From Candidatus Methanophagales archaeon (GTDB lineage: Archaea > Halobacteriota > Syntropharchaeia > Alkanophagales > Methanospirareceae), in the NCBI GenBank assembly GCA_021161765.1, contig JAGGZZ010000081.1:1-39404 (forward strand): 39,404 nt of DNA, in the 5' to 3' direction. A model generated the notes under the pieces. The model saw nothing but the letters and a program-made list of their open reading frames with translations. It searched no databases and was not told where the DNA came from. The position numbers and the translations under genes are program-made. This document shows positions 1 through 39,404 of the stretch, piece after piece. Numbering within the stretch: the first letter of the stretch is position 1; each line of letters starts with the position of its first letter.

Positions 1-2
1 AA

Positions 3-608
3 CTCGCATATCAAATCGGTGTCGTGACGAGAGAGGGCTGCGAGCGAGTGATAAAGTTCGCATTTGAGCTTGCGAAGGAGAAAGGCAAGAAAAAGGTGAC
101 GAGTGTGGACAAGGCGAACGTGCTAACGCATGCCTACGGGTTCTGAAGGGAGGTATTTAACGACGTTGCACGGGGATATCCGGGGATATATACCGAGTTT
201 AATTTCGTGGATGCAATATGCATGTGGTTCGTTAAGAACCCTGAATGGTACCAGGTCGTGGTTACGCCAAACATGTTTGGCGACATTATTACCGACCTCG
301 GTGCAATGATTCAAGGCGGTCTGGGGCTTGCACCGGGAGCGAACATAAATCCCGATGGCGTTTCCATGTTCGAGCCGATTCACGGCTCTGCACCGAAATA
401 TAAAGGTAAAGGCGTTTCAAACCCGATAGCCACAATTTGGGCGGGTGCTATGCTTCTGGAGAATATAGGTGAGAAAAGCGCATCACAAAAAGTGTTAAAC
501 GCGATTGAAACGGTCTTGAGGAGGGGAAAGGTGAGAACGTACGACCTTGGAGGTAAATCAAAGACGGGCGAGGTGGGTGATGCAATTGTACGGGAAGTTG
601 GGGGGTAA
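3..608 (+). CDS. 3-isopropylmalate/isocitrate dehydrogenase family protein, C-terminal part (5' end outside window); frame interrupted by in-frame TGA at 144-146
   Basis: The frame-3 translation reads ...[66 protein letters not shown]...[31 protein letters not shown]. These are the KANVL, N-x-FGDI-x-xD and EP-x-HGSAP motifs of beta-decarboxylating dehydrogenases. The ORF track reports only 207..608 because of the TGA. Confidence 0.8.
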
Positions 609-738
609 ACCATTTTGGAGACAAAACCGAAAATCTTTTTATACCTAACGGATATATAATATATGTGGTGAGTAAGTCCTCCCGAAAGGATGATGCCATG
701 TTGACATGGGTGGGAGCGAGTAGGGAAGGGTTCACCAA

Positions 739-750
739 TTTTTTATTTTT
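739..750 (+). terminator. Oligo-T tract (TTTTTTATTTTT), possible archaeal terminator downstream of the dehydrogenase gene
   Basis: The T-run was read directly. It lies about 130 nt after the TAA at 606-608 and is the only oligo-T in that gap. Confidence 0.3.
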
Positions 751-1153
751 AGACTGTGCCTCCCTCGGAAAGGATGCCTGCTGCGATTTGTTCAAGCTTA
801 CGTATTTCGCGTTTCCTGAAACCGATGAAAACACCGCCGAATTTGCCACCCACTAAGGTTCGTGTCTTTTCGCCGCGTTGAAGCACTTTATTGAGTAATG
901 GGTGTAGGATTTGCACCTTATCTTCCTTATCAGTTATAATCAGTATCCCGTTTTCAATTCCTACAATCCAATTAGATGTCTTTGCTTTAGGCGGGATGAT
1001 GCGATTAAGCGTTGGATGCTCGATGTCGAGATGCGTCACGGTAGCTCGTGAATAACCCTTCAGATGGATATAAACACGCGCGTTGGGCAGTTCTTCTGCG
1101 TTGAGGTGAACTTTTGCATTCAGTGGCAGTTTGCCTTCTGCGGGGCCAGTCAT
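749..1153 (-). CDS. Hypothetical protein (134 aa)
   Basis: This is an ATG-initiated ORF with no family recognised. A TATA-like ATTTAAAAT lies about 35 nt upstream, at the end of a degenerate repeat copy. The C-terminal third looks low-complexity, so the 3' end is uncertain. Confidence 0.4.
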   Translation of the reverse strand: MTGPAEGKLPLNAKVHLNAEELPNARVYIHLKGYSRATVTHLDIEHPTLNRIIPPKAKTSNWIVGIENGILIITDKEDKVQILHPLLNKVLQRGEKTRTLVGGKFGGVFIGFRKREIRKLEQIAAGILSEGGTV

Positions 1154-1187
1154 GGTTATTAATTAATGAACTTTGTCACATTTTAAA

Positions 1188-1300
1188 TTTACCGCAGAGA
1201 ACGCTGAATTAGAGGTTTAGTTTATTAGCGGTTCAGCTCGTTAGCTAAACATCCAAACCGCTAAACCGCTATCTTCTGTGAACTCTGCGGTTAATCTGAC
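1188..1300 (-). repeat. Degenerate member of the decamer-phased hairpin intergenic element (copy A1)
   Basis: ATTTACCGCAGAGAACGCTGAATTAG ... CTGTGAACTCTGCGGTTAATCTGAC. The arms share CCGCAGAG/CTCTGCGG and the GCAGATTAAC-type unit. The spacer contains AAACCGCTAAACCGCT. Confidence 0.5.
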
Positions 1301-1440
1301 AATGTCGAGTTAATAAACTATGCTGCTTTGGCAGATGGGACATAACACCAGAAGAGCAGCCCGAATTTAATGACATTTTTGATTTGGCAATAACGTTAGG
1401 GAACGCCCAGTAAATAGTTTACCCATTTTTATAATTATCA

Positions 1441-1556
1441 TAGACACAGATTTCACAGATTTACACAGACGCTACTGTCCTGATTAAATTCAATTAAAAC
1501 TTATCAAAATTTAAACTACTTTAAATCTGTGTTAATCTGCGTTAATCTGTGTCTTT
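1441..1556 (-). repeat. Decamer-phased hairpin intergenic element (copy A2)
   Basis: AGACACAGATTTCACAGATTTACACAGAC, then about 52 nt, then AAATCTGTGTTAATCTGCGTTAATCTGTGTCT. The arms are imperfect reverse complements. Confidence 0.85.
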
Positions 1557-1618
1557 AAAAAAAAAGTTTTACCAAAGAAATATTATACCTTGAATTCTAT
1601 TTATTTTACAGAGAAAAA

Positions 1619-2395
1619 ATGCAGAAAGAGAACAAATACAAAAACATTTTGTATGCTAAGAAAGACAAAGTCGCAACCATAACACTCAACAGGCCGAAAT
1701 CGCTGAATGCATTGAACACGGCTTTATTGACGGAGCTGCGGGATGCGTTGGAAGATGCGGAAACAGATGCCGCTGTGCATACAATAGTAATAACCGGGTC
1801 GGGGGAAAAAGCTTTCTGTGCCGGGGCAGACATAACCGAGCTGGTTGAGAAAAGTCCCAAAGAAGCGAGCGAATGGTCGAGCTGGGCTCAAGGAATAACA
1901 ACATACATGGAAAAGCTGAGGAAGCCGGTAATAGCAAAGATAAACGGATTCTGTTTGGGCGGTGGCTTAGAACTTGCGATGGCGTGCGATCTCAGGATTG
2001 CATCAGAAAAAGCGGTATTTGGTCTGCCGGAGATAAACCTGGCAATTATCCCGGGTGGCGGCGGCACACAACGACTACCGAGATTGATAGGGAAGACAAA
2101 AGCGATGGAAATGTTGATGTGCGGGGAGCACATAGATGCGGAAGAAGCTTTCCGGGTAGCACTTGTGAATAAAGTTGTCCCTGCGGATAAACTCGATAGT
2201 GAGGTGGATGAACTGGTCAAAAGACTGCTTTCAAAAAGTCCTGTTACGCTTGGAATATTAAAGGATGCGGTGAACAGAGGTATAGAAATGGATTTGGAGC
2301 GTGCGTTACAGTATGAAGCGGAATGCTTTGGGCATGCATTTGCAACTGAAGATGCGAGAGAAGGGTTAAAAGGGTTTTTGGAGAAGCGGAAGTAA
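1619..2395 (+). CDS. Enoyl-CoA hydratase/isomerase (crotonase) family protein
   Basis: The 258-aa product has the crotonase-fold pattern, including FCAGADI, GFCLGGGLELAMACDLRIA and GLPEINLAIIPGGGGTQRL. Confidence 0.9.
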   Translation: MQKENKYKNILYAKKDKVATITLNRPKSLNALNTALLTELRDALEDAETDAAVHTIVITGSGEKAFCAGADITELVEKSPKEASEWSSWAQGITTYMEKLRKPVIAKINGFCLGGGLELAMACDLRIASEKAVFGLPEINLAIIPGGGGTQRLPRLIGKTKAMEMLMCGEHIDAEEAFRVALVNKVVPADKLDSEVDELVKRLLSKSPVTLGILKDAVNRGIEMDLERALQYEAECFGHAFATEDAREGLKGFLEKRK

Positions 2396-2399
2396 AACC

Positions 2400-3494
2400 A
2401 TGCCATTAGCGATCTTGTACAGGGATGAATTAAAGGAATATGACTTTGGTGCAGGGCATCCATTCAGGGGAGCGAGGTATGCGAAGTTTTATCGTTTCTT
2501 GAAGCAGAATTTGAGCGATGAGAACTATCAAATCATCAGTGCAGAGCCCGCAGAGGATGAAGACCTGCTTTTAATCTGCCCCCGGGAGTATATTGACTTT
2601 ACAAGGGACTATTACCGGGCAGCGAATTTGGGCTCTGATTACGATGGCAGATTTTATCTGTTTCACAGTGCGGACAATAGACCTATTGGAAGACCAGGGA
2701 AACTGGAAGAAGCTGCGAGGTTAATCGTGGGTCAGGCGAAGCGTGCAGTTGATTTAGTGGAAGGCGGGGAATTCGAGAAAGCCATTTCAATAGGCGGTGG
2801 GATGCACCATGCCAAATACGGTTTTGGCGAAGGATTTTGCATTTATAACGACGTGGCGTTTACCGCGAAATATTTAAAGCAGAAATACGGTTTAAAAAGG
2901 ATATTGATTTTAGATACCGACGCCCATGCGGGAAACGGAACTTCTGAATACTTTTACCATGACCCTGGCGTGTTGTTCATTGATTTGCATCAAGACCCCA
3001 GAACCATATATCCCGGGACGGGTTTTGTATATCAAATCGGTGAGGGAGAGGGAAAGGGATATACGATAAACGTTCCAATGCCAATTGGCGCCGGCTACGA
3101 TTCCTACAAATCGGTCTTTGTGGAAATAATTGAGCCCGTGGTCAACGAATACGAGCCTGAGTTAATCATCCGATATGGTGGCTCTGACCCGTATCTAAAT
3201 GACCAGCTAACGCAGTTGGGACTGCCGATAAAAGGATTCAGGATGATTGGAGAGCACACGAGTGCGATTGCGGAAATTTGTCAGGGGAAGGAGATAGATT
3301 TAATCGCTTCTGGTTACAACGAGGATGCTTTGCCTTATGCATGGCTTGCCTTAATTTCAGGTTTGGCAGGTCTGGAAATGGCGGTAAAAGAGCGTGAACC
3401 AACAGCCGAAAGGGATTTGGCGTCAAAGGATACTGAGAAGGTGGTGATGGAGGTTAAAGAGGAACTAAAGGATTACTGGAAACTTTTTGGTTAG
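2400..3494 (+). CDS. Histone deacetylase / acetoin-utilisation (AcuC) family Zn-dependent deacylase
   Basis: The 364-aa product contains GGGMHHA...GFCIYNDVA, LDTDAHAGNGT and YGGSDPY motifs. The start lies 4 nt after the crotonase stop. Confidence 0.85.
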   Translation: MPLAILYRDELKEYDFGAGHPFRGARYAKFYRFLKQNLSDENYQIISAEPAEDEDLLLICPREYIDFTRDYYRAANLGSDYDGRFYLFHSADNRPIGRPGKLEEAARLIVGQAKRAVDLVEGGEFEKAISIGGGMHHAKYGFGEGFCIYNDVAFTAKYLKQKYGLKRILILDTDAHAGNGTSEYFYHDPGVLFIDLHQDPRTIYPGTGFVYQIGEGEGKGYTINVPMPIGAGYDSYKSVFVEIIEPVVNEYEPELIIRYGGSDPYLNDQLTQLGLPIKGFRMIGEHTSAIAEICQGKEIDLIASGYNEDALPYAWLALISGLAGLEMAVKEREPTAERDLASKDTEKVVMEVKEELKDYWKLFG

Positions 3495-3526
3495 CTGTAA
3501 GGTAATCACGCAATATCTGGGGGTAT

Positions 3527-3618
3527 AAATTCTAAGCACAAAATTCAAAATAAACCTTTCTTTTGGGATTTTGGATTTGGAAATTGTTTAGGATTTGGTG
3601 CTTAGGATTTAGGATTTT
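3527..3618. repeat. Second family of phased inverted-repeat intergenic element (ATTCTAAGCAC / AAATCCTAA units)
   Basis: AAATTCTAAGCACAAAATTCAAAAT ... GGATTTGGTGCTTAGGATTTAGGATTTT. The arms are complementary (TCTAAGCAC/GTGCTTAGGA) and built of 9-10 nt units. It lies between convergent genes. Confidence 0.6.
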
Positions 3619-3625
3619 CCACTTC

Positions 3626-4321
3626 TTATTGAACAGATTCGCTGTAAGCATATATATAGTCGCACTCCTCAAAATTATCCCCTATACTCAAATCGGTCAA
3701 GGAAACGCTATGCACTTGTAATCCCAATCCCTGAAGATACTTCACGAGCTCCTGAACAGATATACCTAAATCGCGGAGCATTGAATGATGAACCTCGCAG
3801 AAAATCTTGATATTCCTCTTATTTCTCCGCAAGGTCTTTTCCGCTCCTTTAAGCACAAATAGCTCACTCCCCTCACAATCCATATTGATTAAATCTATCC
3901 TCGCTACATTCTCTTCCTTTAAAAACGTGTCTATTGTAGTGGTATCGACCTGAAAACCGGGTATGCCCGCCTGGGGAACAGTAGAACTTGCAGCATTGTT
4001 CTTATAGAACTTGGTCGTTCCTATGCGGTCACTCACTGCCAATTGGCGTGTTTTTACGTTTTTTAACCCATTGCGATAAATATTCTCGTTCAGTATATTG
4101 AAATATTCCGGGACAGGTTCAAAGGAATAGAGTGTGCCGCTTTCTCCTATTTTCTTCGCTATCACTACCGTAGTAATGCCCGTATGCCCCCCAATATCCA
4201 TCGCGTTCATCCCTTCTTCGAGAATGGATTCTAAGAATTCAACTTCAGCCCTTTCATGTGGATTATCGCTCAAGAACCTCTTGAATGCGGTTGAATCATA
4301 GAAAAAAAGCTCCAGTTCCAT
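3626..4321 (-). CDS. FkbM-family SAM-dependent methyltransferase
   Basis: The 231-aa product shows DIGGHTGITT (SAM motif I), FEPVPEYFNIL..N and a C-terminal CEVHH-type segment typical of FkbM methyltransferases. Confidence 0.7.
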   Translation of the reverse strand: MELELFFYDSTAFKRFLSDNPHERAEVEFLESILEEGMNAMDIGGHTGITTVVIAKKIGESGTLYSFEPVPEYFNILNENIYRNGLKNVKTRQLAVSDRIGTTKFYKNNAASSTVPQAGIPGFQVDTTTIDTFLKEENVARIDLINMDCEGSELFVLKGAEKTLRRNKRNIKIFCEVHHSMLRDLGISVQELVKYLQGLGLQVHSVSLTDLSIGDNFEECDYIYAYSESVQ

Positions 4322-4327
4322 TTTATA

Positions 4328-4687
4328 CTATTTCTCTTCAAGCATTTGAAGTTTTTCTATCGTTTTCTCAGCAATGATTTTCTCTATATTGAAATGATGC
4401 ATCATCCGGTTAAGGCATTTTTGCTTTTCTTTCGCATTACCAAGATATTTGGCACAAGCGTTCATAAACTCTTTTGTTTTTGCTACGTTTGCGTTTACTT
4501 CGTCCGGTATTTTCTCACTGTCATGTCTCACAGCACCTTCAGCGCATACATCGTGGCATATACCACAATGAATGCAGTTGTCCATGTCTATTTCGGCATG
4601 CTCATTCGCCATATAAATCGTGTCTACTGGACATTCCTCAACACATGTGCCGCAACCTGTACATTCATTTTTATCTACCCAGGGCAT
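4328..4687 (-). CDS. 4Fe-4S dicluster (ferredoxin-type) domain protein
   Basis: It carries two Cys motifs, CTGCGTCVEECP and CIHCGICHDVC, and lies 6 nt upstream of the methyltransferase gene. Confidence 0.8.
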   Translation of the reverse strand: MPWVDKNECTGCGTCVEECPVDTIYMANEHAEIDMDNCIHCGICHDVCAEGAVRHDSEKIPDEVNANVAKTKEFMNACAKYLGNAKEKQKCLNRMMHHFNIEKIIAEKTIEKLQMLEEK

Positions 4688-4742
4688 TTTGTCAATCCTC
4701 CTTTTGTTTTTTATTTATATCTTTCCCTATTTATTCTATATT

Positions 4743-5657
4743 ATGAACCTCATCTCGATATTTGACCTCTCGCGTGCAGAGATAGAAGCGCTAATAGAAA
4801 CGGCGAAAGAGGTGAAAAAAGAGCGAAAAGAAGGCGTAAGAGCGAGGAATGACTTAGAAGGTAAGACATTAGCGATGATTTTCGAAAAGCCTTCTACTCG
4901 CACGCGTGTTTCATTTGAGGTTGCAATGCGTGAGTTAGGCGGGGACGTAACAAGTCTAAACTGGAACGAACTGCAGTTAGGACGGGGGGAAAGGATAGAA
5001 GAAACGGCAAAAGTGTTTTCCGCTTACGTTGATGCAATTATGATAAGAGCGTTTCGGCATGATACGGTGGAGGAGTTTGCGAGACATGCTTCGATTCCCG
5101 TGATAAACGGGTTAAGCGACTTGGAGCATCCCTGCCAGACGTTAGCGGACTTAATGACGATAAAGGAATTTAAGAGCCAACTGGCGGGTGTTAAAGTAGC
5201 ATGGCTCGGAGACGGGAATAACGTATGCAACTCGCTAATTGGTGGTGCTGCGATTACAGGTATGGATGTCTCCGTAGCGTGTCCAGCGGGTTACGAGCCG
5301 GATGAGCGAATAGTAGAAAAAGCGAGAGAGAGGGGGTGTGAGATACTCATAGCGGGCACGGCAGAAAAAGCCGCTGCGGATGCCGATGTGATATACACCG
5401 ATGTTTGGGTGTCAATGGGCGATGAGACAGAAAGCGAGAAAAGGAAGACCGATTTAAAAGATTATCAGATAAACGAGGATTTGGTGCGAACTGCGAAGGA
5501 GGACGTAATCGTGATGCACTGCATGCCGGTGCATATAGGAGAAGAAATAACGGAGGGCGTGATGAACTCCACCAATTCAGTGATATTTGTGCAGGCAGAG
5601 AACCGGCTTCATGCGCAAAAGGCGCTGTTATTGAAATTGTTAAAACACCGGCAGTAA
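4743..5657 (+). CDS. argF: Ornithine carbamoyltransferase
   Basis: Motifs present are STRTRVSFE, HPCQTLADL, DVWVSMG, HCMP and AENRLHAQKA. I chose the start at ATG 4743 (MNLISIFDL...). The longer track ORF from 4620 would overlap the divergent ferredoxin gene and encodes a non-homologous leader. Confidence 0.85.
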   Translation: MNLISIFDLSRAEIEALIETAKEVKKERKEGVRARNDLEGKTLAMIFEKPSTRTRVSFEVAMRELGGDVTSLNWNELQLGRGERIEETAKVFSAYVDAIMIRAFRHDTVEEFARHASIPVINGLSDLEHPCQTLADLMTIKEFKSQLAGVKVAWLGDGNNVCNSLIGGAAITGMDVSVACPAGYEPDERIVEKARERGCEILIAGTAEKAAADADVIYTDVWVSMGDETESEKRKTDLKDYQINEDLVRTAKEDVIVMHCMPVHIGEEITEGVMNSTNSVIFVQAENRLHAQKALLLKLLKHRQ

Positions 5658-5766
5658 AATACTGACAATTGCCCATTATAGACGGGGTGTTTTAGAACTT
5701 TTTAGAAAATCTTTTAAAGACCTTTCTTTAAGAAGTATTCAGAGGCGGATATTATAAGAAAAAAAA

Positions 5767-7245
5767 ATGGGCGCGACAGAAGAGGAGAAAAAGTTTCCTT
5801 TCGATATAAACCCTATGTATGAGGGAGAAAGGGTAAGAAAATCGGGGCTGTATGTGGAGTTAGGAGGACAGAGTAAGCCGGGATTTGAGCTTGTCCTCTT
5901 TGAGCCCGAGCCCGAGAAGATAAAAGACGGGGAAGTCAGTCTGATAGGACCCGACCTGGCAGACATGGAGGAAGGCGGCAAATACGCGTATGGCATGATA
6001 TACCGGGTATATGGGGAGCAGATAGAAAAAGACCTTGAGGCTGTTATAGAGCGTAGAAATCACGAATACCAGTCTTATATTCAGGGATACATGCATCTCA
6101 ACCAGAGGGCTGAGATATGGGTACGGATAAGCAAGGATGCGGTGAAGAAAGGACTGAAATCATTGAAACAAATAGGGAGGGCAACGATAATGCTGTTCAA
6201 GGAGGAACTGCCCTTTATCGAGCGCATGGAAGCTACGTTCATAACGGACGAAGCAGAGGTAGAAAAGAGATTAGAAGAGACGAACGAGATATACAAAGCA
6301 AGAGATGAGAAAACAAGAGGACTGCACGATGAAGACGTGGACGAATTTTATCAATGCACGCTTTGCCAGTCCTTCGCCCCGACGAACGTTTGTGTGGTCA
6401 CGCCGGACAGGATAGCGCTTTGTGGTGCGATGAGCTGGTTCGATTCACGAGCTGCAGCAAGGGTTGACCCCGAAGGACCAAACGCCCCCATCCCAAAAGG
6501 GGACTGTATAGACCCGATAGGGGGGGAATACACGGGAGTAAACGAAGCAGCAGTGAGGCTGTCGAGCGGCGAATACGACTCAATAAAAATACATTCGTTT
6601 TTAGAGAAGCCGCATACGAGTTGCGGCTGTTTCGAGGTTGCGGGATTTTACATACCGGAAGTGGAAGGTATAGGGTGGGTGCATCGGGGGTCGAAAGTTT
6701 CCGAGACGCCGATTGGACTGCCGTTCTCGACCATTGCAGGCTCGGTCGGCGGCGGGAAGCAGGTACAGGGATTCCTTGGGATAGGCATACAATACTTCTA
6801 CAGTTCTAAGTTTATACAATATGATGGTGGCTGGCGGCGTGTAGTCTGGATGGCATCGGATTTAAAGGAAAGAGTAGCGGATGCGATTTCTGATGAGATG
6901 AAGGACAAGATAGCGACAGAGAAGGACGTGAAAGACATAGAAGAGCTTAGAGAATTCCTGAAGCGCGTGGACCATCCGGTGGTGAAAGGAGTCATCCGGG
7001 AAGTTGACGGTGAGCAGATAACAGAGGGATGGGCAGTAAAAGAGGAAGCAGCAGAGGTAGAAGCAAAAGCAGAAGCAGTTCCCGTTGCAGAAGCAGTTCC
7101 ATCCACAGCTCAAGTTCCTCTTGCATCTGTACCAACGATGGCACCAGGAGCAGTAGCGGGGGGCGGTACACCTATACAGATAATATTGAAGGATGCGGAC
7201 ATCAGCATCGGGAAGATAATAGTGAAGAGGAAAGAAGGGAAGTAG
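5767..7245 (+). CDS. cdhC: Acetyl-CoA decarbonylase/synthase complex beta subunit
   Basis: The 492-aa product contains the A-cluster region (CTLCQSFAPTNVCVVTPDR...HTSCGCFE) and an Ala/Val/Pro-rich C-terminal tail as in methanogen CdhC. Confidence 0.9.
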   Translation: MGATEEEKKFPFDINPMYEGERVRKSGLYVELGGQSKPGFELVLFEPEPEKIKDGEVSLIGPDLADMEEGGKYAYGMIYRVYGEQIEKDLEAVIERRNHEYQSYIQGYMHLNQRAEIWVRISKDAVKKGLKSLKQIGRATIMLFKEELPFIERMEATFITDEAEVEKRLEETNEIYKARDEKTRGLHDEDVDEFYQCTLCQSFAPTNVCVVTPDRIALCGAMSWFDSRAAARVDPEGPNAPIPKGDCIDPIGGEYTGVNEAAVRLSSGEYDSIKIHSFLEKPHTSCGCFEVAGFYIPEVEGIGWVHRGSKVSETPIGLPFSTIAGSVGGGKQVQGFLGIGIQYFYSSKFIQYDGGWRRVVWMASDLKERVADAISDEMKDKIATEKDVKDIEELREFLKRVDHPVVKGVIREVDGEQITEGWAVKEEAAEVEAKAEAVPVAEAVPSTAQVPLASVPTMAPGAVAGGGTPIQIILKDADISIGKIIVKRKEGK

Positions 7246-7387
7246 AGAGGATGAGGGGGAGGAGAGGTGAAGGGACAAGGGAAAAGTTCGTACGTAGTAA
7301 ATTATGTTTAGAAATCTTTCATAGTTTAGTTCCTGAATTGAGAAAGTTGCCTAAAATTCCAAACTCATGCCATAAGAGGTAAGAGAT

Positions 7388-7546
7388 ATGAAGAAAGACA
7401 CTAAGACATTCGTAGAACATATATGGGCGTGCGTTGAGTTGATTCACGAATACTTTGGAATAGATTTGGAATTAACGTGGGCGGTCGTTACAAGAGACAT
7501 TCCGGATTTAAAGGAGAAAATGTTAAGAATGCGAGAAGGATTGTAA
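7388..7546 (+). pseudogene. Internally deleted HEPN (DUF86/HepT-like) remnant, 52 codons
   Basis: The translation is MKKDTKTFVEHIWACVELIHEYFGIDLELTWAVVTRDIPDLKEKM.... It joins a DUF86-like N-terminus directly to the C-terminal (L)IHEYFG-D-x-x-x-W...D-x-P-x-L segment. The Arg of the R-x4-6-H motif is missing. Confidence 0.45.
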
Positions 7547-7584
7547 ACATATAAAAAGAGAAGCAAAACAAAATAAAAGGAGCG

Positions 7585-8937
7585 ATGGCAAAGGAAATAA
7601 CCTTAGCGGACATAGCAAAAATACTGGAGAAATACGACATAGTGGAACTGGAGGACGTAAAGATAAAAGGAGATATAGAGTTAGAATTAGCTGAGGGCGG
7701 CGGCGTGGCACTTCCCCCTTCAATAACTCAAGCACTGCAATCCATAATAAGTGCAGCACATGTCTCCTCGTCAACCACCGAAGCCATCGCCACAACGGCA
7801 CAAGCACTGCAGTCCATACTAAGTCCAGGTGTAGGTGCAGGTATGCAAAAAGCCCAGATACCGGCGACACCCGCGGAGGAACCGGATTTAGAATTAATAC
7901 GCACGGAATTTAAAGTTGCGAAAACGGAATGGAAGGGTCAGATAGAAGAAGTTACAATTGGTGCTACATCGGCTGACGGCGGCACGAGAGAGGGAACGGT
8001 AACGATAGGAGGCGAAAAGGCGCTGCCTTTCTATAATTTTGACCATCAAATGCCGCATCCACCGGTGATTTCCGTAGATTGCTTTGACATCCCTATTACA
8101 CTGGCAAAGGCGGTGAGAGGGCATTACGAGGACGTGATGGAAGACCCGGGGGAATGGGCGAAGAAGAACGTGCGTGAATTTGGGGCTGATATGGTTACAA
8201 TTCATCTGATAAGCACAGACCCAACGATAAAGGATACGTCAGCGAAAGAAGCGGCAAAGACGGTAGAGGACGTGCTGCAAGCGGTAAAAGTCCCCCTTGT
8301 CATCGGCGGTTCTGGCAATCCGGATAAAGACCCGGGTGTGCTGGAAGCTGCCGCTGAAGCTGCCGAAGGCGAGAGATGTTTAATTGCATCCGCAAACTTG
8401 AACATGGACTACGAACGAATAGCAAAGGCGGCGCTGGAACACGGGCACGTTATCCTTTCGTGGACGCAGCTTGACATAAACGCACAAAAGACGCTGAACA
8501 AGTATCTGTTCAAACTCGGTGTGCCGCGCGAAGACATCGTGATAGACCCGACAACCGCTGCGCTTGGCTACGGTCTGGATTATGCATTCACGAACATCGA
8601 GAGGATGCGGATTTCGGCGTTAAAAGGCGATACGGATTTGGCGTTTCCGATTTCCTGCGGTATAACCAACGCGTGGGGTGCGAGAGAAGCGTGGATGAAG
8701 GATTCACCTATCAAGGAGGATTCTGATTGGGGACCTGCGGTGAATAGGGGTCCTTTGTATGAGATAATGACAGGATTGACATTAGGAATAGCGGGCGGAG
8801 ATATGTTTATGATGATGCATCCAAAGGCTGCGGCTGCGGTTAAACGCGTAACGCAAATGCTGTTTGGTGCGACGAGAGACGAAGATAAAGGTAAAAGAGT
8901 GGAGATGGGCGATTGGGTGACGTGGAGGGGCATATAA
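7585..8937 (+). CDS. cdhD: Acetyl-CoA decarbonylase/synthase complex delta subunit (corrinoid Fe-S protein small subunit)
   Basis: The 450-aa product has the N-terminal MAKEITLADIAKILEKYDIVELEDVKI... and TIM-barrel-like body typical of CdhD. It follows cdhC in the same direction. Confidence 0.85.
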   Translation: MAKEITLADIAKILEKYDIVELEDVKIKGDIELELAEGGGVALPPSITQALQSIISAAHVSSSTTEAIATTAQALQSILSPGVGAGMQKAQIPATPAEEPDLELIRTEFKVAKTEWKGQIEEVTIGATSADGGTREGTVTIGGEKALPFYNFDHQMPHPPVISVDCFDIPITLAKAVRGHYEDVMEDPGEWAKKNVREFGADMVTIHLISTDPTIKDTSAKEAAKTVEDVLQAVKVPLVIGGSGNPDKDPGVLEAAAEAAEGERCLIASANLNMDYERIAKAALEHGHVILSWTQLDINAQKTLNKYLFKLGVPREDIVIDPTTAALGYGLDYAFTNIERMRISALKGDTDLAFPISCGITNAWGAREAWMKDSPIKEDSDWGPAVNRGPLYEIMTGLTLGIAGGDMFMMMHPKAAAAVKRVTQMLFGATRDEDKGKRVEMGDWVTWRGI

Positions 8938-9076
8938 TAAGGAGAAAATGACGATACTTTTACCAGCATCCTTGCATCACTAATTATAACTTAGATTCTA
9001 AGTATATAAAATATGTTGCGGAATTTTTTGAATTTGGAAGAGTTTTAGAGTTTGTAGAAAACGGTTCGTTATCTAT

Positions 9077-9361
9077 TCACTCCAACCTCGCTCCGCGCTC
9101 CTTGCAGAATTTCTCACCTGCCTGCACCTCCTTCCCACAGCTTGGACACTTCCTCGACGAGCCTATCTCTGTCCGCTGCACAACACTGCCTTCAATAGTA
9201 ACACTTGTCGTGCCTGTTCCTTCTCCAATCCCACCAAAACTCGTTCTCTGCACCACAGAATCAATAATATTTATCACCTGCTTGCTTTCGATAACACCAA
9301 TCTCCTTTGCCGATTGAACCGAACCCGCGAGATGCCGTATACTGCTCGCAATCTCGTTCAA
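9077..9361 (-). CDS. Zinc-ribbon protein with duplicated (D/G)SVVQRT motif
   Basis: It has a C-terminal CPSCGKEVQAGEKFCKERG ribbon. There is no ATG: the only start is TTG, overlapping the stop of the upstream ORF inside a T6 run, so it may be the frameshifted tail of 9358..9822. Confidence 0.45.
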   Translation of the reverse strand: MNEIASSIRHLAGSVQSAKEIGVIESKQVINIIDSVVQRTSFGGIGEGTGTTSVTIEGSVVQRTEIGSSRKCPSCGKEVQAGEKFCKERGARLE

Positions 9362-9822
9362 AAAACCGTGCAGACCATAAGGCTTATCCTATGCGCGCAG
9401 GCTTCTTTGACGAACACATCAATTTCGTTGATACTGATTCCGCTAAACGACAAACCTTCCTGAATGTATTCACATGCATTTGCGTGCTCTGCGAATTCGC
9501 CTTCACGCATTGCCTTCTCCTTGAGGAACGGGCAAACGCAGTGTACCCCTTTAGGTCGCATTTGAACAGTGTGCTTTGTGCCAATATGGTCTTTGTAGAC
9601 GATGGTCGCTTCTATTTTCTCATTGTGTATGCAGCCAAGCGGTGTAAGTATGTATTTTGCAGTTCGCTCGCCGTTCGGGTGGATGTTGGCGAGCGTTTGA
9701 ACCACGTTGCCTTTCAAAGCGAAGAGTGTTCTGGGATAGTCGGGTATAGTTTCTACATCCAATATCGCATAGCCTGTATTGTTCACGACGCGGATACCGA
9801 ATCTTAGGTCGTTGTTTCGCAT
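9358..9822 (-). CDS. Hypothetical protein (beta-sandwich-like N-half)
   Basis: This is an ATG ORF of 154 aa. It is in the same frame as the upstream ORF, with only a TAG between them. Confidence 0.5.
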   Translation of the reverse strand: MRNNDLRFGIRVVNNTGYAILDVETIPDYPRTLFALKGNVVQTLANIHPNGERTAKYILTPLGCIHNEKIEATIVYKDHIGTKHTVQMRPKGVHCVCPFLKEKAMREGEFAEHANACEYIQEGLSFSGISINEIDVFVKEACAHRISLMVCTVF

Positions 9823-9867
9823 GATTTCGTAGCCTCGTTTTATTTCTATGATAAGATCCAGTGACTT

Positions 9868-10239
9868 CTAATAATTGGGCTTAAATGTCTTTTCGGGTAA
9901 CTCCACTTCTATCTCTGGTTTGCTTTCTTCTCTCATTCTCTTCGCAGTTTCTTCCGCCTGTTTTGCATATTTGATCGCATCATCATAACTTCCCCCGGCA
10001 AATGTAGAATTTGCCTTATTTAATAGATTAGTAGCTTCTGAAACAGCGCAAAATTCTTTTACTTTTTCAATTGTAGCCTCTGACGATTCTATGCAGTCTT
10101 TTACCTCTCTATACTTTGTATCCGTCTCTTTTGCGATTCTTTCAGCTTCTTTTGACGAATTGTATGCTTCTTCGTATTCACCATTGTCTAACGACTTTCT
10201 TGCGTTCTCCAGATTTTTCTCTGCGTTTGATAACACCAT
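9868..10239 (-). CDS. Hypothetical alpha-helical protein (repeated ..A.......G.Y(D/E)(D/E)A helix pairs)
   Basis: This is an ATG ORF of 123 aa with a Lys/Glu-rich helical sequence. It ends in a TAG that is in frame with the next ORF. Confidence 0.5.
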   Translation of the reverse strand: MVLSNAEKNLENARKSLDNGEYEEAYNSSKEAERIAKETDTKYREVKDCIESSEATIEKVKEFCAVSEATNLLNKANSTFAGGSYDDAIKYAKQAEETAKRMREESKPEIEVELPEKTFKPNY

Positions 10240-10349
10240 CTCATAACCTTTACGTGTATAAACGTCTTATCTTATCACTCAAATCTTCGGATTTCCGCCG
10301 CAAGTTTCTTTCTCGATTAGTTAAAATATCTTTCCTGCTTCGAATGAAT

Positions 10350-10610
10350 TCAATATTTTTCTCTTCTATTGGTATTCTTCTTCTTATCAATTAAAATTCT
10401 CATCATTTGATTACATCCCCTTTTCTCGATATAAAATACTTTTAATTTTGGATTTTCCCAATAACCTTTCTTGAATTCACCTTGCCTAATTTGTTGAGAA
10501 TACGTTTCAATTTCTCGGGGAGATAACTCACTGATTGTTATATTCTCTAGTTTATTTTTTAGCCCAGTTAAACCACTGAATATCTTTAATGGTTTTATGG
10601 CAACGATCAC
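10350..10610 (-). CDS. Hypothetical protein, possibly the +1-shifted continuation of 10552..10776
   Basis: It has only a GTG start and overlaps the upstream ORF by 59 nt. Confidence 0.3.
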   Translation of the reverse strand: MIVAIKPLKIFSGLTGLKNKLENITISELSPREIETYSQQIRQGEFKKGYWENPKLKVFYIEKRGCNQMMRILIDKKKNTNRREKY

Positions 10611-10776
10611 ATTCCCAATGGTCTATGAATAAACCTTTATGTTGCCAAAAATGTCCGCCACAATTTGGATGCGCAAATCCGTCATCACCACGAGTTCTCA
10701 ATAAATCCCTATGAAGATTGCTAATGTACTTATACTTGCAGTTTGGGCAGAATTTCTCCAACTCTTCTTCAGACAT
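10552..10776 (-). CDS. Small Cys/His-rich zinc-binding protein
   Basis: The translation is MSEEELEKFCPNCKYKY...HPNCGGHFWQH...HWECDRCHK. A GGAGTGA Shine-Dalgarno-like sequence lies 5 nt upstream of ATG 10776. The track ORF start at 10812 is less likely. Confidence 0.5.
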   Translation of the reverse strand: MSEEELEKFCPNCKYKYISNLHRDLLRTRGDDGFAHPNCGGHFWQHKGLFIDHWECDRCHKTIKDIQWFNWAKK

Positions 10777-10781
10777 ACAAT

Positions 10782-10865
10782 TCACTCCCTTTTCCCAATC
10801 GCCGCCCCGCAATTCGTGCAGAACTTCGTGCCAACTGGCAGCTCAGCGTTGCATTCTGGACACAT
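10782..10865 (-). CDS. 27-aa zinc-ribbon micro-ORF
   Basis: The translation MCPECNAELPVGTKFCTNCGAAIGKRE has a classical CPxC...CxxC ribbon. It is below the ORF-track length cut-off. Confidence 0.35.
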   Translation of the reverse strand: MCPECNAELPVGTKFCTNCGAAIGKRE

Positions 10866-10876
10866 AACAACCTTCT

Positions 10877-10999
10877 TCACTTCTTGAATCGCTCTTTTTC
10901 GAGTTTTAGTTCATGCGCTTTTCTTTCCAGCTCAAGAGTATGTTCATGCCGCTCTGCATCCATATCCAGTTCACGCCGCTGTTCAACTCGTTTCAGCAT
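10877..10999 (-). CDS. 40-aa charged coiled-coil micro-ORF
   Basis: The translation is MLKRVEQRRELDMDAERHEHTLELERKAHELKLEKERFKK. The open frame extends upstream without a start codon, so it may be a remnant. Confidence 0.25.
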   Translation of the reverse strand: MLKRVEQRRELDMDAERHEHTLELERKAHELKLEKERFKK

Positions 11000-11097
11000 C
11001 AACTTCCGTGCAAACGCACTATCCTCACGATTTCTCTGAGTCGGAACTTTTTTTTTATCACATTTAAAAACATGTCAGTGATTCAAGTCCCATAGGG

Positions 11098-11301
11098 ATG
11101 CCTATGAGAATTAGCAAAACCAAAGTTTTTGACTTTCTCATGAGATGCCAAATCGAAAAAGGGGGATATACAGGCAACGACATTGCAGAAATAGCTAAAA
11201 ACATCCCAGTATCGCCGCGAGCTCTGAGAAAACGGATAAATTATTGGAGGTTGAGTTTCATGCAGAAGAGGGACACTCTTGTAGGTGAAGAGAGTGCCTG
11301 A
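11098..11301 (+). CDS. Helix-turn-helix protein, transposase N-terminal-like remnant
   Basis: The segment ...GNDIAEIAKNIPVSPRALRKRINYW is an HTH of the IS630/Tc1-type transposase N-domain style. No catalytic domain follows. Confidence 0.4.
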   Translation: MPMRISKTKVFDFLMRCQIEKGGYTGNDIAEIAKNIPVSPRALRKRINYWRLSFMQKRDTLVGEESA

Positions 11302-11302
11302 A

Positions 11303-11440
11303 ATGAACAAAAAGTTATTAATATTTAAACGTAAGAAGGCAAAAGAACTACACGAGAAAGGATGGAGTAACCGCAAGATAGCACGTCATCTACTGGCAAG
11401 CAAAAACAGTGTAGGTAAATGGGTGCACGCAGATGGATGA
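11303..11440 (+). CDS. Second HTH fragment (45 aa), transposase/resolvase-like
   Basis: The translation is MNKKLLIFKRKKAKELHEKGWSNRKIARHLLASKNSVGKWVHADG. It starts 1 nt after the previous stop and is below the track cut-off. Confidence 0.4.
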   Translation: MNKKLLIFKRKKAKELHEKGWSNRKIARHLLASKNSVGKWVHADG

Positions 11441-11498
11441 AAGCGAAATATCAAGTGATAACAGAGGCGGGGAAAAGGGGAAATTAAAAAACTATATC

Positions 11499-11652
11499 AG
11501 AGACACTGATTAACGCAGACAAAAAAAAAACAGAAAATAAATTATAGACACAGATTAACGCAGATTAACACAGATGATAAGAATCAGCAATGTTCAACGT
11601 GTAAATAAATCTGCGTAAATCCGTGTAAATCTGTGTCTTAAATAGAAGGAAG
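11499..11652 (+). repeat. Composite intergenic element, copy B (hairpin arms + promoter-like end)
   Basis: GAAAATAAATTATAGACACAGATTAACGCAGATTAACACAGATGATAAGAATCAGCAATGTTCAAC...AAATCTGCGTAAATCCGTGTAAATCTGTGTCTTAAATAGAAGGAAG. The aroA ATG lies 34 nt after TTAAATAG. Confidence 0.9.
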
Positions 11653-11679
11653 TGACACTTTATATACAACGAAAAGTGT

Positions 11680-12972
11680 ATGGAGATAACAGTGCGAAAG
11701 TCGGGGATAAAAGGCGAGATAACTGCTCCTCCTTCTAAAAGCTACACGCATAGAGCCATTGCAATAGCTTCGCTCGCGCAAAAAAGCGATATCTTTTACC
11801 CCCTTATCTCTGAGGATACAAAAGCTACAATTAACGCCGCAGAATGCCTGGGTGCCGTTGTAGAATACGATGAGCACGTGAGGAAAATAAGGATAGAAGG
11901 CACAGAAGGACAACCGAGAACACCTGAAGACGTGATAAACGCCGAAAACTCGGGCACCACGCTGAGGTTCTTCACCGCTATTTCCTCTTTATGCGATGGC
12001 ACTACGGTTCTAACCGGCGATGCATCCTTAAGAAAGCGCCCAAATTCGCCTTTGCTCACGGCGCTGAACGACCTCGGCGCAGAGGCTATTTCGATAAAAG
12101 GAGATGGAACCGCGCCAATAGAGGTAAGAGGAAAGCTAAAAGGCGGAGAAACCACTATGGACGCTTCTATCAGCTCGCAGTTCATTTCCGCACTGCTCAT
12201 CGCCTGCCCGCTTGCAGAAAAACCTTCTTATATTGCTGCAACTAATCTCTCCTCCGTGCCTTATATGAGAATGACCGCTGAGGTATTAGAGCAAGCCGGG
12301 GTGAAAATCCCCTTCTCTCGCTCGTCCAACGATTATGCTTTTCACGTAGAAGGAGGCAAAAGATACGAGTTACGAAGGTTCACGGTTCCCGGCGATTTTT
12401 CATCGGCTTCTTATCTGTTAGCAGCCGCAGCAATCACGGATTCCGAGTTGAGAATAACAAATTTGTTCCCTTCTACACAGGGCGATTCACGAATAGTGGA
12501 AATATTGCGTGATATGGGTGCAGACATAAAATGGGCTGAGGAGAGTGGAGTGGTCGAAGTAAAAGGAACGAAAGAAGGTGAGCTGAAAGGCATAAAGGTG
12601 GATATGCGAGAGAACCCTGATTTGGTGCCTACCATTGCCGTATCCGCCGCGGTTGCCGCAGGCACGACAGAAATAACCGGAGTTGCTCATCTGAGATATA
12701 AAGAGACCGATAGATTGCGGTTTCTGACCGAAGAGCTGAGAAAAATGGGTGTGCGGATAGAGGAGAAGGAAGATGGACTGGTAATAGAAGGCGGAAAAAA
12801 AAGGAGATTAAAAGCTGCAAAGGTGTATTCCCATGACGACCACCGGTTAGCGATGGCTTTGTGTATTGCTGCTCTTTCCGCCACAGGGGAAACAGTTATA
12901 GAAGGGGCAGAATGTGCTGAAGTTTCTTATCCTTCTTTCTTTGAGGATATACGCAATTTGGTGCCGATATAG
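11680..12972 (+). CDS. aroA: 3-phosphoshikimate 1-carboxyvinyltransferase (EPSP synthase)
   Basis: The 430-aa product contains PPSKSYTHRA, NSGTTLRF, LRKRP, D-x-S-SSQF and RYKETDRL motifs. Confidence 0.9.
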   Translation: MEITVRKSGIKGEITAPPSKSYTHRAIAIASLAQKSDIFYPLISEDTKATINAAECLGAVVEYDEHVRKIRIEGTEGQPRTPEDVINAENSGTTLRFFTAISSLCDGTTVLTGDASLRKRPNSPLLTALNDLGAEAISIKGDGTAPIEVRGKLKGGETTMDASISSQFISALLIACPLAEKPSYIAATNLSSVPYMRMTAEVLEQAGVKIPFSRSSNDYAFHVEGGKRYELRRFTVPGDFSSASYLLAAAAITDSELRITNLFPSTQGDSRIVEILRDMGADIKWAEESGVVEVKGTKEGELKGIKVDMRENPDLVPTIAVSAAVAAGTTEITGVAHLRYKETDRLRFLTEELRKMGVRIEEKEDGLVIEGGKKRRLKAAKVYSHDDHRLAMALCIAALSATGETVIEGAECAEVSYPSFFEDIRNLVPI

Positions 12973-13010
12973 CGCTGCCGAACACTGAACACTAACATTA
13001 AAAAATTATT

Positions 13011-13162
13011 AACCACAGATTACACAGATTTCCACAAGAAAACAGAAAATAGATTATAGACACAGATTAACGCAGATTAACACAGATAATAAGAATCAAC
13101 ACGGTTAAACTAAAATAAATCTGCGTAAATCAGTGTAAATCTGTGTCTTAAATAGAAGGAAG
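13011..13162 (+). repeat. Composite intergenic element, copy C
   Basis: It is near-identical to copies B and E, including the spacer (GATAATAAGAATCAACACGGTTAAACTAAAATAAATCTGCGTAAATCAGTGTAAATCTGTGTCTTAAATAGAAGGAAG). It starts 38 nt after the aroA stop. Confidence 0.9.
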
Positions 13163-13182
13163 ACTCAGACAGCACAGAGGCA

Positions 13183-13377
13183 TTAACTTTTTTTGGCTTT
13201 TATGAATTCCGTGTAGCCGCATTTACCGCATGTATATCGGTCTTTATGCTCGGCTAAAAACACGCCCGCACCGCATCTTGGACACGTCTTTCGTTTCCTT
13301 TGCAATTTCCATCCCGCCTTCGCTTTTCCTTTCCCTTTTTCCTCTACCAATTCGTAAAACGTATGTATTGCTGTCAT
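13183..13377 (-). CDS. rps27ae: 30S ribosomal protein S27ae
   Basis: The 64-aa product has the [27 protein letters not shown] zinc ribbon. Its start overlaps the rps24e stop as ATGA. Confidence 0.85.
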
Positions 13378-13706
13378 TCTTCTTGTCCCTCTTTTCCTTC
13401 GCCTATACCCTGGCTGCCGAAATTCCTCCTTATTATGTGTTCCTGCTCTACTTCCTTCAGCCGCTCCTCGTTTTCATATACCCTAGCATAGCCAACCGTC
13501 TCTCTTTTCCCGAATTCCGTTCGCATCTTGTCTATTACGAGCAGATTTGGCTTGCACTGAAGCTTTTTTATCAATACTTCTCGTGCTTGGGCTCTGCTTG
13601 GCGAAGCGCCTTTCGTTTCACTCTTTTCGTCGTGCTTTAACCTGAAAAATACTTCCTTCCTATTCAATAATTGATTTTCCCTCTCCTCTTTTATCTCTAT
13701 TTCCAT
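13374..13706 (-). CDS. rps24e: 30S ribosomal protein S24e
   Basis: The translation is [25 protein letters not shown]...[26 protein letters not shown], typical of S24e. The rps24e-rps27ae pair is a conserved archaeal arrangement. Confidence 0.85.
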
Positions 13707-13722
13707 TTTTCTTTTTCTTATA

Positions 13723-16700
13723 CTATGCCCCCTGTGATTCTTCTTCTAATTTAATAGCAGGTATCCAATCATAATAAACTTTGCCATTTGTGTCAATGAA
13801 CTCATTGCAAGTGATTGTCCCTGCTCCGCTAGCTACTTCTAACTCATCCGTGTGCCAAATCTGCGGATACGAGCCAGTGCGGATGGTGTAGTTGTATTTT
13901 TCGTTGGCGACAAGCGTGAAAGACTTGTTAAAGGATATGTTATGCCAGTCTCCCTTGTAGCCGTTCCAGGTTGCGTTTACATCCAACGTGGAGTTCCATA
14001 TCCTTGCGTATTCGGTATGCCCGCCCGTGCCTGCGCAGGGATAGGTGTAAAGTTTGTTCACGGTGATTGTTTGGCTTGGCGTGATTGTGCCGTTGTGCGT
14101 GCCGAAGATGCTCGGGTATGGATTTACTGGCTCACCCATGTCAAAAATATTTTCCACTTTTATCCAACCATTAGGATCTTCAAATGGATAATGATCTATG
14201 CTGTCTGCATCGATATAATAAGGTTCGCTTCCATTACTTGGATTCCCAGTGCAGACATGGTCGCTCCAATAGTTTCCTCCTGAAGGATAGCCGTTGTCCC
14301 AAGAATTAATGTTACCATTGTCAAATGCTTGATTAGTGTTGTTTATGATGTTATTGTGGTAGATGAAATTGTTGTCAGATGTGCCTATGAGTATACCAAC
14401 ACAGTTATTTGAAGCATCGTTATTCTCAATCGTATTAAATTCGGAGCCTTCAATTAATAGAATACCAATACTTGCCATATCTTCCTCTTCAAAGCCAGTG
14501 TTGTTGCTGGCAGTGTTATTAATTATATTGTTGTCACAAGATTCCGCTATGAATATGCCAAAGTAGTTGTTCGAGGCTTCATTATTCTCAATCATATTAA
14601 ACTCAGAGCCTTCAACCAATAGAACACCTGTACTCGGTGGTATGTCATCATTTCCCTCAAAACCGGTATTGTTATTAGCGATGTTGCTGATTATTTTATT
14701 GTAAGATGAACTTGCAAGAATTATTCCAAAGTCATTATTTGAAGCGTTGTTGTTGGTCAATGTGTTGTTTACAGATTCAACTATGAATATGCCTAAGTAG
14801 TTGTTCGTGGCAGTGTTAGTTTTCACTGTATTCTGATCAGAATTGCCCAATAAAATGCCACTGCTTGGTGGCGCATCATCGCCTTCGAAACCAGTGTTGT
14901 TGTCAGCGATGTTGTTACTAATGGTGTTATTGCCACAAGATTCGGCTATGAATATGCCAAAGTAGTTGTTCGAAGCAGTATTATTTTCTATTTTGTTATG
15001 ATCGGAATAATCTAATAGAATAATACCGCTGCTTGGAGAATCATCGGAATCGGTATTATTTTCTGCAATATTTTTTTCTATCGTGATGTAAGACGATCTT
15101 TCAAGGTATATACCGTGGCTATTATTCGAAGCATCGTTATTGCTTAAAGTGCTATTACTCGATGAATCTAAGCGGACTCCAGCGCCACGATTTGAATTTA
15201 TTATATTATTTATGATAGTTGCAGAAGAATAGTCACAGTAGATGCCACATTCGCTGTTTAAGATTATATTGTTATTTCTTATGATTGGAGAAGAATCCCT
15301 GCTATAAACACCTTCATCACCATTTGATGATATCGTATTATTTGCAACGATTGGGTTAGAGGAGTAATGAAACGAAATGCCAGCACGCAGGTTCGACGTT
15401 ATATTATTGTTGGTGATGGGTGGGGCGGAATAATAACAGCAGATTCCATTTTCAGTGTTTGATGATATTGTATTATTGGCAATGATTGGATTGGAAGAAT
15501 CGCAGCCTATACCGTCATCATTATTTGATAATATAGTATTGTTATCAATAGTTGGGGACGAATGGTCACAGCCTACACCACCACCATTATTGTGGGATAT
15601 ATTGTTGTTGCAAATATTCGGGTCAGAAAAATGTTTACATAGGATGCCAGCATCTTCGTTTGAAGTTATGGTGTTGTTTGTGACGATTCCACTTGAAAAG
15701 TCTTCATAAACGATGCCCTCGTCGGTGTTATTTGATATCGTGTTATTAGTAATTGTTACATTGGAAGATGATTTTAAAGCAATGCCACGCCGATGGTTAT
15801 CTGTTATTTTGTTTCCGGAAATTAATGTATTGCTGGAAGGATTTGCCCAAATCCCATCTTTTTCATTGAGTGATATCATGTTATTAATGATGGTGAGATA
15901 CGAGGAATATGCACCGATGCCAAAATTACTATTGTTTTGCAATATATTACCCTCAATGGTTACATTGGTTGAAAAATTCCACACGTTAATCCCATCATCG
16001 TGATTATCTGCTATCCTATTTCCGTAAATCACTACATCAACTGAAGATCCTAAACCAATGCCATGATCAGTATTGTTTGTTATTGTATTGCCAGCAATAA
16101 ATAATAGGGAAGACGAATCACACCAGATGCCACGACTATTATTTGAAACAGTGTTATTTATTAGAGTGTTGTTGTTGCTGAAACCCACACAAATACCACC
16201 ACCCTCGTTATTCCAGTTTACGATGTTATTAATTACTTTATTATCGTTACTATTAGACATCACCAGTACACCTTCATCGCTGTTATAGGATACATTATTG
16301 CTGGCTATTGTATTATTATTGGCGGAATTCAAGACGATGCCTTGATCACTGGTGTTGTAAATAATGTTGCTTGTTATGTTATTGGTGTTCGATAAAACCA
16401 GAGCGATGCCATTTGGAGTGTTGCAAACAGTATTGTTTGTAATCGTGTTATGATTGGAGTTGTATAACCAGATGCCATTGCAACTATTTCTCACTGTAAA
16501 CCCGCTGATTACACAGTCATCAGCATTCACATTTACAACATCTCCACTTCCGCTGCCATCAATAATTGTCGTGTTCCTATCCTCACCTTGGAGTGTCATC
16601 GACTTATCCACAACCACATTCTCAAAGTAAGTCCCATTATAAACAAAAATTGTATCCCCAGCACTTGCATTATCCACCGCCCACTGTATCTTTGCATAAT

Positions 16701-16797
16701 TGTCAGGCACGTAAATCGTTGCACTCGCAACCCCGCTCACGCAAACGAACAAAGCAAATCCAATCACCAAAACAAATATCAAATTAATCTTCTTCAT
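13723..16797 (-). CDS. Secreted right-handed beta-helix (PbH1/NosD-like repeat) surface protein, 1024 aa
   Basis: There is an N-terminal signal peptide (MKKINLIFVLVIGFALFVCVSGVASA). Dozens of NNT(I/A)SNN..GI turns follow, with about 44-aa higher-order modules (NNTGFEG(D/N)D..PPS.G(I/V)LL...). A NosD-like end (GGNYWSD...DHYPF) precedes an extra C-terminal domain of about 180 aa. N-x-S/T sequons are abundant. Confidence 0.85.
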   Translation of the reverse strand: MKKINLIFVLVIGFALFVCVSGVASATIYVPDNYAKIQWAVDNASAGDTIFVYNGTYFENVVVDKSMTLQGEDRNTTIIDGSGSGDVVNVNADDCVISGFTVRNSCNGIWLYNSNHNTITNNTVCNTPNGIALVLSNTNNITSNIIYNTSDQGIVLNSANNNTIASNNVSYNSDEGVLVMSNSNDNKVINNIVNWNNEGGGICVGFSNNNTLINNTVSNNSRGIWCDSSSLLFIAGNTITNNTDHGIGLGSSVDVVIYGNRIADNHDDGINVWNFSTNVTIEGNILQNNSNFGIGAYSSYLTIINNMISLNEKDGIWANPSSNTLISGNKITDNHRRGIALKSSSNVTITNNTISNNTDEGIVYEDFSSGIVTNNTITSNEDAGILCKHFSDPNICNNNISHNNGGGVGCDHSSPTIDNNTILSNNDDGIGCDSSNPIIANNTISSNTENGICCYYSAPPITNNNITSNLRAGISFHYSSNPIVANNTISSNGDEGVYSRDSSPIIRNNNIILNSECGIYCDYSSATIINNIINSNRGAGVRLDSSSNSTLSNNDASNNSHGIYLERSSYITIEKNIAENNTDSDDSPSSGIILLDYSDHNKIENNTASNNYFGIFIAESCGNNTISNNIADNNTGFEGDDAPPSSGILLGNSDQNTVKTNTATNNYLGIFIVESVNNTLTNNNASNNDFGIILASSSYNKIISNIANNNTGFEGNDDIPPSTGVLLVEGSEFNMIENNEASNNYFGIFIAESCDNNIINNTASNNTGFEEEDMASIGILLIEGSEFNTIENNDASNNCVGILIGTSDNNFIYHNNIINNTNQAFDNGNINSWDNGYPSGGNYWSDHVCTGNPSNGSEPYYIDADSIDHYPFEDPNGWIKVENIFDMGEPVNPYPSIFGTHNGTITPSQTITVNKLYTYPCAGTGGHTEYARIWNSTLDVNATWNGYKGDWHNISFNKSFTLVANEKYNYTIRTGSYPQIWHTDELEVASGAGTITCNEFIDTNGKVYYDWIPAIKLEEESQGA
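13741..13758 (-). promoter_or_regulatory. Promoter-like TTAAATTAGAAGAAG box for rps24e embedded in the last codons of the beta-helix gene
   Basis: The minus strand reads GCTATTAAATTAGAAGAA about 40 nt upstream of the rps24e ATG. It resembles the TTAAATAGAAGGAAG end of the repeat family. Only 16 nt separate the two genes. Confidence 0.35.
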
Positions 16798-16856
16798 ACT
16801 TCAACCCCCTCCAAATCCATAACCCTCACCCTATTTCTCCTCTTCATCGCTTATCC

Positions 16857-17225
16857 CTATCCCTTTATCCTCTCAACGCACGCACCCGAATCGAACATAA
16901 TCTCAACACCTGAGTTCCCCAACTCCTCATTAACTTCAGGATGGTCAAAATCCTCTTTGTCTTCTGTGTAAAATATTTTACACAATTCTGCGTGATGTTC
17001 AGTCTGCGATATTTGCCCAAGCAATGACAAAGCCTCATCAATTCTCTCTGCACGCTTTATGAGTTTCCTGTTCAAAGAGCCATCCGCCTCATAGAATGAA
17101 TATTCTGGAACGGCAATATCAATTTTCTCCGTTCGTGCAAGCCTCATTAGATACGCAGATGTAGAATCTTGCACCAGTACAAGGTTTTCCAGCCAATTAG
17201 TCTCAGCTATCAGTAGAACTCGCAT
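16857..17225 (-). CDS. Small acidic protein, weakly PIN-like; downstream partner of an overlapping two-gene cassette
   Basis: The translation MRVLLIAETNWL...IDIAVPEYSFYEADG resembles the first two PIN motifs, but with Glu for the first Asp and no clear C-terminal motifs. I chose the start at ATG 17225. Confidence 0.3.
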   Translation of the reverse strand: MRVLLIAETNWLENLVLVQDSTSAYLMRLARTEKIDIAVPEYSFYEADGSLNRKLIKRAERIDEALSLLGQISQTEHHAELCKIFYTEDKEDFDHPEVNEELGNSGVEIMFDSGACVERIKG

Positions 17226-17355
17226 GCTTTCTTTTCTTCTTGTACTCTGCAACCGCTTCAGGGACTATATCCTTCAAAGCACCCCAAACCTTTCTTATTT
17301 CAGGATCTTTTAATACCTCTTTTCGCATTTCTTCTTCTGTAAGTTTTTTAGCCAT
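17203..17355 (-). CDS. 50-aa Lys/Glu-rich protein (antitoxin-like position)
   Basis: The translation is MAKKLTEEEMRKEVLKDPEIRKVWGALKDIVPEAVAEYKKKRKHASSTDS. A GGAGGT Shine-Dalgarno sequence lies 8 nt upstream. It overlaps the next ORF by 23 nt and is below the track cut-off. Confidence 0.4.
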   Translation of the reverse strand: MAKKLTEEEMRKEVLKDPEIRKVWGALKDIVPEAVAEYKKKRKHASSTDS

Positions 17356-17400
17356 TTTTTCTACCTCCTATAAAAGTTGTATTTTTTTCTTTTGTTTTTG

Positions 17401-17507
17401 TATATAAAGTATAACCACCTTCTACTTAAGACACAGATTTACACGGATTTACACGGCACGGACTTATTTATTTAATCTTGTGTTAATCTCGTGAAATCTT
17501 GTGGTTT
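17401..17507 (-). repeat. Composite intergenic element, copy D
   Basis: The minus strand reads AACCACAAGATTTCACGAGATTAACACAAGATT...GTGTAAATCCGTGTAAATCTGTGTCTTAAGTAGAAGGTGGTTATACTTTATATA. It lies between the PaREP1 3' end and the small cassette. Confidence 0.85.
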
Positions 17508-17522
17508 AGGTTTTTTTATCTT

Positions 17523-17906
17523 TCACCTCCTCCCCTCCTCAATCTTCTCAATGTAATATTTGAGGTCATCCAATCGTATCTGAACCTCATCGAAATCCAA
17601 TGACCGCTCATAGTAGCATTCTATATGCAGGTTATCCCGTAGCGAGAAATATAACCATTCAAGCTCCTTTTCCACATATCTGTACACCATGCGTCTTCTC
17701 CCCCAATCTGTTCTGTGCAACTCCTCTTCTTTTACTCCTTTTTTGACCAAGAGTGCGTAAGTGGCTTCTATCGCAGAAAGCCAACCCTTTGCGCAGGCAT
17801 CACACAGAAAAATACGGTCGTTCTTCTCCCTCGCTATTTCAAACTCCTCTACTGCTTTTCGATACAATTTCTTTGCATCTTCCAAATGCAATTGCTCTGA
17901 AGCCAT
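17523..17906 (-). CDS. PaREP1-family (HEPN-like four-helix) protein, copy 1
   Basis: The 127-aa product follows the pattern ...A.KGWLSAIEATYALLVKKG....H......R.........L.....LR..LHIECYY, typical of the archaeal PaREP1 family. Confidence 0.6.
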   Translation of the reverse strand: MASEQLHLEDAKKLYRKAVEEFEIAREKNDRIFLCDACAKGWLSAIEATYALLVKKGVKEEELHRTDWGRRRMVYRYVEKELEWLYFSLRDNLHIECYYERSLDFDEVQIRLDDLKYYIEKIEEGRR

Positions 17907-18034
17907 TTTATTTCCCCTCCCTATTATCTATCCAAATATCCAAAATTAAGCAGTTCGCTTCATTTTCTCTCTCTTCTAAATATCTTCTTCTGCGTATAAA
18001 AAGCTTTTTGATTGCTTTCGCTTTTATTTATTAT

Positions 18035-18427
18035 TCACCTTCTTACTTCCTTTAACTCTTCTACCTCATCAATGTAATATCTAAGGTCATTCAAATGTAT
18101 CTGAACCTCATCGAAATCCAATGACCGCTCATAGTAGCATTCTATATGCAGATTATCCCGCAACGAAAAATAATACAATTTAAGCTCCTTCCCCGCATAT
18201 CTGTACACCATGCGTCTCCTCCCCCAATCTGTTCTGAGCAACTCCTCTTCTTTTACTCCTTTTTTGAGCACGAGTGCGTAAGTAGCTTCTACTGCAGCAA
18301 GCCAACCCTTTGCACAGGCATCGCACAGAAAAACACGGTCGTTCTTCTCCCTCGCTATCTCAAACTCCTCTACCGCTTTTCGATACAATTTCTTTGCATC
18401 TTCCAAATGCAATTGCTCTTCGCTCAT
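18035..18427 (-). CDS. PaREP1-family (HEPN-like) protein, copy 2
   Basis: The 130-aa product is near-identical to copy 1 over most of its length at both DNA and protein level. Confidence 0.6.
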   Translation of the reverse strand: MSEEQLHLEDAKKLYRKAVEEFEIAREKNDRVFLCDACAKGWLAAVEATYALVLKKGVKEEELLRTDWGRRRMVYRYAGKELKLYYFSLRDNLHIECYYERSLDFDEVQIHLNDLRYYIDEVEELKEVRR

Positions 18428-18435
18428 TCTTCTTT

Positions 18436-18621
18436 TTACCTCACTTTCAACGCATACTTTCCTTCTTTTTTATACCCTAATCTCTTCGCTATCTCTGACC
18501 CTTCTGCATCTATAATCACTACATACCCGCTCCAGTCCGTACTGATTGAATTGGAGCCGCATTTGCATACCGATTTTCCCGTTTCAATTATCCTGCGACA
18601 CTCTCTGCACGCTTTCTCCAT
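18436..18621 (-). CDS. spt4: Transcription elongation factor Spt4 / RNA polymerase subunit E''
   Basis: The 61-aa product has a CRECRRIIETGKSVCKCGS zinc ribbon followed by a W-G-x-VVII motif. It lies downstream of rpoE'. Confidence 0.75.
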   Translation of the reverse strand: MEKACRECRRIIETGKSVCKCGSNSISTDWSGYVVIIDAEGSEIAKRLGYKKEGKYALKVR

Positions 18622-18721
18622 AACTCTTTTTCTTTTTTACAAAAAACTTTTTTGCTTCGCAAAAACCTTTACTAAAAATAATCGTTTCTTTGGTAAAGCT
18701 TTCTTTTTTGAATTTTTATTA

Positions 18722-18856
18722 TATAATTAAAGTATAACTTCCTTGTATTTAAGACACAGATTTACACTGATTTACGCAGATTTGTTTTTAGTTTAACCGT
18801 GTTGATTCTTATCATCTGTGTTAACCTGCGTTAATCCGTGTCAACGATTTATTTTT
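18722..18856 (-). repeat. Composite intergenic element, copy E (between rpoE' and spt4)
   Basis: The minus strand reads GAAAAAATAAATCGTTGACACGGATTAACGCAGGTTAACACAGATGATAAGAATCAACACGGTTAAACTAAAAACAAATCTGCGTAAATCAGTGTAAATCTGTGTCTTAAATACAAGGAAG. Its first 16 nt are the last codons and stop of rpoE'. Confidence 0.9.
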
Positions 18857-19422
18857 TCTTGTTCCCCTTTCTTCTCTTTCTCCCGCTCTTCTTCTATCCA
18901 CTCTAATTTACCCAAACCCGGCTGCCGCATTGTTAATCCTATCTTACTATCCCCCGGGTCCATTTCATTTAGCGAAATCGCAACTATTCGTGCTCTTAAC
19001 TTATCCCCCTCTCCTAATGTCTTGCCCGTATCCTTGGTAACGAGCTTTTCGCCCTTCTCATCATACGAAATATATTCGTCGGTAATCTGACTGATGTGCA
19101 GCAATCCATCTAACGGACCTATCGCCACAAAAGCGCCAAATGCTACTATCTCTACTACTTCTCCTTCTACTATCTCCTGCATCTTGGGCTTGAAAACGAG
19201 CATATCAAATACCGTTTCGTAATAGACGCCACTGTCTCCTATTATTATCCTCCCTTCTTTCATATCTACAACGTCCAGTATTGCAATGACCATCCCGATC
19301 TTCTTATCCATCCGGCCTTCCAGGTTATCTTGTAACACCTCTTTTACCGTAGGTCGCAGTTCATCACCCAATCGCTCTGGTGGCACCCTTACCACATCAA
19401 TCGCTCTTATCTTCGTATACAT
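18841..19422 (-). CDS. rpoE: DNA-directed RNA polymerase subunit E' (Rpb7 homolog)
   Basis: The 193-aa product has an Rpb7-like N-domain plus an S1 domain (GEVVEIVAFGAFVAIGPLDGLLHISQI). Confidence 0.85.
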   Translation of the reverse strand: MYTKIRAIDVVRVPPERLGDELRPTVKEVLQDNLEGRMDKKIGMVIAILDVVDMKEGRIIIGDSGVYYETVFDMLVFKPKMQEIVEGEVVEIVAFGAFVAIGPLDGLLHISQITDEYISYDEKGEKLVTKDTGKTLGEGDKLRARIVAISLNEMDPGDSKIGLTMRQPGLGKLEWIEEEREKEKKGEQEKINR

Positions 19423-19477
19423 TTCTGTTTACCCTTTCTTCTCATTTTTTATTGTATATTATGAAGTTACAAATAAC

Positions 19478-19588
19478 GTCCTTCTATTTAAGACACAGAT
19501 TTACACGGACTTATTTAAGATTAACATTGTTGATTTTATCATTCGTCTGTGTTAATCTGCGTTAATCTGTGTCTATAATTTATTTTCT
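19478..19588 (-). repeat. Composite intergenic element, copy F (between ppsA and rpoE')
   Basis: The minus strand reads ATAGAAAATAAATTATAGACACAGATTAACGCAGATTAACACAGACGAATGATAAAATCAACAATGTTAATC...GTCCGTGTAAATCTGTGTCTTAAATAGAAGGAC. Its first 16 nt encode the ppsA C-terminus and stop. Confidence 0.9.
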
Positions 19589-22008
19589 ATCCTTTTCTCC
19601 ACCTCTGCTATAGCTAACCGCGTTGGTATTACTGCATCAGAATTCAACGACATTGAATCTATCCCGCATTCTACCAGGAACTCCGCAAATTCAGGGAAAT
19701 CGCTCGGCGCCTGTCCACAAATCCCTACCTTTCTCCTCGGCTTGTGCGCATGCGCAACTTCTATTACCTGCTTCACCAGCCTCTTCACCGCTTCGTTCCG
19801 CTCGTCAAATAAGCGTGCCACGAGGTCTGAATCCCTATCCAAACCCAGTGTCAGTTGTGTCAGGTCATTCGACCCTATGCTGAATCCGTCAAACACGTCC
19901 GCAAATTCATCCGCCAAAATGACGTTCGAGGGGATTTCACACATCACGTACACTTCCAATCCATTCTCTCCCTGTTTCAATCCAAATTCGTTCAGGGTCT
20001 TTATTACTTCTCTACCCTCCTCGGGCGTTCTGCAGAACGGAACCATCACCTTAACATTGGTCAGCCCCATCTCTTCCCTCACTTTCTTTATCGCCCGGCA
20101 TTCTAACCCAAATGCCGGCTTGTATTTATCGTCATAATAACGCGAAGCACCTCTCCAGCCTATCATTGGATTACTCTCCTCCGGCTCGTAAAGATACCCG
20201 CCGATTAAATTTGCATACTCGTTTGTCTTGAAGTCCGATAATCGCACTAACACCTCATTGGGATAAAATCCCGCCGCTATCTTCCCTATTCCCCGCGCTA
20301 AGTTATCCACGAAAAATTCTACTTTGTCCCTATATGAGGCGCTTCTCTTGTCTATCTCTTTAACTACTCTCGCTATCTTCCTGTCTTCCTCCTCTGTCGC
20401 CCTTTTCTTTAATTCATCGTATTCTATCAGCGCCAGAGGGTGTATGCCGATATAAGAATTAATTATGAATTCCTCTCGCGCTAAACCCACGCCATCATTA
20501 GGAATTTGACCGTGAACAAATGCGTTCTCGGGAACCCCCGCATTCATCATTATCCGGGTGCGTGGTCTTGGAAGCTTGTCCAGTGTCAGTTTTTCCGTTC
20601 TGTATTTCAACTTCCCTTCGTATATTCTTCCTACGCCTTCTGAACAATCTACCGTAACGTCTTTTACGCCTTTTAACGCCCTTGTCCCCTTAACCGTACC
20701 AACGACACAGGGTATTCCAAGTTCGCGAGAAATTATAGCGGCATGGCAGGTTCTTCCACCTCTATTGGTAATTATCGCACCTGCCACTTTCATTATCGGT
20801 TCCCAATCCGGGTCCGTCATGTTAGTAACCAGAACCTGCCCGGGCTTGAACTCATGGATGTCGCGGGTGTTTTCTATTGTAATTACCTCGCCATATCCAA
20901 TTTTAGTGCCTACTGCCTCTCCTTCGACCAGCAGCCGCCCTTGCGCCTTTAGCAACTCCCTGTCCTCTTCAAGCACGTATGTCTCAGCCACCGCAACGTT
21001 TTTTTGCGAATGCACCGTTTCCGGTCTCGCTTGAACCACGAAAAGCTCATTGGTTCTTCCATCTTTTGCCCATTCGATGTCCACCGGCGTACCATAGTGG
21101 TCTTCTATAATACAAGCCCACCTTGCGAGTGTAAGCACCTCATCGTCAGTCAGCACAAACTCCCTTTGCTGTGCTTTTTCAACTTTTTTCTGTTTGGTTC
21201 CCGTTCCTTTTTCTTTGTAAACCAGTTTCTTCCTCTTTGTCCCCAGTTTCTTCTCCACAATCGGTCTAAATCCTTCCTTTAAGGTCGGCTTAAAAACATA
21301 AAACTGGTCTGGATTTACCGTCCCCTGCACGACATTCTCGCCTAAACCGTATGCCCCCGTTATGTAAACCGCATCTCGGAAACCCGATTCTGTATCTATC
21401 GAAAACGTAACTCCGGAGCATGCCAAATCCGAGCGAACCATCTTCTGTACGCCAACTGAGAGATAGACGCTGAGATGGTCAAATCCTTTATCCACTCGAT
21501 AGGATATCGCCCTATTGGTGAATAAAGAAGCGAAGCACTCCATAACCTTTTCCACCAGTTCTTCTTCTCCTCTTACGTTCAGATATGTCTCCTGCTGCCC
21601 CGCGAATGAAGCCGTAGGCAGGTCTTCTGCCGTTGCACTGCTTCTCACCGCCACGTCTGCCCCTGCTCCATATCGCTCTTCCATCTTGCGATAAGCAGTT
21701 CTTATCTCCTCCTCTAACTCTTTCGGACAGCCTGCATTCTTTATCAATGCCCTTATATGGCTGCCTCGCGTGGATAAATTCTCCATATCGTGCGTATCTA
21801 AATCCACCAGCGCATCTCTGATTTTTTCCTGTATACCCGTTTCTTGTAGCAGATACCTGTATGCCTCAGCAGTGATGGCAAAACCAGAAGGAACCGCCAC
21901 CCCTTTTTCACTCAAGTTTCTTATCATTTCCCCAAGAGACGCATTTTTACCGCCTACCAGAGCTACGTCTCCTGTCCCTACCTCTTCAAACCATTTTATG
22001 AATTTCAT
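19573..22008 (-). CDS. ppsA: Phosphoenolpyruvate synthase
   Basis: The 811-aa product has an ATP-grasp N-domain, the phospho-His swivel motif NRGGRTCHAAIISRELGIPCVVG and a PEP-utilising C-domain (FSIGSNDLTQ). Confidence 0.9.
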   Translation of the reverse strand: MKFIKWFEEVGTGDVALVGGKNASLGEMIRNLSEKGVAVPSGFAITAEAYRYLLQETGIQEKIRDALVDLDTHDMENLSTRGSHIRALIKNAGCPKELEEEIRTAYRKMEERYGAGADVAVRSSATAEDLPTASFAGQQETYLNVRGEEELVEKVMECFASLFTNRAISYRVDKGFDHLSVYLSVGVQKMVRSDLACSGVTFSIDTESGFRDAVYITGAYGLGENVVQGTVNPDQFYVFKPTLKEGFRPIVEKKLGTKRKKLVYKEKGTGTKQKKVEKAQQREFVLTDDEVLTLARWACIIEDHYGTPVDIEWAKDGRTNELFVVQARPETVHSQKNVAVAETYVLEEDRELLKAQGRLLVEGEAVGTKIGYGEVITIENTRDIHEFKPGQVLVTNMTDPDWEPIMKVAGAIITNRGGRTCHAAIISRELGIPCVVGTVKGTRALKGVKDVTVDCSEGVGRIYEGKLKYRTEKLTLDKLPRPRTRIMMNAGVPENAFVHGQIPNDGVGLAREEFIINSYIGIHPLALIEYDELKKRATEEEDRKIARVVKEIDKRSASYRDKVEFFVDNLARGIGKIAAGFYPNEVLVRLSDFKTNEYANLIGGYLYEPEESNPMIGWRGASRYYDDKYKPAFGLECRAIKKVREEMGLTNVKVMVPFCRTPEEGREVIKTLNEFGLKQGENGLEVYVMCEIPSNVILADEFADVFDGFSIGSNDLTQLTLGLDRDSDLVARLFDERNEAVKRLVKQVIEVAHAHKPRRKVGICGQAPSDFPEFAEFLVECGIDSMSLNSDAVIPTRLAIAEVEKRIENKL

Positions 22009-22102
22009 GATTTGTCCCTCATTATGCCTATTCGCTAATTAGTATATACACCGATTCTTTTTTTCGTATATAAATAAATAATAATATTTTATACACCTTC
22101 CT

Positions 22103-23341
22103 ATGATTCGCTTAGGTAGAGATAAAAAAGCCGCTCTGGTGTCAATAGCAGTAACGGCGTTTCTGGCGTTCATAAAATATTCCGTTGGCGTCCTTTCCGG
22201 AAGCATTGCCTTAGTTGCAGATGCCGTTCACTCACTTACGGATGTTATAAGTTCCATTGGGGTCTTCCTCGGTCTTAAAATTTCAAGTCGTAAGCCCACC
22301 GAAGCTTTCCCATACGGATTTTACAAGGCAGAGAACATAGTAAGTCTGCTGCTTGCTCTTGCGATTTTTTATGCGGGATACGAGATTATTCTCTCATCGG
22401 TCGAAAAGTTTGAAGAGGTTGTCTTAACGGACGTTCCAATTGCGATATCCGCTGCACTAATATCGTTGGTATTCACCCTGCTTTTAAGCAGTTATAAACT
22501 CAAGGTTGGAAGAGAGACAAAATCACCCAGCTTAGTCGCCGATGGCAAGCATACAAGAACAGACGTTTATGCATCTGCCGTTGTACTACTTGGAATACTG
22601 GGGAACTACTTCGGGTTCTATGCCCTTGACCCGGTAGCAGGTATTCTGGTCGCCGTATTCATCTTCAAATCAGGCTACGAGATATTAAAAGATTCAATAA
22701 AGGTGCTGCTGGACGCATCCATAGATTATGAGAGCCTCCACAGGATACGAGAAGTTGCATCTGAAGCGAACGGCGTTAGAAAAATACGTTCCCTGAAGGC
22801 GAGAAGCTCAGGTAAATTCGTATTTGTAGAGCTGGAGATAGAAACAAACTTGAGAGACCTTGAAAGGGTGCATCATCTGAGTGATAAAATCGAAGAGAAG
22901 ATAAAATCCGAGATGAAAAATGTGGATAGAGTAATAGTGCATGTAGAGCCGGAGGAGAAGGAATTTATACGCTATGCCGTCCCCTGCACGGAAAATAACG
23001 CTCTGCAGTCCCGCGTGTCCGGGCATTTCGGTGGAGCAGAATATTTCTGTATATTTGATATGAGAACAGCAGATAACGACCTGACGGATATGCAATTCAT
23101 AAAAAACCCGTTTATCGGATTGGAGAAAATGAAAGGGCTTAGGGTCGCTGAGCTTCTGGCTACCAAAGAGATAGATAAACTGGTTACAAAAGAGAGTACT
23201 GAAATTGCAAAAAAGAGTGCGTTCTATGTTCTGGAAGATGCGTATGTGGAATTTGAAGAGACCGATGCGGATACTGTCAGAGAGATTATCAAAGAGCTAA
23301 AAAAACGAAAAAAAAGGGCTGATGATATAGAATGCCGTTAA
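22103..23341 (+). CDS. Cation diffusion facilitator transporter fused to a C-terminal NifX/NifB-like (FeMo-cofactor-binding-type) domain
   Basis: The six-TM CDF core (ADAVHSLTDVISS, HTRTDVYAS) and cytoplasmic domain are followed by ...YAVPC...VSGHFGGAEYFCIFD...NPF...GLRVAELLATKEIDKLVT. The last 45 nt overlap the convergent pssA-like gene. Confidence 0.8.
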   Translation: MIRLGRDKKAALVSIAVTAFLAFIKYSVGVLSGSIALVADAVHSLTDVISSIGVFLGLKISSRKPTEAFPYGFYKAENIVSLLLALAIFYAGYEIILSSVEKFEEVVLTDVPIAISAALISLVFTLLLSSYKLKVGRETKSPSLVADGKHTRTDVYASAVVLLGILGNYFGFYALDPVAGILVAVFIFKSGYEILKDSIKVLLDASIDYESLHRIREVASEANGVRKIRSLKARSSGKFVFVELEIETNLRDLERVHHLSDKIEEKIKSEMKNVDRVIVHVEPEEKEFIRYAVPCTENNALQSRVSGHFGGAEYFCIFDMRTADNDLTDMQFIKNPFIGLEKMKGLRVAELLATKEIDKLVTKESTEIAKKSAFYVLEDAYVEFEETDADTVREIIKELKKRKKRADDIECR

Positions 23342-24061
23342 CATAAAAATAACGGCTGCTGGGTAAACGAACGGCAGAGAGAACGCATAGAAAAAGAACA
23401 GCGTGAAAAAGATAATCCCTATGGGTATCGCTATCCGCTTGTCCCTTCTATTTCTATACCGTATTCTACTGGTCATCAAGCCACATAAAACGCCCATTAA
23501 AGCAATCAGAAGGAAAAAATACGGATAAAATTTCAAGGGTAATTCGATGTATACAAGCATGAACGACGCTAAAGAAATTGCAGCCATGGTAATCGGGAAC
23601 CCCTCAAAGTACACTTTTTCTTTTTCCAAAACAGAACCAGTGCTAAAAGGATACCTGGTTTCTTTCGCGTCGAACCTCGCAAGCCTTAACATCCCGCTTA
23701 TCACATACGCACCGCAGAGAGCCAATGCAATGTATGTGTAAGCGTAAACATGCAAATAATCGTTGAGAAGCACATACGTGACAATTGCAGGTGCGACACC
23801 GAAGGACACCATATCGGCAAGCGAATCAAGATATTTGCCTATGGGCGAACCACCTATATTTCTCGCTACTACGCCATCCAATCCGTCAACGACCGCCGCG
23901 GCTAAGATCAATACAAGCGCATTTTCAATTGCGCTCGCATTCGCTTTACGCAGCACAAGTAGTATCGCAGTGAAGCCGAACAAGGCATTGAGGACCGAGA
24001 GTAAATCAGGCGGTTTTATTAGCTTTAAAAGGCTCTCGTCAGAAAATTTAGTTTCGTTCAT
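23297..24061 (-). CDS. pssA: CDP-alcohol phosphatidyltransferase (archaetidylserine synthase-like)
   Basis: It carries the DGLDGVVARNIGGSPIGKYLDSLADMVSFGVAP signature D-x2-DG-x2-AR-x8-G-x3-D-x3-D and is a multi-TM protein. Confidence 0.8.
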   Translation of the reverse strand: MNETKFSDESLLKLIKPPDLLSVLNALFGFTAILLVLRKANASAIENALVLILAAAVVDGLDGVVARNIGGSPIGKYLDSLADMVSFGVAPAIVTYVLLNDYLHVYAYTYIALALCGAYVISGMLRLARFDAKETRYPFSTGSVLEKEKVYFEGFPITMAAISLASFMLVYIELPLKFYPYFFLLIALMGVLCGLMTSRIRYRNRRDKRIAIPIGIIFFTLFFFYAFSLPFVYPAAVIFMLTAFYIISPFFSFF

Positions 24062-24068
24062 TTTTTCG

Positions 24069-24238
24069 TGTATAAAGTATAACAGCCTTCTATTTAAGAC
24101 ACGGATTTACACAGATTTACACGGATTTTTTTCTTGTTTGTTGGACTGTGTGGGTGGCGGGGCTATTTTTAATGGCATTGCTCGTTTCATCTTGTCTGTG
24201 TTAATCTGTGTCAATCTGTGTCAACAATTTATTTATCA
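24069..24238 (-). repeat. Composite intergenic element, copy G (between the OB/HD gene and pssA)
   Basis: The minus strand reads GATAAATAAATTGTTGACACAGATTGACACAGATTAACACAGACAAG..(divergent spacer)..AAATCCGTGTAAATCTGTGTAAATCCGTGTCTTAAATAGAAGGCTGTTATACTTTATAC. The pssA ATG lies 29 nt after TTAAATAG. Confidence 0.85.
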
Positions 24239-25212
24239 AAATGTGTTTTCGCTTTACCCAGATAAAAGAAACGGTCTAATCTCCGGCTGAAATCACTCCA
24301 TACTCCTTCTTTTCCTTTCGCCTCCTCCTGCTTCTGTATCTGCATGAATTCCTTGAGCTGAGAATCGAGCAGGTCGGCATAACATAATGCCTGCGCTTCT
24401 GCAAACAACGGCTTCACCGGGGAGCCCCAGTCACCGTAATTATGATGACTCAGGATAAGATGCAGCAGCCTGAGCTCAAGTTCTTTCGGGAAACTTTTTA
24501 TCTCTTTTATTTTTTCCCCCACCATTCGGTAACCCAGCACGACATGGTCTATCAGCCCGCCTTCTTCTGTTACGTCTATCCGAAACGAATATTTATACGC
24601 CGCTGTTTTCCCTACGTCATGCAGGATGGCACCCGCAAGTAACAAATCACTATCGAGTTCGGGGTACAGCCCGCAGATGGTTTTGCATATCGCTACAACC
24701 GATTGCGTATGCTCGATCAACCCGCCGGAGTAATTATGGTGATGGAATTTAGCGGCTGGAGCCCTCTTAAACGATTTCATAAAGGTGGAGTCGTGGAGAA
24801 AAGAAAAAACCAGCTGCTTAAGATATTCGTTCTCTATACTCTCCGCTGTTTTTAATAGCTCATCAACCAGAAAGTCTATGTTTTTCGATGTTATTGGCAG
24901 ATATTCGGCGATGTCGCATGGTTCAGTACTTTTTTCAAGCCCTTCTGGCGTGAAGATTAACTGTAAACGACCTTTGAAGGATTCCACCACGCCCTTTATA
25001 CGAACAACGTCGCCGGGGTCGAACCGAGATGCGACTTCTTCCGCGTTATTCCAGCACTTCGCCCATATACTGCCCGAGCCATCTCCTAATTGCACCTGCA
25101 GGTAGTATCCCTCTTTTCTGATAAATTCCTTTAGTTCCTTCTCCATTACCAGAAAGGAGGAATCAATAGAGCTGCCAGCCTTTAAATCCTTTATCTTTTT
25201 TGTTTCGCTCAT
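24229..25212 (-). CDS. OB-fold + HD-domain phosphohydrolase (YhaM-like 3'-5' exonuclease family)
   Basis: It has an N-terminal OB fold (GDVVRIKGVVESFKGRLQL) and an HD domain (LIEHTQSV..., GAILHDVGK, HHNYGDWGSP). Confidence 0.7.
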   Translation of the reverse strand: MSETKKIKDLKAGSSIDSSFLVMEKELKEFIRKEGYYLQVQLGDGSGSIWAKCWNNAEEVASRFDPGDVVRIKGVVESFKGRLQLIFTPEGLEKSTEPCDIAEYLPITSKNIDFLVDELLKTAESIENEYLKQLVFSFLHDSTFMKSFKRAPAAKFHHHNYSGGLIEHTQSVVAICKTICGLYPELDSDLLLAGAILHDVGKTAAYKYSFRIDVTEEGGLIDHVVLGYRMVGEKIKEIKSFPKELELRLLHLILSHHNYGDWGSPVKPLFAEAQALCYADLLDSQLKEFMQIQKQEEAKGKEGVWSDFSRRLDRFFYLGKAKTHFDK

Positions 25213-25214
25213 TT

Positions 25215-26687
25215 TTATTTTTCCTGAGAAAGTATATTTTCAATTGGAATGCCTTTCAAAAACAGCATTCCATCTGAAGACCCAATCGCAAATAGATAGT
25301 GGATGTCGCCATGTAAGTTATCGTAAGGCACCTTCTGAACTCGATAATAAATAGTTCCATCTCTCACGATAGAGCATTGACCGGTCCTTAATACCATATC
25401 GTCATGATTATAATATAATGGCACAGCATGATGTTTCGCAGAACCAATTACAGATGGGATATTAATGCTTTTCAGCAGCATACCTTCTGCAAAAGAATCG
25501 TCAGTACAATGCCCAATAAAGAAGTTATTCTCCTTAAAATATCCCCACATCCAGTCGGGATTGGCTATACATTCTGTTTGGATAGTTTTTCCATCAATTG
25601 TTATGTTAGGTGTTGAGGGCAAATTAGGTGGTTTATGTGGTTCTATCGGATAAATAAAGTGTTTTTCTTTGCTTTGACCCCAACCGTAAACGTAAGCGGA
25701 TATACATCCAGCTATCATATCTACTTTATCACCATAATGTTCACCGGCTGATGACCGAGCGACTGTTCTATTGAAAATTGTTAATAATTCTCCTATGGCG
25801 AAATTAGAGCGTTCTATGGGCTTATCGTTCAATTCAGCAAATCCGTTTCTGAACATCCAGTCTCTCATCTCTTCCAATGTGGTTTTATTGACAAACAGCC
25901 ATGCGAAATCCTCTGAATTCATCTGTCTGTCGTGAAATTCATCATACCAAAATAATGTTTTCTTTGTATGAACTGGAATTCCATCTTCGTATACAAATCC
26001 CATTTCTGGGGGAATCGGATAATAAATACCCATAGCGCCCCACACTAAACCAATATCCACTTCGAGCGGATAATCAGCAGCTTTCCAGGGAATCTCCTTT
26101 TCTTCTATGATTTCATCAGTCGCTTTTATGTAATCATACATGGCAGAAACATACTTTTTAACGCTCTGGTCAACCTGGTCATCACCGATAGTAACCACTG
26201 AACCATAATCTAAGGCTAAAGCCAAAGCAACCCGCTCATAATCTTTATCTATTCTGTTTGTGGATGCCAACCAGAACAAAACTTCCAGTTGAGTGTTGTA
26301 TTCTGGTGTTTCAAAATCTACCCAATGCCCTTTCTCTTCTGGCGGGACGCCGTACTCCTCTATCAATTGCAAACCCTGCTGAACTTCGGGGTCTGGGCTT
26401 CTCATTAGATTGGCAATTCGTTCTGCCGCTTCTATCTCCTCTTGTGTAATCCCATCTTGAATTTCTGGTAGATTATTGAAGTCATCAGCAAGGTCATCCA
26501 AGTTAAGCGTGATATCCTGTATAAAACCGCCGTTATTCATTTTATCCTTAGTTATAGTGTAGTTGAATTCTGTTATATTGCCTCGATTATCTCTTGCAAA
26601 AAATGTTGGCTGCACAAGTACCGATACCGCTATGCACACTGCTAATGCACCCACAAGAGAGAATAGCCTCTTTTTCGTTTTGTTCAT
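25215..26687 (-). CDS. Secreted/membrane-anchored protein with a C-terminal transglutaminase-like Cys-His-Asp core (tentative)
   Basis: There is an N-terminal hydrophobic anchor (LFSLVGALAVCIAVSVLV). The C-terminal GHCTDDSFAEGMLLKSINIPSVIGSAKHHAVPLYYNHDD resembles the G-x-C...IP...H...D papain-like/transglutaminase pattern. Its stop lies 2 nt before the OB/HD start. Confidence 0.4.
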   Translation of the reverse strand: MNKTKKRLFSLVGALAVCIAVSVLVQPTFFARDNRGNITEFNYTITKDKMNNGGFIQDITLNLDDLADDFNNLPEIQDGITQEEIEAAERIANLMRSPDPEVQQGLQLIEEYGVPPEEKGHWVDFETPEYNTQLEVLFWLASTNRIDKDYERVALALALDYGSVVTIGDDQVDQSVKKYVSAMYDYIKATDEIIEEKEIPWKAADYPLEVDIGLVWGAMGIYYPIPPEMGFVYEDGIPVHTKKTLFWYDEFHDRQMNSEDFAWLFVNKTTLEEMRDWMFRNGFAELNDKPIERSNFAIGELLTIFNRTVARSSAGEHYGDKVDMIAGCISAYVYGWGQSKEKHFIYPIEPHKPPNLPSTPNITIDGKTIQTECIANPDWMWGYFKENNFFIGHCTDDSFAEGMLLKSINIPSVIGSAKHHAVPLYYNHDDMVLRTGQCSIVRDGTIYYRVQKVPYDNLHGDIHYLFAIGSSDGMLFLKGIPIENILSQEK

Positions 26688-26708
26688 CCTCTTTAAGTGT
26701 CTTTTCTC

Positions 26709-27515
26709 TTATTCCTCTTCCAACTCAGCCATCATCTCATCCATCGAATATATCCCCGCTTCCTCTTTCCTGTTAATCCATTCAATGGCTTTTATCGCAC
26801 CCCGAGCGAAAGCTTCTCGACTGTGTGCACGATGTGTTATCTCCAGTCGCTCTCCCTTGCCCGCATACAATACCGTGTGGTCGCCAACGATGTCCCCTGC
26901 ACGGATTGCATGTATTCCTATCTCCTCATCCGTTCTCTCTCCTGTGATGCCCTGCCTGCCATAGACAAATGCTGTTTTTTCTCCGAGGCAATCAGCGAGG
27001 ATTCCCGCGGCTTTTACCGCCGTCCCGCTTGGAGCGTCCTTTTTATGCGAGTGGTGCATCTCTATAATCTCGGTATGATACCGGTATGGCAAAAAATGCC
27101 GTGCCGCATCGGCAATCAATTTCCAGAAGACGTTCACACCGATAGAGAAGTTAGGGGAAATAATAGCAGGGACATGGTCTTTTATAGCGTTTTCCATCTC
27201 TTTGAATTGCACCTCCGAGAATCCCGTGGTGCCAACCACGAGCTTTAGGTTGTTACGAGCGGCGGCTTTAACGTTTTCAACTGCTGCTGCTGCATTCGTA
27301 AAATCCACGAACACATCCGGCTTGACCCTGTTTAACACGTGCTCCAGTTCTTCTGGACTCGATATTTTTACTCCCGTTCCCGGTGCTATTTCTTCTCCTA
27401 CACCACGGGAATCAAAACCCGCCACCAGTTCCATATTCTCGGTTTCCAGAACGCTTCTCACCACCTGACCGCCCATTCTACCTCTTGCTCCCGCAACCGC
27501 TACTTTTATTGCCAT
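26709..27515 (-). CDS. dapB: 4-hydroxy-tetrahydrodipicolinate reductase
   Basis: It has the AVAGARGRMGG Rossmann motif and the EMHHSHKKDAPSGTA signature. Confidence 0.9.
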   Translation of the reverse strand: MAIKVAVAGARGRMGGQVVRSVLETENMELVAGFDSRGVGEEIAPGTGVKISSPEELEHVLNRVKPDVFVDFTNAAAAVENVKAAARNNLKLVVGTTGFSEVQFKEMENAIKDHVPAIISPNFSIGVNVFWKLIADAARHFLPYRYHTEIIEMHHSHKKDAPSGTAVKAAGILADCLGEKTAFVYGRQGITGERTDEEIGIHAIRAGDIVGDHTVLYAGKGERLEITHRAHSREAFARGAIKAIEWINRKEEAGIYSMDEMMAELEEE

Positions 27516-27571
27516 GATTAATCCAAAAGTTAGCTCTTTAAAACTTTTAAAAAGGTTTATGTTTCTTTGAT

Positions 27572-27598
27572 CAAACTTTCTTTGTGAAAGAAAGTTTG
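27572..27598. promoter_or_regulatory. Perfect 12+3+12 palindrome CAAACTTTCTTT-GTG-AAAGAAAGTTTG in the dapB/rnz divergent region
   Basis: The sequence was read directly. It lies 31 nt upstream of the rnz ATG, and a related AAGAAAAGCTTT directly abuts the ATG. Confidence 0.5.
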
Positions 27599-27628
27599 TT
27601 GGTAAGCATTCTTTCTAAGAAAAGCTTT

Positions 27629-28555
27629 ATGTTGCGAATAACGTTTTTAGGAACCGGTGGCTCGACACCAACGCCGAACAGGAATCCTTCTGCAATAGCG
27701 GTAAATCGCGAAGGGGAACTAATGCTGTTTGATTGTGGAGAAGGCACGCAGCGGCAGATGATGCGTGCAAAGACCGGAATGACGCTAAACTCCATTTTCG
27801 TCACGCATTTCCATGCTGACCATGTGCTCGGTATTCCAGGCCTGTTACAAACGATGGCGTTGCAGGGTAGGAAAGAGCCGCTGGAGATATACGGTCCAAG
27901 ACACGTGGATAAATTCCTGTACCATCTTCTGGCTTTGGGGTATGGAGGAAGGAGTTTTGAAGTAAAAGCGATAGAACTGAAACCAGGGGACGTGGTAAAA
28001 AGACCGAAGTATGAGATAAGAGCGATAAAAACGGTGCACAATATAGTAAGTATAGGATACGTGTTGGAAGAGGCAATGCGACCAGGGAGATTTAATCGGG
28101 AACGAGCAATAGAGCTTGGCATCAAACCCGGTCCTTTATTTTCCAAACTTCAATCAGGGCATTCCATTCTGGTAGATGGGAAAGAAATACGACCGGAGCA
28201 GGTTTTAGGACCGCCGCGACCGGGCAGGAAAATTGTATATACCGGCGATACAAGACCCTGCGAAAGCGTGATAGAAGCAAGCAGGGATGCAGACTTATTA
28301 ATACATGAGGGCACTTTATCGGAGGAAACGCAACGGTATGCGATTGAGTACATGCATTCGACTGCTGCGGAAGCTGCGGAAGTGGCGAAGAAAGCGAGCG
28401 TAAGAAAACTTATCCTGACGCACCTAAGCGCGAGGTATTCGGATTTAGGCGGTACGAGCAAGCTGGAAGAAGAAGCACGGCGTGTGTTTGAGAACACCGA
28501 AGTTGCAAGAGAGTTAATGACGATAGAAATTCCTTATAGAGTTGAGGGGGAGTGA
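27629..28555 (+). CDS. rnz: Ribonuclease Z (tRNA 3' endonuclease)
   Basis: The translation MLRITFLGTGGSTPTPNRNPSAIAV...THFHADHVLGIPGLL... shows a metallo-beta-lactamase fold. I chose the start at ATG 27629. The track start at 27584 is a GTG in the centre of the palindrome. Confidence 0.85.
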   Translation: MLRITFLGTGGSTPTPNRNPSAIAVNREGELMLFDCGEGTQRQMMRAKTGMTLNSIFVTHFHADHVLGIPGLLQTMALQGRKEPLEIYGPRHVDKFLYHLLALGYGGRSFEVKAIELKPGDVVKRPKYEIRAIKTVHNIVSIGYVLEEAMRPGRFNRERAIELGIKPGPLFSKLQSGHSILVDGKEIRPEQVLGPPRPGRKIVYTGDTRPCESVIEASRDADLLIHEGTLSEETQRYAIEYMHSTAAEAAEVAKKASVRKLILTHLSARYSDLGGTSKLEEEARRVFENTEVARELMTIEIPYRVEGE

Positions 28556-28868
28556 GGAGAGTAAGCCCCCTTCTGTTTCGGCAGCATTTATCTGCGCGCC
28601 TTCTTGATTTGAGGCTTGCACCCACGAGGTTGGTCGTTCCATCCGTTGCCATACGACCTCATCCTTGCGGAATCATTGCATTGGTATGGCACGGTATCGT
28701 TTCTATACCATAGCCAAGACTCTCGCCTTATGCCCTCACGGCATTCGTGTTTTCGCGGTGGAGGGACTTTCCTCAGCCAGCCCTTCGACAAAAGGTTGAC
28801 CAGTACATATTTTCCGTCAACGCTTTTTTTTTAAAGGGTTGTCCGGCAGCTGCCCTTCCTCTCTCCCC
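28545..28868 (-). ncRNA. rnpB: RNase P RNA (archaeal type-A-like)
   Basis: The minus strand contains CR-I GAGGAAAGUCCCUCC (28774-28760) and CR-V AGAUAAAUGCUGCCGAAACAGAAGGGGGCUUAC (ending at 28561). P1 can form between GGGGAG-A-GAGGA (5') and UCCUC-A-CUCCCC (3'). P2 can form between GGCAGC and GCUGCC, placed as in bacterial/archaeal models. A TATA-like AAAATATATA lies at 28900-28891, about 25-30 nt upstream of the proposed 5' end. The ends are accurate to about +/-5 nt. Confidence 0.8.
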
Positions 28869-28914
28869 TATATCTATATTGTTCTATTCCTATATATTTT
28901 TTCTGTTCCGTTAA

Positions 28915-30045
28915 TCAGCGAATAATGGGTATCATATCTCCAATTCCACCTCTACGACCGGCACTTGCACCCACATTCTTTACCTTCAGGTTTGTAGTAC
29001 CCTCTTTTCGGTCTTCATATCTTCCACCGAATACCCATGTTGGCTCTACACCGGTAATTATCGCCGTCACCCTTGCTTTTCCCGCGTAATCGTTATCTAT
29101 TCTCGCTCCCCATATCACGTTTGCATCAGGATTCAAGTCGTAGGTGAGCAACTCCACGATGTCGTTTGTCTCGATCATTGTAAGGTCCGAGCCGCCGGTG
29201 ATGTGTATAAGAGCACCTCTTGCACCTCGATAGTCCGCTTCGAGCAGCGGATGGCTGAGCGCATCCGACACCACCGCTTCGGGTTTGTTCTCCGCTTTTG
29301 TTGTCTCGCCGACGAGCATCACCGCGACACCGCCTTCTGCCATTACTGCCTTGAGGTCGGCAAAGTCGAGATTAACCAGGGAAGGTTGTGTTACCGTCCC
29401 CGCTATGCCCTGTATTGTACTTGCAATCAACATGTCCATTGTTTTAAAAGCGTCATTCACCGAGAGGTTCCCCGCGTATTTTAGTAATTTGTCGTTCTCC
29501 AACACGATAACCGTATCTGTTGTTTCTCGCAATGCCTCTATCCCCTCTGCTGCCCTGTCTCTCCTTTTCCGTTCCACACCAAATGGGAACGAGACCATAG
29601 CAACGACAATCGCGCCCGCTTCCTTTGCTATCTCTGCAACAACGGGTGAAGCCCCTGTGCCTGTTCCTCCGCCCATTCCCGCAGTGAGGAACACAAAGTT
29701 CTTATCTGCCAGCAACACTTCTAATTCATTTCTGTCTATTTCCGCTGCTTTCCTCGCTACTTCTGGTGACCCTCCGGCTCCTAATCCCCGGGTAAGTGAC
29801 CGCCCTATCAATACCTTCTTTTCGCAACTTATCGAATCCAGGTGCAGCTTGTCGGTATTTATAGCTATTCTATCTACGCCACCCAGTCCCCCTAAGCTCT
29901 CTAACCTGTTCATAGAGTTGTTACCTGCTCCGCCCACACCAACGATTGCTATCTTCGGCACACCAAACCAATCTTCCTCTGCTTCTTCATTCACACCTAT
30001 TTCCTCTGGGCTATGCCCAAATATTGTATCCATCTTGTCTTCCAT
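28915..30045 (-). CDS. ftsZ: Cell division GTPase FtsZ
   Basis: Motifs present are IAIVGVGGAGNN, the GMGGGTGTGASPVVAEIAKE tubulin signature and NDKLL. Confidence 0.9.
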   Translation of the reverse strand: MEDKMDTIFGHSPEEIGVNEEAEEDWFGVPKIAIVGVGGAGNNSMNRLESLGGLGGVDRIAINTDKLHLDSISCEKKVLIGRSLTRGLGAGGSPEVARKAAEIDRNELEVLLADKNFVFLTAGMGGGTGTGASPVVAEIAKEAGAIVVAMVSFPFGVERKRRDRAAEGIEALRETTDTVIVLENDKLLKYAGNLSVNDAFKTMDMLIASTIQGIAGTVTQPSLVNLDFADLKAVMAEGGVAVMLVGETTKAENKPEAVVSDALSHPLLEADYRGARGALIHITGGSDLTMIETNDIVELLTYDLNPDANVIWGARIDNDYAGKARVTAIITGVEPTWVFGGRYEDRKEGTTNLKVKNVGASAGRRGGIGDMIPIIR

Positions 30046-30233
30046 CCCCTTTTTTTTACCTCATTTACGTACAATTTTTCTTGGTAATTGTTTCCTTAAG
30101 AAGGAAGGGTTATATAAAGCTTCCGGTTAAATACGGTATATAAATAGTTTTCAGAATAACTTTTTAGAAAGATAGAAGAGAATAGTAATAGAAATAGAAA
30201 TTTGCCGTCCTTGGAGAGAGGGGGAAAGTGAAA

Positions 30234-31130
30234 ATGGTGGATAAATTCAATGAAAATGCGAATGTATTAGCCGCTGAATATTGGAGATTAGAAAAAATAA
30301 CTGCTGATAAAGCGAGTGATGACAGGTTAGACGAGATAGAAGAGCTATTGGAAAAGGGGATAGGGGGAAAGCTAAGGGAGAAGCTGGATGCCGAAGCGAA
30401 GCAGCTGAGAAAGGAGAAGGAAGACAGAAGCAGTGCCGTTTTGAAGGTAGAAGAGGTTAAAAAGGAGCTATTAGAGCTAACTGCGGATTTTGCTCCTAAT
30501 CTTGACTCCTTTGATGGGACTTGCTTTCCCTACGATAGCGAGCATGAGCCGATTTCTGAAGCTTATTTCTCCGCTCTTACTAACAGCTTTCTTGGCAAAC
30601 CACAGCCAAGTATTCAATTTAAAGAGGCCACTTTTTCTACGGCTGGCATAGAAATTCACTCTGAGGAGAATTCGCCTTTGAAGGTTCTGGGGTATATAAT
30701 AATGATAATACAGGAGGCAGCGAAGCACATGCTCGGTATGGAAAACAAAATAGACAAGAGCTATATGCTGCTCAAACAGAATGGATACGCTCTTAGTGCA
30801 CTGGAAACGTTGATTAAAGAGGGGAGGAGACTGCGGATAAAGGAAATAAAAGATATTTCTCACCACGAAGACAAGGAATATAAAGAGCTTGTAAGTGATG
30901 ATACCTACGACAAAGAGCTTGTTAATGGCGTTGTATATTTAGTAAGCGGTGAGAGAGGGTATAACCTGGCGAAGGAATATGACGGTGAATACGAAGCGAC
31001 AGATTTTGGCGAATGGGTATGGCGAATTTGTAACAACGAGGTGAGCAAAGAGGAAGGGTTAGGGAAAAGAAAAAGTATTTCCGATTCAAGCTCGAATATT
31101 CATAAGATGCTGAAATTCTTTAAGAAGTGA
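30234..31130 (+). CDS. Hypothetical protein (charged coiled-coil N-part, possible winged-helix-like C-part)
   Basis: This is an ORF of about 298 aa. ATG 30234 is preceded by GGAGAGAGGGGG (the track start at 30228 is GTG). No family was recognised. Confidence 0.5.
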   Translation: MVDKFNENANVLAAEYWRLEKITADKASDDRLDEIEELLEKGIGGKLREKLDAEAKQLRKEKEDRSSAVLKVEEVKKELLELTADFAPNLDSFDGTCFPYDSEHEPISEAYFSALTNSFLGKPQPSIQFKEATFSTAGIEIHSEENSPLKVLGYIIMIIQEAAKHMLGMENKIDKSYMLLKQNGYALSALETLIKEGRRLRIKEIKDISHHEDKEYKELVSDDTYDKELVNGVVYLVSGERGYNLAKEYDGEYEATDFGEWVWRICNNEVSKEEGLGKRKSISDSSSNIHKMLKFFKK

Positions 31131-31178
31131 AAAAACAAAAAAAACAAAAATTAAAAATAAAAGGTGAGGGGGGAAGAG

Positions 31179-31898
31179 ATGAGAGCGGAGCAGGAGAAGG
31201 AAAAAGTGGGGAGGGAAAAAGCTGTTGCCTACTTGCGGTCCCGGTTATTTCCGTGGAATTTTGTTTTTGAGCCGGTTGAAGAGGATGCGATAAAACATTT
31301 TGTCCGCTATGCAATCCAAATTTGTGAGGAGAAGGGGATAGAGAAGGGGACGATATCCGTCAGTAAAGATGACGTAAAAGAATTGATTACAAAGGAGGTA
31401 AAAGAGGCAGTGAACGAGTACCTATTTGACGTAGATGGAGGGGATATGACGAGGATACACGGTAAATTTGCCGTTAGCTATCCCTTTGCGTTCGCCCAAT
31501 GTTTGGTGCACACCATTTTATATCGGCTTGGACTCGAGCTGGAAGATGTAGTGGATGTAAAAGCGATAGGCGATTTATTAGGGCAGGATGTAGAAGAGAT
31601 AAGAAGGAGTGAGCCGTTTATCAGGAATTTAATATCCAAGCGCGGAAAAGGAGCGATGAAGATGTTTGGTAAATCTATTTTGGATAGAAAGATTATAACG
31701 GCAGGAGGGGAGTACATAGGGAACGTGGGGGATATTGTTTTTGAAATCGAAACGGGAAAGGTAGGGGGGTTAATAGTAAATCAGCAAAAACAAAAAGGCG
31801 CAGACAGGGATTTGGAAAAGGGCAGAATATCCATGCACGATGTGCGTTTAAATATGTACAGTAAAAATGTTGTTCTAAAATATTCAAGCTATAAATGA
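31179..31898 (+). CDS. Protein with C-terminal PRC-barrel domain
   Basis: The C-terminal GKSILDRKIITAGGEYIGNVGDIVFEIETGKVGGLIV...ISMHDV...NVVL matches the PRC-barrel pattern. The N-terminal region of about 165 aa is unassigned. ATG 31179 is preceded by GGTGAGGGGGG. Confidence 0.6.
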   Translation: MRAEQEKEKVGREKAVAYLRSRLFPWNFVFEPVEEDAIKHFVRYAIQICEEKGIEKGTISVSKDDVKELITKEVKEAVNEYLFDVDGGDMTRIHGKFAVSYPFAFAQCLVHTILYRLGLELEDVVDVKAIGDLLGQDVEEIRRSEPFIRNLISKRGKGAMKMFGKSILDRKIITAGGEYIGNVGDIVFEIETGKVGGLIVNQQKQKGADRDLEKGRISMHDVRLNMYSKNVVLKYSSYK

Positions 31899-31990
31899 AT
31901 ATTTATTATAATTATATACGATAGGACACTGCAAAATAACATATAACATATAAAGTACAATAAATTAGAAAGGGGGAAAGGAGAAACAAA

Positions 31991-33142
31991 ATGCGGGTAT
32001 TTATGATAGGCTATGGACAAGCGGGAGGCAGAGTTGCAGACGCATTTTTGGAATTTGCAAAGCGAACGGGGCAGAATTTTGTGATTAATGCCGTGGCTAT
32101 TAATACAGCGAAATCCGATTTGATGGGGCTAAAGAACATCCCAATGGAAGACCGGGTGCTTATAGGCGAGGCATTGGCGAAAGGGCATGGAATAGGGGCA
32201 GATAACGAATTAGGGGCGAAGGTTGCCACTGATGAAATTTATACCATACAAACGGAGATAGATAAACGAGGGACACATCAGGTGGATGCGTTTCTGGTAA
32301 TTGCGGGCTTAGGAGGTGGAACAGGTTCGGGAGGTGCCCCCGTGCTGGCAAGAAGGCTGAAGAAATTATATGAAGAGCCGGTTTACGGGCTGGGGATATT
32401 ACCGGCGAAGGGTGAGGGAAGTTTATACTCTTTAAACGCTGCACGGAGTCTGATGACGTTCATGAATGAGGTTGACAATCTTTTCCTTTTCGATAATGAT
32501 GCGTGGAAGACAGGAGGAGAGACGGTAAAAGAGGCATATAGGGACATAAACGAGGAGATAGTGAGGAGATTCGGAATTTTGTTTGGTGCGGGGGAAGCGA
32601 ATGAAGTAGGGCAGATGGTGGTAGATGCTGCGGAGATAATGAACACGCTTAAAGGAGGCGGAATATCCACAATTGGCTATGCTGCGGAAGGCATAGAGCG
32701 AAAAGGAGGATTAAAGAAGCTTTTCAGGAAGAAGAGGACGATGGATACGCTGGATTCAGTTACAAGGATTACTTCTTTGACAAGGAGAGCAGTAGCAGGC
32801 AGATTAACGATTCCGTGTGAACCGTCAAGTGCGGAAAGGGCATTGATAATAGCAGCGGGACCACCGGAGGAGTTAAGCAGGAAGGGGATGGAGAAATCGA
32901 AGGAACGGATAGAGGAGATGATAAGAGGAACGGAAGTAAGAGGCGGTGATTTCCCGGTTGTAAAGAGTGAACATGTGGCGACAATTGTGCTCTTTTCCGG
33001 TGTATCTGATATACCAAGAATAAAAGAGCTACAGGAAATGGGAGCAGAAGCACAGGAGACATTAAAAGAGGTGACAAGTGAGAAGGAGCGAGAATATCAG
33101 GAATTAATGGATACAAACGGGAATATAAAGCCTTTGTTCTGA
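31991..33142 (+). CDS. cetZ: Tubulin/FtsZ-superfamily protein of the CetZ type
   Basis: The translation MRVFMIGYGQAGGRVADAFLEF...AINTAKSDLMGL...GHGIGADNELGA...AGLGGGTGSGGAPVLARRLKKLYEEPVYGLGILP...FDNDAW tracks the haloarchaeal CetZ pattern closely. Confidence 0.85.
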   Translation: MRVFMIGYGQAGGRVADAFLEFAKRTGQNFVINAVAINTAKSDLMGLKNIPMEDRVLIGEALAKGHGIGADNELGAKVATDEIYTIQTEIDKRGTHQVDAFLVIAGLGGGTGSGGAPVLARRLKKLYEEPVYGLGILPAKGEGSLYSLNAARSLMTFMNEVDNLFLFDNDAWKTGGETVKEAYRDINEEIVRRFGILFGAGEANEVGQMVVDAAEIMNTLKGGGISTIGYAAEGIERKGGLKKLFRKKRTMDTLDSVTRITSLTRRAVAGRLTIPCEPSSAERALIIAAGPPEELSRKGMEKSKERIEEMIRGTEVRGGDFPVVKSEHVATIVLFSGVSDIPRIKELQEMGAEAQETLKEVTSEKEREYQELMDTNGNIKPLF

Positions 33143-33156
33143 GGTGAGATAGGAGG

Positions 33157-34008
33157 ATGAGAATAACGTTGACAAAGGAATTATTATTTTCATTAATATT
33201 GGCGTTTTTTTTGATGTCGCTATGCATGAGCGTAAGCGGGGTTGTTGCGAAAGAGCCAACTACCTTACAGAAATCCCCTTTCGTGACCGCGGAAATAAAG
33301 AATATAGATTATGACGAGGTATATGGAACTGGAATGGTAAAAAATGGCAGTGAAGTTTCCATAAAAGTTGTTTTAACTAATATTAGCAAAGAAATAGACA
33401 AATCAACACTTATTTTTTATTCAGAATTGGTAGGAGCAAAAGGGCTTATAATGGAGGAGGGACTCAAAAGCGGCAGTCCTTACACATTGGAACACAAGGA
33501 AGTGGAAGAAGAAGTTGTAGTAATTTGGTCGGGGACAGCACCGGAAGTGAGGAAGAGAACGCCATGCCTTTTGCTAAACATAACGCAGGAGACAACGGAG
33601 GAGAAATATTTGGTGGTAGATATAAAAAAGGATGTGACATCCGAGATAAGTGAGTCGGCTATAATCGCAATAGATGAAGCACGAGAAAAGTTAAACAGTG
33701 CGAATTGGACTATTGCTAACGCTACAGAAAAAGGAATTGACGTATCCGAAGCAGATACGACTTTTGAAACGGCCAGTTTGTATTTTAAAGATGCTAAAGA
33801 GGCCTATTGGGACGGGTGGCCAAAAGAGTCGATAGAAGCAGCAACAAACGCTTCTTATTATGCCGAGCTTGCGAAACAAAAAGCCGAATCGGCAGTTGGC
33901 GCTAAAAAGCATCTGAGTTATGGTGGTCTGGCTGTAGTGGCGATTATCGCAATAGTGGTAATTGTATTTTTAAATAGAGCAAGGCGAAGAAAACGAGGCG
34001 TATATTGA
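33157..34008 (+). CDS. Exported protein with signal peptide and C-terminal TM anchor
   Basis: It has an N-terminal hydrophobic leader ending ...MSVSGVVA and a C-terminal GGLAVVAIIAIVVIVFL followed by a basic tail RARRRKRG. It starts 14 nt after cetZ. Confidence 0.6.
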   Translation: MRITLTKELLFSLILAFFLMSLCMSVSGVVAKEPTTLQKSPFVTAEIKNIDYDEVYGTGMVKNGSEVSIKVVLTNISKEIDKSTLIFYSELVGAKGLIMEEGLKSGSPYTLEHKEVEEEVVVIWSGTAPEVRKRTPCLLLNITQETTEEKYLVVDIKKDVTSEISESAIIAIDEAREKLNSANWTIANATEKGIDVSEADTTFETASLYFKDAKEAYWDGWPKESIEAATNASYYAELAKQKAESAVGAKKHLSYGGLAVVAIIAIVVIVFLNRARRRKRGVY

Positions 34009-34023
34009 GAAACTCCAATAATG

Positions 34024-34180
34024 AACCACGAGATTCCACAGATTAACACAGATGATAAAAATCAACATGGTTAAACTATAAAAGAAAAGGCAAAAAAGTT
34101 TTCTTTGGGATCTCGTGAAATAAACCCTTTCAGGGTTTTCGGGGACGTGGGCAGAGCCCACGATGTGTAATCTGGTGGTT
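34024..34180 (+). repeat. Composite intergenic element, copy H (divergent second arm)
   Basis: AACCACGAGATTCCACAGATTAACACAGATGATAAAAATCAACATGGTTAAACTATAAAAG ... CACGATGTGTAATCTGGTGGTT. It lies between convergent 3' ends. Confidence 0.7.
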
Positions 34181-34187
34181 AATTCAT

Positions 34188-35312
34188 TCATGCTTTCAAA
34201 ATGCTCTTTATCTCTTCCATTCTCGCGTTCGTCTTAAATGCGGTATCTGAAAAATGCGTTCTGCTCGCGGAGAACCCACTTGACTGTAAAGCATTAATTA
34301 ACGACGAAATGGAAGAAGGAGGAACTTTTAACGCCTTGCATATCGCGTGATGCTCATAAAAAAAAGGTATATCCAACTCATTTATAGATGTCTCAACGAT
34401 TTTCATTGCTTCTTTCTTTTTACCCAGTGTTCTTTTCCCCAGTTCGTTATGCACCCGTTCGCAAAAACCTTTCTGTTTTATTGTATTTATGTATAAAGGA
34501 CCGGCAATATGTATTTTCGCACCACATACCTCGCATTTCTTCTCTACTTTCAGTTCCATCAGGTCGGAGCACGAAAACGCGAACCGGTTGCCGCAGGAGA
34601 AGCAATGCGCGATAAACCCAAGCCGTTTCATACAGTCATCGGCTTTTTTCGCCCCTTTTTCCACCCGTGCTATGAGCCTTACGAAATGCGCCTTGGAATA
34701 AGATAGCAGCGGCTGTATCGCCTTGTCATACTTGCACAGGTCTCTCGTTACTTTACCCAAGAGAATACGAGTTGCCATCTCCTTATGATATTCGGTGTTA
34801 AGAGGCTTCGCATCATATTTCCTCAAGCCACCAGAATGAGCTCCGCATAAGGGTGCGGTATCTGTCGCAGTAATGAGCAATAGCTTCTTCGCCGATTTAC
34901 ATGCGGCATCCAGAAATGGAACTGGCGTGCCAAAGGGGTCTAAGTCCACCAGGTCATACTTATTCTGAAGTAGAAGCACATTTGCATTCTCGTTATACGC
35001 CTTCGCTCTTTCTTCAACGGCATTCCGCTTTATGTTTCGGTTTATGACTTCGTAAGCGGAGCTGCTTCGGTCGTTAATAACCACGCGTAAGCCAACTTCT
35101 TTTGCCACTCTAACGCCTCTCACGCCCGTAGCTGCAAGCGCATCTATGTATGTCAGAGGTATCTTTTGTGAAGGCAGAGAGGAAACAAAAGCAGCTATTC
35201 CCGCTATGTCTATGTCCCTGCACAATTCCATCAGCGGGTTATAAAAAATTGACTTTGTAGTTTGTGTCGGTATTAATATCCTCGTGGTTCCCTCTTTTAC
35301 CTCTGAAAACAT
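34188..35312 (-). CDS. trm1: tRNA (guanine(26)-N2)-dimethyltransferase
   Basis: It has the DALAATGVRGVR and VDLDPFGTP SAM-methyltransferase motifs and a C-terminal Cys cluster (CFSCGN...CEVCG). Confidence 0.85.
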   Translation of the reverse strand: MFSEVKEGTTRILIPTQTTKSIFYNPLMELCRDIDIAGIAAFVSSLPSQKIPLTYIDALAATGVRGVRVAKEVGLRVVINDRSSSAYEVINRNIKRNAVEERAKAYNENANVLLLQNKYDLVDLDPFGTPVPFLDAACKSAKKLLLITATDTAPLCGAHSGGLRKYDAKPLNTEYHKEMATRILLGKVTRDLCKYDKAIQPLLSYSKAHFVRLIARVEKGAKKADDCMKRLGFIAHCFSCGNRFAFSCSDLMELKVEKKCEVCGAKIHIAGPLYINTIKQKGFCERVHNELGKRTLGKKKEAMKIVETSINELDIPFFYEHHAICKALKVPPSSISSLINALQSSGFSASRTHFSDTAFKTNARMEEIKSILKA

Positions 35313-35411
35313 TTGTTTTACATTATCTTTTAAAGCACCAAAATTATATGATTTCGTAACGTAAGCGTTAACGTTAATGCAGAGAAGGAGTGGAGATAAG
35401 GGACAGACACA

Positions 35412-36950
35412 ATGAAAAAAAACGGAGGCGGTTTGCTGGGCGACATAAGGGTAATGGCAGTGATATTGTGCGTTTTTGCCGCTTTGATTGTCATCTATGT
35501 TTATCCGCCACCGCCTGCGGACGCAGGGATAAACGGGAACCTGAGATATGGCCTGGATTTGGTAGGCGGGAGTTCGTTGCAGTTGAAGTTAGAGGGGACG
35601 CTTGTTAAGATAAATACAACGTCTGTTAATGAGAGTGAAGTAGTTGAGTTTCTTGAAGAGGAGTTAGATACGGAGGTAACGCCTTACAAAGATGATGGCG
35701 GAGTGGTGTATGAGATAAGGAAGAGCGTTACAAAAGAGCAGATGTTGGAAGTGTTAAAAGGGATTAACGGTAGTATAGCGAAGAAACCAACCGGTGAGGA
35801 CTTCTTTGAGGATTCTATAACTCGGGCGACACGGGATGAAACACGTCGGATAATAGAGACAAAAATAAACATGCTGGGATTAGCGAGCACTACGATAAGA
35901 ACGGTTGGCGATAACCTCATGATTATAGACTTGGCAGGCATAGATATTCGAACGGCGAGGGACATGGTGGGCAAACCGGGGAAGTTTGAGATACGGATAC
36001 AGACGAATGGAACGGAAGGGGACATAGTGAAAGGGCAAAACTTGACGGATATTGAGAATATCACGGCTCATGTCATGTATGGCAGCGCGGGGATAGAAAG
36101 TGTAGGGACAACGCCAACGAGCGAGATGGGGAAAGGGCCTGAAGGGGAGTATGAGGAATGGGGGGCACCTTTTGCGTTAAATGAGGAAGGGGCAACCGCA
36201 TTACGAGATTCTGCGATTGCGTTCGGTGCCGTAGATAATCCAGGGGACCACGAACTGGCAATGCTGCTTGACGACGAAGTGGTGTACAGTGCACCGATAG
36301 CGGAGGAGGCTTGCGAGAAACTGAAAGAAGGGGTTATTTACCGGTGGACTGCGAACACGGGGTCAGAAGAGGAAGGGAGAAAGAAGGCAAGAGAATTAAT
36401 AATACACCTGAAAGCAGGTGCGTTACCGGTAAACGTGGATATAGTAGGTTCAGGAGAAGTGCCCGCATATTTAGGAGCGAAATTCAAGAAGGGCGCGTTA
36501 ATAGCGGGCTTGCTTGCTCTTATTTCCGTTACGGGGGTCGTTTTCCTGCGATACCGGGAGCCTAAGATAGTATTGCCGATGTTTTTCGCACTTTTCAGTG
36601 AAGTGATACTGATATTAGGGTTCGCAGCGGTGATACACTGGCAGTTGGATTTACCAAGCATTGCGGGGATAATAGCGGTAATCGGCACGGGAGTGGACCA
36701 GTTGGTAATAATAACGGACGAAGTGCTTTCCGGGGGTCGTTCTTCCGCGAAAATGTATCGTAAGCGAATAGACTTTGCATTTGGTATAATATTCGTTTCT
36801 GCGACGACCACTATCGTGGCGATGCTTGCACTCGCGTTGATGGCGCTTGGCACGCTGCGGGGTTTTGCGATTGTAACCATCGTCGGGCTGCTGTTCGGGA
36901 TTTTTATTACGCGACCCGCTTATGCGCGGGTGATAGAAACGATAGTATAG
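35412..36950 (+). CDS. secD: Protein-export membrane protein SecD
   Basis: The 512-aa product has an N-terminal TM, a large periplasmic-type domain (LRYGLDLVGGSSL...) and a C-terminal six-TM bundle with GTGVDQLVIITD. Confidence 0.8.
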   Translation: MKKNGGGLLGDIRVMAVILCVFAALIVIYVYPPPPADAGINGNLRYGLDLVGGSSLQLKLEGTLVKINTTSVNESEVVEFLEEELDTEVTPYKDDGGVVYEIRKSVTKEQMLEVLKGINGSIAKKPTGEDFFEDSITRATRDETRRIIETKINMLGLASTTIRTVGDNLMIIDLAGIDIRTARDMVGKPGKFEIRIQTNGTEGDIVKGQNLTDIENITAHVMYGSAGIESVGTTPTSEMGKGPEGEYEEWGAPFALNEEGATALRDSAIAFGAVDNPGDHELAMLLDDEVVYSAPIAEEACEKLKEGVIYRWTANTGSEEEGRKKARELIIHLKAGALPVNVDIVGSGEVPAYLGAKFKKGALIAGLLALISVTGVVFLRYREPKIVLPMFFALFSEVILILGFAAVIHWQLDLPSIAGIIAVIGTGVDQLVIITDEVLSGGRSSAKMYRKRIDFAFGIIFVSATTTIVAMLALALMALGTLRGFAIVTIVGLLFGIFITRPAYARVIETIV

Positions 36951-36953
36951 AGC

Positions 36954-37003
36954 AAGAAAATAAATTGTTGACACAGATTAACGCAGATTAACACAGATAG
37001 ACG
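36954..37003 (+). repeat. Composite intergenic element, copy I (first arm only)
   Basis: GAAAATAAATTGTTGACACAGATTAACGCAGATTAACACAGATAGACGG starts 4 nt after the secD stop. No second arm is present. Confidence 0.8.
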
Positions 37004-37049
37004 GCAAAAATATTTCTTTAGCAAAAGTTTCTTTTTAAAAGAAAAGTTT

Positions 37050-39182
37050 ATGTGCGAAATAATCGGCGTTTTTAACAACGAAAAGTCAACCGAACTCGTA
37101 ATCAAAGGTTTAGACGTGCTGAAGAAGGGCAGAGAGACAGACTTCAGAATTAGCACGGAAAAAGGCGATTGGCATTCAAAAGACCTGCAAGAATTAAAGC
37201 AGGTTGTGAAGGGAGAGAGAAGCAGGAATTGTATTGCGTGTTGTTCCTGTAACGCTTCTCTTTTAAGAAAAGGTTCAAAAGACAAGCTCGTTGCAGATGC
37301 GGAAATTTACAACAGGGGTGAATTAGACGAAAAAGCTTTTCTTTCCGATAAAAGGGTTGATGCTGCGTATGCATTTGCACATTGGATACGTGAAGGCAAT
37401 AGCGATGAGTTGTGCATAGCACGGGACATAATAGGGTTAAAACCTGTTTGCTTTGCACATGCCGATGGATTTGCGTTTGCTTCGGAGAAAAAAGGGTTGG
37501 AAGCGATGGGATTTCCGCATGCATGGGTGCTTGACCCGCGAGTGCTGCTAAGATATGACGTACGGGAAGACAGGTTGCGTTTCGTGAAACGAGATTTTTT
37601 TGACCCTGAACCCGAGCTAAAGGAGGACAAGGAGAAGCAAAAAGGGGATTTGCTGCACTTGCTGCGAGCGAGTATTTCGAGAAGGATACCCTCACAGTCG
37701 GGAGATAAATTTGGCGTGCTCTTCTCAGGCGGGTTGGATTCTACACTCATCGCGTATTTATGCAAGGATTTGGGTGCTGATTTTGTCTGTTATACCGTGG
37801 CGGTAGAGGAGCCAGGAATGAAGGAAGCGGAGGATTTACGATTTGCGGAGCGTTTTGCAGCGGATTTGGGTGTTGAGTGGAAACAAAAGAAGATGCGGGT
37901 TAAGGAACTCGAGAAATATGTCAAAGAAGTCGTTCCCGTGATTGAGGATACGGACGTTATGATGACGAGTGTAGCGTTGCCTTTATACGTAGCATGCGAG
38001 TTTGCGAAAGAAGATTGCGGCATAAAAACGGTTCTTTACGGACTGGGCGCGGAGGAGCTATTTGCAGGCTACGAAAGACACAGACGAGTAAAGAAGGAAG
38101 AGTTAAATAAGGAATGTTTAGCGGGTCTGTTGAGGACACACGAGCGTGACCTTTACCGGGACGAACTGGTAGCAAAAGCACAGGGGATTTCGTTACGAGC
38201 ACCGTTTCTGGCTCCGGATATTGTGGATTACGCACTGCGAATACCCGCATCGTATAAATTGTCGCTCGATAAGACGGAGAACAAGCTGATTTTAAGGGAC
38301 ATAGCACGAGACCTGGGACTGGCGGAAGTCGCGAGCAGAAAAAAAAGAGCGGTGCAGTACGGCTCGAATTTTCTCAAGGCGATAGAAAAGCTGGCAAAGA
38401 AAAACGGGTTCAGGTATAAGAGGGATTATCTAAGAACTTTTTACGCTTCTCGAAGCGTAAAGTTAGGCTGCCTCTTCAGTTCCGGGAAGGACAGTGCTTA
38501 TGCACTCTGGCTCATGCTAAAGGAAGGCTACCCCGTAGAATGTTTAATCACGCTGAAAAGCCATAATCCTGAATCGTATATGTTCCATACACCTGCGGTA
38601 GAGCTGGTAGAGCTGCAAGCCGAAGCAATTGGCTTGCCTCTGATTATGGAAGAAACGCAAGGGGAGAAGGAAAAGGAACTGGAGGATTTAAGAGCGGCAT
38701 TGAGGGAATCGAAGATGAAATACGGAATAGAAGGGGTCATAACAGGTGCTTTACGGAGTAATTACCAGAAGGAACGAATAGAACGGGTTGCCGCGGAAGA
38801 AACCCTCAAGGCGTTCTCGCCGTTATGGCACGTAAATCAGGAAACGGAGATGCGGCTTGTGGTAAATACGTTCGAGCTGATTTTTACGGGCATCAGTGCG
38901 TACGGGTTAGACAAGAGCTGGCTTGGTAGGAGGATAACAGAAGAAGACGTTGACCGATTGGTTGCGTTGGATAAGAAAATAGCGAAGCATTTTGATCAAA
39001 CTTTCCCAAAGTTTGTTGGAATGAACATTGCAGGAGAAGGAGGCGAATTTGAATCGCTGGTGCTGGATGGACCCGCACAAATGTTCAAGAAAAGGGTTGT
39101 CATAGAGGAAAGCGAAATAGTGGAGGAGGACGCGAATACGGCGAGATTGGTGGTGAAAGAGGCGAGGCTGGTGGGGAAATAG
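37050..39182 (+). CDS. Three-domain fusion: Ntn-amidotransferase-like + asparagine-synthase-type PP-loop ATPase + Dph6/MJ0570-type (diphthine-ammonia ligase-like) PP-loop ATPase
   Basis: It begins MCEIIGVF (Cys2). SGGLDSTLIA lies at about aa 225, with AsnB-like LYGLGAEELFAGY. From about aa 480 the sequence LFSSGKDSAYALWLMLKEGY...ESYMFHT...GEKEKELEDL...GALRSNYQKERIERV...AYGLDKSWLGR...IAGEGGEFESLVLD is collinear with the MJ0570/Dph6 family. Confidence 0.8.
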   Translation: MCEIIGVFNNEKSTELVIKGLDVLKKGRETDFRISTEKGDWHSKDLQELKQVVKGERSRNCIACCSCNASLLRKGSKDKLVADAEIYNRGELDEKAFLSDKRVDAAYAFAHWIREGNSDELCIARDIIGLKPVCFAHADGFAFASEKKGLEAMGFPHAWVLDPRVLLRYDVREDRLRFVKRDFFDPEPELKEDKEKQKGDLLHLLRASISRRIPSQSGDKFGVLFSGGLDSTLIAYLCKDLGADFVCYTVAVEEPGMKEAEDLRFAERFAADLGVEWKQKKMRVKELEKYVKEVVPVIEDTDVMMTSVALPLYVACEFAKEDCGIKTVLYGLGAEELFAGYERHRRVKKEELNKECLAGLLRTHERDLYRDELVAKAQGISLRAPFLAPDIVDYALRIPASYKLSLDKTENKLILRDIARDLGLAEVASRKKRAVQYGSNFLKAIEKLAKKNGFRYKRDYLRTFYASRSVKLGCLFSSGKDSAYALWLMLKEGYPVECLITLKSHNPESYMFHTPAVELVELQAEAIGLPLIMEETQGEKEKELEDLRAALRESKMKYGIEGVITGALRSNYQKERIERVAAEETLKAFSPLWHVNQETEMRLVVNTFELIFTGISAYGLDKSWLGRRITEEDVDRLVALDKKIAKHFDQTFPKFVGMNIAGEGGEFESLVLDGPAQMFKKRVVIEESEIVEEDANTARLVVKEARLVGK

Positions 39183-39210
39183 GAAATATGGAGTTAAAAA
39201 AACCACGAGA

Positions 39211-39396
39211 TTACAGCAATCCCTTCTCTATCAACGTCCTCATCGTTCGGTCACAGGCAGTTGTAGCACGTGAAACAGCTCTTCCAAGGTTTGCATACGC
39301 CGCATCATAATCTCCTTCCTCTATCTTCCTTTTTACCTCCATTACTTTTTCTTCTACCTGCATGAATTCTTGCATTCCTGTTGCGTTCAGTGCCAT
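39211..39396 (-). CDS. Hypothetical small helical protein
   Basis: This is a 61-aa ATG ORF. It carries an EEGDYDAAYANLGRA motif similar to the helix-pair motif of 9868..10239. Confidence 0.35.
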   Translation of the reverse strand: MALNATGMQEFMQVEEKVMEVKRKIEEGDYDAAYANLGRAVSRATTACDRTMRTLIEKGLL

Positions 39397-39404
39397 TCCC
39401 GTCT

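Follow-up and report, generated by a model that had tools for sequence, protein, structure and literature searches.

Copies and anatomy of the element

The window, by which we mean the whole 39,404-nucleotide stretch of DNA analysed, belongs to an ANME-1 archaeon, a methane oxidiser in which a repeat of ~135 nt has colonised the gene junctions. It holds this element as five full composites, as one variant copy and as two copies with only the left half. On the sense strand the 5′ end is an A-rich left flank (CAAGAAAACAGAAAATAAATTATA/TTGTT), which closes two reading frames in ≤8 codons and the third in ≤24 (sooner in the TTGACAC variant), and often provides the stop codon of the upstream gene. 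The centre consists of two inverted arrays, each of three heptamers in 10-bp phase (GATTAAC in the left array, GATTTAC in the right, GATTWAC overall) parted by variable RCN linkers, and the right flank is TTAAATAG-N15-TTTATATACAA. The inverted repeat is thereby placed subterminally rather than at the very ends.

Copies C, D, F, G and H are full composites, having both arms as well as TTAAATAG. Copy C (11523..11669, +) lies directly 5′ of aroA (ATG 11680), with its left flank at 11523-11546, left arm at 11547-11575, right arm at 11609-11637, TTAAATAG at 11638-11645 and a distal AT-rich box reaching to 11669; a solo partial arm is nearby (11503-11520). Copy D (13035..13165, +; left flank 13035-13058, left arm 13059-13087, right arm 13119-13147, TTAAATAG 13148-13155) starts 62 nt past the aroA stop (12972), is preceded by an AACCAC-type arm (13011-13034), and lacks TTATACTTTATATACAA of the distal right flank. 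It faces the 3′ end of S27ae (13183-13377, −) and S24e (13374-13706, −), which are real genes, and copy D therefore lies between convergent genes; an ORF on the opposite strand (13230-13640, +), taken in the original prediction for a ‘small cassette’ gene downstream of a copy, was rejected as S27ae and S24e occupy the region. Copy F (18721..18868, −) is between rpoE′ and spt4, with its left arm at 18814-18842, right arm at 18753-18781 and TTAAATAC at 18745-18752, and the rpoE′ stop (TGA, 18843-18841) is within GTTGACAC, where the left arm begins. Copies D and F are a near-identical pair with a common spacer (88-96% identity), a relationship that had been assigned to C and E. Copy G (19471..19597, −), between ppsA and rpoE′, has its left arm at 19545-19573, a truncated right arm, and TTAAATAG at 19484-19491, and its TTATAGACAC provides the ppsA stop (TAG, 19575-19573). 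Copy H (24066..24240, −), between an OB/HD (YhaM-like) gene and pssA, has its left arm at 24194-24222, a long spacer, its right arm at 24098-24126 and TTAAATAG at 24090-24097; the stop codon of the upstream gene falls in the left flank, and the pssA ATG (24061) is 28 nt past the TATA-like box.

The variant, copy E (17398..17507, −), follows a PaREP1-like gene (17523-17906), 16 nt past its stop, and lies 5′ of a 50-aa ORF with a GGAGGT Shine-Dalgarno. It has the right arm (17430-17458) and right flank (TTAAGTAG at 17422-17429, distal box at 17398-17415), and its left arm is made up of the variant words CACGAGATT / AACCACAAGATTTCACGAGATTAAC. Copy I (34024..34190, +), between convergent genes, is a mosaic with the left part only and no right flank, in which a AACCACGAGATT-type arm, one CAGATTAAC word and the family spacer are followed by two GC-rich hairpins (about 34118-34162) and then an inverted AATCTGGTGGTT arm. 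Copy J (36951..36998, +) consists of left flank and left arm (36970-36998) and begins 1 nt past the stop codon of secD (36950); from its end an A/T-rich ‘AAAG’ module extends as far as the asnB-dph6 ATG (37050).

Ten copies and a fragment had been predicted to share one architecture. Copies C to J do belong to one family, although E has a variant left arm and I and J only the left part, and the other three features are of different kinds. Copy A (1188..1300, no strand assigned) is from another palindromic word family, with ACCGCAGAG ends and TAGCGGTTT words. Copy B (1399..1560, −) lies between divergent genes and represents, in truncated form, a distinct MITE of ~230 nt that has a 25-nt terminal repeat of its own (GGGAACNCCCAGTAAATAGTTTACC, 1399-1423); it carries the same heptamer arms inside, its only common feature, and has no TTAAATAG. 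The solo AACCACGAGATTAC arm fragment after asnB-dph6 (39201..39216, +) has variant words and is not composite. In other MAGs (L043, L110) the word family of copy A is seen nested within the composite’s loop.

Size and spread of the family

A core word, ACAGATTAACGCAGATTAAC, has seven matches in the window with ≤3 mismatches, versus none expected, and a repeat search of the window finds the families again in both orientations. The ~135-nt element is present in at least 25 ANME-1-type MAGs, and an nhmmer search with the consensus as query gave 112 matches, among them 47 full copies in these and the window; full composites are restricted to the window, ANME-1-type MAGs and one Syntrophoarchaeum MAG. 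At most positions, spacer included, the most common base has a frequency of 0.8-1.0. Comparison with Rfam gave no matching family, the sole match being a spurious one to a miRNA hairpin (E = 0.003), and no description of the element was found in the literature searched. The family seems to be undescribed, and the original prediction did not recognise it among described archaeal repeat families either.

Empty sites and mobility

The element is mobile, because orthologous sites differ in its presence. About 40 orthologous ppsA-rpoE′-spt4 loci with 70-90% amino-acid identity in rpoE′ are empty, and at the rpoE′ locus the element is found only in a group of 97-98% identity and in L121. In L110, whose rpoE′ is identical to that of the window at 88% of third codon positions, the ancestral ppsA stop is kept and there is a different insertion at the site of copy G. 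No autonomous partner or transposase was found between long-range arm pairs, in the window, or in ~1 Mb of archaeal loci, and no fixed target-site duplication was found; the flanks of each copy have weak copy-specific similarity (permutation p = 0.03). The element is ~86-90% identical where third codon positions of the neighbouring gene are 65% identical, and host-level purifying selection or gene conversion is also compatible with this much higher conservation. The interpretation we favour is that this is a non-autonomous, mosaic and self-contained ‘gene-junction cassette’ of ANME-1 (Methanophagales), which presumably spread by transposition.

Although the inverted repeat is stable as an RNA fold (z = -4.2 to -6.6), 20-23 of 24 copies have A·A at arm positions 11 and 21, position 16 never pairs, T/C changes in the right arm have no compensating change in the left, and a search across copies found no covariation between the arms. 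The ‘hairpin’ looks more like protein-binding DNA than structured RNA because of the 10-bp phasing, the fixed A·A mismatches and the lack of covariation, and the heptamer arrays are putative sites for a protein, most likely the element’s mobiliser.

A putative promoter at the right end

The element appears to carry its own promoter at the right end. TTAAATAG ends 24 nt short of the right boundary of the element, and in the window’s native RNase P RNA promoter 24-25 nt separate the TATA box from the 5′ end of the RNA, with an AT-rich stretch coming after the box, such that the two boxes are similarly placed. TTAAATAG would then be an archaeal TATA box, with the TTTATATACAA side as the AT-rich melting region, and transcription would start at the last bases of the element (the TATATACAA boundary), giving the downstream gene a leader of ~15 nt. 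As predicted, this end lies shortly upstream of the next start codon, within a narrow range of distances whose median, from the element end, is 15.5 nt. The geometry thus fits the ready-made promoter that had been proposed, and activity is predicted from it. TGTGTC, just upstream of TTAAATAG, is not a canonical purine-rich BRE, and the left flank (CAGAAAATAAATTATAG) is no less similar to the native RNase P promoter than the right flank is, so the true start site could be elsewhere. TTTATATA was rejected as a TATA box, as the start would fall inside most ORFs.

Orientation relative to genes

In tandem-gene contexts 36 copies are co-oriented with the genes and five opposed (binomial p = 8e-7; gene calls in the compared loci are heuristic), and the composite intergenic module is orientation-locked, as predicted. 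Of the downstream neighbours within 300 nt, 35/47 are co-directional, as are 39/54 of the upstream neighbours. The left side lies at or inside the 3′ ends of co-directional genes, as had been noted, with a median gap of 17 nt from stop codon to element start and the stop inside the model in 9/39. Orientation flips with gene strand three times in 39 kb and therefore follows transcription, not replication. The bias is strong but does not extend to every copy as originally claimed, since there are real exceptions among the archaeal loci, such as L083 and L051.

A run of T4 or longer is present on the sense strand in 3/37 copies and on the antisense strand in 36/37. In archaea two U4 tracts constitute a minimal termination signal, which depends on the U-tract and does not need a hairpin (PMC8716108). 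Upstream transcription would consequently read through the sense strand, where U4 tracts are lacking, and in L121, where the spt4 ATG is 9 nt past TTAAATAG, spt4 would be transcribed through the element. The antisense strand, with at least two U4 tracts, has an archaeal terminator signal, so a wrong-way copy between co-transcribed genes would be polar, its promoter would fire backwards to yield antisense RNA, and it would be purged by selection. We infer that the lock arises from this strand asymmetry together with selection against the polar orientation, and the anti-oriented copy in L051, past the last protein gene of the unit and before an independently transcribed tRNA, fits this account. 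The original argument, that such a lock would not be expected of a MITE inserted at random, was wrong in spirit, as orthologous presence and absence show insertion and selection can yield the lock.

Alternative explanations

In bacteria REP hairpins stabilise transcript 3′ ends, and the original prediction was of a punctuation module in which a terminator, insulator or 3′-UTR hairpin ends the upstream transcript or makes it more stable, with transcription starting anew from the right flank. The adjoining or overlapping gene 3′ ends and the stable fold are in keeping with it, and a protein on the heptamer arrays could serve as a roadblock. We consider it improbable, however: 34/37 copies have no sense U4 tract and archaeal terminators are U-tract-based with the hairpin unneeded (PMC8716108), the arm mismatches are fixed with no compensatory changes, spt4 in L121 requires read-through, and the empty ancestral junctions are operon-like, with spacers of 3-17 nt. 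A structured non-coding RNA gene or cis-regulatory RNA we regard as very improbable; the fold is stable and the left flank, being BRE/TATA-like, could drive a transcript into the element, but Rfam offers only the spurious match, covariation is absent, one position never pairs, and conservation is even across flanks and spacer.

It is possible, though doubtful, that orientation is set by the insertion mechanism, either by integration beside A-rich stop contexts, (C/G)AAAA..TAAA, which are strand-asymmetric because coding strands are purine-rich, or by directional insertion inherited from a coding ancestor. Both well-resolved empty sites carry AGAAAAGTAAA or AAAATAAA exactly at the left-flank junction, the DNA past the right end is A-rich and often like CAAGAAAA, and bacterial GxxExxY units with the same arms are co-directional with both neighbours (6 loci checked). 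These empty/filled pairs number just two, however, the copy-specific flank similarity is weak, anti-oriented copies occur, and such a mechanism is compatible with selection acting too. Another proposal, which seems to us unlikely, is a host regulon device, with the arrays as operators of a host transcription factor and the cassette selected to co-regulate downstream genes, whether as a domesticated mobile element or spread by gene conversion and not transposition. The 10-bp phasing, conserved heptamers and free linkers are typical of sites on one face of the helix, the arrays are directly upstream of the TATA-like box, the whole element including the spacer is far more conserved than neighbouring synonymous sites, and empty sites are already flank-like (AGAAAAGTAAA, AAAATAAAGGAAG), which would favour microhomology recombination. 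Against this, the downstream genes are unrelated in function (aroA, rpoE′, spt4, pssA, small ORFs), related arms in bacteria lack the archaeal promoter flank, copies in convergent regions and half-elements serve no gene, and close lineages differ in element presence at a given site. The element is probably an undescribed archaeal MITE/REPIN-like mobile promoter cassette, with its function predicted from sequence.

Likeness to known systems

The ANME-1 family resembles bacterial ‘mobile promoter’ repeats. Correia repeat-enclosed elements (CREE/NEMIS) are promoter-bearing elements of Neisseria. Like these and similar promoter-bearing bacterial MITEs (reviewed in PMC10969869), it is a 100-160-bp multicopy intergenic element with inverted repeats, variable in presence by strain, with outward promoter elements and protein-binding sites and often co-transcribed with flanking genes (features that are predicted for ANME-1). 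CREE differ in having terminal inverted repeats, a TA duplication, sigma-70 promoter parts and both orientations, whereas in the ANME-1 element the inverted repeat is subterminal, the conserved flanks are asymmetric, there is no fixed duplication, the box is of the archaeal TATA type and orientation is strongly locked. REP/BIME/REPIN-RAYT systems (PMC3116915, PMC3733652) are likewise extragenic, high-copy mosaics of short palindromic units at gene ends, with inverted doublets forming long hairpins and long persistence in a lineage. REPs, however, are single 20-40-nt palindromes with a GTAG or CGTC tag and 8-9-bp stems, the GTAG-tagged ones flanking a RAYT gene, whereas each ANME-1 arm consists of three phased heptamers in direct repeat, with no tag and with a promoter flank attached; no RAYT gene was seen. 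Putative mobile promoters, or promoter reuse, in prokaryotes (PMC3575422) also place very similar sequences upstream of unrelated genes and rewire transcription, a concept founded on similarity alone, whereas here the carrier, boundaries, polarity and insertion polymorphism are defined, in an uncultured archaeon.

Among archaea, the MITEs of Sulfolobus (SM1-4) and Haloquadratum (PATEs; PMC10969869) are also short, non-coding and multicopy, but those of Sulfolobus derive by deletion from known insertion sequences and have terminal repeats and duplications. Intergenic repeats of the halovirus HF2 (PMC8707807) are short and multicopy with demonstrated promoter action, but are confined to one viral genome. 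For none of these has an orientation lock to host genes been reported, or the joining of phased heptamer arrays to a promoter.

The same arms bracket GxxExxY genes (TIGR04256 / PF13366 PDDEXK_3; PD-(D/E)XK-like) in Planctomycetota, whose protein family is of unknown function (PMC3424549). These units share the arm words GACAC-N-GATTWAC-RC-N-GATTWAC, sometimes as 31-bp inverted repeats, and lie between co-directional housekeeping genes, but they are bacterial, have a 125-136-aa ORF between the arms, and have neither of the archaeal flanks, left or right. The archaeal loci examined yielded no GxxExxY gene, and at the bacterial loci ORF-less arrays outnumber gene-bearing ones by ~10 to 1.

A composite repeat occupies gene junctions of the window

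ANME-1 archaea are uncultured and play a key part in marine methane oxidation, and we know of nothing on their promoters or mobile DNA. The genes of the window include those for CODH/ACS subunits, RpoE', Spt4, PEP synthase and archaeal RNase P RNA, and about one in five of its gene junctions holds a non-coding repeat of ~135 nt, present as five full and three partial copies in 39 kb. At ≤3 mismatches the core word pair ACAGATTAACGCAGATTAAC has seven matches in the window against none expected. A repeat search finds members of the family in either orientation, and in a multiple alignment the copies share a single architecture. All of this agrees that the composite family put forward by the original prediction is real in its essentials. 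Full composites are found on the + strand at 11523-11669 (copy C) and 13035-13165 (copy D), and on the - strand at 18721-18868 (copy F), 19471-19597 (copy G) and 24066-24240 (copy H). Copy E (17398-17507, - strand) comprises the right half with a variant left arm, copies I and J are left-hand parts only, and copy D, which is located in a convergent region, is without the distal part of the putative promoter. From left flank through left arm, spacer and right arm to right flank, the consensus is CAAGAAAACAGAAAATAAATTATA, GACACAGATTAACGCAGATTAACACAGAT, GATAAGAATCAACACGGTTAAACTAAAATAA, ATCTGCGTAAATCAGTGTAAATCTGTGTC and TTAAATAGAAGGAAGTTATACTTTATATACAA.

Two proposed members belong elsewhere. Copy A (1188-1300) is part of a separate palindromic word family with ACCGCAGAG ends and the words TAGCGGTTT and AAACCGCTA; its module is nested within the loop of the composite in L043 and L110, two of the L-numbered comparison loci from other genomes. 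Copy B (1399-1560) merely contains the same arms and is a copy, truncated on one side, of another MITE of ~230 nt, which also occurs at L005:6677-6905, L074:2512-2770 and ~12 more loci. This second element has proper 25-nt terminal inverted repeats (GGGAACNCCCAGTAAATAGTTTACC), found only ~230 nt apart and never at wider spacing, and the heptamer arms are its subterminal repeats. The 'small cassette' ORF that was assigned next to one copy is spurious, as S27ae and S24e are encoded there on the opposite strand.

The full composite is largely confined to ANME-1-type genomes

A scan for the arm pattern across 185,579 species genomes returned at least 108 loci. Among the matches listed, most are in MAGs labelled ANME-1, Methanophagales or generic archaeal, a few are from Syntrophoarchaeum, ANME-2, Methanoperedens and Methanosarcinaceae, and ~22 are bacterial, mainly from Planctomycetota. 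Using nhmmer with the 135-nt consensus, at least 112 matches were obtained in the window and the loci listed, at least 47 of them full copies. Apart from one Syntrophoarchaeum MAG, every MAG among the matches listed that has a full composite, right flank included, is of ANME-1 type, and there are at least 25 of these. Conservation spans the full length of the element, spacer included, with an identity of ~86-90% compared with 65% at neighbouring synonymous sites. The bacterial matches are short hairpins of the same words in which the archaeal flanks are absent, and the asymmetry between left and right heptamers is kept even there. Viral contigs gave four arm matches, none of them ANME-like.

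The element is an insertion that turns over at orthologous sites

Searching metagenomes with RpoE' as the query gave 73 orthologous loci. About 40 of the orthologous rpoE' loci (70-90% amino-acid identity) are empty and seven are filled, the latter being only the group with 97-98% identity together with L121, and this presence and absence at orthologous sites identifies the element as an insertion. The empty junctions are operon-like, with 3-5 nt between the ppsA stop and the rpoE' ATG, and 1-17 nt between the rpoE' stop and the spt4 ATG. At filled junctions the upstream ORF enters the element and ends at its TAG (TTATAGACAC) or TGA (GTTGACAC), such that the PpsA C-terminus changes from RIEK-stop to RIENKL-stop and that of RpoE' from ..EKAKG-stop to ..EKKGEQEKINR-stop. 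The repeat thus splits conserved operons such as ppsA-rpoE'-spt4 and rewrites protein C-termini, and it marks strain-level polymorphism and explains one source of contig breaks in MAG assemblies.

Variants at these sites show turnover: in L110 the loop of the element holds a nested member of another repeat family, in L111 the left arm is the only remnant, and in L121 a deletion has removed the right flank as far as the spt4 ATG. The insertion of copy G, at the ppsA-rpoE' junction, is recent, since L110 is close (88% third-position identity in rpoE') and yet retains the ancestral ppsA stop with a different insertion at this site. At the rpoE'-spt4 junction, the element at 18721-18868 in the window has a counterpart at L121:3565-3690 (65% third-codon identity) and is absent from L127, which is closer (74% third-codon identity); independent site-specific insertion, loss and inter-lineage recombination are each possible explanations of this pattern. 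No target-site duplication of fixed length was found. The flanks of the element are A-rich, with weak copy-specific similarity (permutation p = 0.03) and a possible TAAA repeat at the ppsA site, and both resolved empty sites hold A-rich stop-codon contexts (AGAAAAGTAAA, AAAATAAAGGAAG) like the element flanks. An empty site for copy E was not found among relatives, in which gene content varies.

Orientation follows transcription, and the right flank resembles a promoter

The orientation of every copy had been proposed to follow that of a neighbouring gene. We took a census of 95 non-overlapping archaeal matches using heuristic gene calls trained on the window, in which tandem-gene contexts are the sole informative class. 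In these contexts 36 copies are co-oriented with the genes and five are opposed (binomial p = 8e-7), and for full copies alone the numbers are 23 and two. The bias is therefore strong but not universal, with opposed copies in L083 and L051; the reversed copy in L051 lies after the last protein gene of a unit and before an independently transcribed tRNA. Along the window the strand of the element flips three times, each time in step with that of the genes: copies at 11-13 kb and 34-37 kb are on the + strand and those at 17-24 kb on the - strand. This argues that the lock follows transcription and not replication.

Between the end of the word TTAAATAG and the conserved right boundary of the element (..TTTATATACAA) there are 24 nt, and start codons lie at a median of 15.5 nt after the element end, ~39 nt after TTAAATAG, usually in an A-rich ..AAAATG context. 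As a native reference we used the archaeal RNase P RNA gene (28550-28865, - strand, 197.6 bits), which has the only promoter in the window with a known RNA 5' end; here a ACAGAAAAAATATATAGG box precedes the RNA 5' end by 24-25 nt, with AT-rich sequence running up to the start. The spacing of TTAAATAG matches that of this promoter. We infer that the right flank acts as a promoter, in which TTAAATAG would be the TATA box, TTTATATA the melting region and the element boundary the transcription start, predicted to fall within the final 1-3 nt of TATATACAA. TTTATATA was also considered as the TATA box and rejected for most copies because the start codon follows it by fewer than 20 nt. A purine-rich BRE is absent, as ..ATCTGTGTC upstream of TTAAATAG is not BRE-like. 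The left flank also resembles a BRE/TATA pair. Native TATA positions upstream of element-free genes are broad, the only signal being a depletion within 20 nt of the ATG, and tRNA genes, of which 60 loci gave just three, were dropped as a basis for a native promoter consensus. The repeat probably supplies promoters, judging from this geometry, and as such it is a candidate strong native ANME-1 promoter. Through its share of gene junctions, the split operons, the altered C-termini and the probable promoters, it is a major and unannotated influence on how genes are expressed and genomes evolve in this lineage.

The geometry fits the promoter half of the transcription punctuation module originally envisaged, but the terminator half is not supported for the sense strand, which in most copies is without U4 tracts. 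Archaeal termination depends on U-tracts, two U4 tracts being the minimal efficient signal, and a hairpin is not needed (PMC8716108). Of 37 copies, three have a T4 run on the sense strand and 36 have one on the antisense strand, where the mean is 2.35 runs and GTGTCTATAATTTATTTTCTGTTTTCTTG is a notable case, and it is thus the antisense strand that is predicted to terminate transcription. In its usual orientation the element would let upstream transcription pass and contribute a promoter, and antisense transcripts are predicted to end at the UUUAUUUUCUGUUUUC tract. A reversed copy would terminate transcription and fire backwards, which offers a simple selective account of the orientation lock. 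The same strand asymmetry could also account for convergent copies such as D, whose T-rich strand faces the S24e-S27ae transcript.

The phased arms resemble protein-binding sites rather than an RNA hairpin

The inverted repeat formed by the arms, which had been read as a hairpin, gives a stable fold (z = -4.2 to -6.6), but this is expected of any inverted repeat. Among 24 archaeal copies, however, arm positions 11 and 21 form an A·A mismatch in 20-23, position 16 is unpaired in all, T/C variation in the right arm faces an invariant A in the left, and no compensatory changes are seen. The heptamers (GATTAAC on the left, GATTTAC on the right) are phased at 10 bp and their RCN linkers are free. 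The fixed mismatches and lack of compensation argue that each arm constitutes three heptamers and not one strand of a selected RNA helix, and the phasing is typical of sites bound by a protein along one face of the DNA. Rfam scans gave no match to the element at gathering thresholds and only a spurious hairpin match in an E-value scan, and thus no relevant family. The heptamer words may resemble the TnsB-binding sites of cyanobacterial Tn7/CAST elements (..GACAGATTAAT..).

Relationship to described classes of repeats

In being small, non-coding and multicopy, and in its site polymorphism with nested and replaced variants, the element behaves as a classical MITE, but it falls short of the strict definition, since its inverted repeats are not terminal and neither a fixed duplication nor a parent element was found. 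The arms are internal, with ~24 nt of left flank and ~32 nt of right flank outside them, and the flanks are not mutually complementary. The window yielded no transposase gene, and searches of it and of ~1 Mb of archaeal loci gave no autonomous partner with the same ends and a transposase. Long-range facing arm pairs were considered as such a partner and rejected, as they enclose NACHT/FGE-sulfatase (L049) and PHP-domain (L007) proteins and no transposase. REP units are short palindromes that carry an unpaired tag, GTAG or CGTC, and have a stem of at least 8-9 bp (PMC3733652), whereas each arm here is a direct array of three heptamers ending in GACAC/GTGTC, sometimes GCGTC; with no tagged palindrome the strict REP definition also fails, and the window and comparison loci contain no RAYT (IS200-like Y1 transposase) gene flanked by repeats.

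Integron attC sites mark the 3' end of promoterless cassette ORFs near the intI integrase gene; they are imperfect palindromes, conserved in structure and not in sequence. In the composite, conservation is of the sequence itself, and the genes on either side have core housekeeping roles; the window has no integrase and the 'small cassette' is not a gene. With their defining features absent, attC/integron, dif/Xer, origin ORB box and C/D-box sRNA assignments were dropped, and the element belongs neither with attC sites nor with RNA families. Functionally it is most like Correia elements, BIME/REPINs and 'mobile promoters'. We rate it as an archaeal, orientation-locked, promoter-bearing mosaic repeat, no description of which was found in the literature searched (on ANME-1 repeats and MITEs, the exact sequence words, and archaeal REP/RAYT).

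Related arrays bracket GxxExxY genes in bacteria

At two bacterial loci the arms bracket an ORF of ~130 amino acids that encodes a GxxExxY protein (TIGR04256, E = 5.9e-41), and at five further distinct loci with GxxExxY relatives the array TTTAGACACGGATTAACACAGATTAACAC.. is 20-45 nt upstream of the ATG in all five. These Planctomycetota-type loci are L027:4330-4835, L052:4885-5335, L187:1420-1935, L196:1390-1990 and L203-L205. The arrays consist of the same GACAC-N-GATTWAC heptamers, a second array is located 3' of the stop codon in five of the seven loci, and the upstream and downstream arrays of L187 make up a 31-bp inverted repeat with 30 of 31 positions identical. The genes are flanked by co-directional housekeeping genes and lie downstream of ispF in three different lineages. 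The layout suggests a small IS-like unit that encodes a PD-(D/E)XK protein. The family (PF13366) has no known function, and bacterial-archaeal transfers are described (PMC3424549).

Neither tblastn nor a profile HMM found a GxxExxY homologue in ~1 Mb of archaeal loci, and the link to ANME-1 is accordingly conjectural. We consider it rather unlikely that phased GATTWAC arrays are the ends of unrecognised cross-domain small mobile elements mobilised by the GxxExxY PD-(D/E)XK-fold protein, the ANME-1 element being an ORF-less derivative that joined up with stop codons, an archaeal promoter and an antisense terminator to give a 'gene-junction cassette', locked in orientation, by which operons are rewired. 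If this is right, the GxxExxY family would gain a function, and Planctomycetota and methane-oxidising archaea would have a new transposition system in common; the link opens the role of a large orphan protein family to testing.

Other features of the window

An A/T-rich module (..AAAGAAAGCTTTACCAAAGAAA..TTTTT(G/A)TAAAAAAGAAAAAG..) is located at 18622-18720 (-), 37005-37049 (+) and 1558-1590, and at L093:5095-5164. It abuts the ATG of spt4 and of asnB-dph6, and in L093 the 5' end of a tRNA-Leu gene, and may constitute a second promoter-like repeat family. A GC-rich double hairpin (AAACCCTTTCAGGGTTT plus CGTGGGCAGAGCCCACG) with T-runs on both strands lies between convergent genes at 34118-34162, and at ~2830-2880 in L110, where it replaces copy G at the ppsA-rpoE' junction; it is a candidate bidirectional terminator repeat.

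The ~1.3 kb directly upstream of copy C (10240-11500) has no confident gene call or Pfam match; an extra solo arm (11503-11520) and a AACCGCAAGATAGCAC word (11369) are associated with this region. An Rfam match to the sRNA motif DUF3800-X RNA at 666-737 (+; 80.8 bits against a gathering threshold of 38.2) falls between a truncated isopropylmalate/isocitrate dehydrogenase-like ORF and ORF 749-1153. A 300-nt direct duplication with 89% identity (17535-17834 and 18056-18355) corresponds to tandem PaREP1-like paralogues at 17523-17906 and 18035-18427. Many of the internal direct-repeat families (D4-D15 of the repeat search) are accounted for by a 1024-aa right-handed beta-helix/NosD repeat protein encoded at 13723-16797 (-).

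Follow-up and report, generated by a model that had tools for sequence, protein, structure and literature searches.

A CetZ1-type tubulin homolog of ANME-1 archaea and its candidate accessory and anchoring module

Analysis of a 39,404-nt stretch of DNA (the window) from an ANME-1 (Methanophagales) contig revealed a co-directional run of four genes, cc298, PRC239, cetZ and sec283, which form the functional unit of the locus, and a divergent ftsZ gene, which lies outside it. We consider it probable (about 0.6) that this locus is a conserved operon around a CetZ1-type tubulin homolog and represents a CetZ accessory and anchoring module, a reading that draws on the genes present, their predicted folds, their conservation and their joint occurrence and loss. 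All five genes named in a preliminary description of this DNA, ftsZ on the minus strand and the other four on the plus strand, were confirmed at their positions in the ORF list. No published description of the cc298-PRC239-cetZ-sec283 module was found in the literature that could be searched. ANME-1 archaea are methane oxidizers and are uncultured.

The cetZ gene (31991-33142, plus strand) encodes a protein with a CetZ_C domain (PF21011, 228 bits) and a tubulin GTPase domain (PF00091, 114.9 bits), and the ftsZ model TIGR00065 scores 82 bits on it, under the cut-off of 295 bits. In comparisons with PDB sequences, it scored 455 bits against H. volcanii CetZ1 (4B46), 274 bits against CetZ2 (4B45) and 79 bits against the Methanosaeta-type CetZ of M. 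thermophila (3ZID); by sequence similarity, it is assigned as a CetZ1-like tubulin-family GTPase, and the window copy is the only CetZ of this genome. Like H. volcanii CetZ1, it combines the CetZ_C domain with a hydrophobic C-terminal tail (...NIKPLF, i.e., KPLF versus LESLF). The LESLF tail is required for rod formation in H. volcanii and was proposed by the authors as a possible protein-protein interaction site, with the partner unnamed (10.1101/2024.04.08.588506). The 92-nt gap upstream of cetZ holds a Shine-Dalgarno sequence and a TATA-like stretch, the latter of which may permit separate transcription.

The start of sec283 (33157-34008, plus strand; 283 aa) lies 14 nt past the cetZ stop and is preceded by a Shine-Dalgarno sequence. 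Hydropathy shows two hydrophobic segments in its product and no more (residues 3-32 and 251-277); six N-X-S/T sequons lie between them, and there are none in the three cytoplasmic proteins. A Sec-type signal peptide (residues ~1-31) and a C-terminal transmembrane helix (~255-275) are predicted, in agreement with the preliminary description, and are separated by a beta-rich domain and an Ala-rich helical domain. A short, basic tail on the cytoplasmic side (RARRRKRGVY) closes the protein; in the family this tail is conserved, reading KRGVY in ANME-1 and [W/Y]D[K/E/R]LG in most lineages. The predicted product of sec283 is a surface protein that is secreted, probably N-glycosylated and anchored at its C-terminus.

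The cetZ-sec283 pair is found phylum-wide. Among the 56 testable sec283-like genes outside the cc298 lineages, 54 are located directly 3' of a CetZ1-like cetZ gene, including those of haloarchaea. In line with the earlier proposal of a possible extracellular partner, the membrane-anchored neighbor is a genuine, conserved partner gene of cetZ. The haloarchaeal loci are high in GC and carry a nolA-like epimerase gene upstream, as described for cetZ1 in a review of CetZ proteins (PMC9856176); the published neighborhood analysis of cetZ1 stresses nolA and cofactor genes, and the downstream anchored protein is absent from its text (PMC9856176). Unlike the window locus, haloarchaea, in which CetZ1 function has been established, have no detectable cc298; thus, cc298 and PRC239 cannot be universal CetZ partners.

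The product of cc298 (30234-31130, plus strand; 298 aa) is a cytoplasmic protein of an orphan family, with no match in Pfam, NCBIfam or PDB sequences and nothing below E=0.08 in a Foldseek search of the PDB. Homologs that bear a source name are all labeled 'hypothetical protein', and Pfam domains are absent from them. In the AF2 model (pLDDT 82.8, pTM 0.77), residues 2-84 form a long helical hairpin, followed by an alpha/beta middle part and a C-part that is winged-helix-like, as judged from the secondary-structure pattern and non-significant Foldseek hits. The protein had been described as a coiled-coil protein, which holds for the first ~85 residues and not for the remainder. After a disordered, low-confidence linker (residues 271-286), cc298 ends in a basic amphipathic helix (residues 287-296, NIHKMLKFFKK, nt 31092-31127), whose 11-mer has a hydrophobic moment of 0.69 (protein mean 0.30, sd 0.14) and a net charge of +4. 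This helix is also present in cc298 relatives and is conserved across the family. It has the design of a membrane-targeting amphipathic anchor, being short, terminal, positively charged and linker-separated, and may bind lipids.

PRC239 (31179-31898, plus strand; 239 aa) consists of two domains. The C-terminal one (31662..31898) matches PF05239 (PRC) at residues 162-206 with 31.6 bits (gathering cut-off 21.2 bits), and the same match is precomputed on nearly all PRC239 homologs. In the AF2 model it forms a six-stranded barrel (residues 171-233), for which Foldseek gave A. fulgidus CdpB1/CdpB2 as the top matches (8ONW and 8QZO; E 2e-4 to 1e-3, target TM 0.62-0.75), with MTH1859 (1PM3) and reaction-centre H subunits among the others; the PRC barrel recognized in the preliminary description is thus borne out by both Pfam and the predicted fold. 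The N-terminal domain (residues 1-158, 31179..31652) was delimited with AF2 and alignments; it is all-helical (pLDDT mostly 85-95) and carries the invariant motifs FPWNF..E and H..(F/Y)..YPFA..Q. A profile of this domain retrieved just 22 clusters (all E<=7e-15, lengths 114-325 aa) among 1.84 billion representative proteins, and a search of PDB sequences returned no match. It is an orphan family, in line with the novelty proposed earlier; its length, given earlier as about 165 aa, is ~158-167 residues.

Conservation of the gene order, which had been proposed as a check across related genomes, extends well beyond ANME-1. The order cc298-PRC239-cetZ-sec283 is kept in 15 of 18 other ANME-1 loci, in families f4 and f1 of the class and, beyond the class, in Halobacteriota families f12, f18, f20 and f32, where successive genes often overlap by 1-26 nt at their stop and start codons and ftsZ is absent from the surroundings. 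In the distant module loci, PRC239 orthologs are only about 27-40% identical to PRC239 of the window. Across 79 class genomes, PRC239 lies directly downstream of all 57 cc298 copies, and 46 of 76 PRC239 copies are followed by cetZ. cc298 and cetZ occur together in 53 of 56 class genomes, and two of the three exceptions have the module at a contig end. With ftsZ divergently upstream in 16 of 18 other ANME-1 loci and the four-gene string recurring in distant lineages, chance is far from accounting for the arrangement. In f2 and f6 the string is divided, the two parts being cc298-PRC239 and cetZ-sec283, and in f3, PRC239 stands alone with cetZ-sec283 elsewhere. In the ANME-1 genus g12 and part of g4, cc298, cetZ and sec283 are all missing, and the retained PRC239 copies belong to a separate paralog clade (B), which means that the module copy of PRC239 was lost too. 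In genomes that lack CetZ, paralog B shares an operon with genes for a wHTH protein and a MutS-domain-V-like ATPase. PRC239 is accordingly not strictly tied to CetZ, as seen in f3, f2, f6 and paralog B.

The ftsZ gene (28915-30045, minus strand) scores 371 bits with TIGR00065, above the cut-off. Against M. jannaschii FtsZ1, its product scores 281 bits, and that of a second ftsZ gene (contig C260, beside nusG) scores 388 bits; on these scores, which are against FtsZ1 only, the window gene is putatively assigned as an FtsZ2-type paralog and the C260 gene as FtsZ1. The ftsZ gene is located divergently upstream of the module in 16 of 18 other ANME-1 loci; it is not adjacent in ANME-1 genera g3, g10 and g11 or loci L008 and L009, and in none of the module loci examined outside ANME-1. 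It is a lineage-specific divergent neighbor and no member of the conserved module, and the earlier picture of a PRC protein sandwiched between both tubulin genes is not supported, ftsZ adjacency being confined to ANME-1. The intergenic region contains a predicted minus-strand BRE/TATA element, TTATATAAA (30110-30118), directed at ftsZ and followed by a CTTAAG-centred palindrome-like box, and a second predicted TATA, TATATAAATAG (30137-30147), directed at the cc298 operon. Given the archaeal BRE/TATA consensus, 30093..30147 is predicted to be a back-to-back divergent promoter core; its part 30093-30128 is nearly invariant across ANME-1 genera, and the flanks diverge. At most, the ftsZ2 neighbor hints at co-regulation of division and shape.

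Comparison with known systems places PRC239 near, and yet apart from, the CdpB proteins. The CdpBs, which occur widely in archaea, are small proteins made up of essentially one domain, and SepF brings them to the FtsZ ring (10.1101/2023.03.28.534520 and other papers). Like CdpB1/CdpB2 (H. volcanii; A. fulgidus 8QZO and 8ONW), PRC239 has the PRC-barrel fold, is encoded with a tubulin-superfamily cytoskeleton in Euryarchaea and, by analogy, is a plausible adaptor or organizer between membrane anchor and filaments. Unlike them, it is a 239-aa protein carrying an orphan helical domain of ~160 aa (158 aa as delimited here), is restricted to few lineages (the 22 clusters), and is genomically tied to cc298 and CetZ, lying downstream of cc298 rather than beside nrnA as cdpB1 does. 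It also coexists with canonical CdpB-like genes: small CdpB1/CdpB2-like barrels are encoded beside an nrnA-like gene on other contigs, the cdpB1/nrnA-type context being taken by an 85-aa PRC gene next to a DHH-family gene on contig C113, and SepF and FtsZ1 are likewise encoded away from the module contig. Because the ftsZ neighbor is confined to ANME-1 and canonical CdpB, SepF and FtsZ1 are elsewhere, the conserved linkage is with CetZ and not with the FtsZ/SepF divisome, contrary to the link drawn in the preliminary description.

In Crenarchaea, CdvA, which combines a PRC barrel with a coiled coil, is the membrane recruiter of ESCRT-III, and the contact is made through the winged-helix domain of the partner. 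For FtsZ-family filaments, a terminal amphipathic helix after a flexible linker is the usual peripheral membrane anchor. The C-terminus of cc298, with its short, basic, amphipathic helix behind a flexible segment, resembles SepF and MinD/FtsA-type anchors in this design, although cc298 is related to SepF, MinD or FtsA neither in sequence nor in fold and its membrane binding is a prediction. CdvA itself joins a PRC barrel to coiled-coil and membrane-binding elements and recruits a cytoskeletal polymer (Zhao et al., 10.1101/2023.03.28.534520). By analogy, cc298 and PRC239 may jointly supply the same ingredients; unlike in CdvA, these are divided between two proteins, and a tubulin homolog would take the place of ESCRT-III as the partner polymer. 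No sequence similarity to CdvA was detected.

Other explanations of the locus were weighed against these data. PRC239 could be a divisome protein, namely an N-terminally extended CdpB paralog that works at the division ring alongside SepF and FtsZ2, with CetZ as a bystander. Such a role would fit the barrel's best structural matches to CdpB1/CdpB2, the divergent ftsZ2 with its highly conserved (predicted) shared promoter core in 16 of 18 other ANME-1 loci, the retention of PRC239 in genomes without CetZ, and PRC239-B lying directly divergent from ftsZ2 in g12, which has no CetZ. However, the paralog B copies of g4 lie away from ftsZ, adjacency fails in the module loci examined outside ANME-1 and in the three genera and two loci mentioned above, canonical CdpB1/CdpB2-like genes and SepF are encoded elsewhere in the genome, and the module copy PRC239-A was lost with cetZ and not with ftsZ. 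We regard this role as rather unlikely.

It is also unlikely that cc298 and PRC239 constitute a self-contained, non-cytoskeletal pair, for example a winged-helix/PRC-barrel regulator of transcription or RNA metabolism, which is either parked upstream of cetZ or regulates it. The joint presence of cc298 and cetZ in 53 of 56 class genomes, their co-loss on two occasions, and the survival of the four-gene order with overlapping reading frames across class-level divergence argue against it, and for a conserved, basic amphipathic helix placed C-terminally behind a disordered linker, tethering to a membrane or a partner is a better fit than DNA binding. On the other hand, the winged-helix-like part of cc298, the separation of cc298-PRC239 from cetZ in f2 and f6, and the pairing of paralog B with MutS-like ATPase and wHTH genes are consistent with regulation, and many archaeal PRC-barrel genes adjoin translation or RNA-processing genes (Zhao et al., 10.1101/2023.03.28.534520). 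Unrelated genes commonly lie close together in compact archaeal genomes, but chance synteny with no functional link is very improbable here, given the same order and strand at about 27-40% PRC239 identity, adjacency in 57/57 (cc298-PRC239) and 54/56 (cetZ-sec283) cases, and loss of the module as a whole.

For the CetZ accessory and anchoring module, we infer the following arrangement. The ancient core would be cetZ with sec283 directly downstream, which cc298 and PRC239, always in company, precede in Syntropharchaeia (ANME-1, Alkanophagales and relatives) and in a few small-genome sister lineages (e.g., Mnemosynella-like), and the divergent ftsZ2 would be a neighbor gained within ANME-1. At the inner membrane face, cc298 may be held by its amphipathic helix, and PRC239 may bridge or organize the assembly through its PRC barrel, in analogy to SepF-CdpB1-CdpB2 organizing FtsZ2 and CdvA recruiting ESCRT-III. 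CetZ would dock on cc298-PRC239 through its hydrophobic C-terminal tail or its filament surface, and the cytoplasmic tail of sec283 would couple the assembly to the outside envelope. In this way, the module may position CetZ filaments and give cells a rod or cylinder shape. The three uncharacterized proteins, cc298, PRC239 and sec283, are testable candidates for connecting CetZ filaments with the membrane and the cell envelope.

All five genes that the preliminary description had assigned to this region were recovered in the ORF list: ftsZ (28915-30045, minus strand) and, on the plus strand, cc298 (30234-31130, encoding a 298-aa orphan protein), PRC239 (31179-31898, a 239-aa PRC-barrel protein), cetZ (31991-33142, 383 aa), and sec283 (33157-34008, a 283-aa protein with a signal peptide and a C-terminal TM segment); the last four are hereafter called the module. 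The ftsZ product passes the FtsZ equivalog model (371 bits), the cetZ product contains a tubulin GTPase domain and a CetZ_C domain (228 bits), and residues 162-206 of PRC239 match the Pfam PRC domain (31.6 bits; cut-off, 21.2). No family match was obtained for cc298 and sec283 in Pfam or NCBIfam. The source MAG, of which the window is contig C17, is 1.77 Mb in size and 86% complete, and proteins closely related to those of the window carry the labels Methanophagales or ANME-1. Its second FtsZ, adjoining nusG on contig C260, matches M. jannaschii FtsZ1 far better (388 bits vs 281 bits for the window ftsZ); therefore, the window ftsZ is probably the FtsZ2 paralog.

The locus is flanked on the left by dapB, rnz, and the archaeal RNase P RNA (RF00373, 28550-28865, minus strand, 197.6 bits), which occupies the gap between rnz and ftsZ, and on the right by a convergent trm1 and secD. 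On the opposite strand, rnz ends at 28555, and its final codons are overlapped by the RNase P RNA; two tRNA-processing genes are thus convergent here. In the divergent spacer between ftsZ and cc298, a core at 30093-30128 (TCCTTAAGAAGGAAGGGTTATATAAAGCTTCCGGTT) is nearly invariant across ANME-1 genera and its flanks have diverged. Read on the minus strand, this core shows a BRE/TATA element serving ftsZ and, after it, a palindrome centred on CTTAAG (in other genera, CTTCTTAAGAAG), which could be a site for a regulator where ftsZ2 transcription starts. These promoter assignments are consensus readings of the intergenic regions by eye; a scan for sigma-70 promoters and terminators was uninformative for an archaeon.

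Searches with the window proteins (tblastn) revealed the order ftsZ (minus strand), cc298, PRC239, cetZ, and sec283 in most of 18 ANME-1 species loci. The cc298-PRC239-cetZ-sec283 string is also present in family f4, which likewise belongs to the class Syntropharchaeia, and four more Halobacteriota families with small genomes have an identical module order with overlapping stop/start codons and no ftsZ near the module. The names of these lineages rest on a few source labels (one genome is labeled Methanosarcinales archaeon, and related proteins are labeled Archaeoglobi or Candidatus Mnemosynella). Of the gene order that the preliminary description had singled out, the four-gene string extends beyond ANME-1 and the adjacency of ftsZ was seen only inside it, and on this distribution ftsZ was rejected as a member of the module. 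At the loci L046-L050 of the small-genome lineages (e.g., L046:8902-10008), a cofactor-independent phosphoglycerate-mutase-like (ApgM-type) gene lies divergent upstream of cc298, with homoserine-kinase-like and CofE-like genes after it, a conserved flank unlike the ftsZ flank of ANME-1.

Among 79 species genomes of the class, PRC239 is directly downstream of cc298 in all 57 of 57 copies, and cetZ comes next after PRC239 in 46 of 76 copies. Families f2 and f6 have the string broken exactly into cc298-PRC239 and cetZ-sec283, and in family f3 PRC239 is solitary, with cetZ-sec283 at another place. A cc298 profile detected the family in 62 of 401 genomes of the phylum and, outside the window's class, in no family except f12, f18, f20, and f32. 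All cc298 homologs that carry a source name are called hypothetical protein, and none contains a Pfam domain. The profile of the PRC239 N-domain matched only 22 clusters among 1.84 billion representative proteins (all with E<=7e-15, 114-325 aa), and beyond these there were no weaker, remote matches.

In genus g12 and part of genus g4 of ANME-1, cc298, cetZ, and sec283 are missing and a PRC239-like gene is still present. This gene could be read as a sign that the module protein can function in the absence of CetZ, a reading that was rejected because these copies belong to a separate paralog: in a maximum-likelihood tree they form clade B (support 93/89), sister to clade A (support 97/94), which holds the copies from CetZ modules, and one genome (G013) has both. 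The split between the two clades, together with the missing cc298, cetZ, and sec283, means that at least two losses have each removed the complete A module as a unit, which is the strongest indirect evidence that the four module genes act together.

The clade B gene is followed, with overlapping codons, by genes for a ~660-aa ABC ATPase related to MutS domain V (MutS2/KamC-like) and a ~330-aa double-wHTH protein (AAA_assoc_C). Such three-gene operons were found, in ANME-1 genera lacking CetZ, at L055:6916-10687, L057:2512-6278, L059:7426-11193, L062:6727-10339, and L033:5001-8766, and in genus g12 the operon is divergent from ftsZ2, at the site held by the CetZ module in other genera. In the window genome, the MutS-like ATPase gene is solitary (C60:3150-5120, minus strand), and neither the clade B paralog nor the wHTH partner gene was detectable there. 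In MAG LH_S14, a MutS-like ATPase gene (L013:6978-8777, minus strand) is convergent directly after the clade A PRC239, at the place expected for cetZ; no cetZ was found in this locus, which may represent a transitional state on the way to replacing the CetZ module. A relationship between cc298 and the wHTH partner was also considered and rejected (hhalign probability, 0.4%).

The 3' half of the module has a much wider distribution. The sec283 gene starts 14 nt past the cetZ stop codon. Its product contains a signal-like hydrophobic segment at the N-terminus and another at the C-terminal end, after which comes RARRRKRGVY, and no further ones; N-X-S/T sequons number six in sec283 and zero in the three cytoplasmic proteins. 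Weaker homologs were found by a sec283 profile in 165 of 401 Halobacteriota genomes. Of 16 loci chosen purely on the sec283 match, 13 carry a same-strand CetZ1-like gene immediately before it (51-57% identity to the window CetZ), and cetZ directly precedes 54 of the 56 testable sec283-like matches outside cc298 lineages, with CetZ_C positions taken from a second phylum-wide search. These pairs include high-GC haloarchaeal loci with a nolA-like epimerase upstream, the arrangement given for cetZ1 in the CetZ review (PMC9856176). The cetZ-sec283 pair is much older than the four-gene module. According to the same review, no cetZ neighborhood is conserved in Archaeoglobales, Methanomicrobiales, and Methanosarcinales, and its text does not discuss a downstream anchored protein (PMC9856176). 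In a low-GC Halobacteriota genome, a second, very divergent tubulin-like gene (L077:8286-9305, minus strand; 339 aa, 30% identical to CetZ) is directly upstream of cetZ-sec283.

The sec283 homologs share a common architecture comprising a signal peptide, a beta domain with the motif L.G.AP.V, an Ala-rich helical domain, and a TM helix. Their cytoplasmic tails end in YDKLG in haloarchaea, WDELG in Methanomicrobia-type loci, and WDRLG or WERL in module lineages outside ANME-1; that so few residues are conserved to this degree speaks for a binding partner in the cytoplasm, for which CetZ would be the obvious candidate. The window CetZ, the sole CetZ of its genome, is CetZ1-like (455 bits to H. 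volcanii CetZ1, 4B46) and ends in KPLF, equivalent to the LESLF tail of H. volcanii CetZ1. Mutation of that tail abolishes rod formation, and it was considered a likely protein-protein interaction site by the authors, who named no partner (10.1101/2024.04.08.588506).

The AF2 model of PRC239 (33-sequence alignment; pLDDT 81, pTM 0.69) consists of an all-helical N-domain (residues 1-167) and a six-stranded barrel. The best PDB matches of the model by Foldseek were A. fulgidus CdpB1/CdpB2 (8ONW and 8QZO), followed by other PRC barrels and reaction-centre H subunits; each match listed for the full-length protein spanned just ~66-80 columns, which corresponds to the barrel. The C-terminus thus models as the PRC barrel foreseen in the preliminary description, and the adaptor idea does not fall on this fold. 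The model of cc298 (pLDDT 83, pTM 0.77) comprises a long helical hairpin, an alpha/beta middle, and a winged-helix-like arrangement (helix-helix-helix-hairpin), beyond which lie a disordered linker and a terminal helix. Against the PDB, it had no Foldseek match below E=0.08, and MarR/CAP-like winged-helix matches had E>2. The final 11 residues make up a helix that is strongly amphipathic and carries a charge of +4, a feature retained in relatives. Sequence searches of Pfam, NCBIfam, and the PDB with cc298 and the PRC239 N-domain gave nothing significant; the sole matches, to IDH1, REV1, and V-ATPase subunit H (E about 0.1-0.7), were judged to be due to chance.

PRC barrels are known from archaeal division systems: CdpB1/2/3 function within the FtsZ/SepF divisome of H. 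volcanii, and CdvA of the Cdv system joins a PRC barrel and a coiled coil in one protein (Zhao et al., 10.1101/2023.03.28.534520). PRC239 might likewise act with FtsZ2/SepF at the division ring, as ftsZ2 is the conserved divergent neighbor in ANME-1, with its near-invariant promoter core, and paralog B adjoins ftsZ2 in genus g12. We consider this unlikely. Besides the second FtsZ, SepF (contig C154) and small PRC genes are encoded on other contigs, and hence a canonical divisome set exists apart from the window locus. The two small PRC-barrel genes (C113:1920-2959, minus strand; 85 and about 95 aa, CdpB1/CdpB2-like) adjoin an nrnA-like gene (DHH family, 517 aa), the context of cdpB1 in Haloferax, and a site-2-protease-like CBS-domain membrane protein is encoded divergently from them. 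A PRC gene beside sepF and ftsZ was reported in one genome only, of a Micrarchaeota archaeon, and no CetZ link was reported (Zhao et al., 10.1101/2023.03.28.534520). In the literature searched, we found no paper combining ANME-1 and CetZ, none tying PRC barrels to CetZ, and no mention of HVO_2203 or HVO_2205.

We favor the reading that the window locus is a CetZ accessory and anchoring operon, with a probability of roughly 0.6. The gene-level facts on the module are solid; all protein contacts and the role in cell shape are inferences. In this operon, sec283 would be an ancient trans-envelope partner of CetZ, cc298 would serve as a peripheral membrane anchor via its amphipathic helix, and PRC239, in analogy to SepF-CdpB and CdvA, may be an adaptor that bridges or organises through its PRC barrel. 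Against strict dependence on CetZ stand the split arrangements in three families, the redeployed paralog B, and the haloarchaea, which have a functional CetZ1 and no detectable cc298. More tentatively, cetZ-sec283 may be a transmembrane coupling device across the phylum, including haloarchaea, in which the [W/Y]D[K/E/R]LG tail attaches CetZ1 filaments to the envelope, and cc298 and PRC239 may be the first dedicated membrane adaptors of CetZ.

CetZ proteins govern rod shape and motility in archaea, and the locus and its relatives provide three concrete candidate CetZ partners, namely sec283, PRC239, and cc298. Because a sec283 homolog is directly downstream of haloarchaeal CetZ1-like genes as well, the idea is testable in the genetically tractable Haloferax volcanii. 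If it is true, cc298 (a candidate membrane anchor on an orphan fold) and PRC239 would together form, out of two orphan folds, an equivalent of SepF-CdpB for CetZ, and a third archaeal cytoskeletal system, besides FtsZ and ESCRT-III, would have PRC-barrel adaptors. PRC barrels would then be general adaptors of cytoskeletal polymers (FtsZ via CdpB, ESCRT-III via CdvA, and CetZ). The module is also a first molecular lead on the cylindrical shape of the uncultured ANME-1 methane oxidisers.
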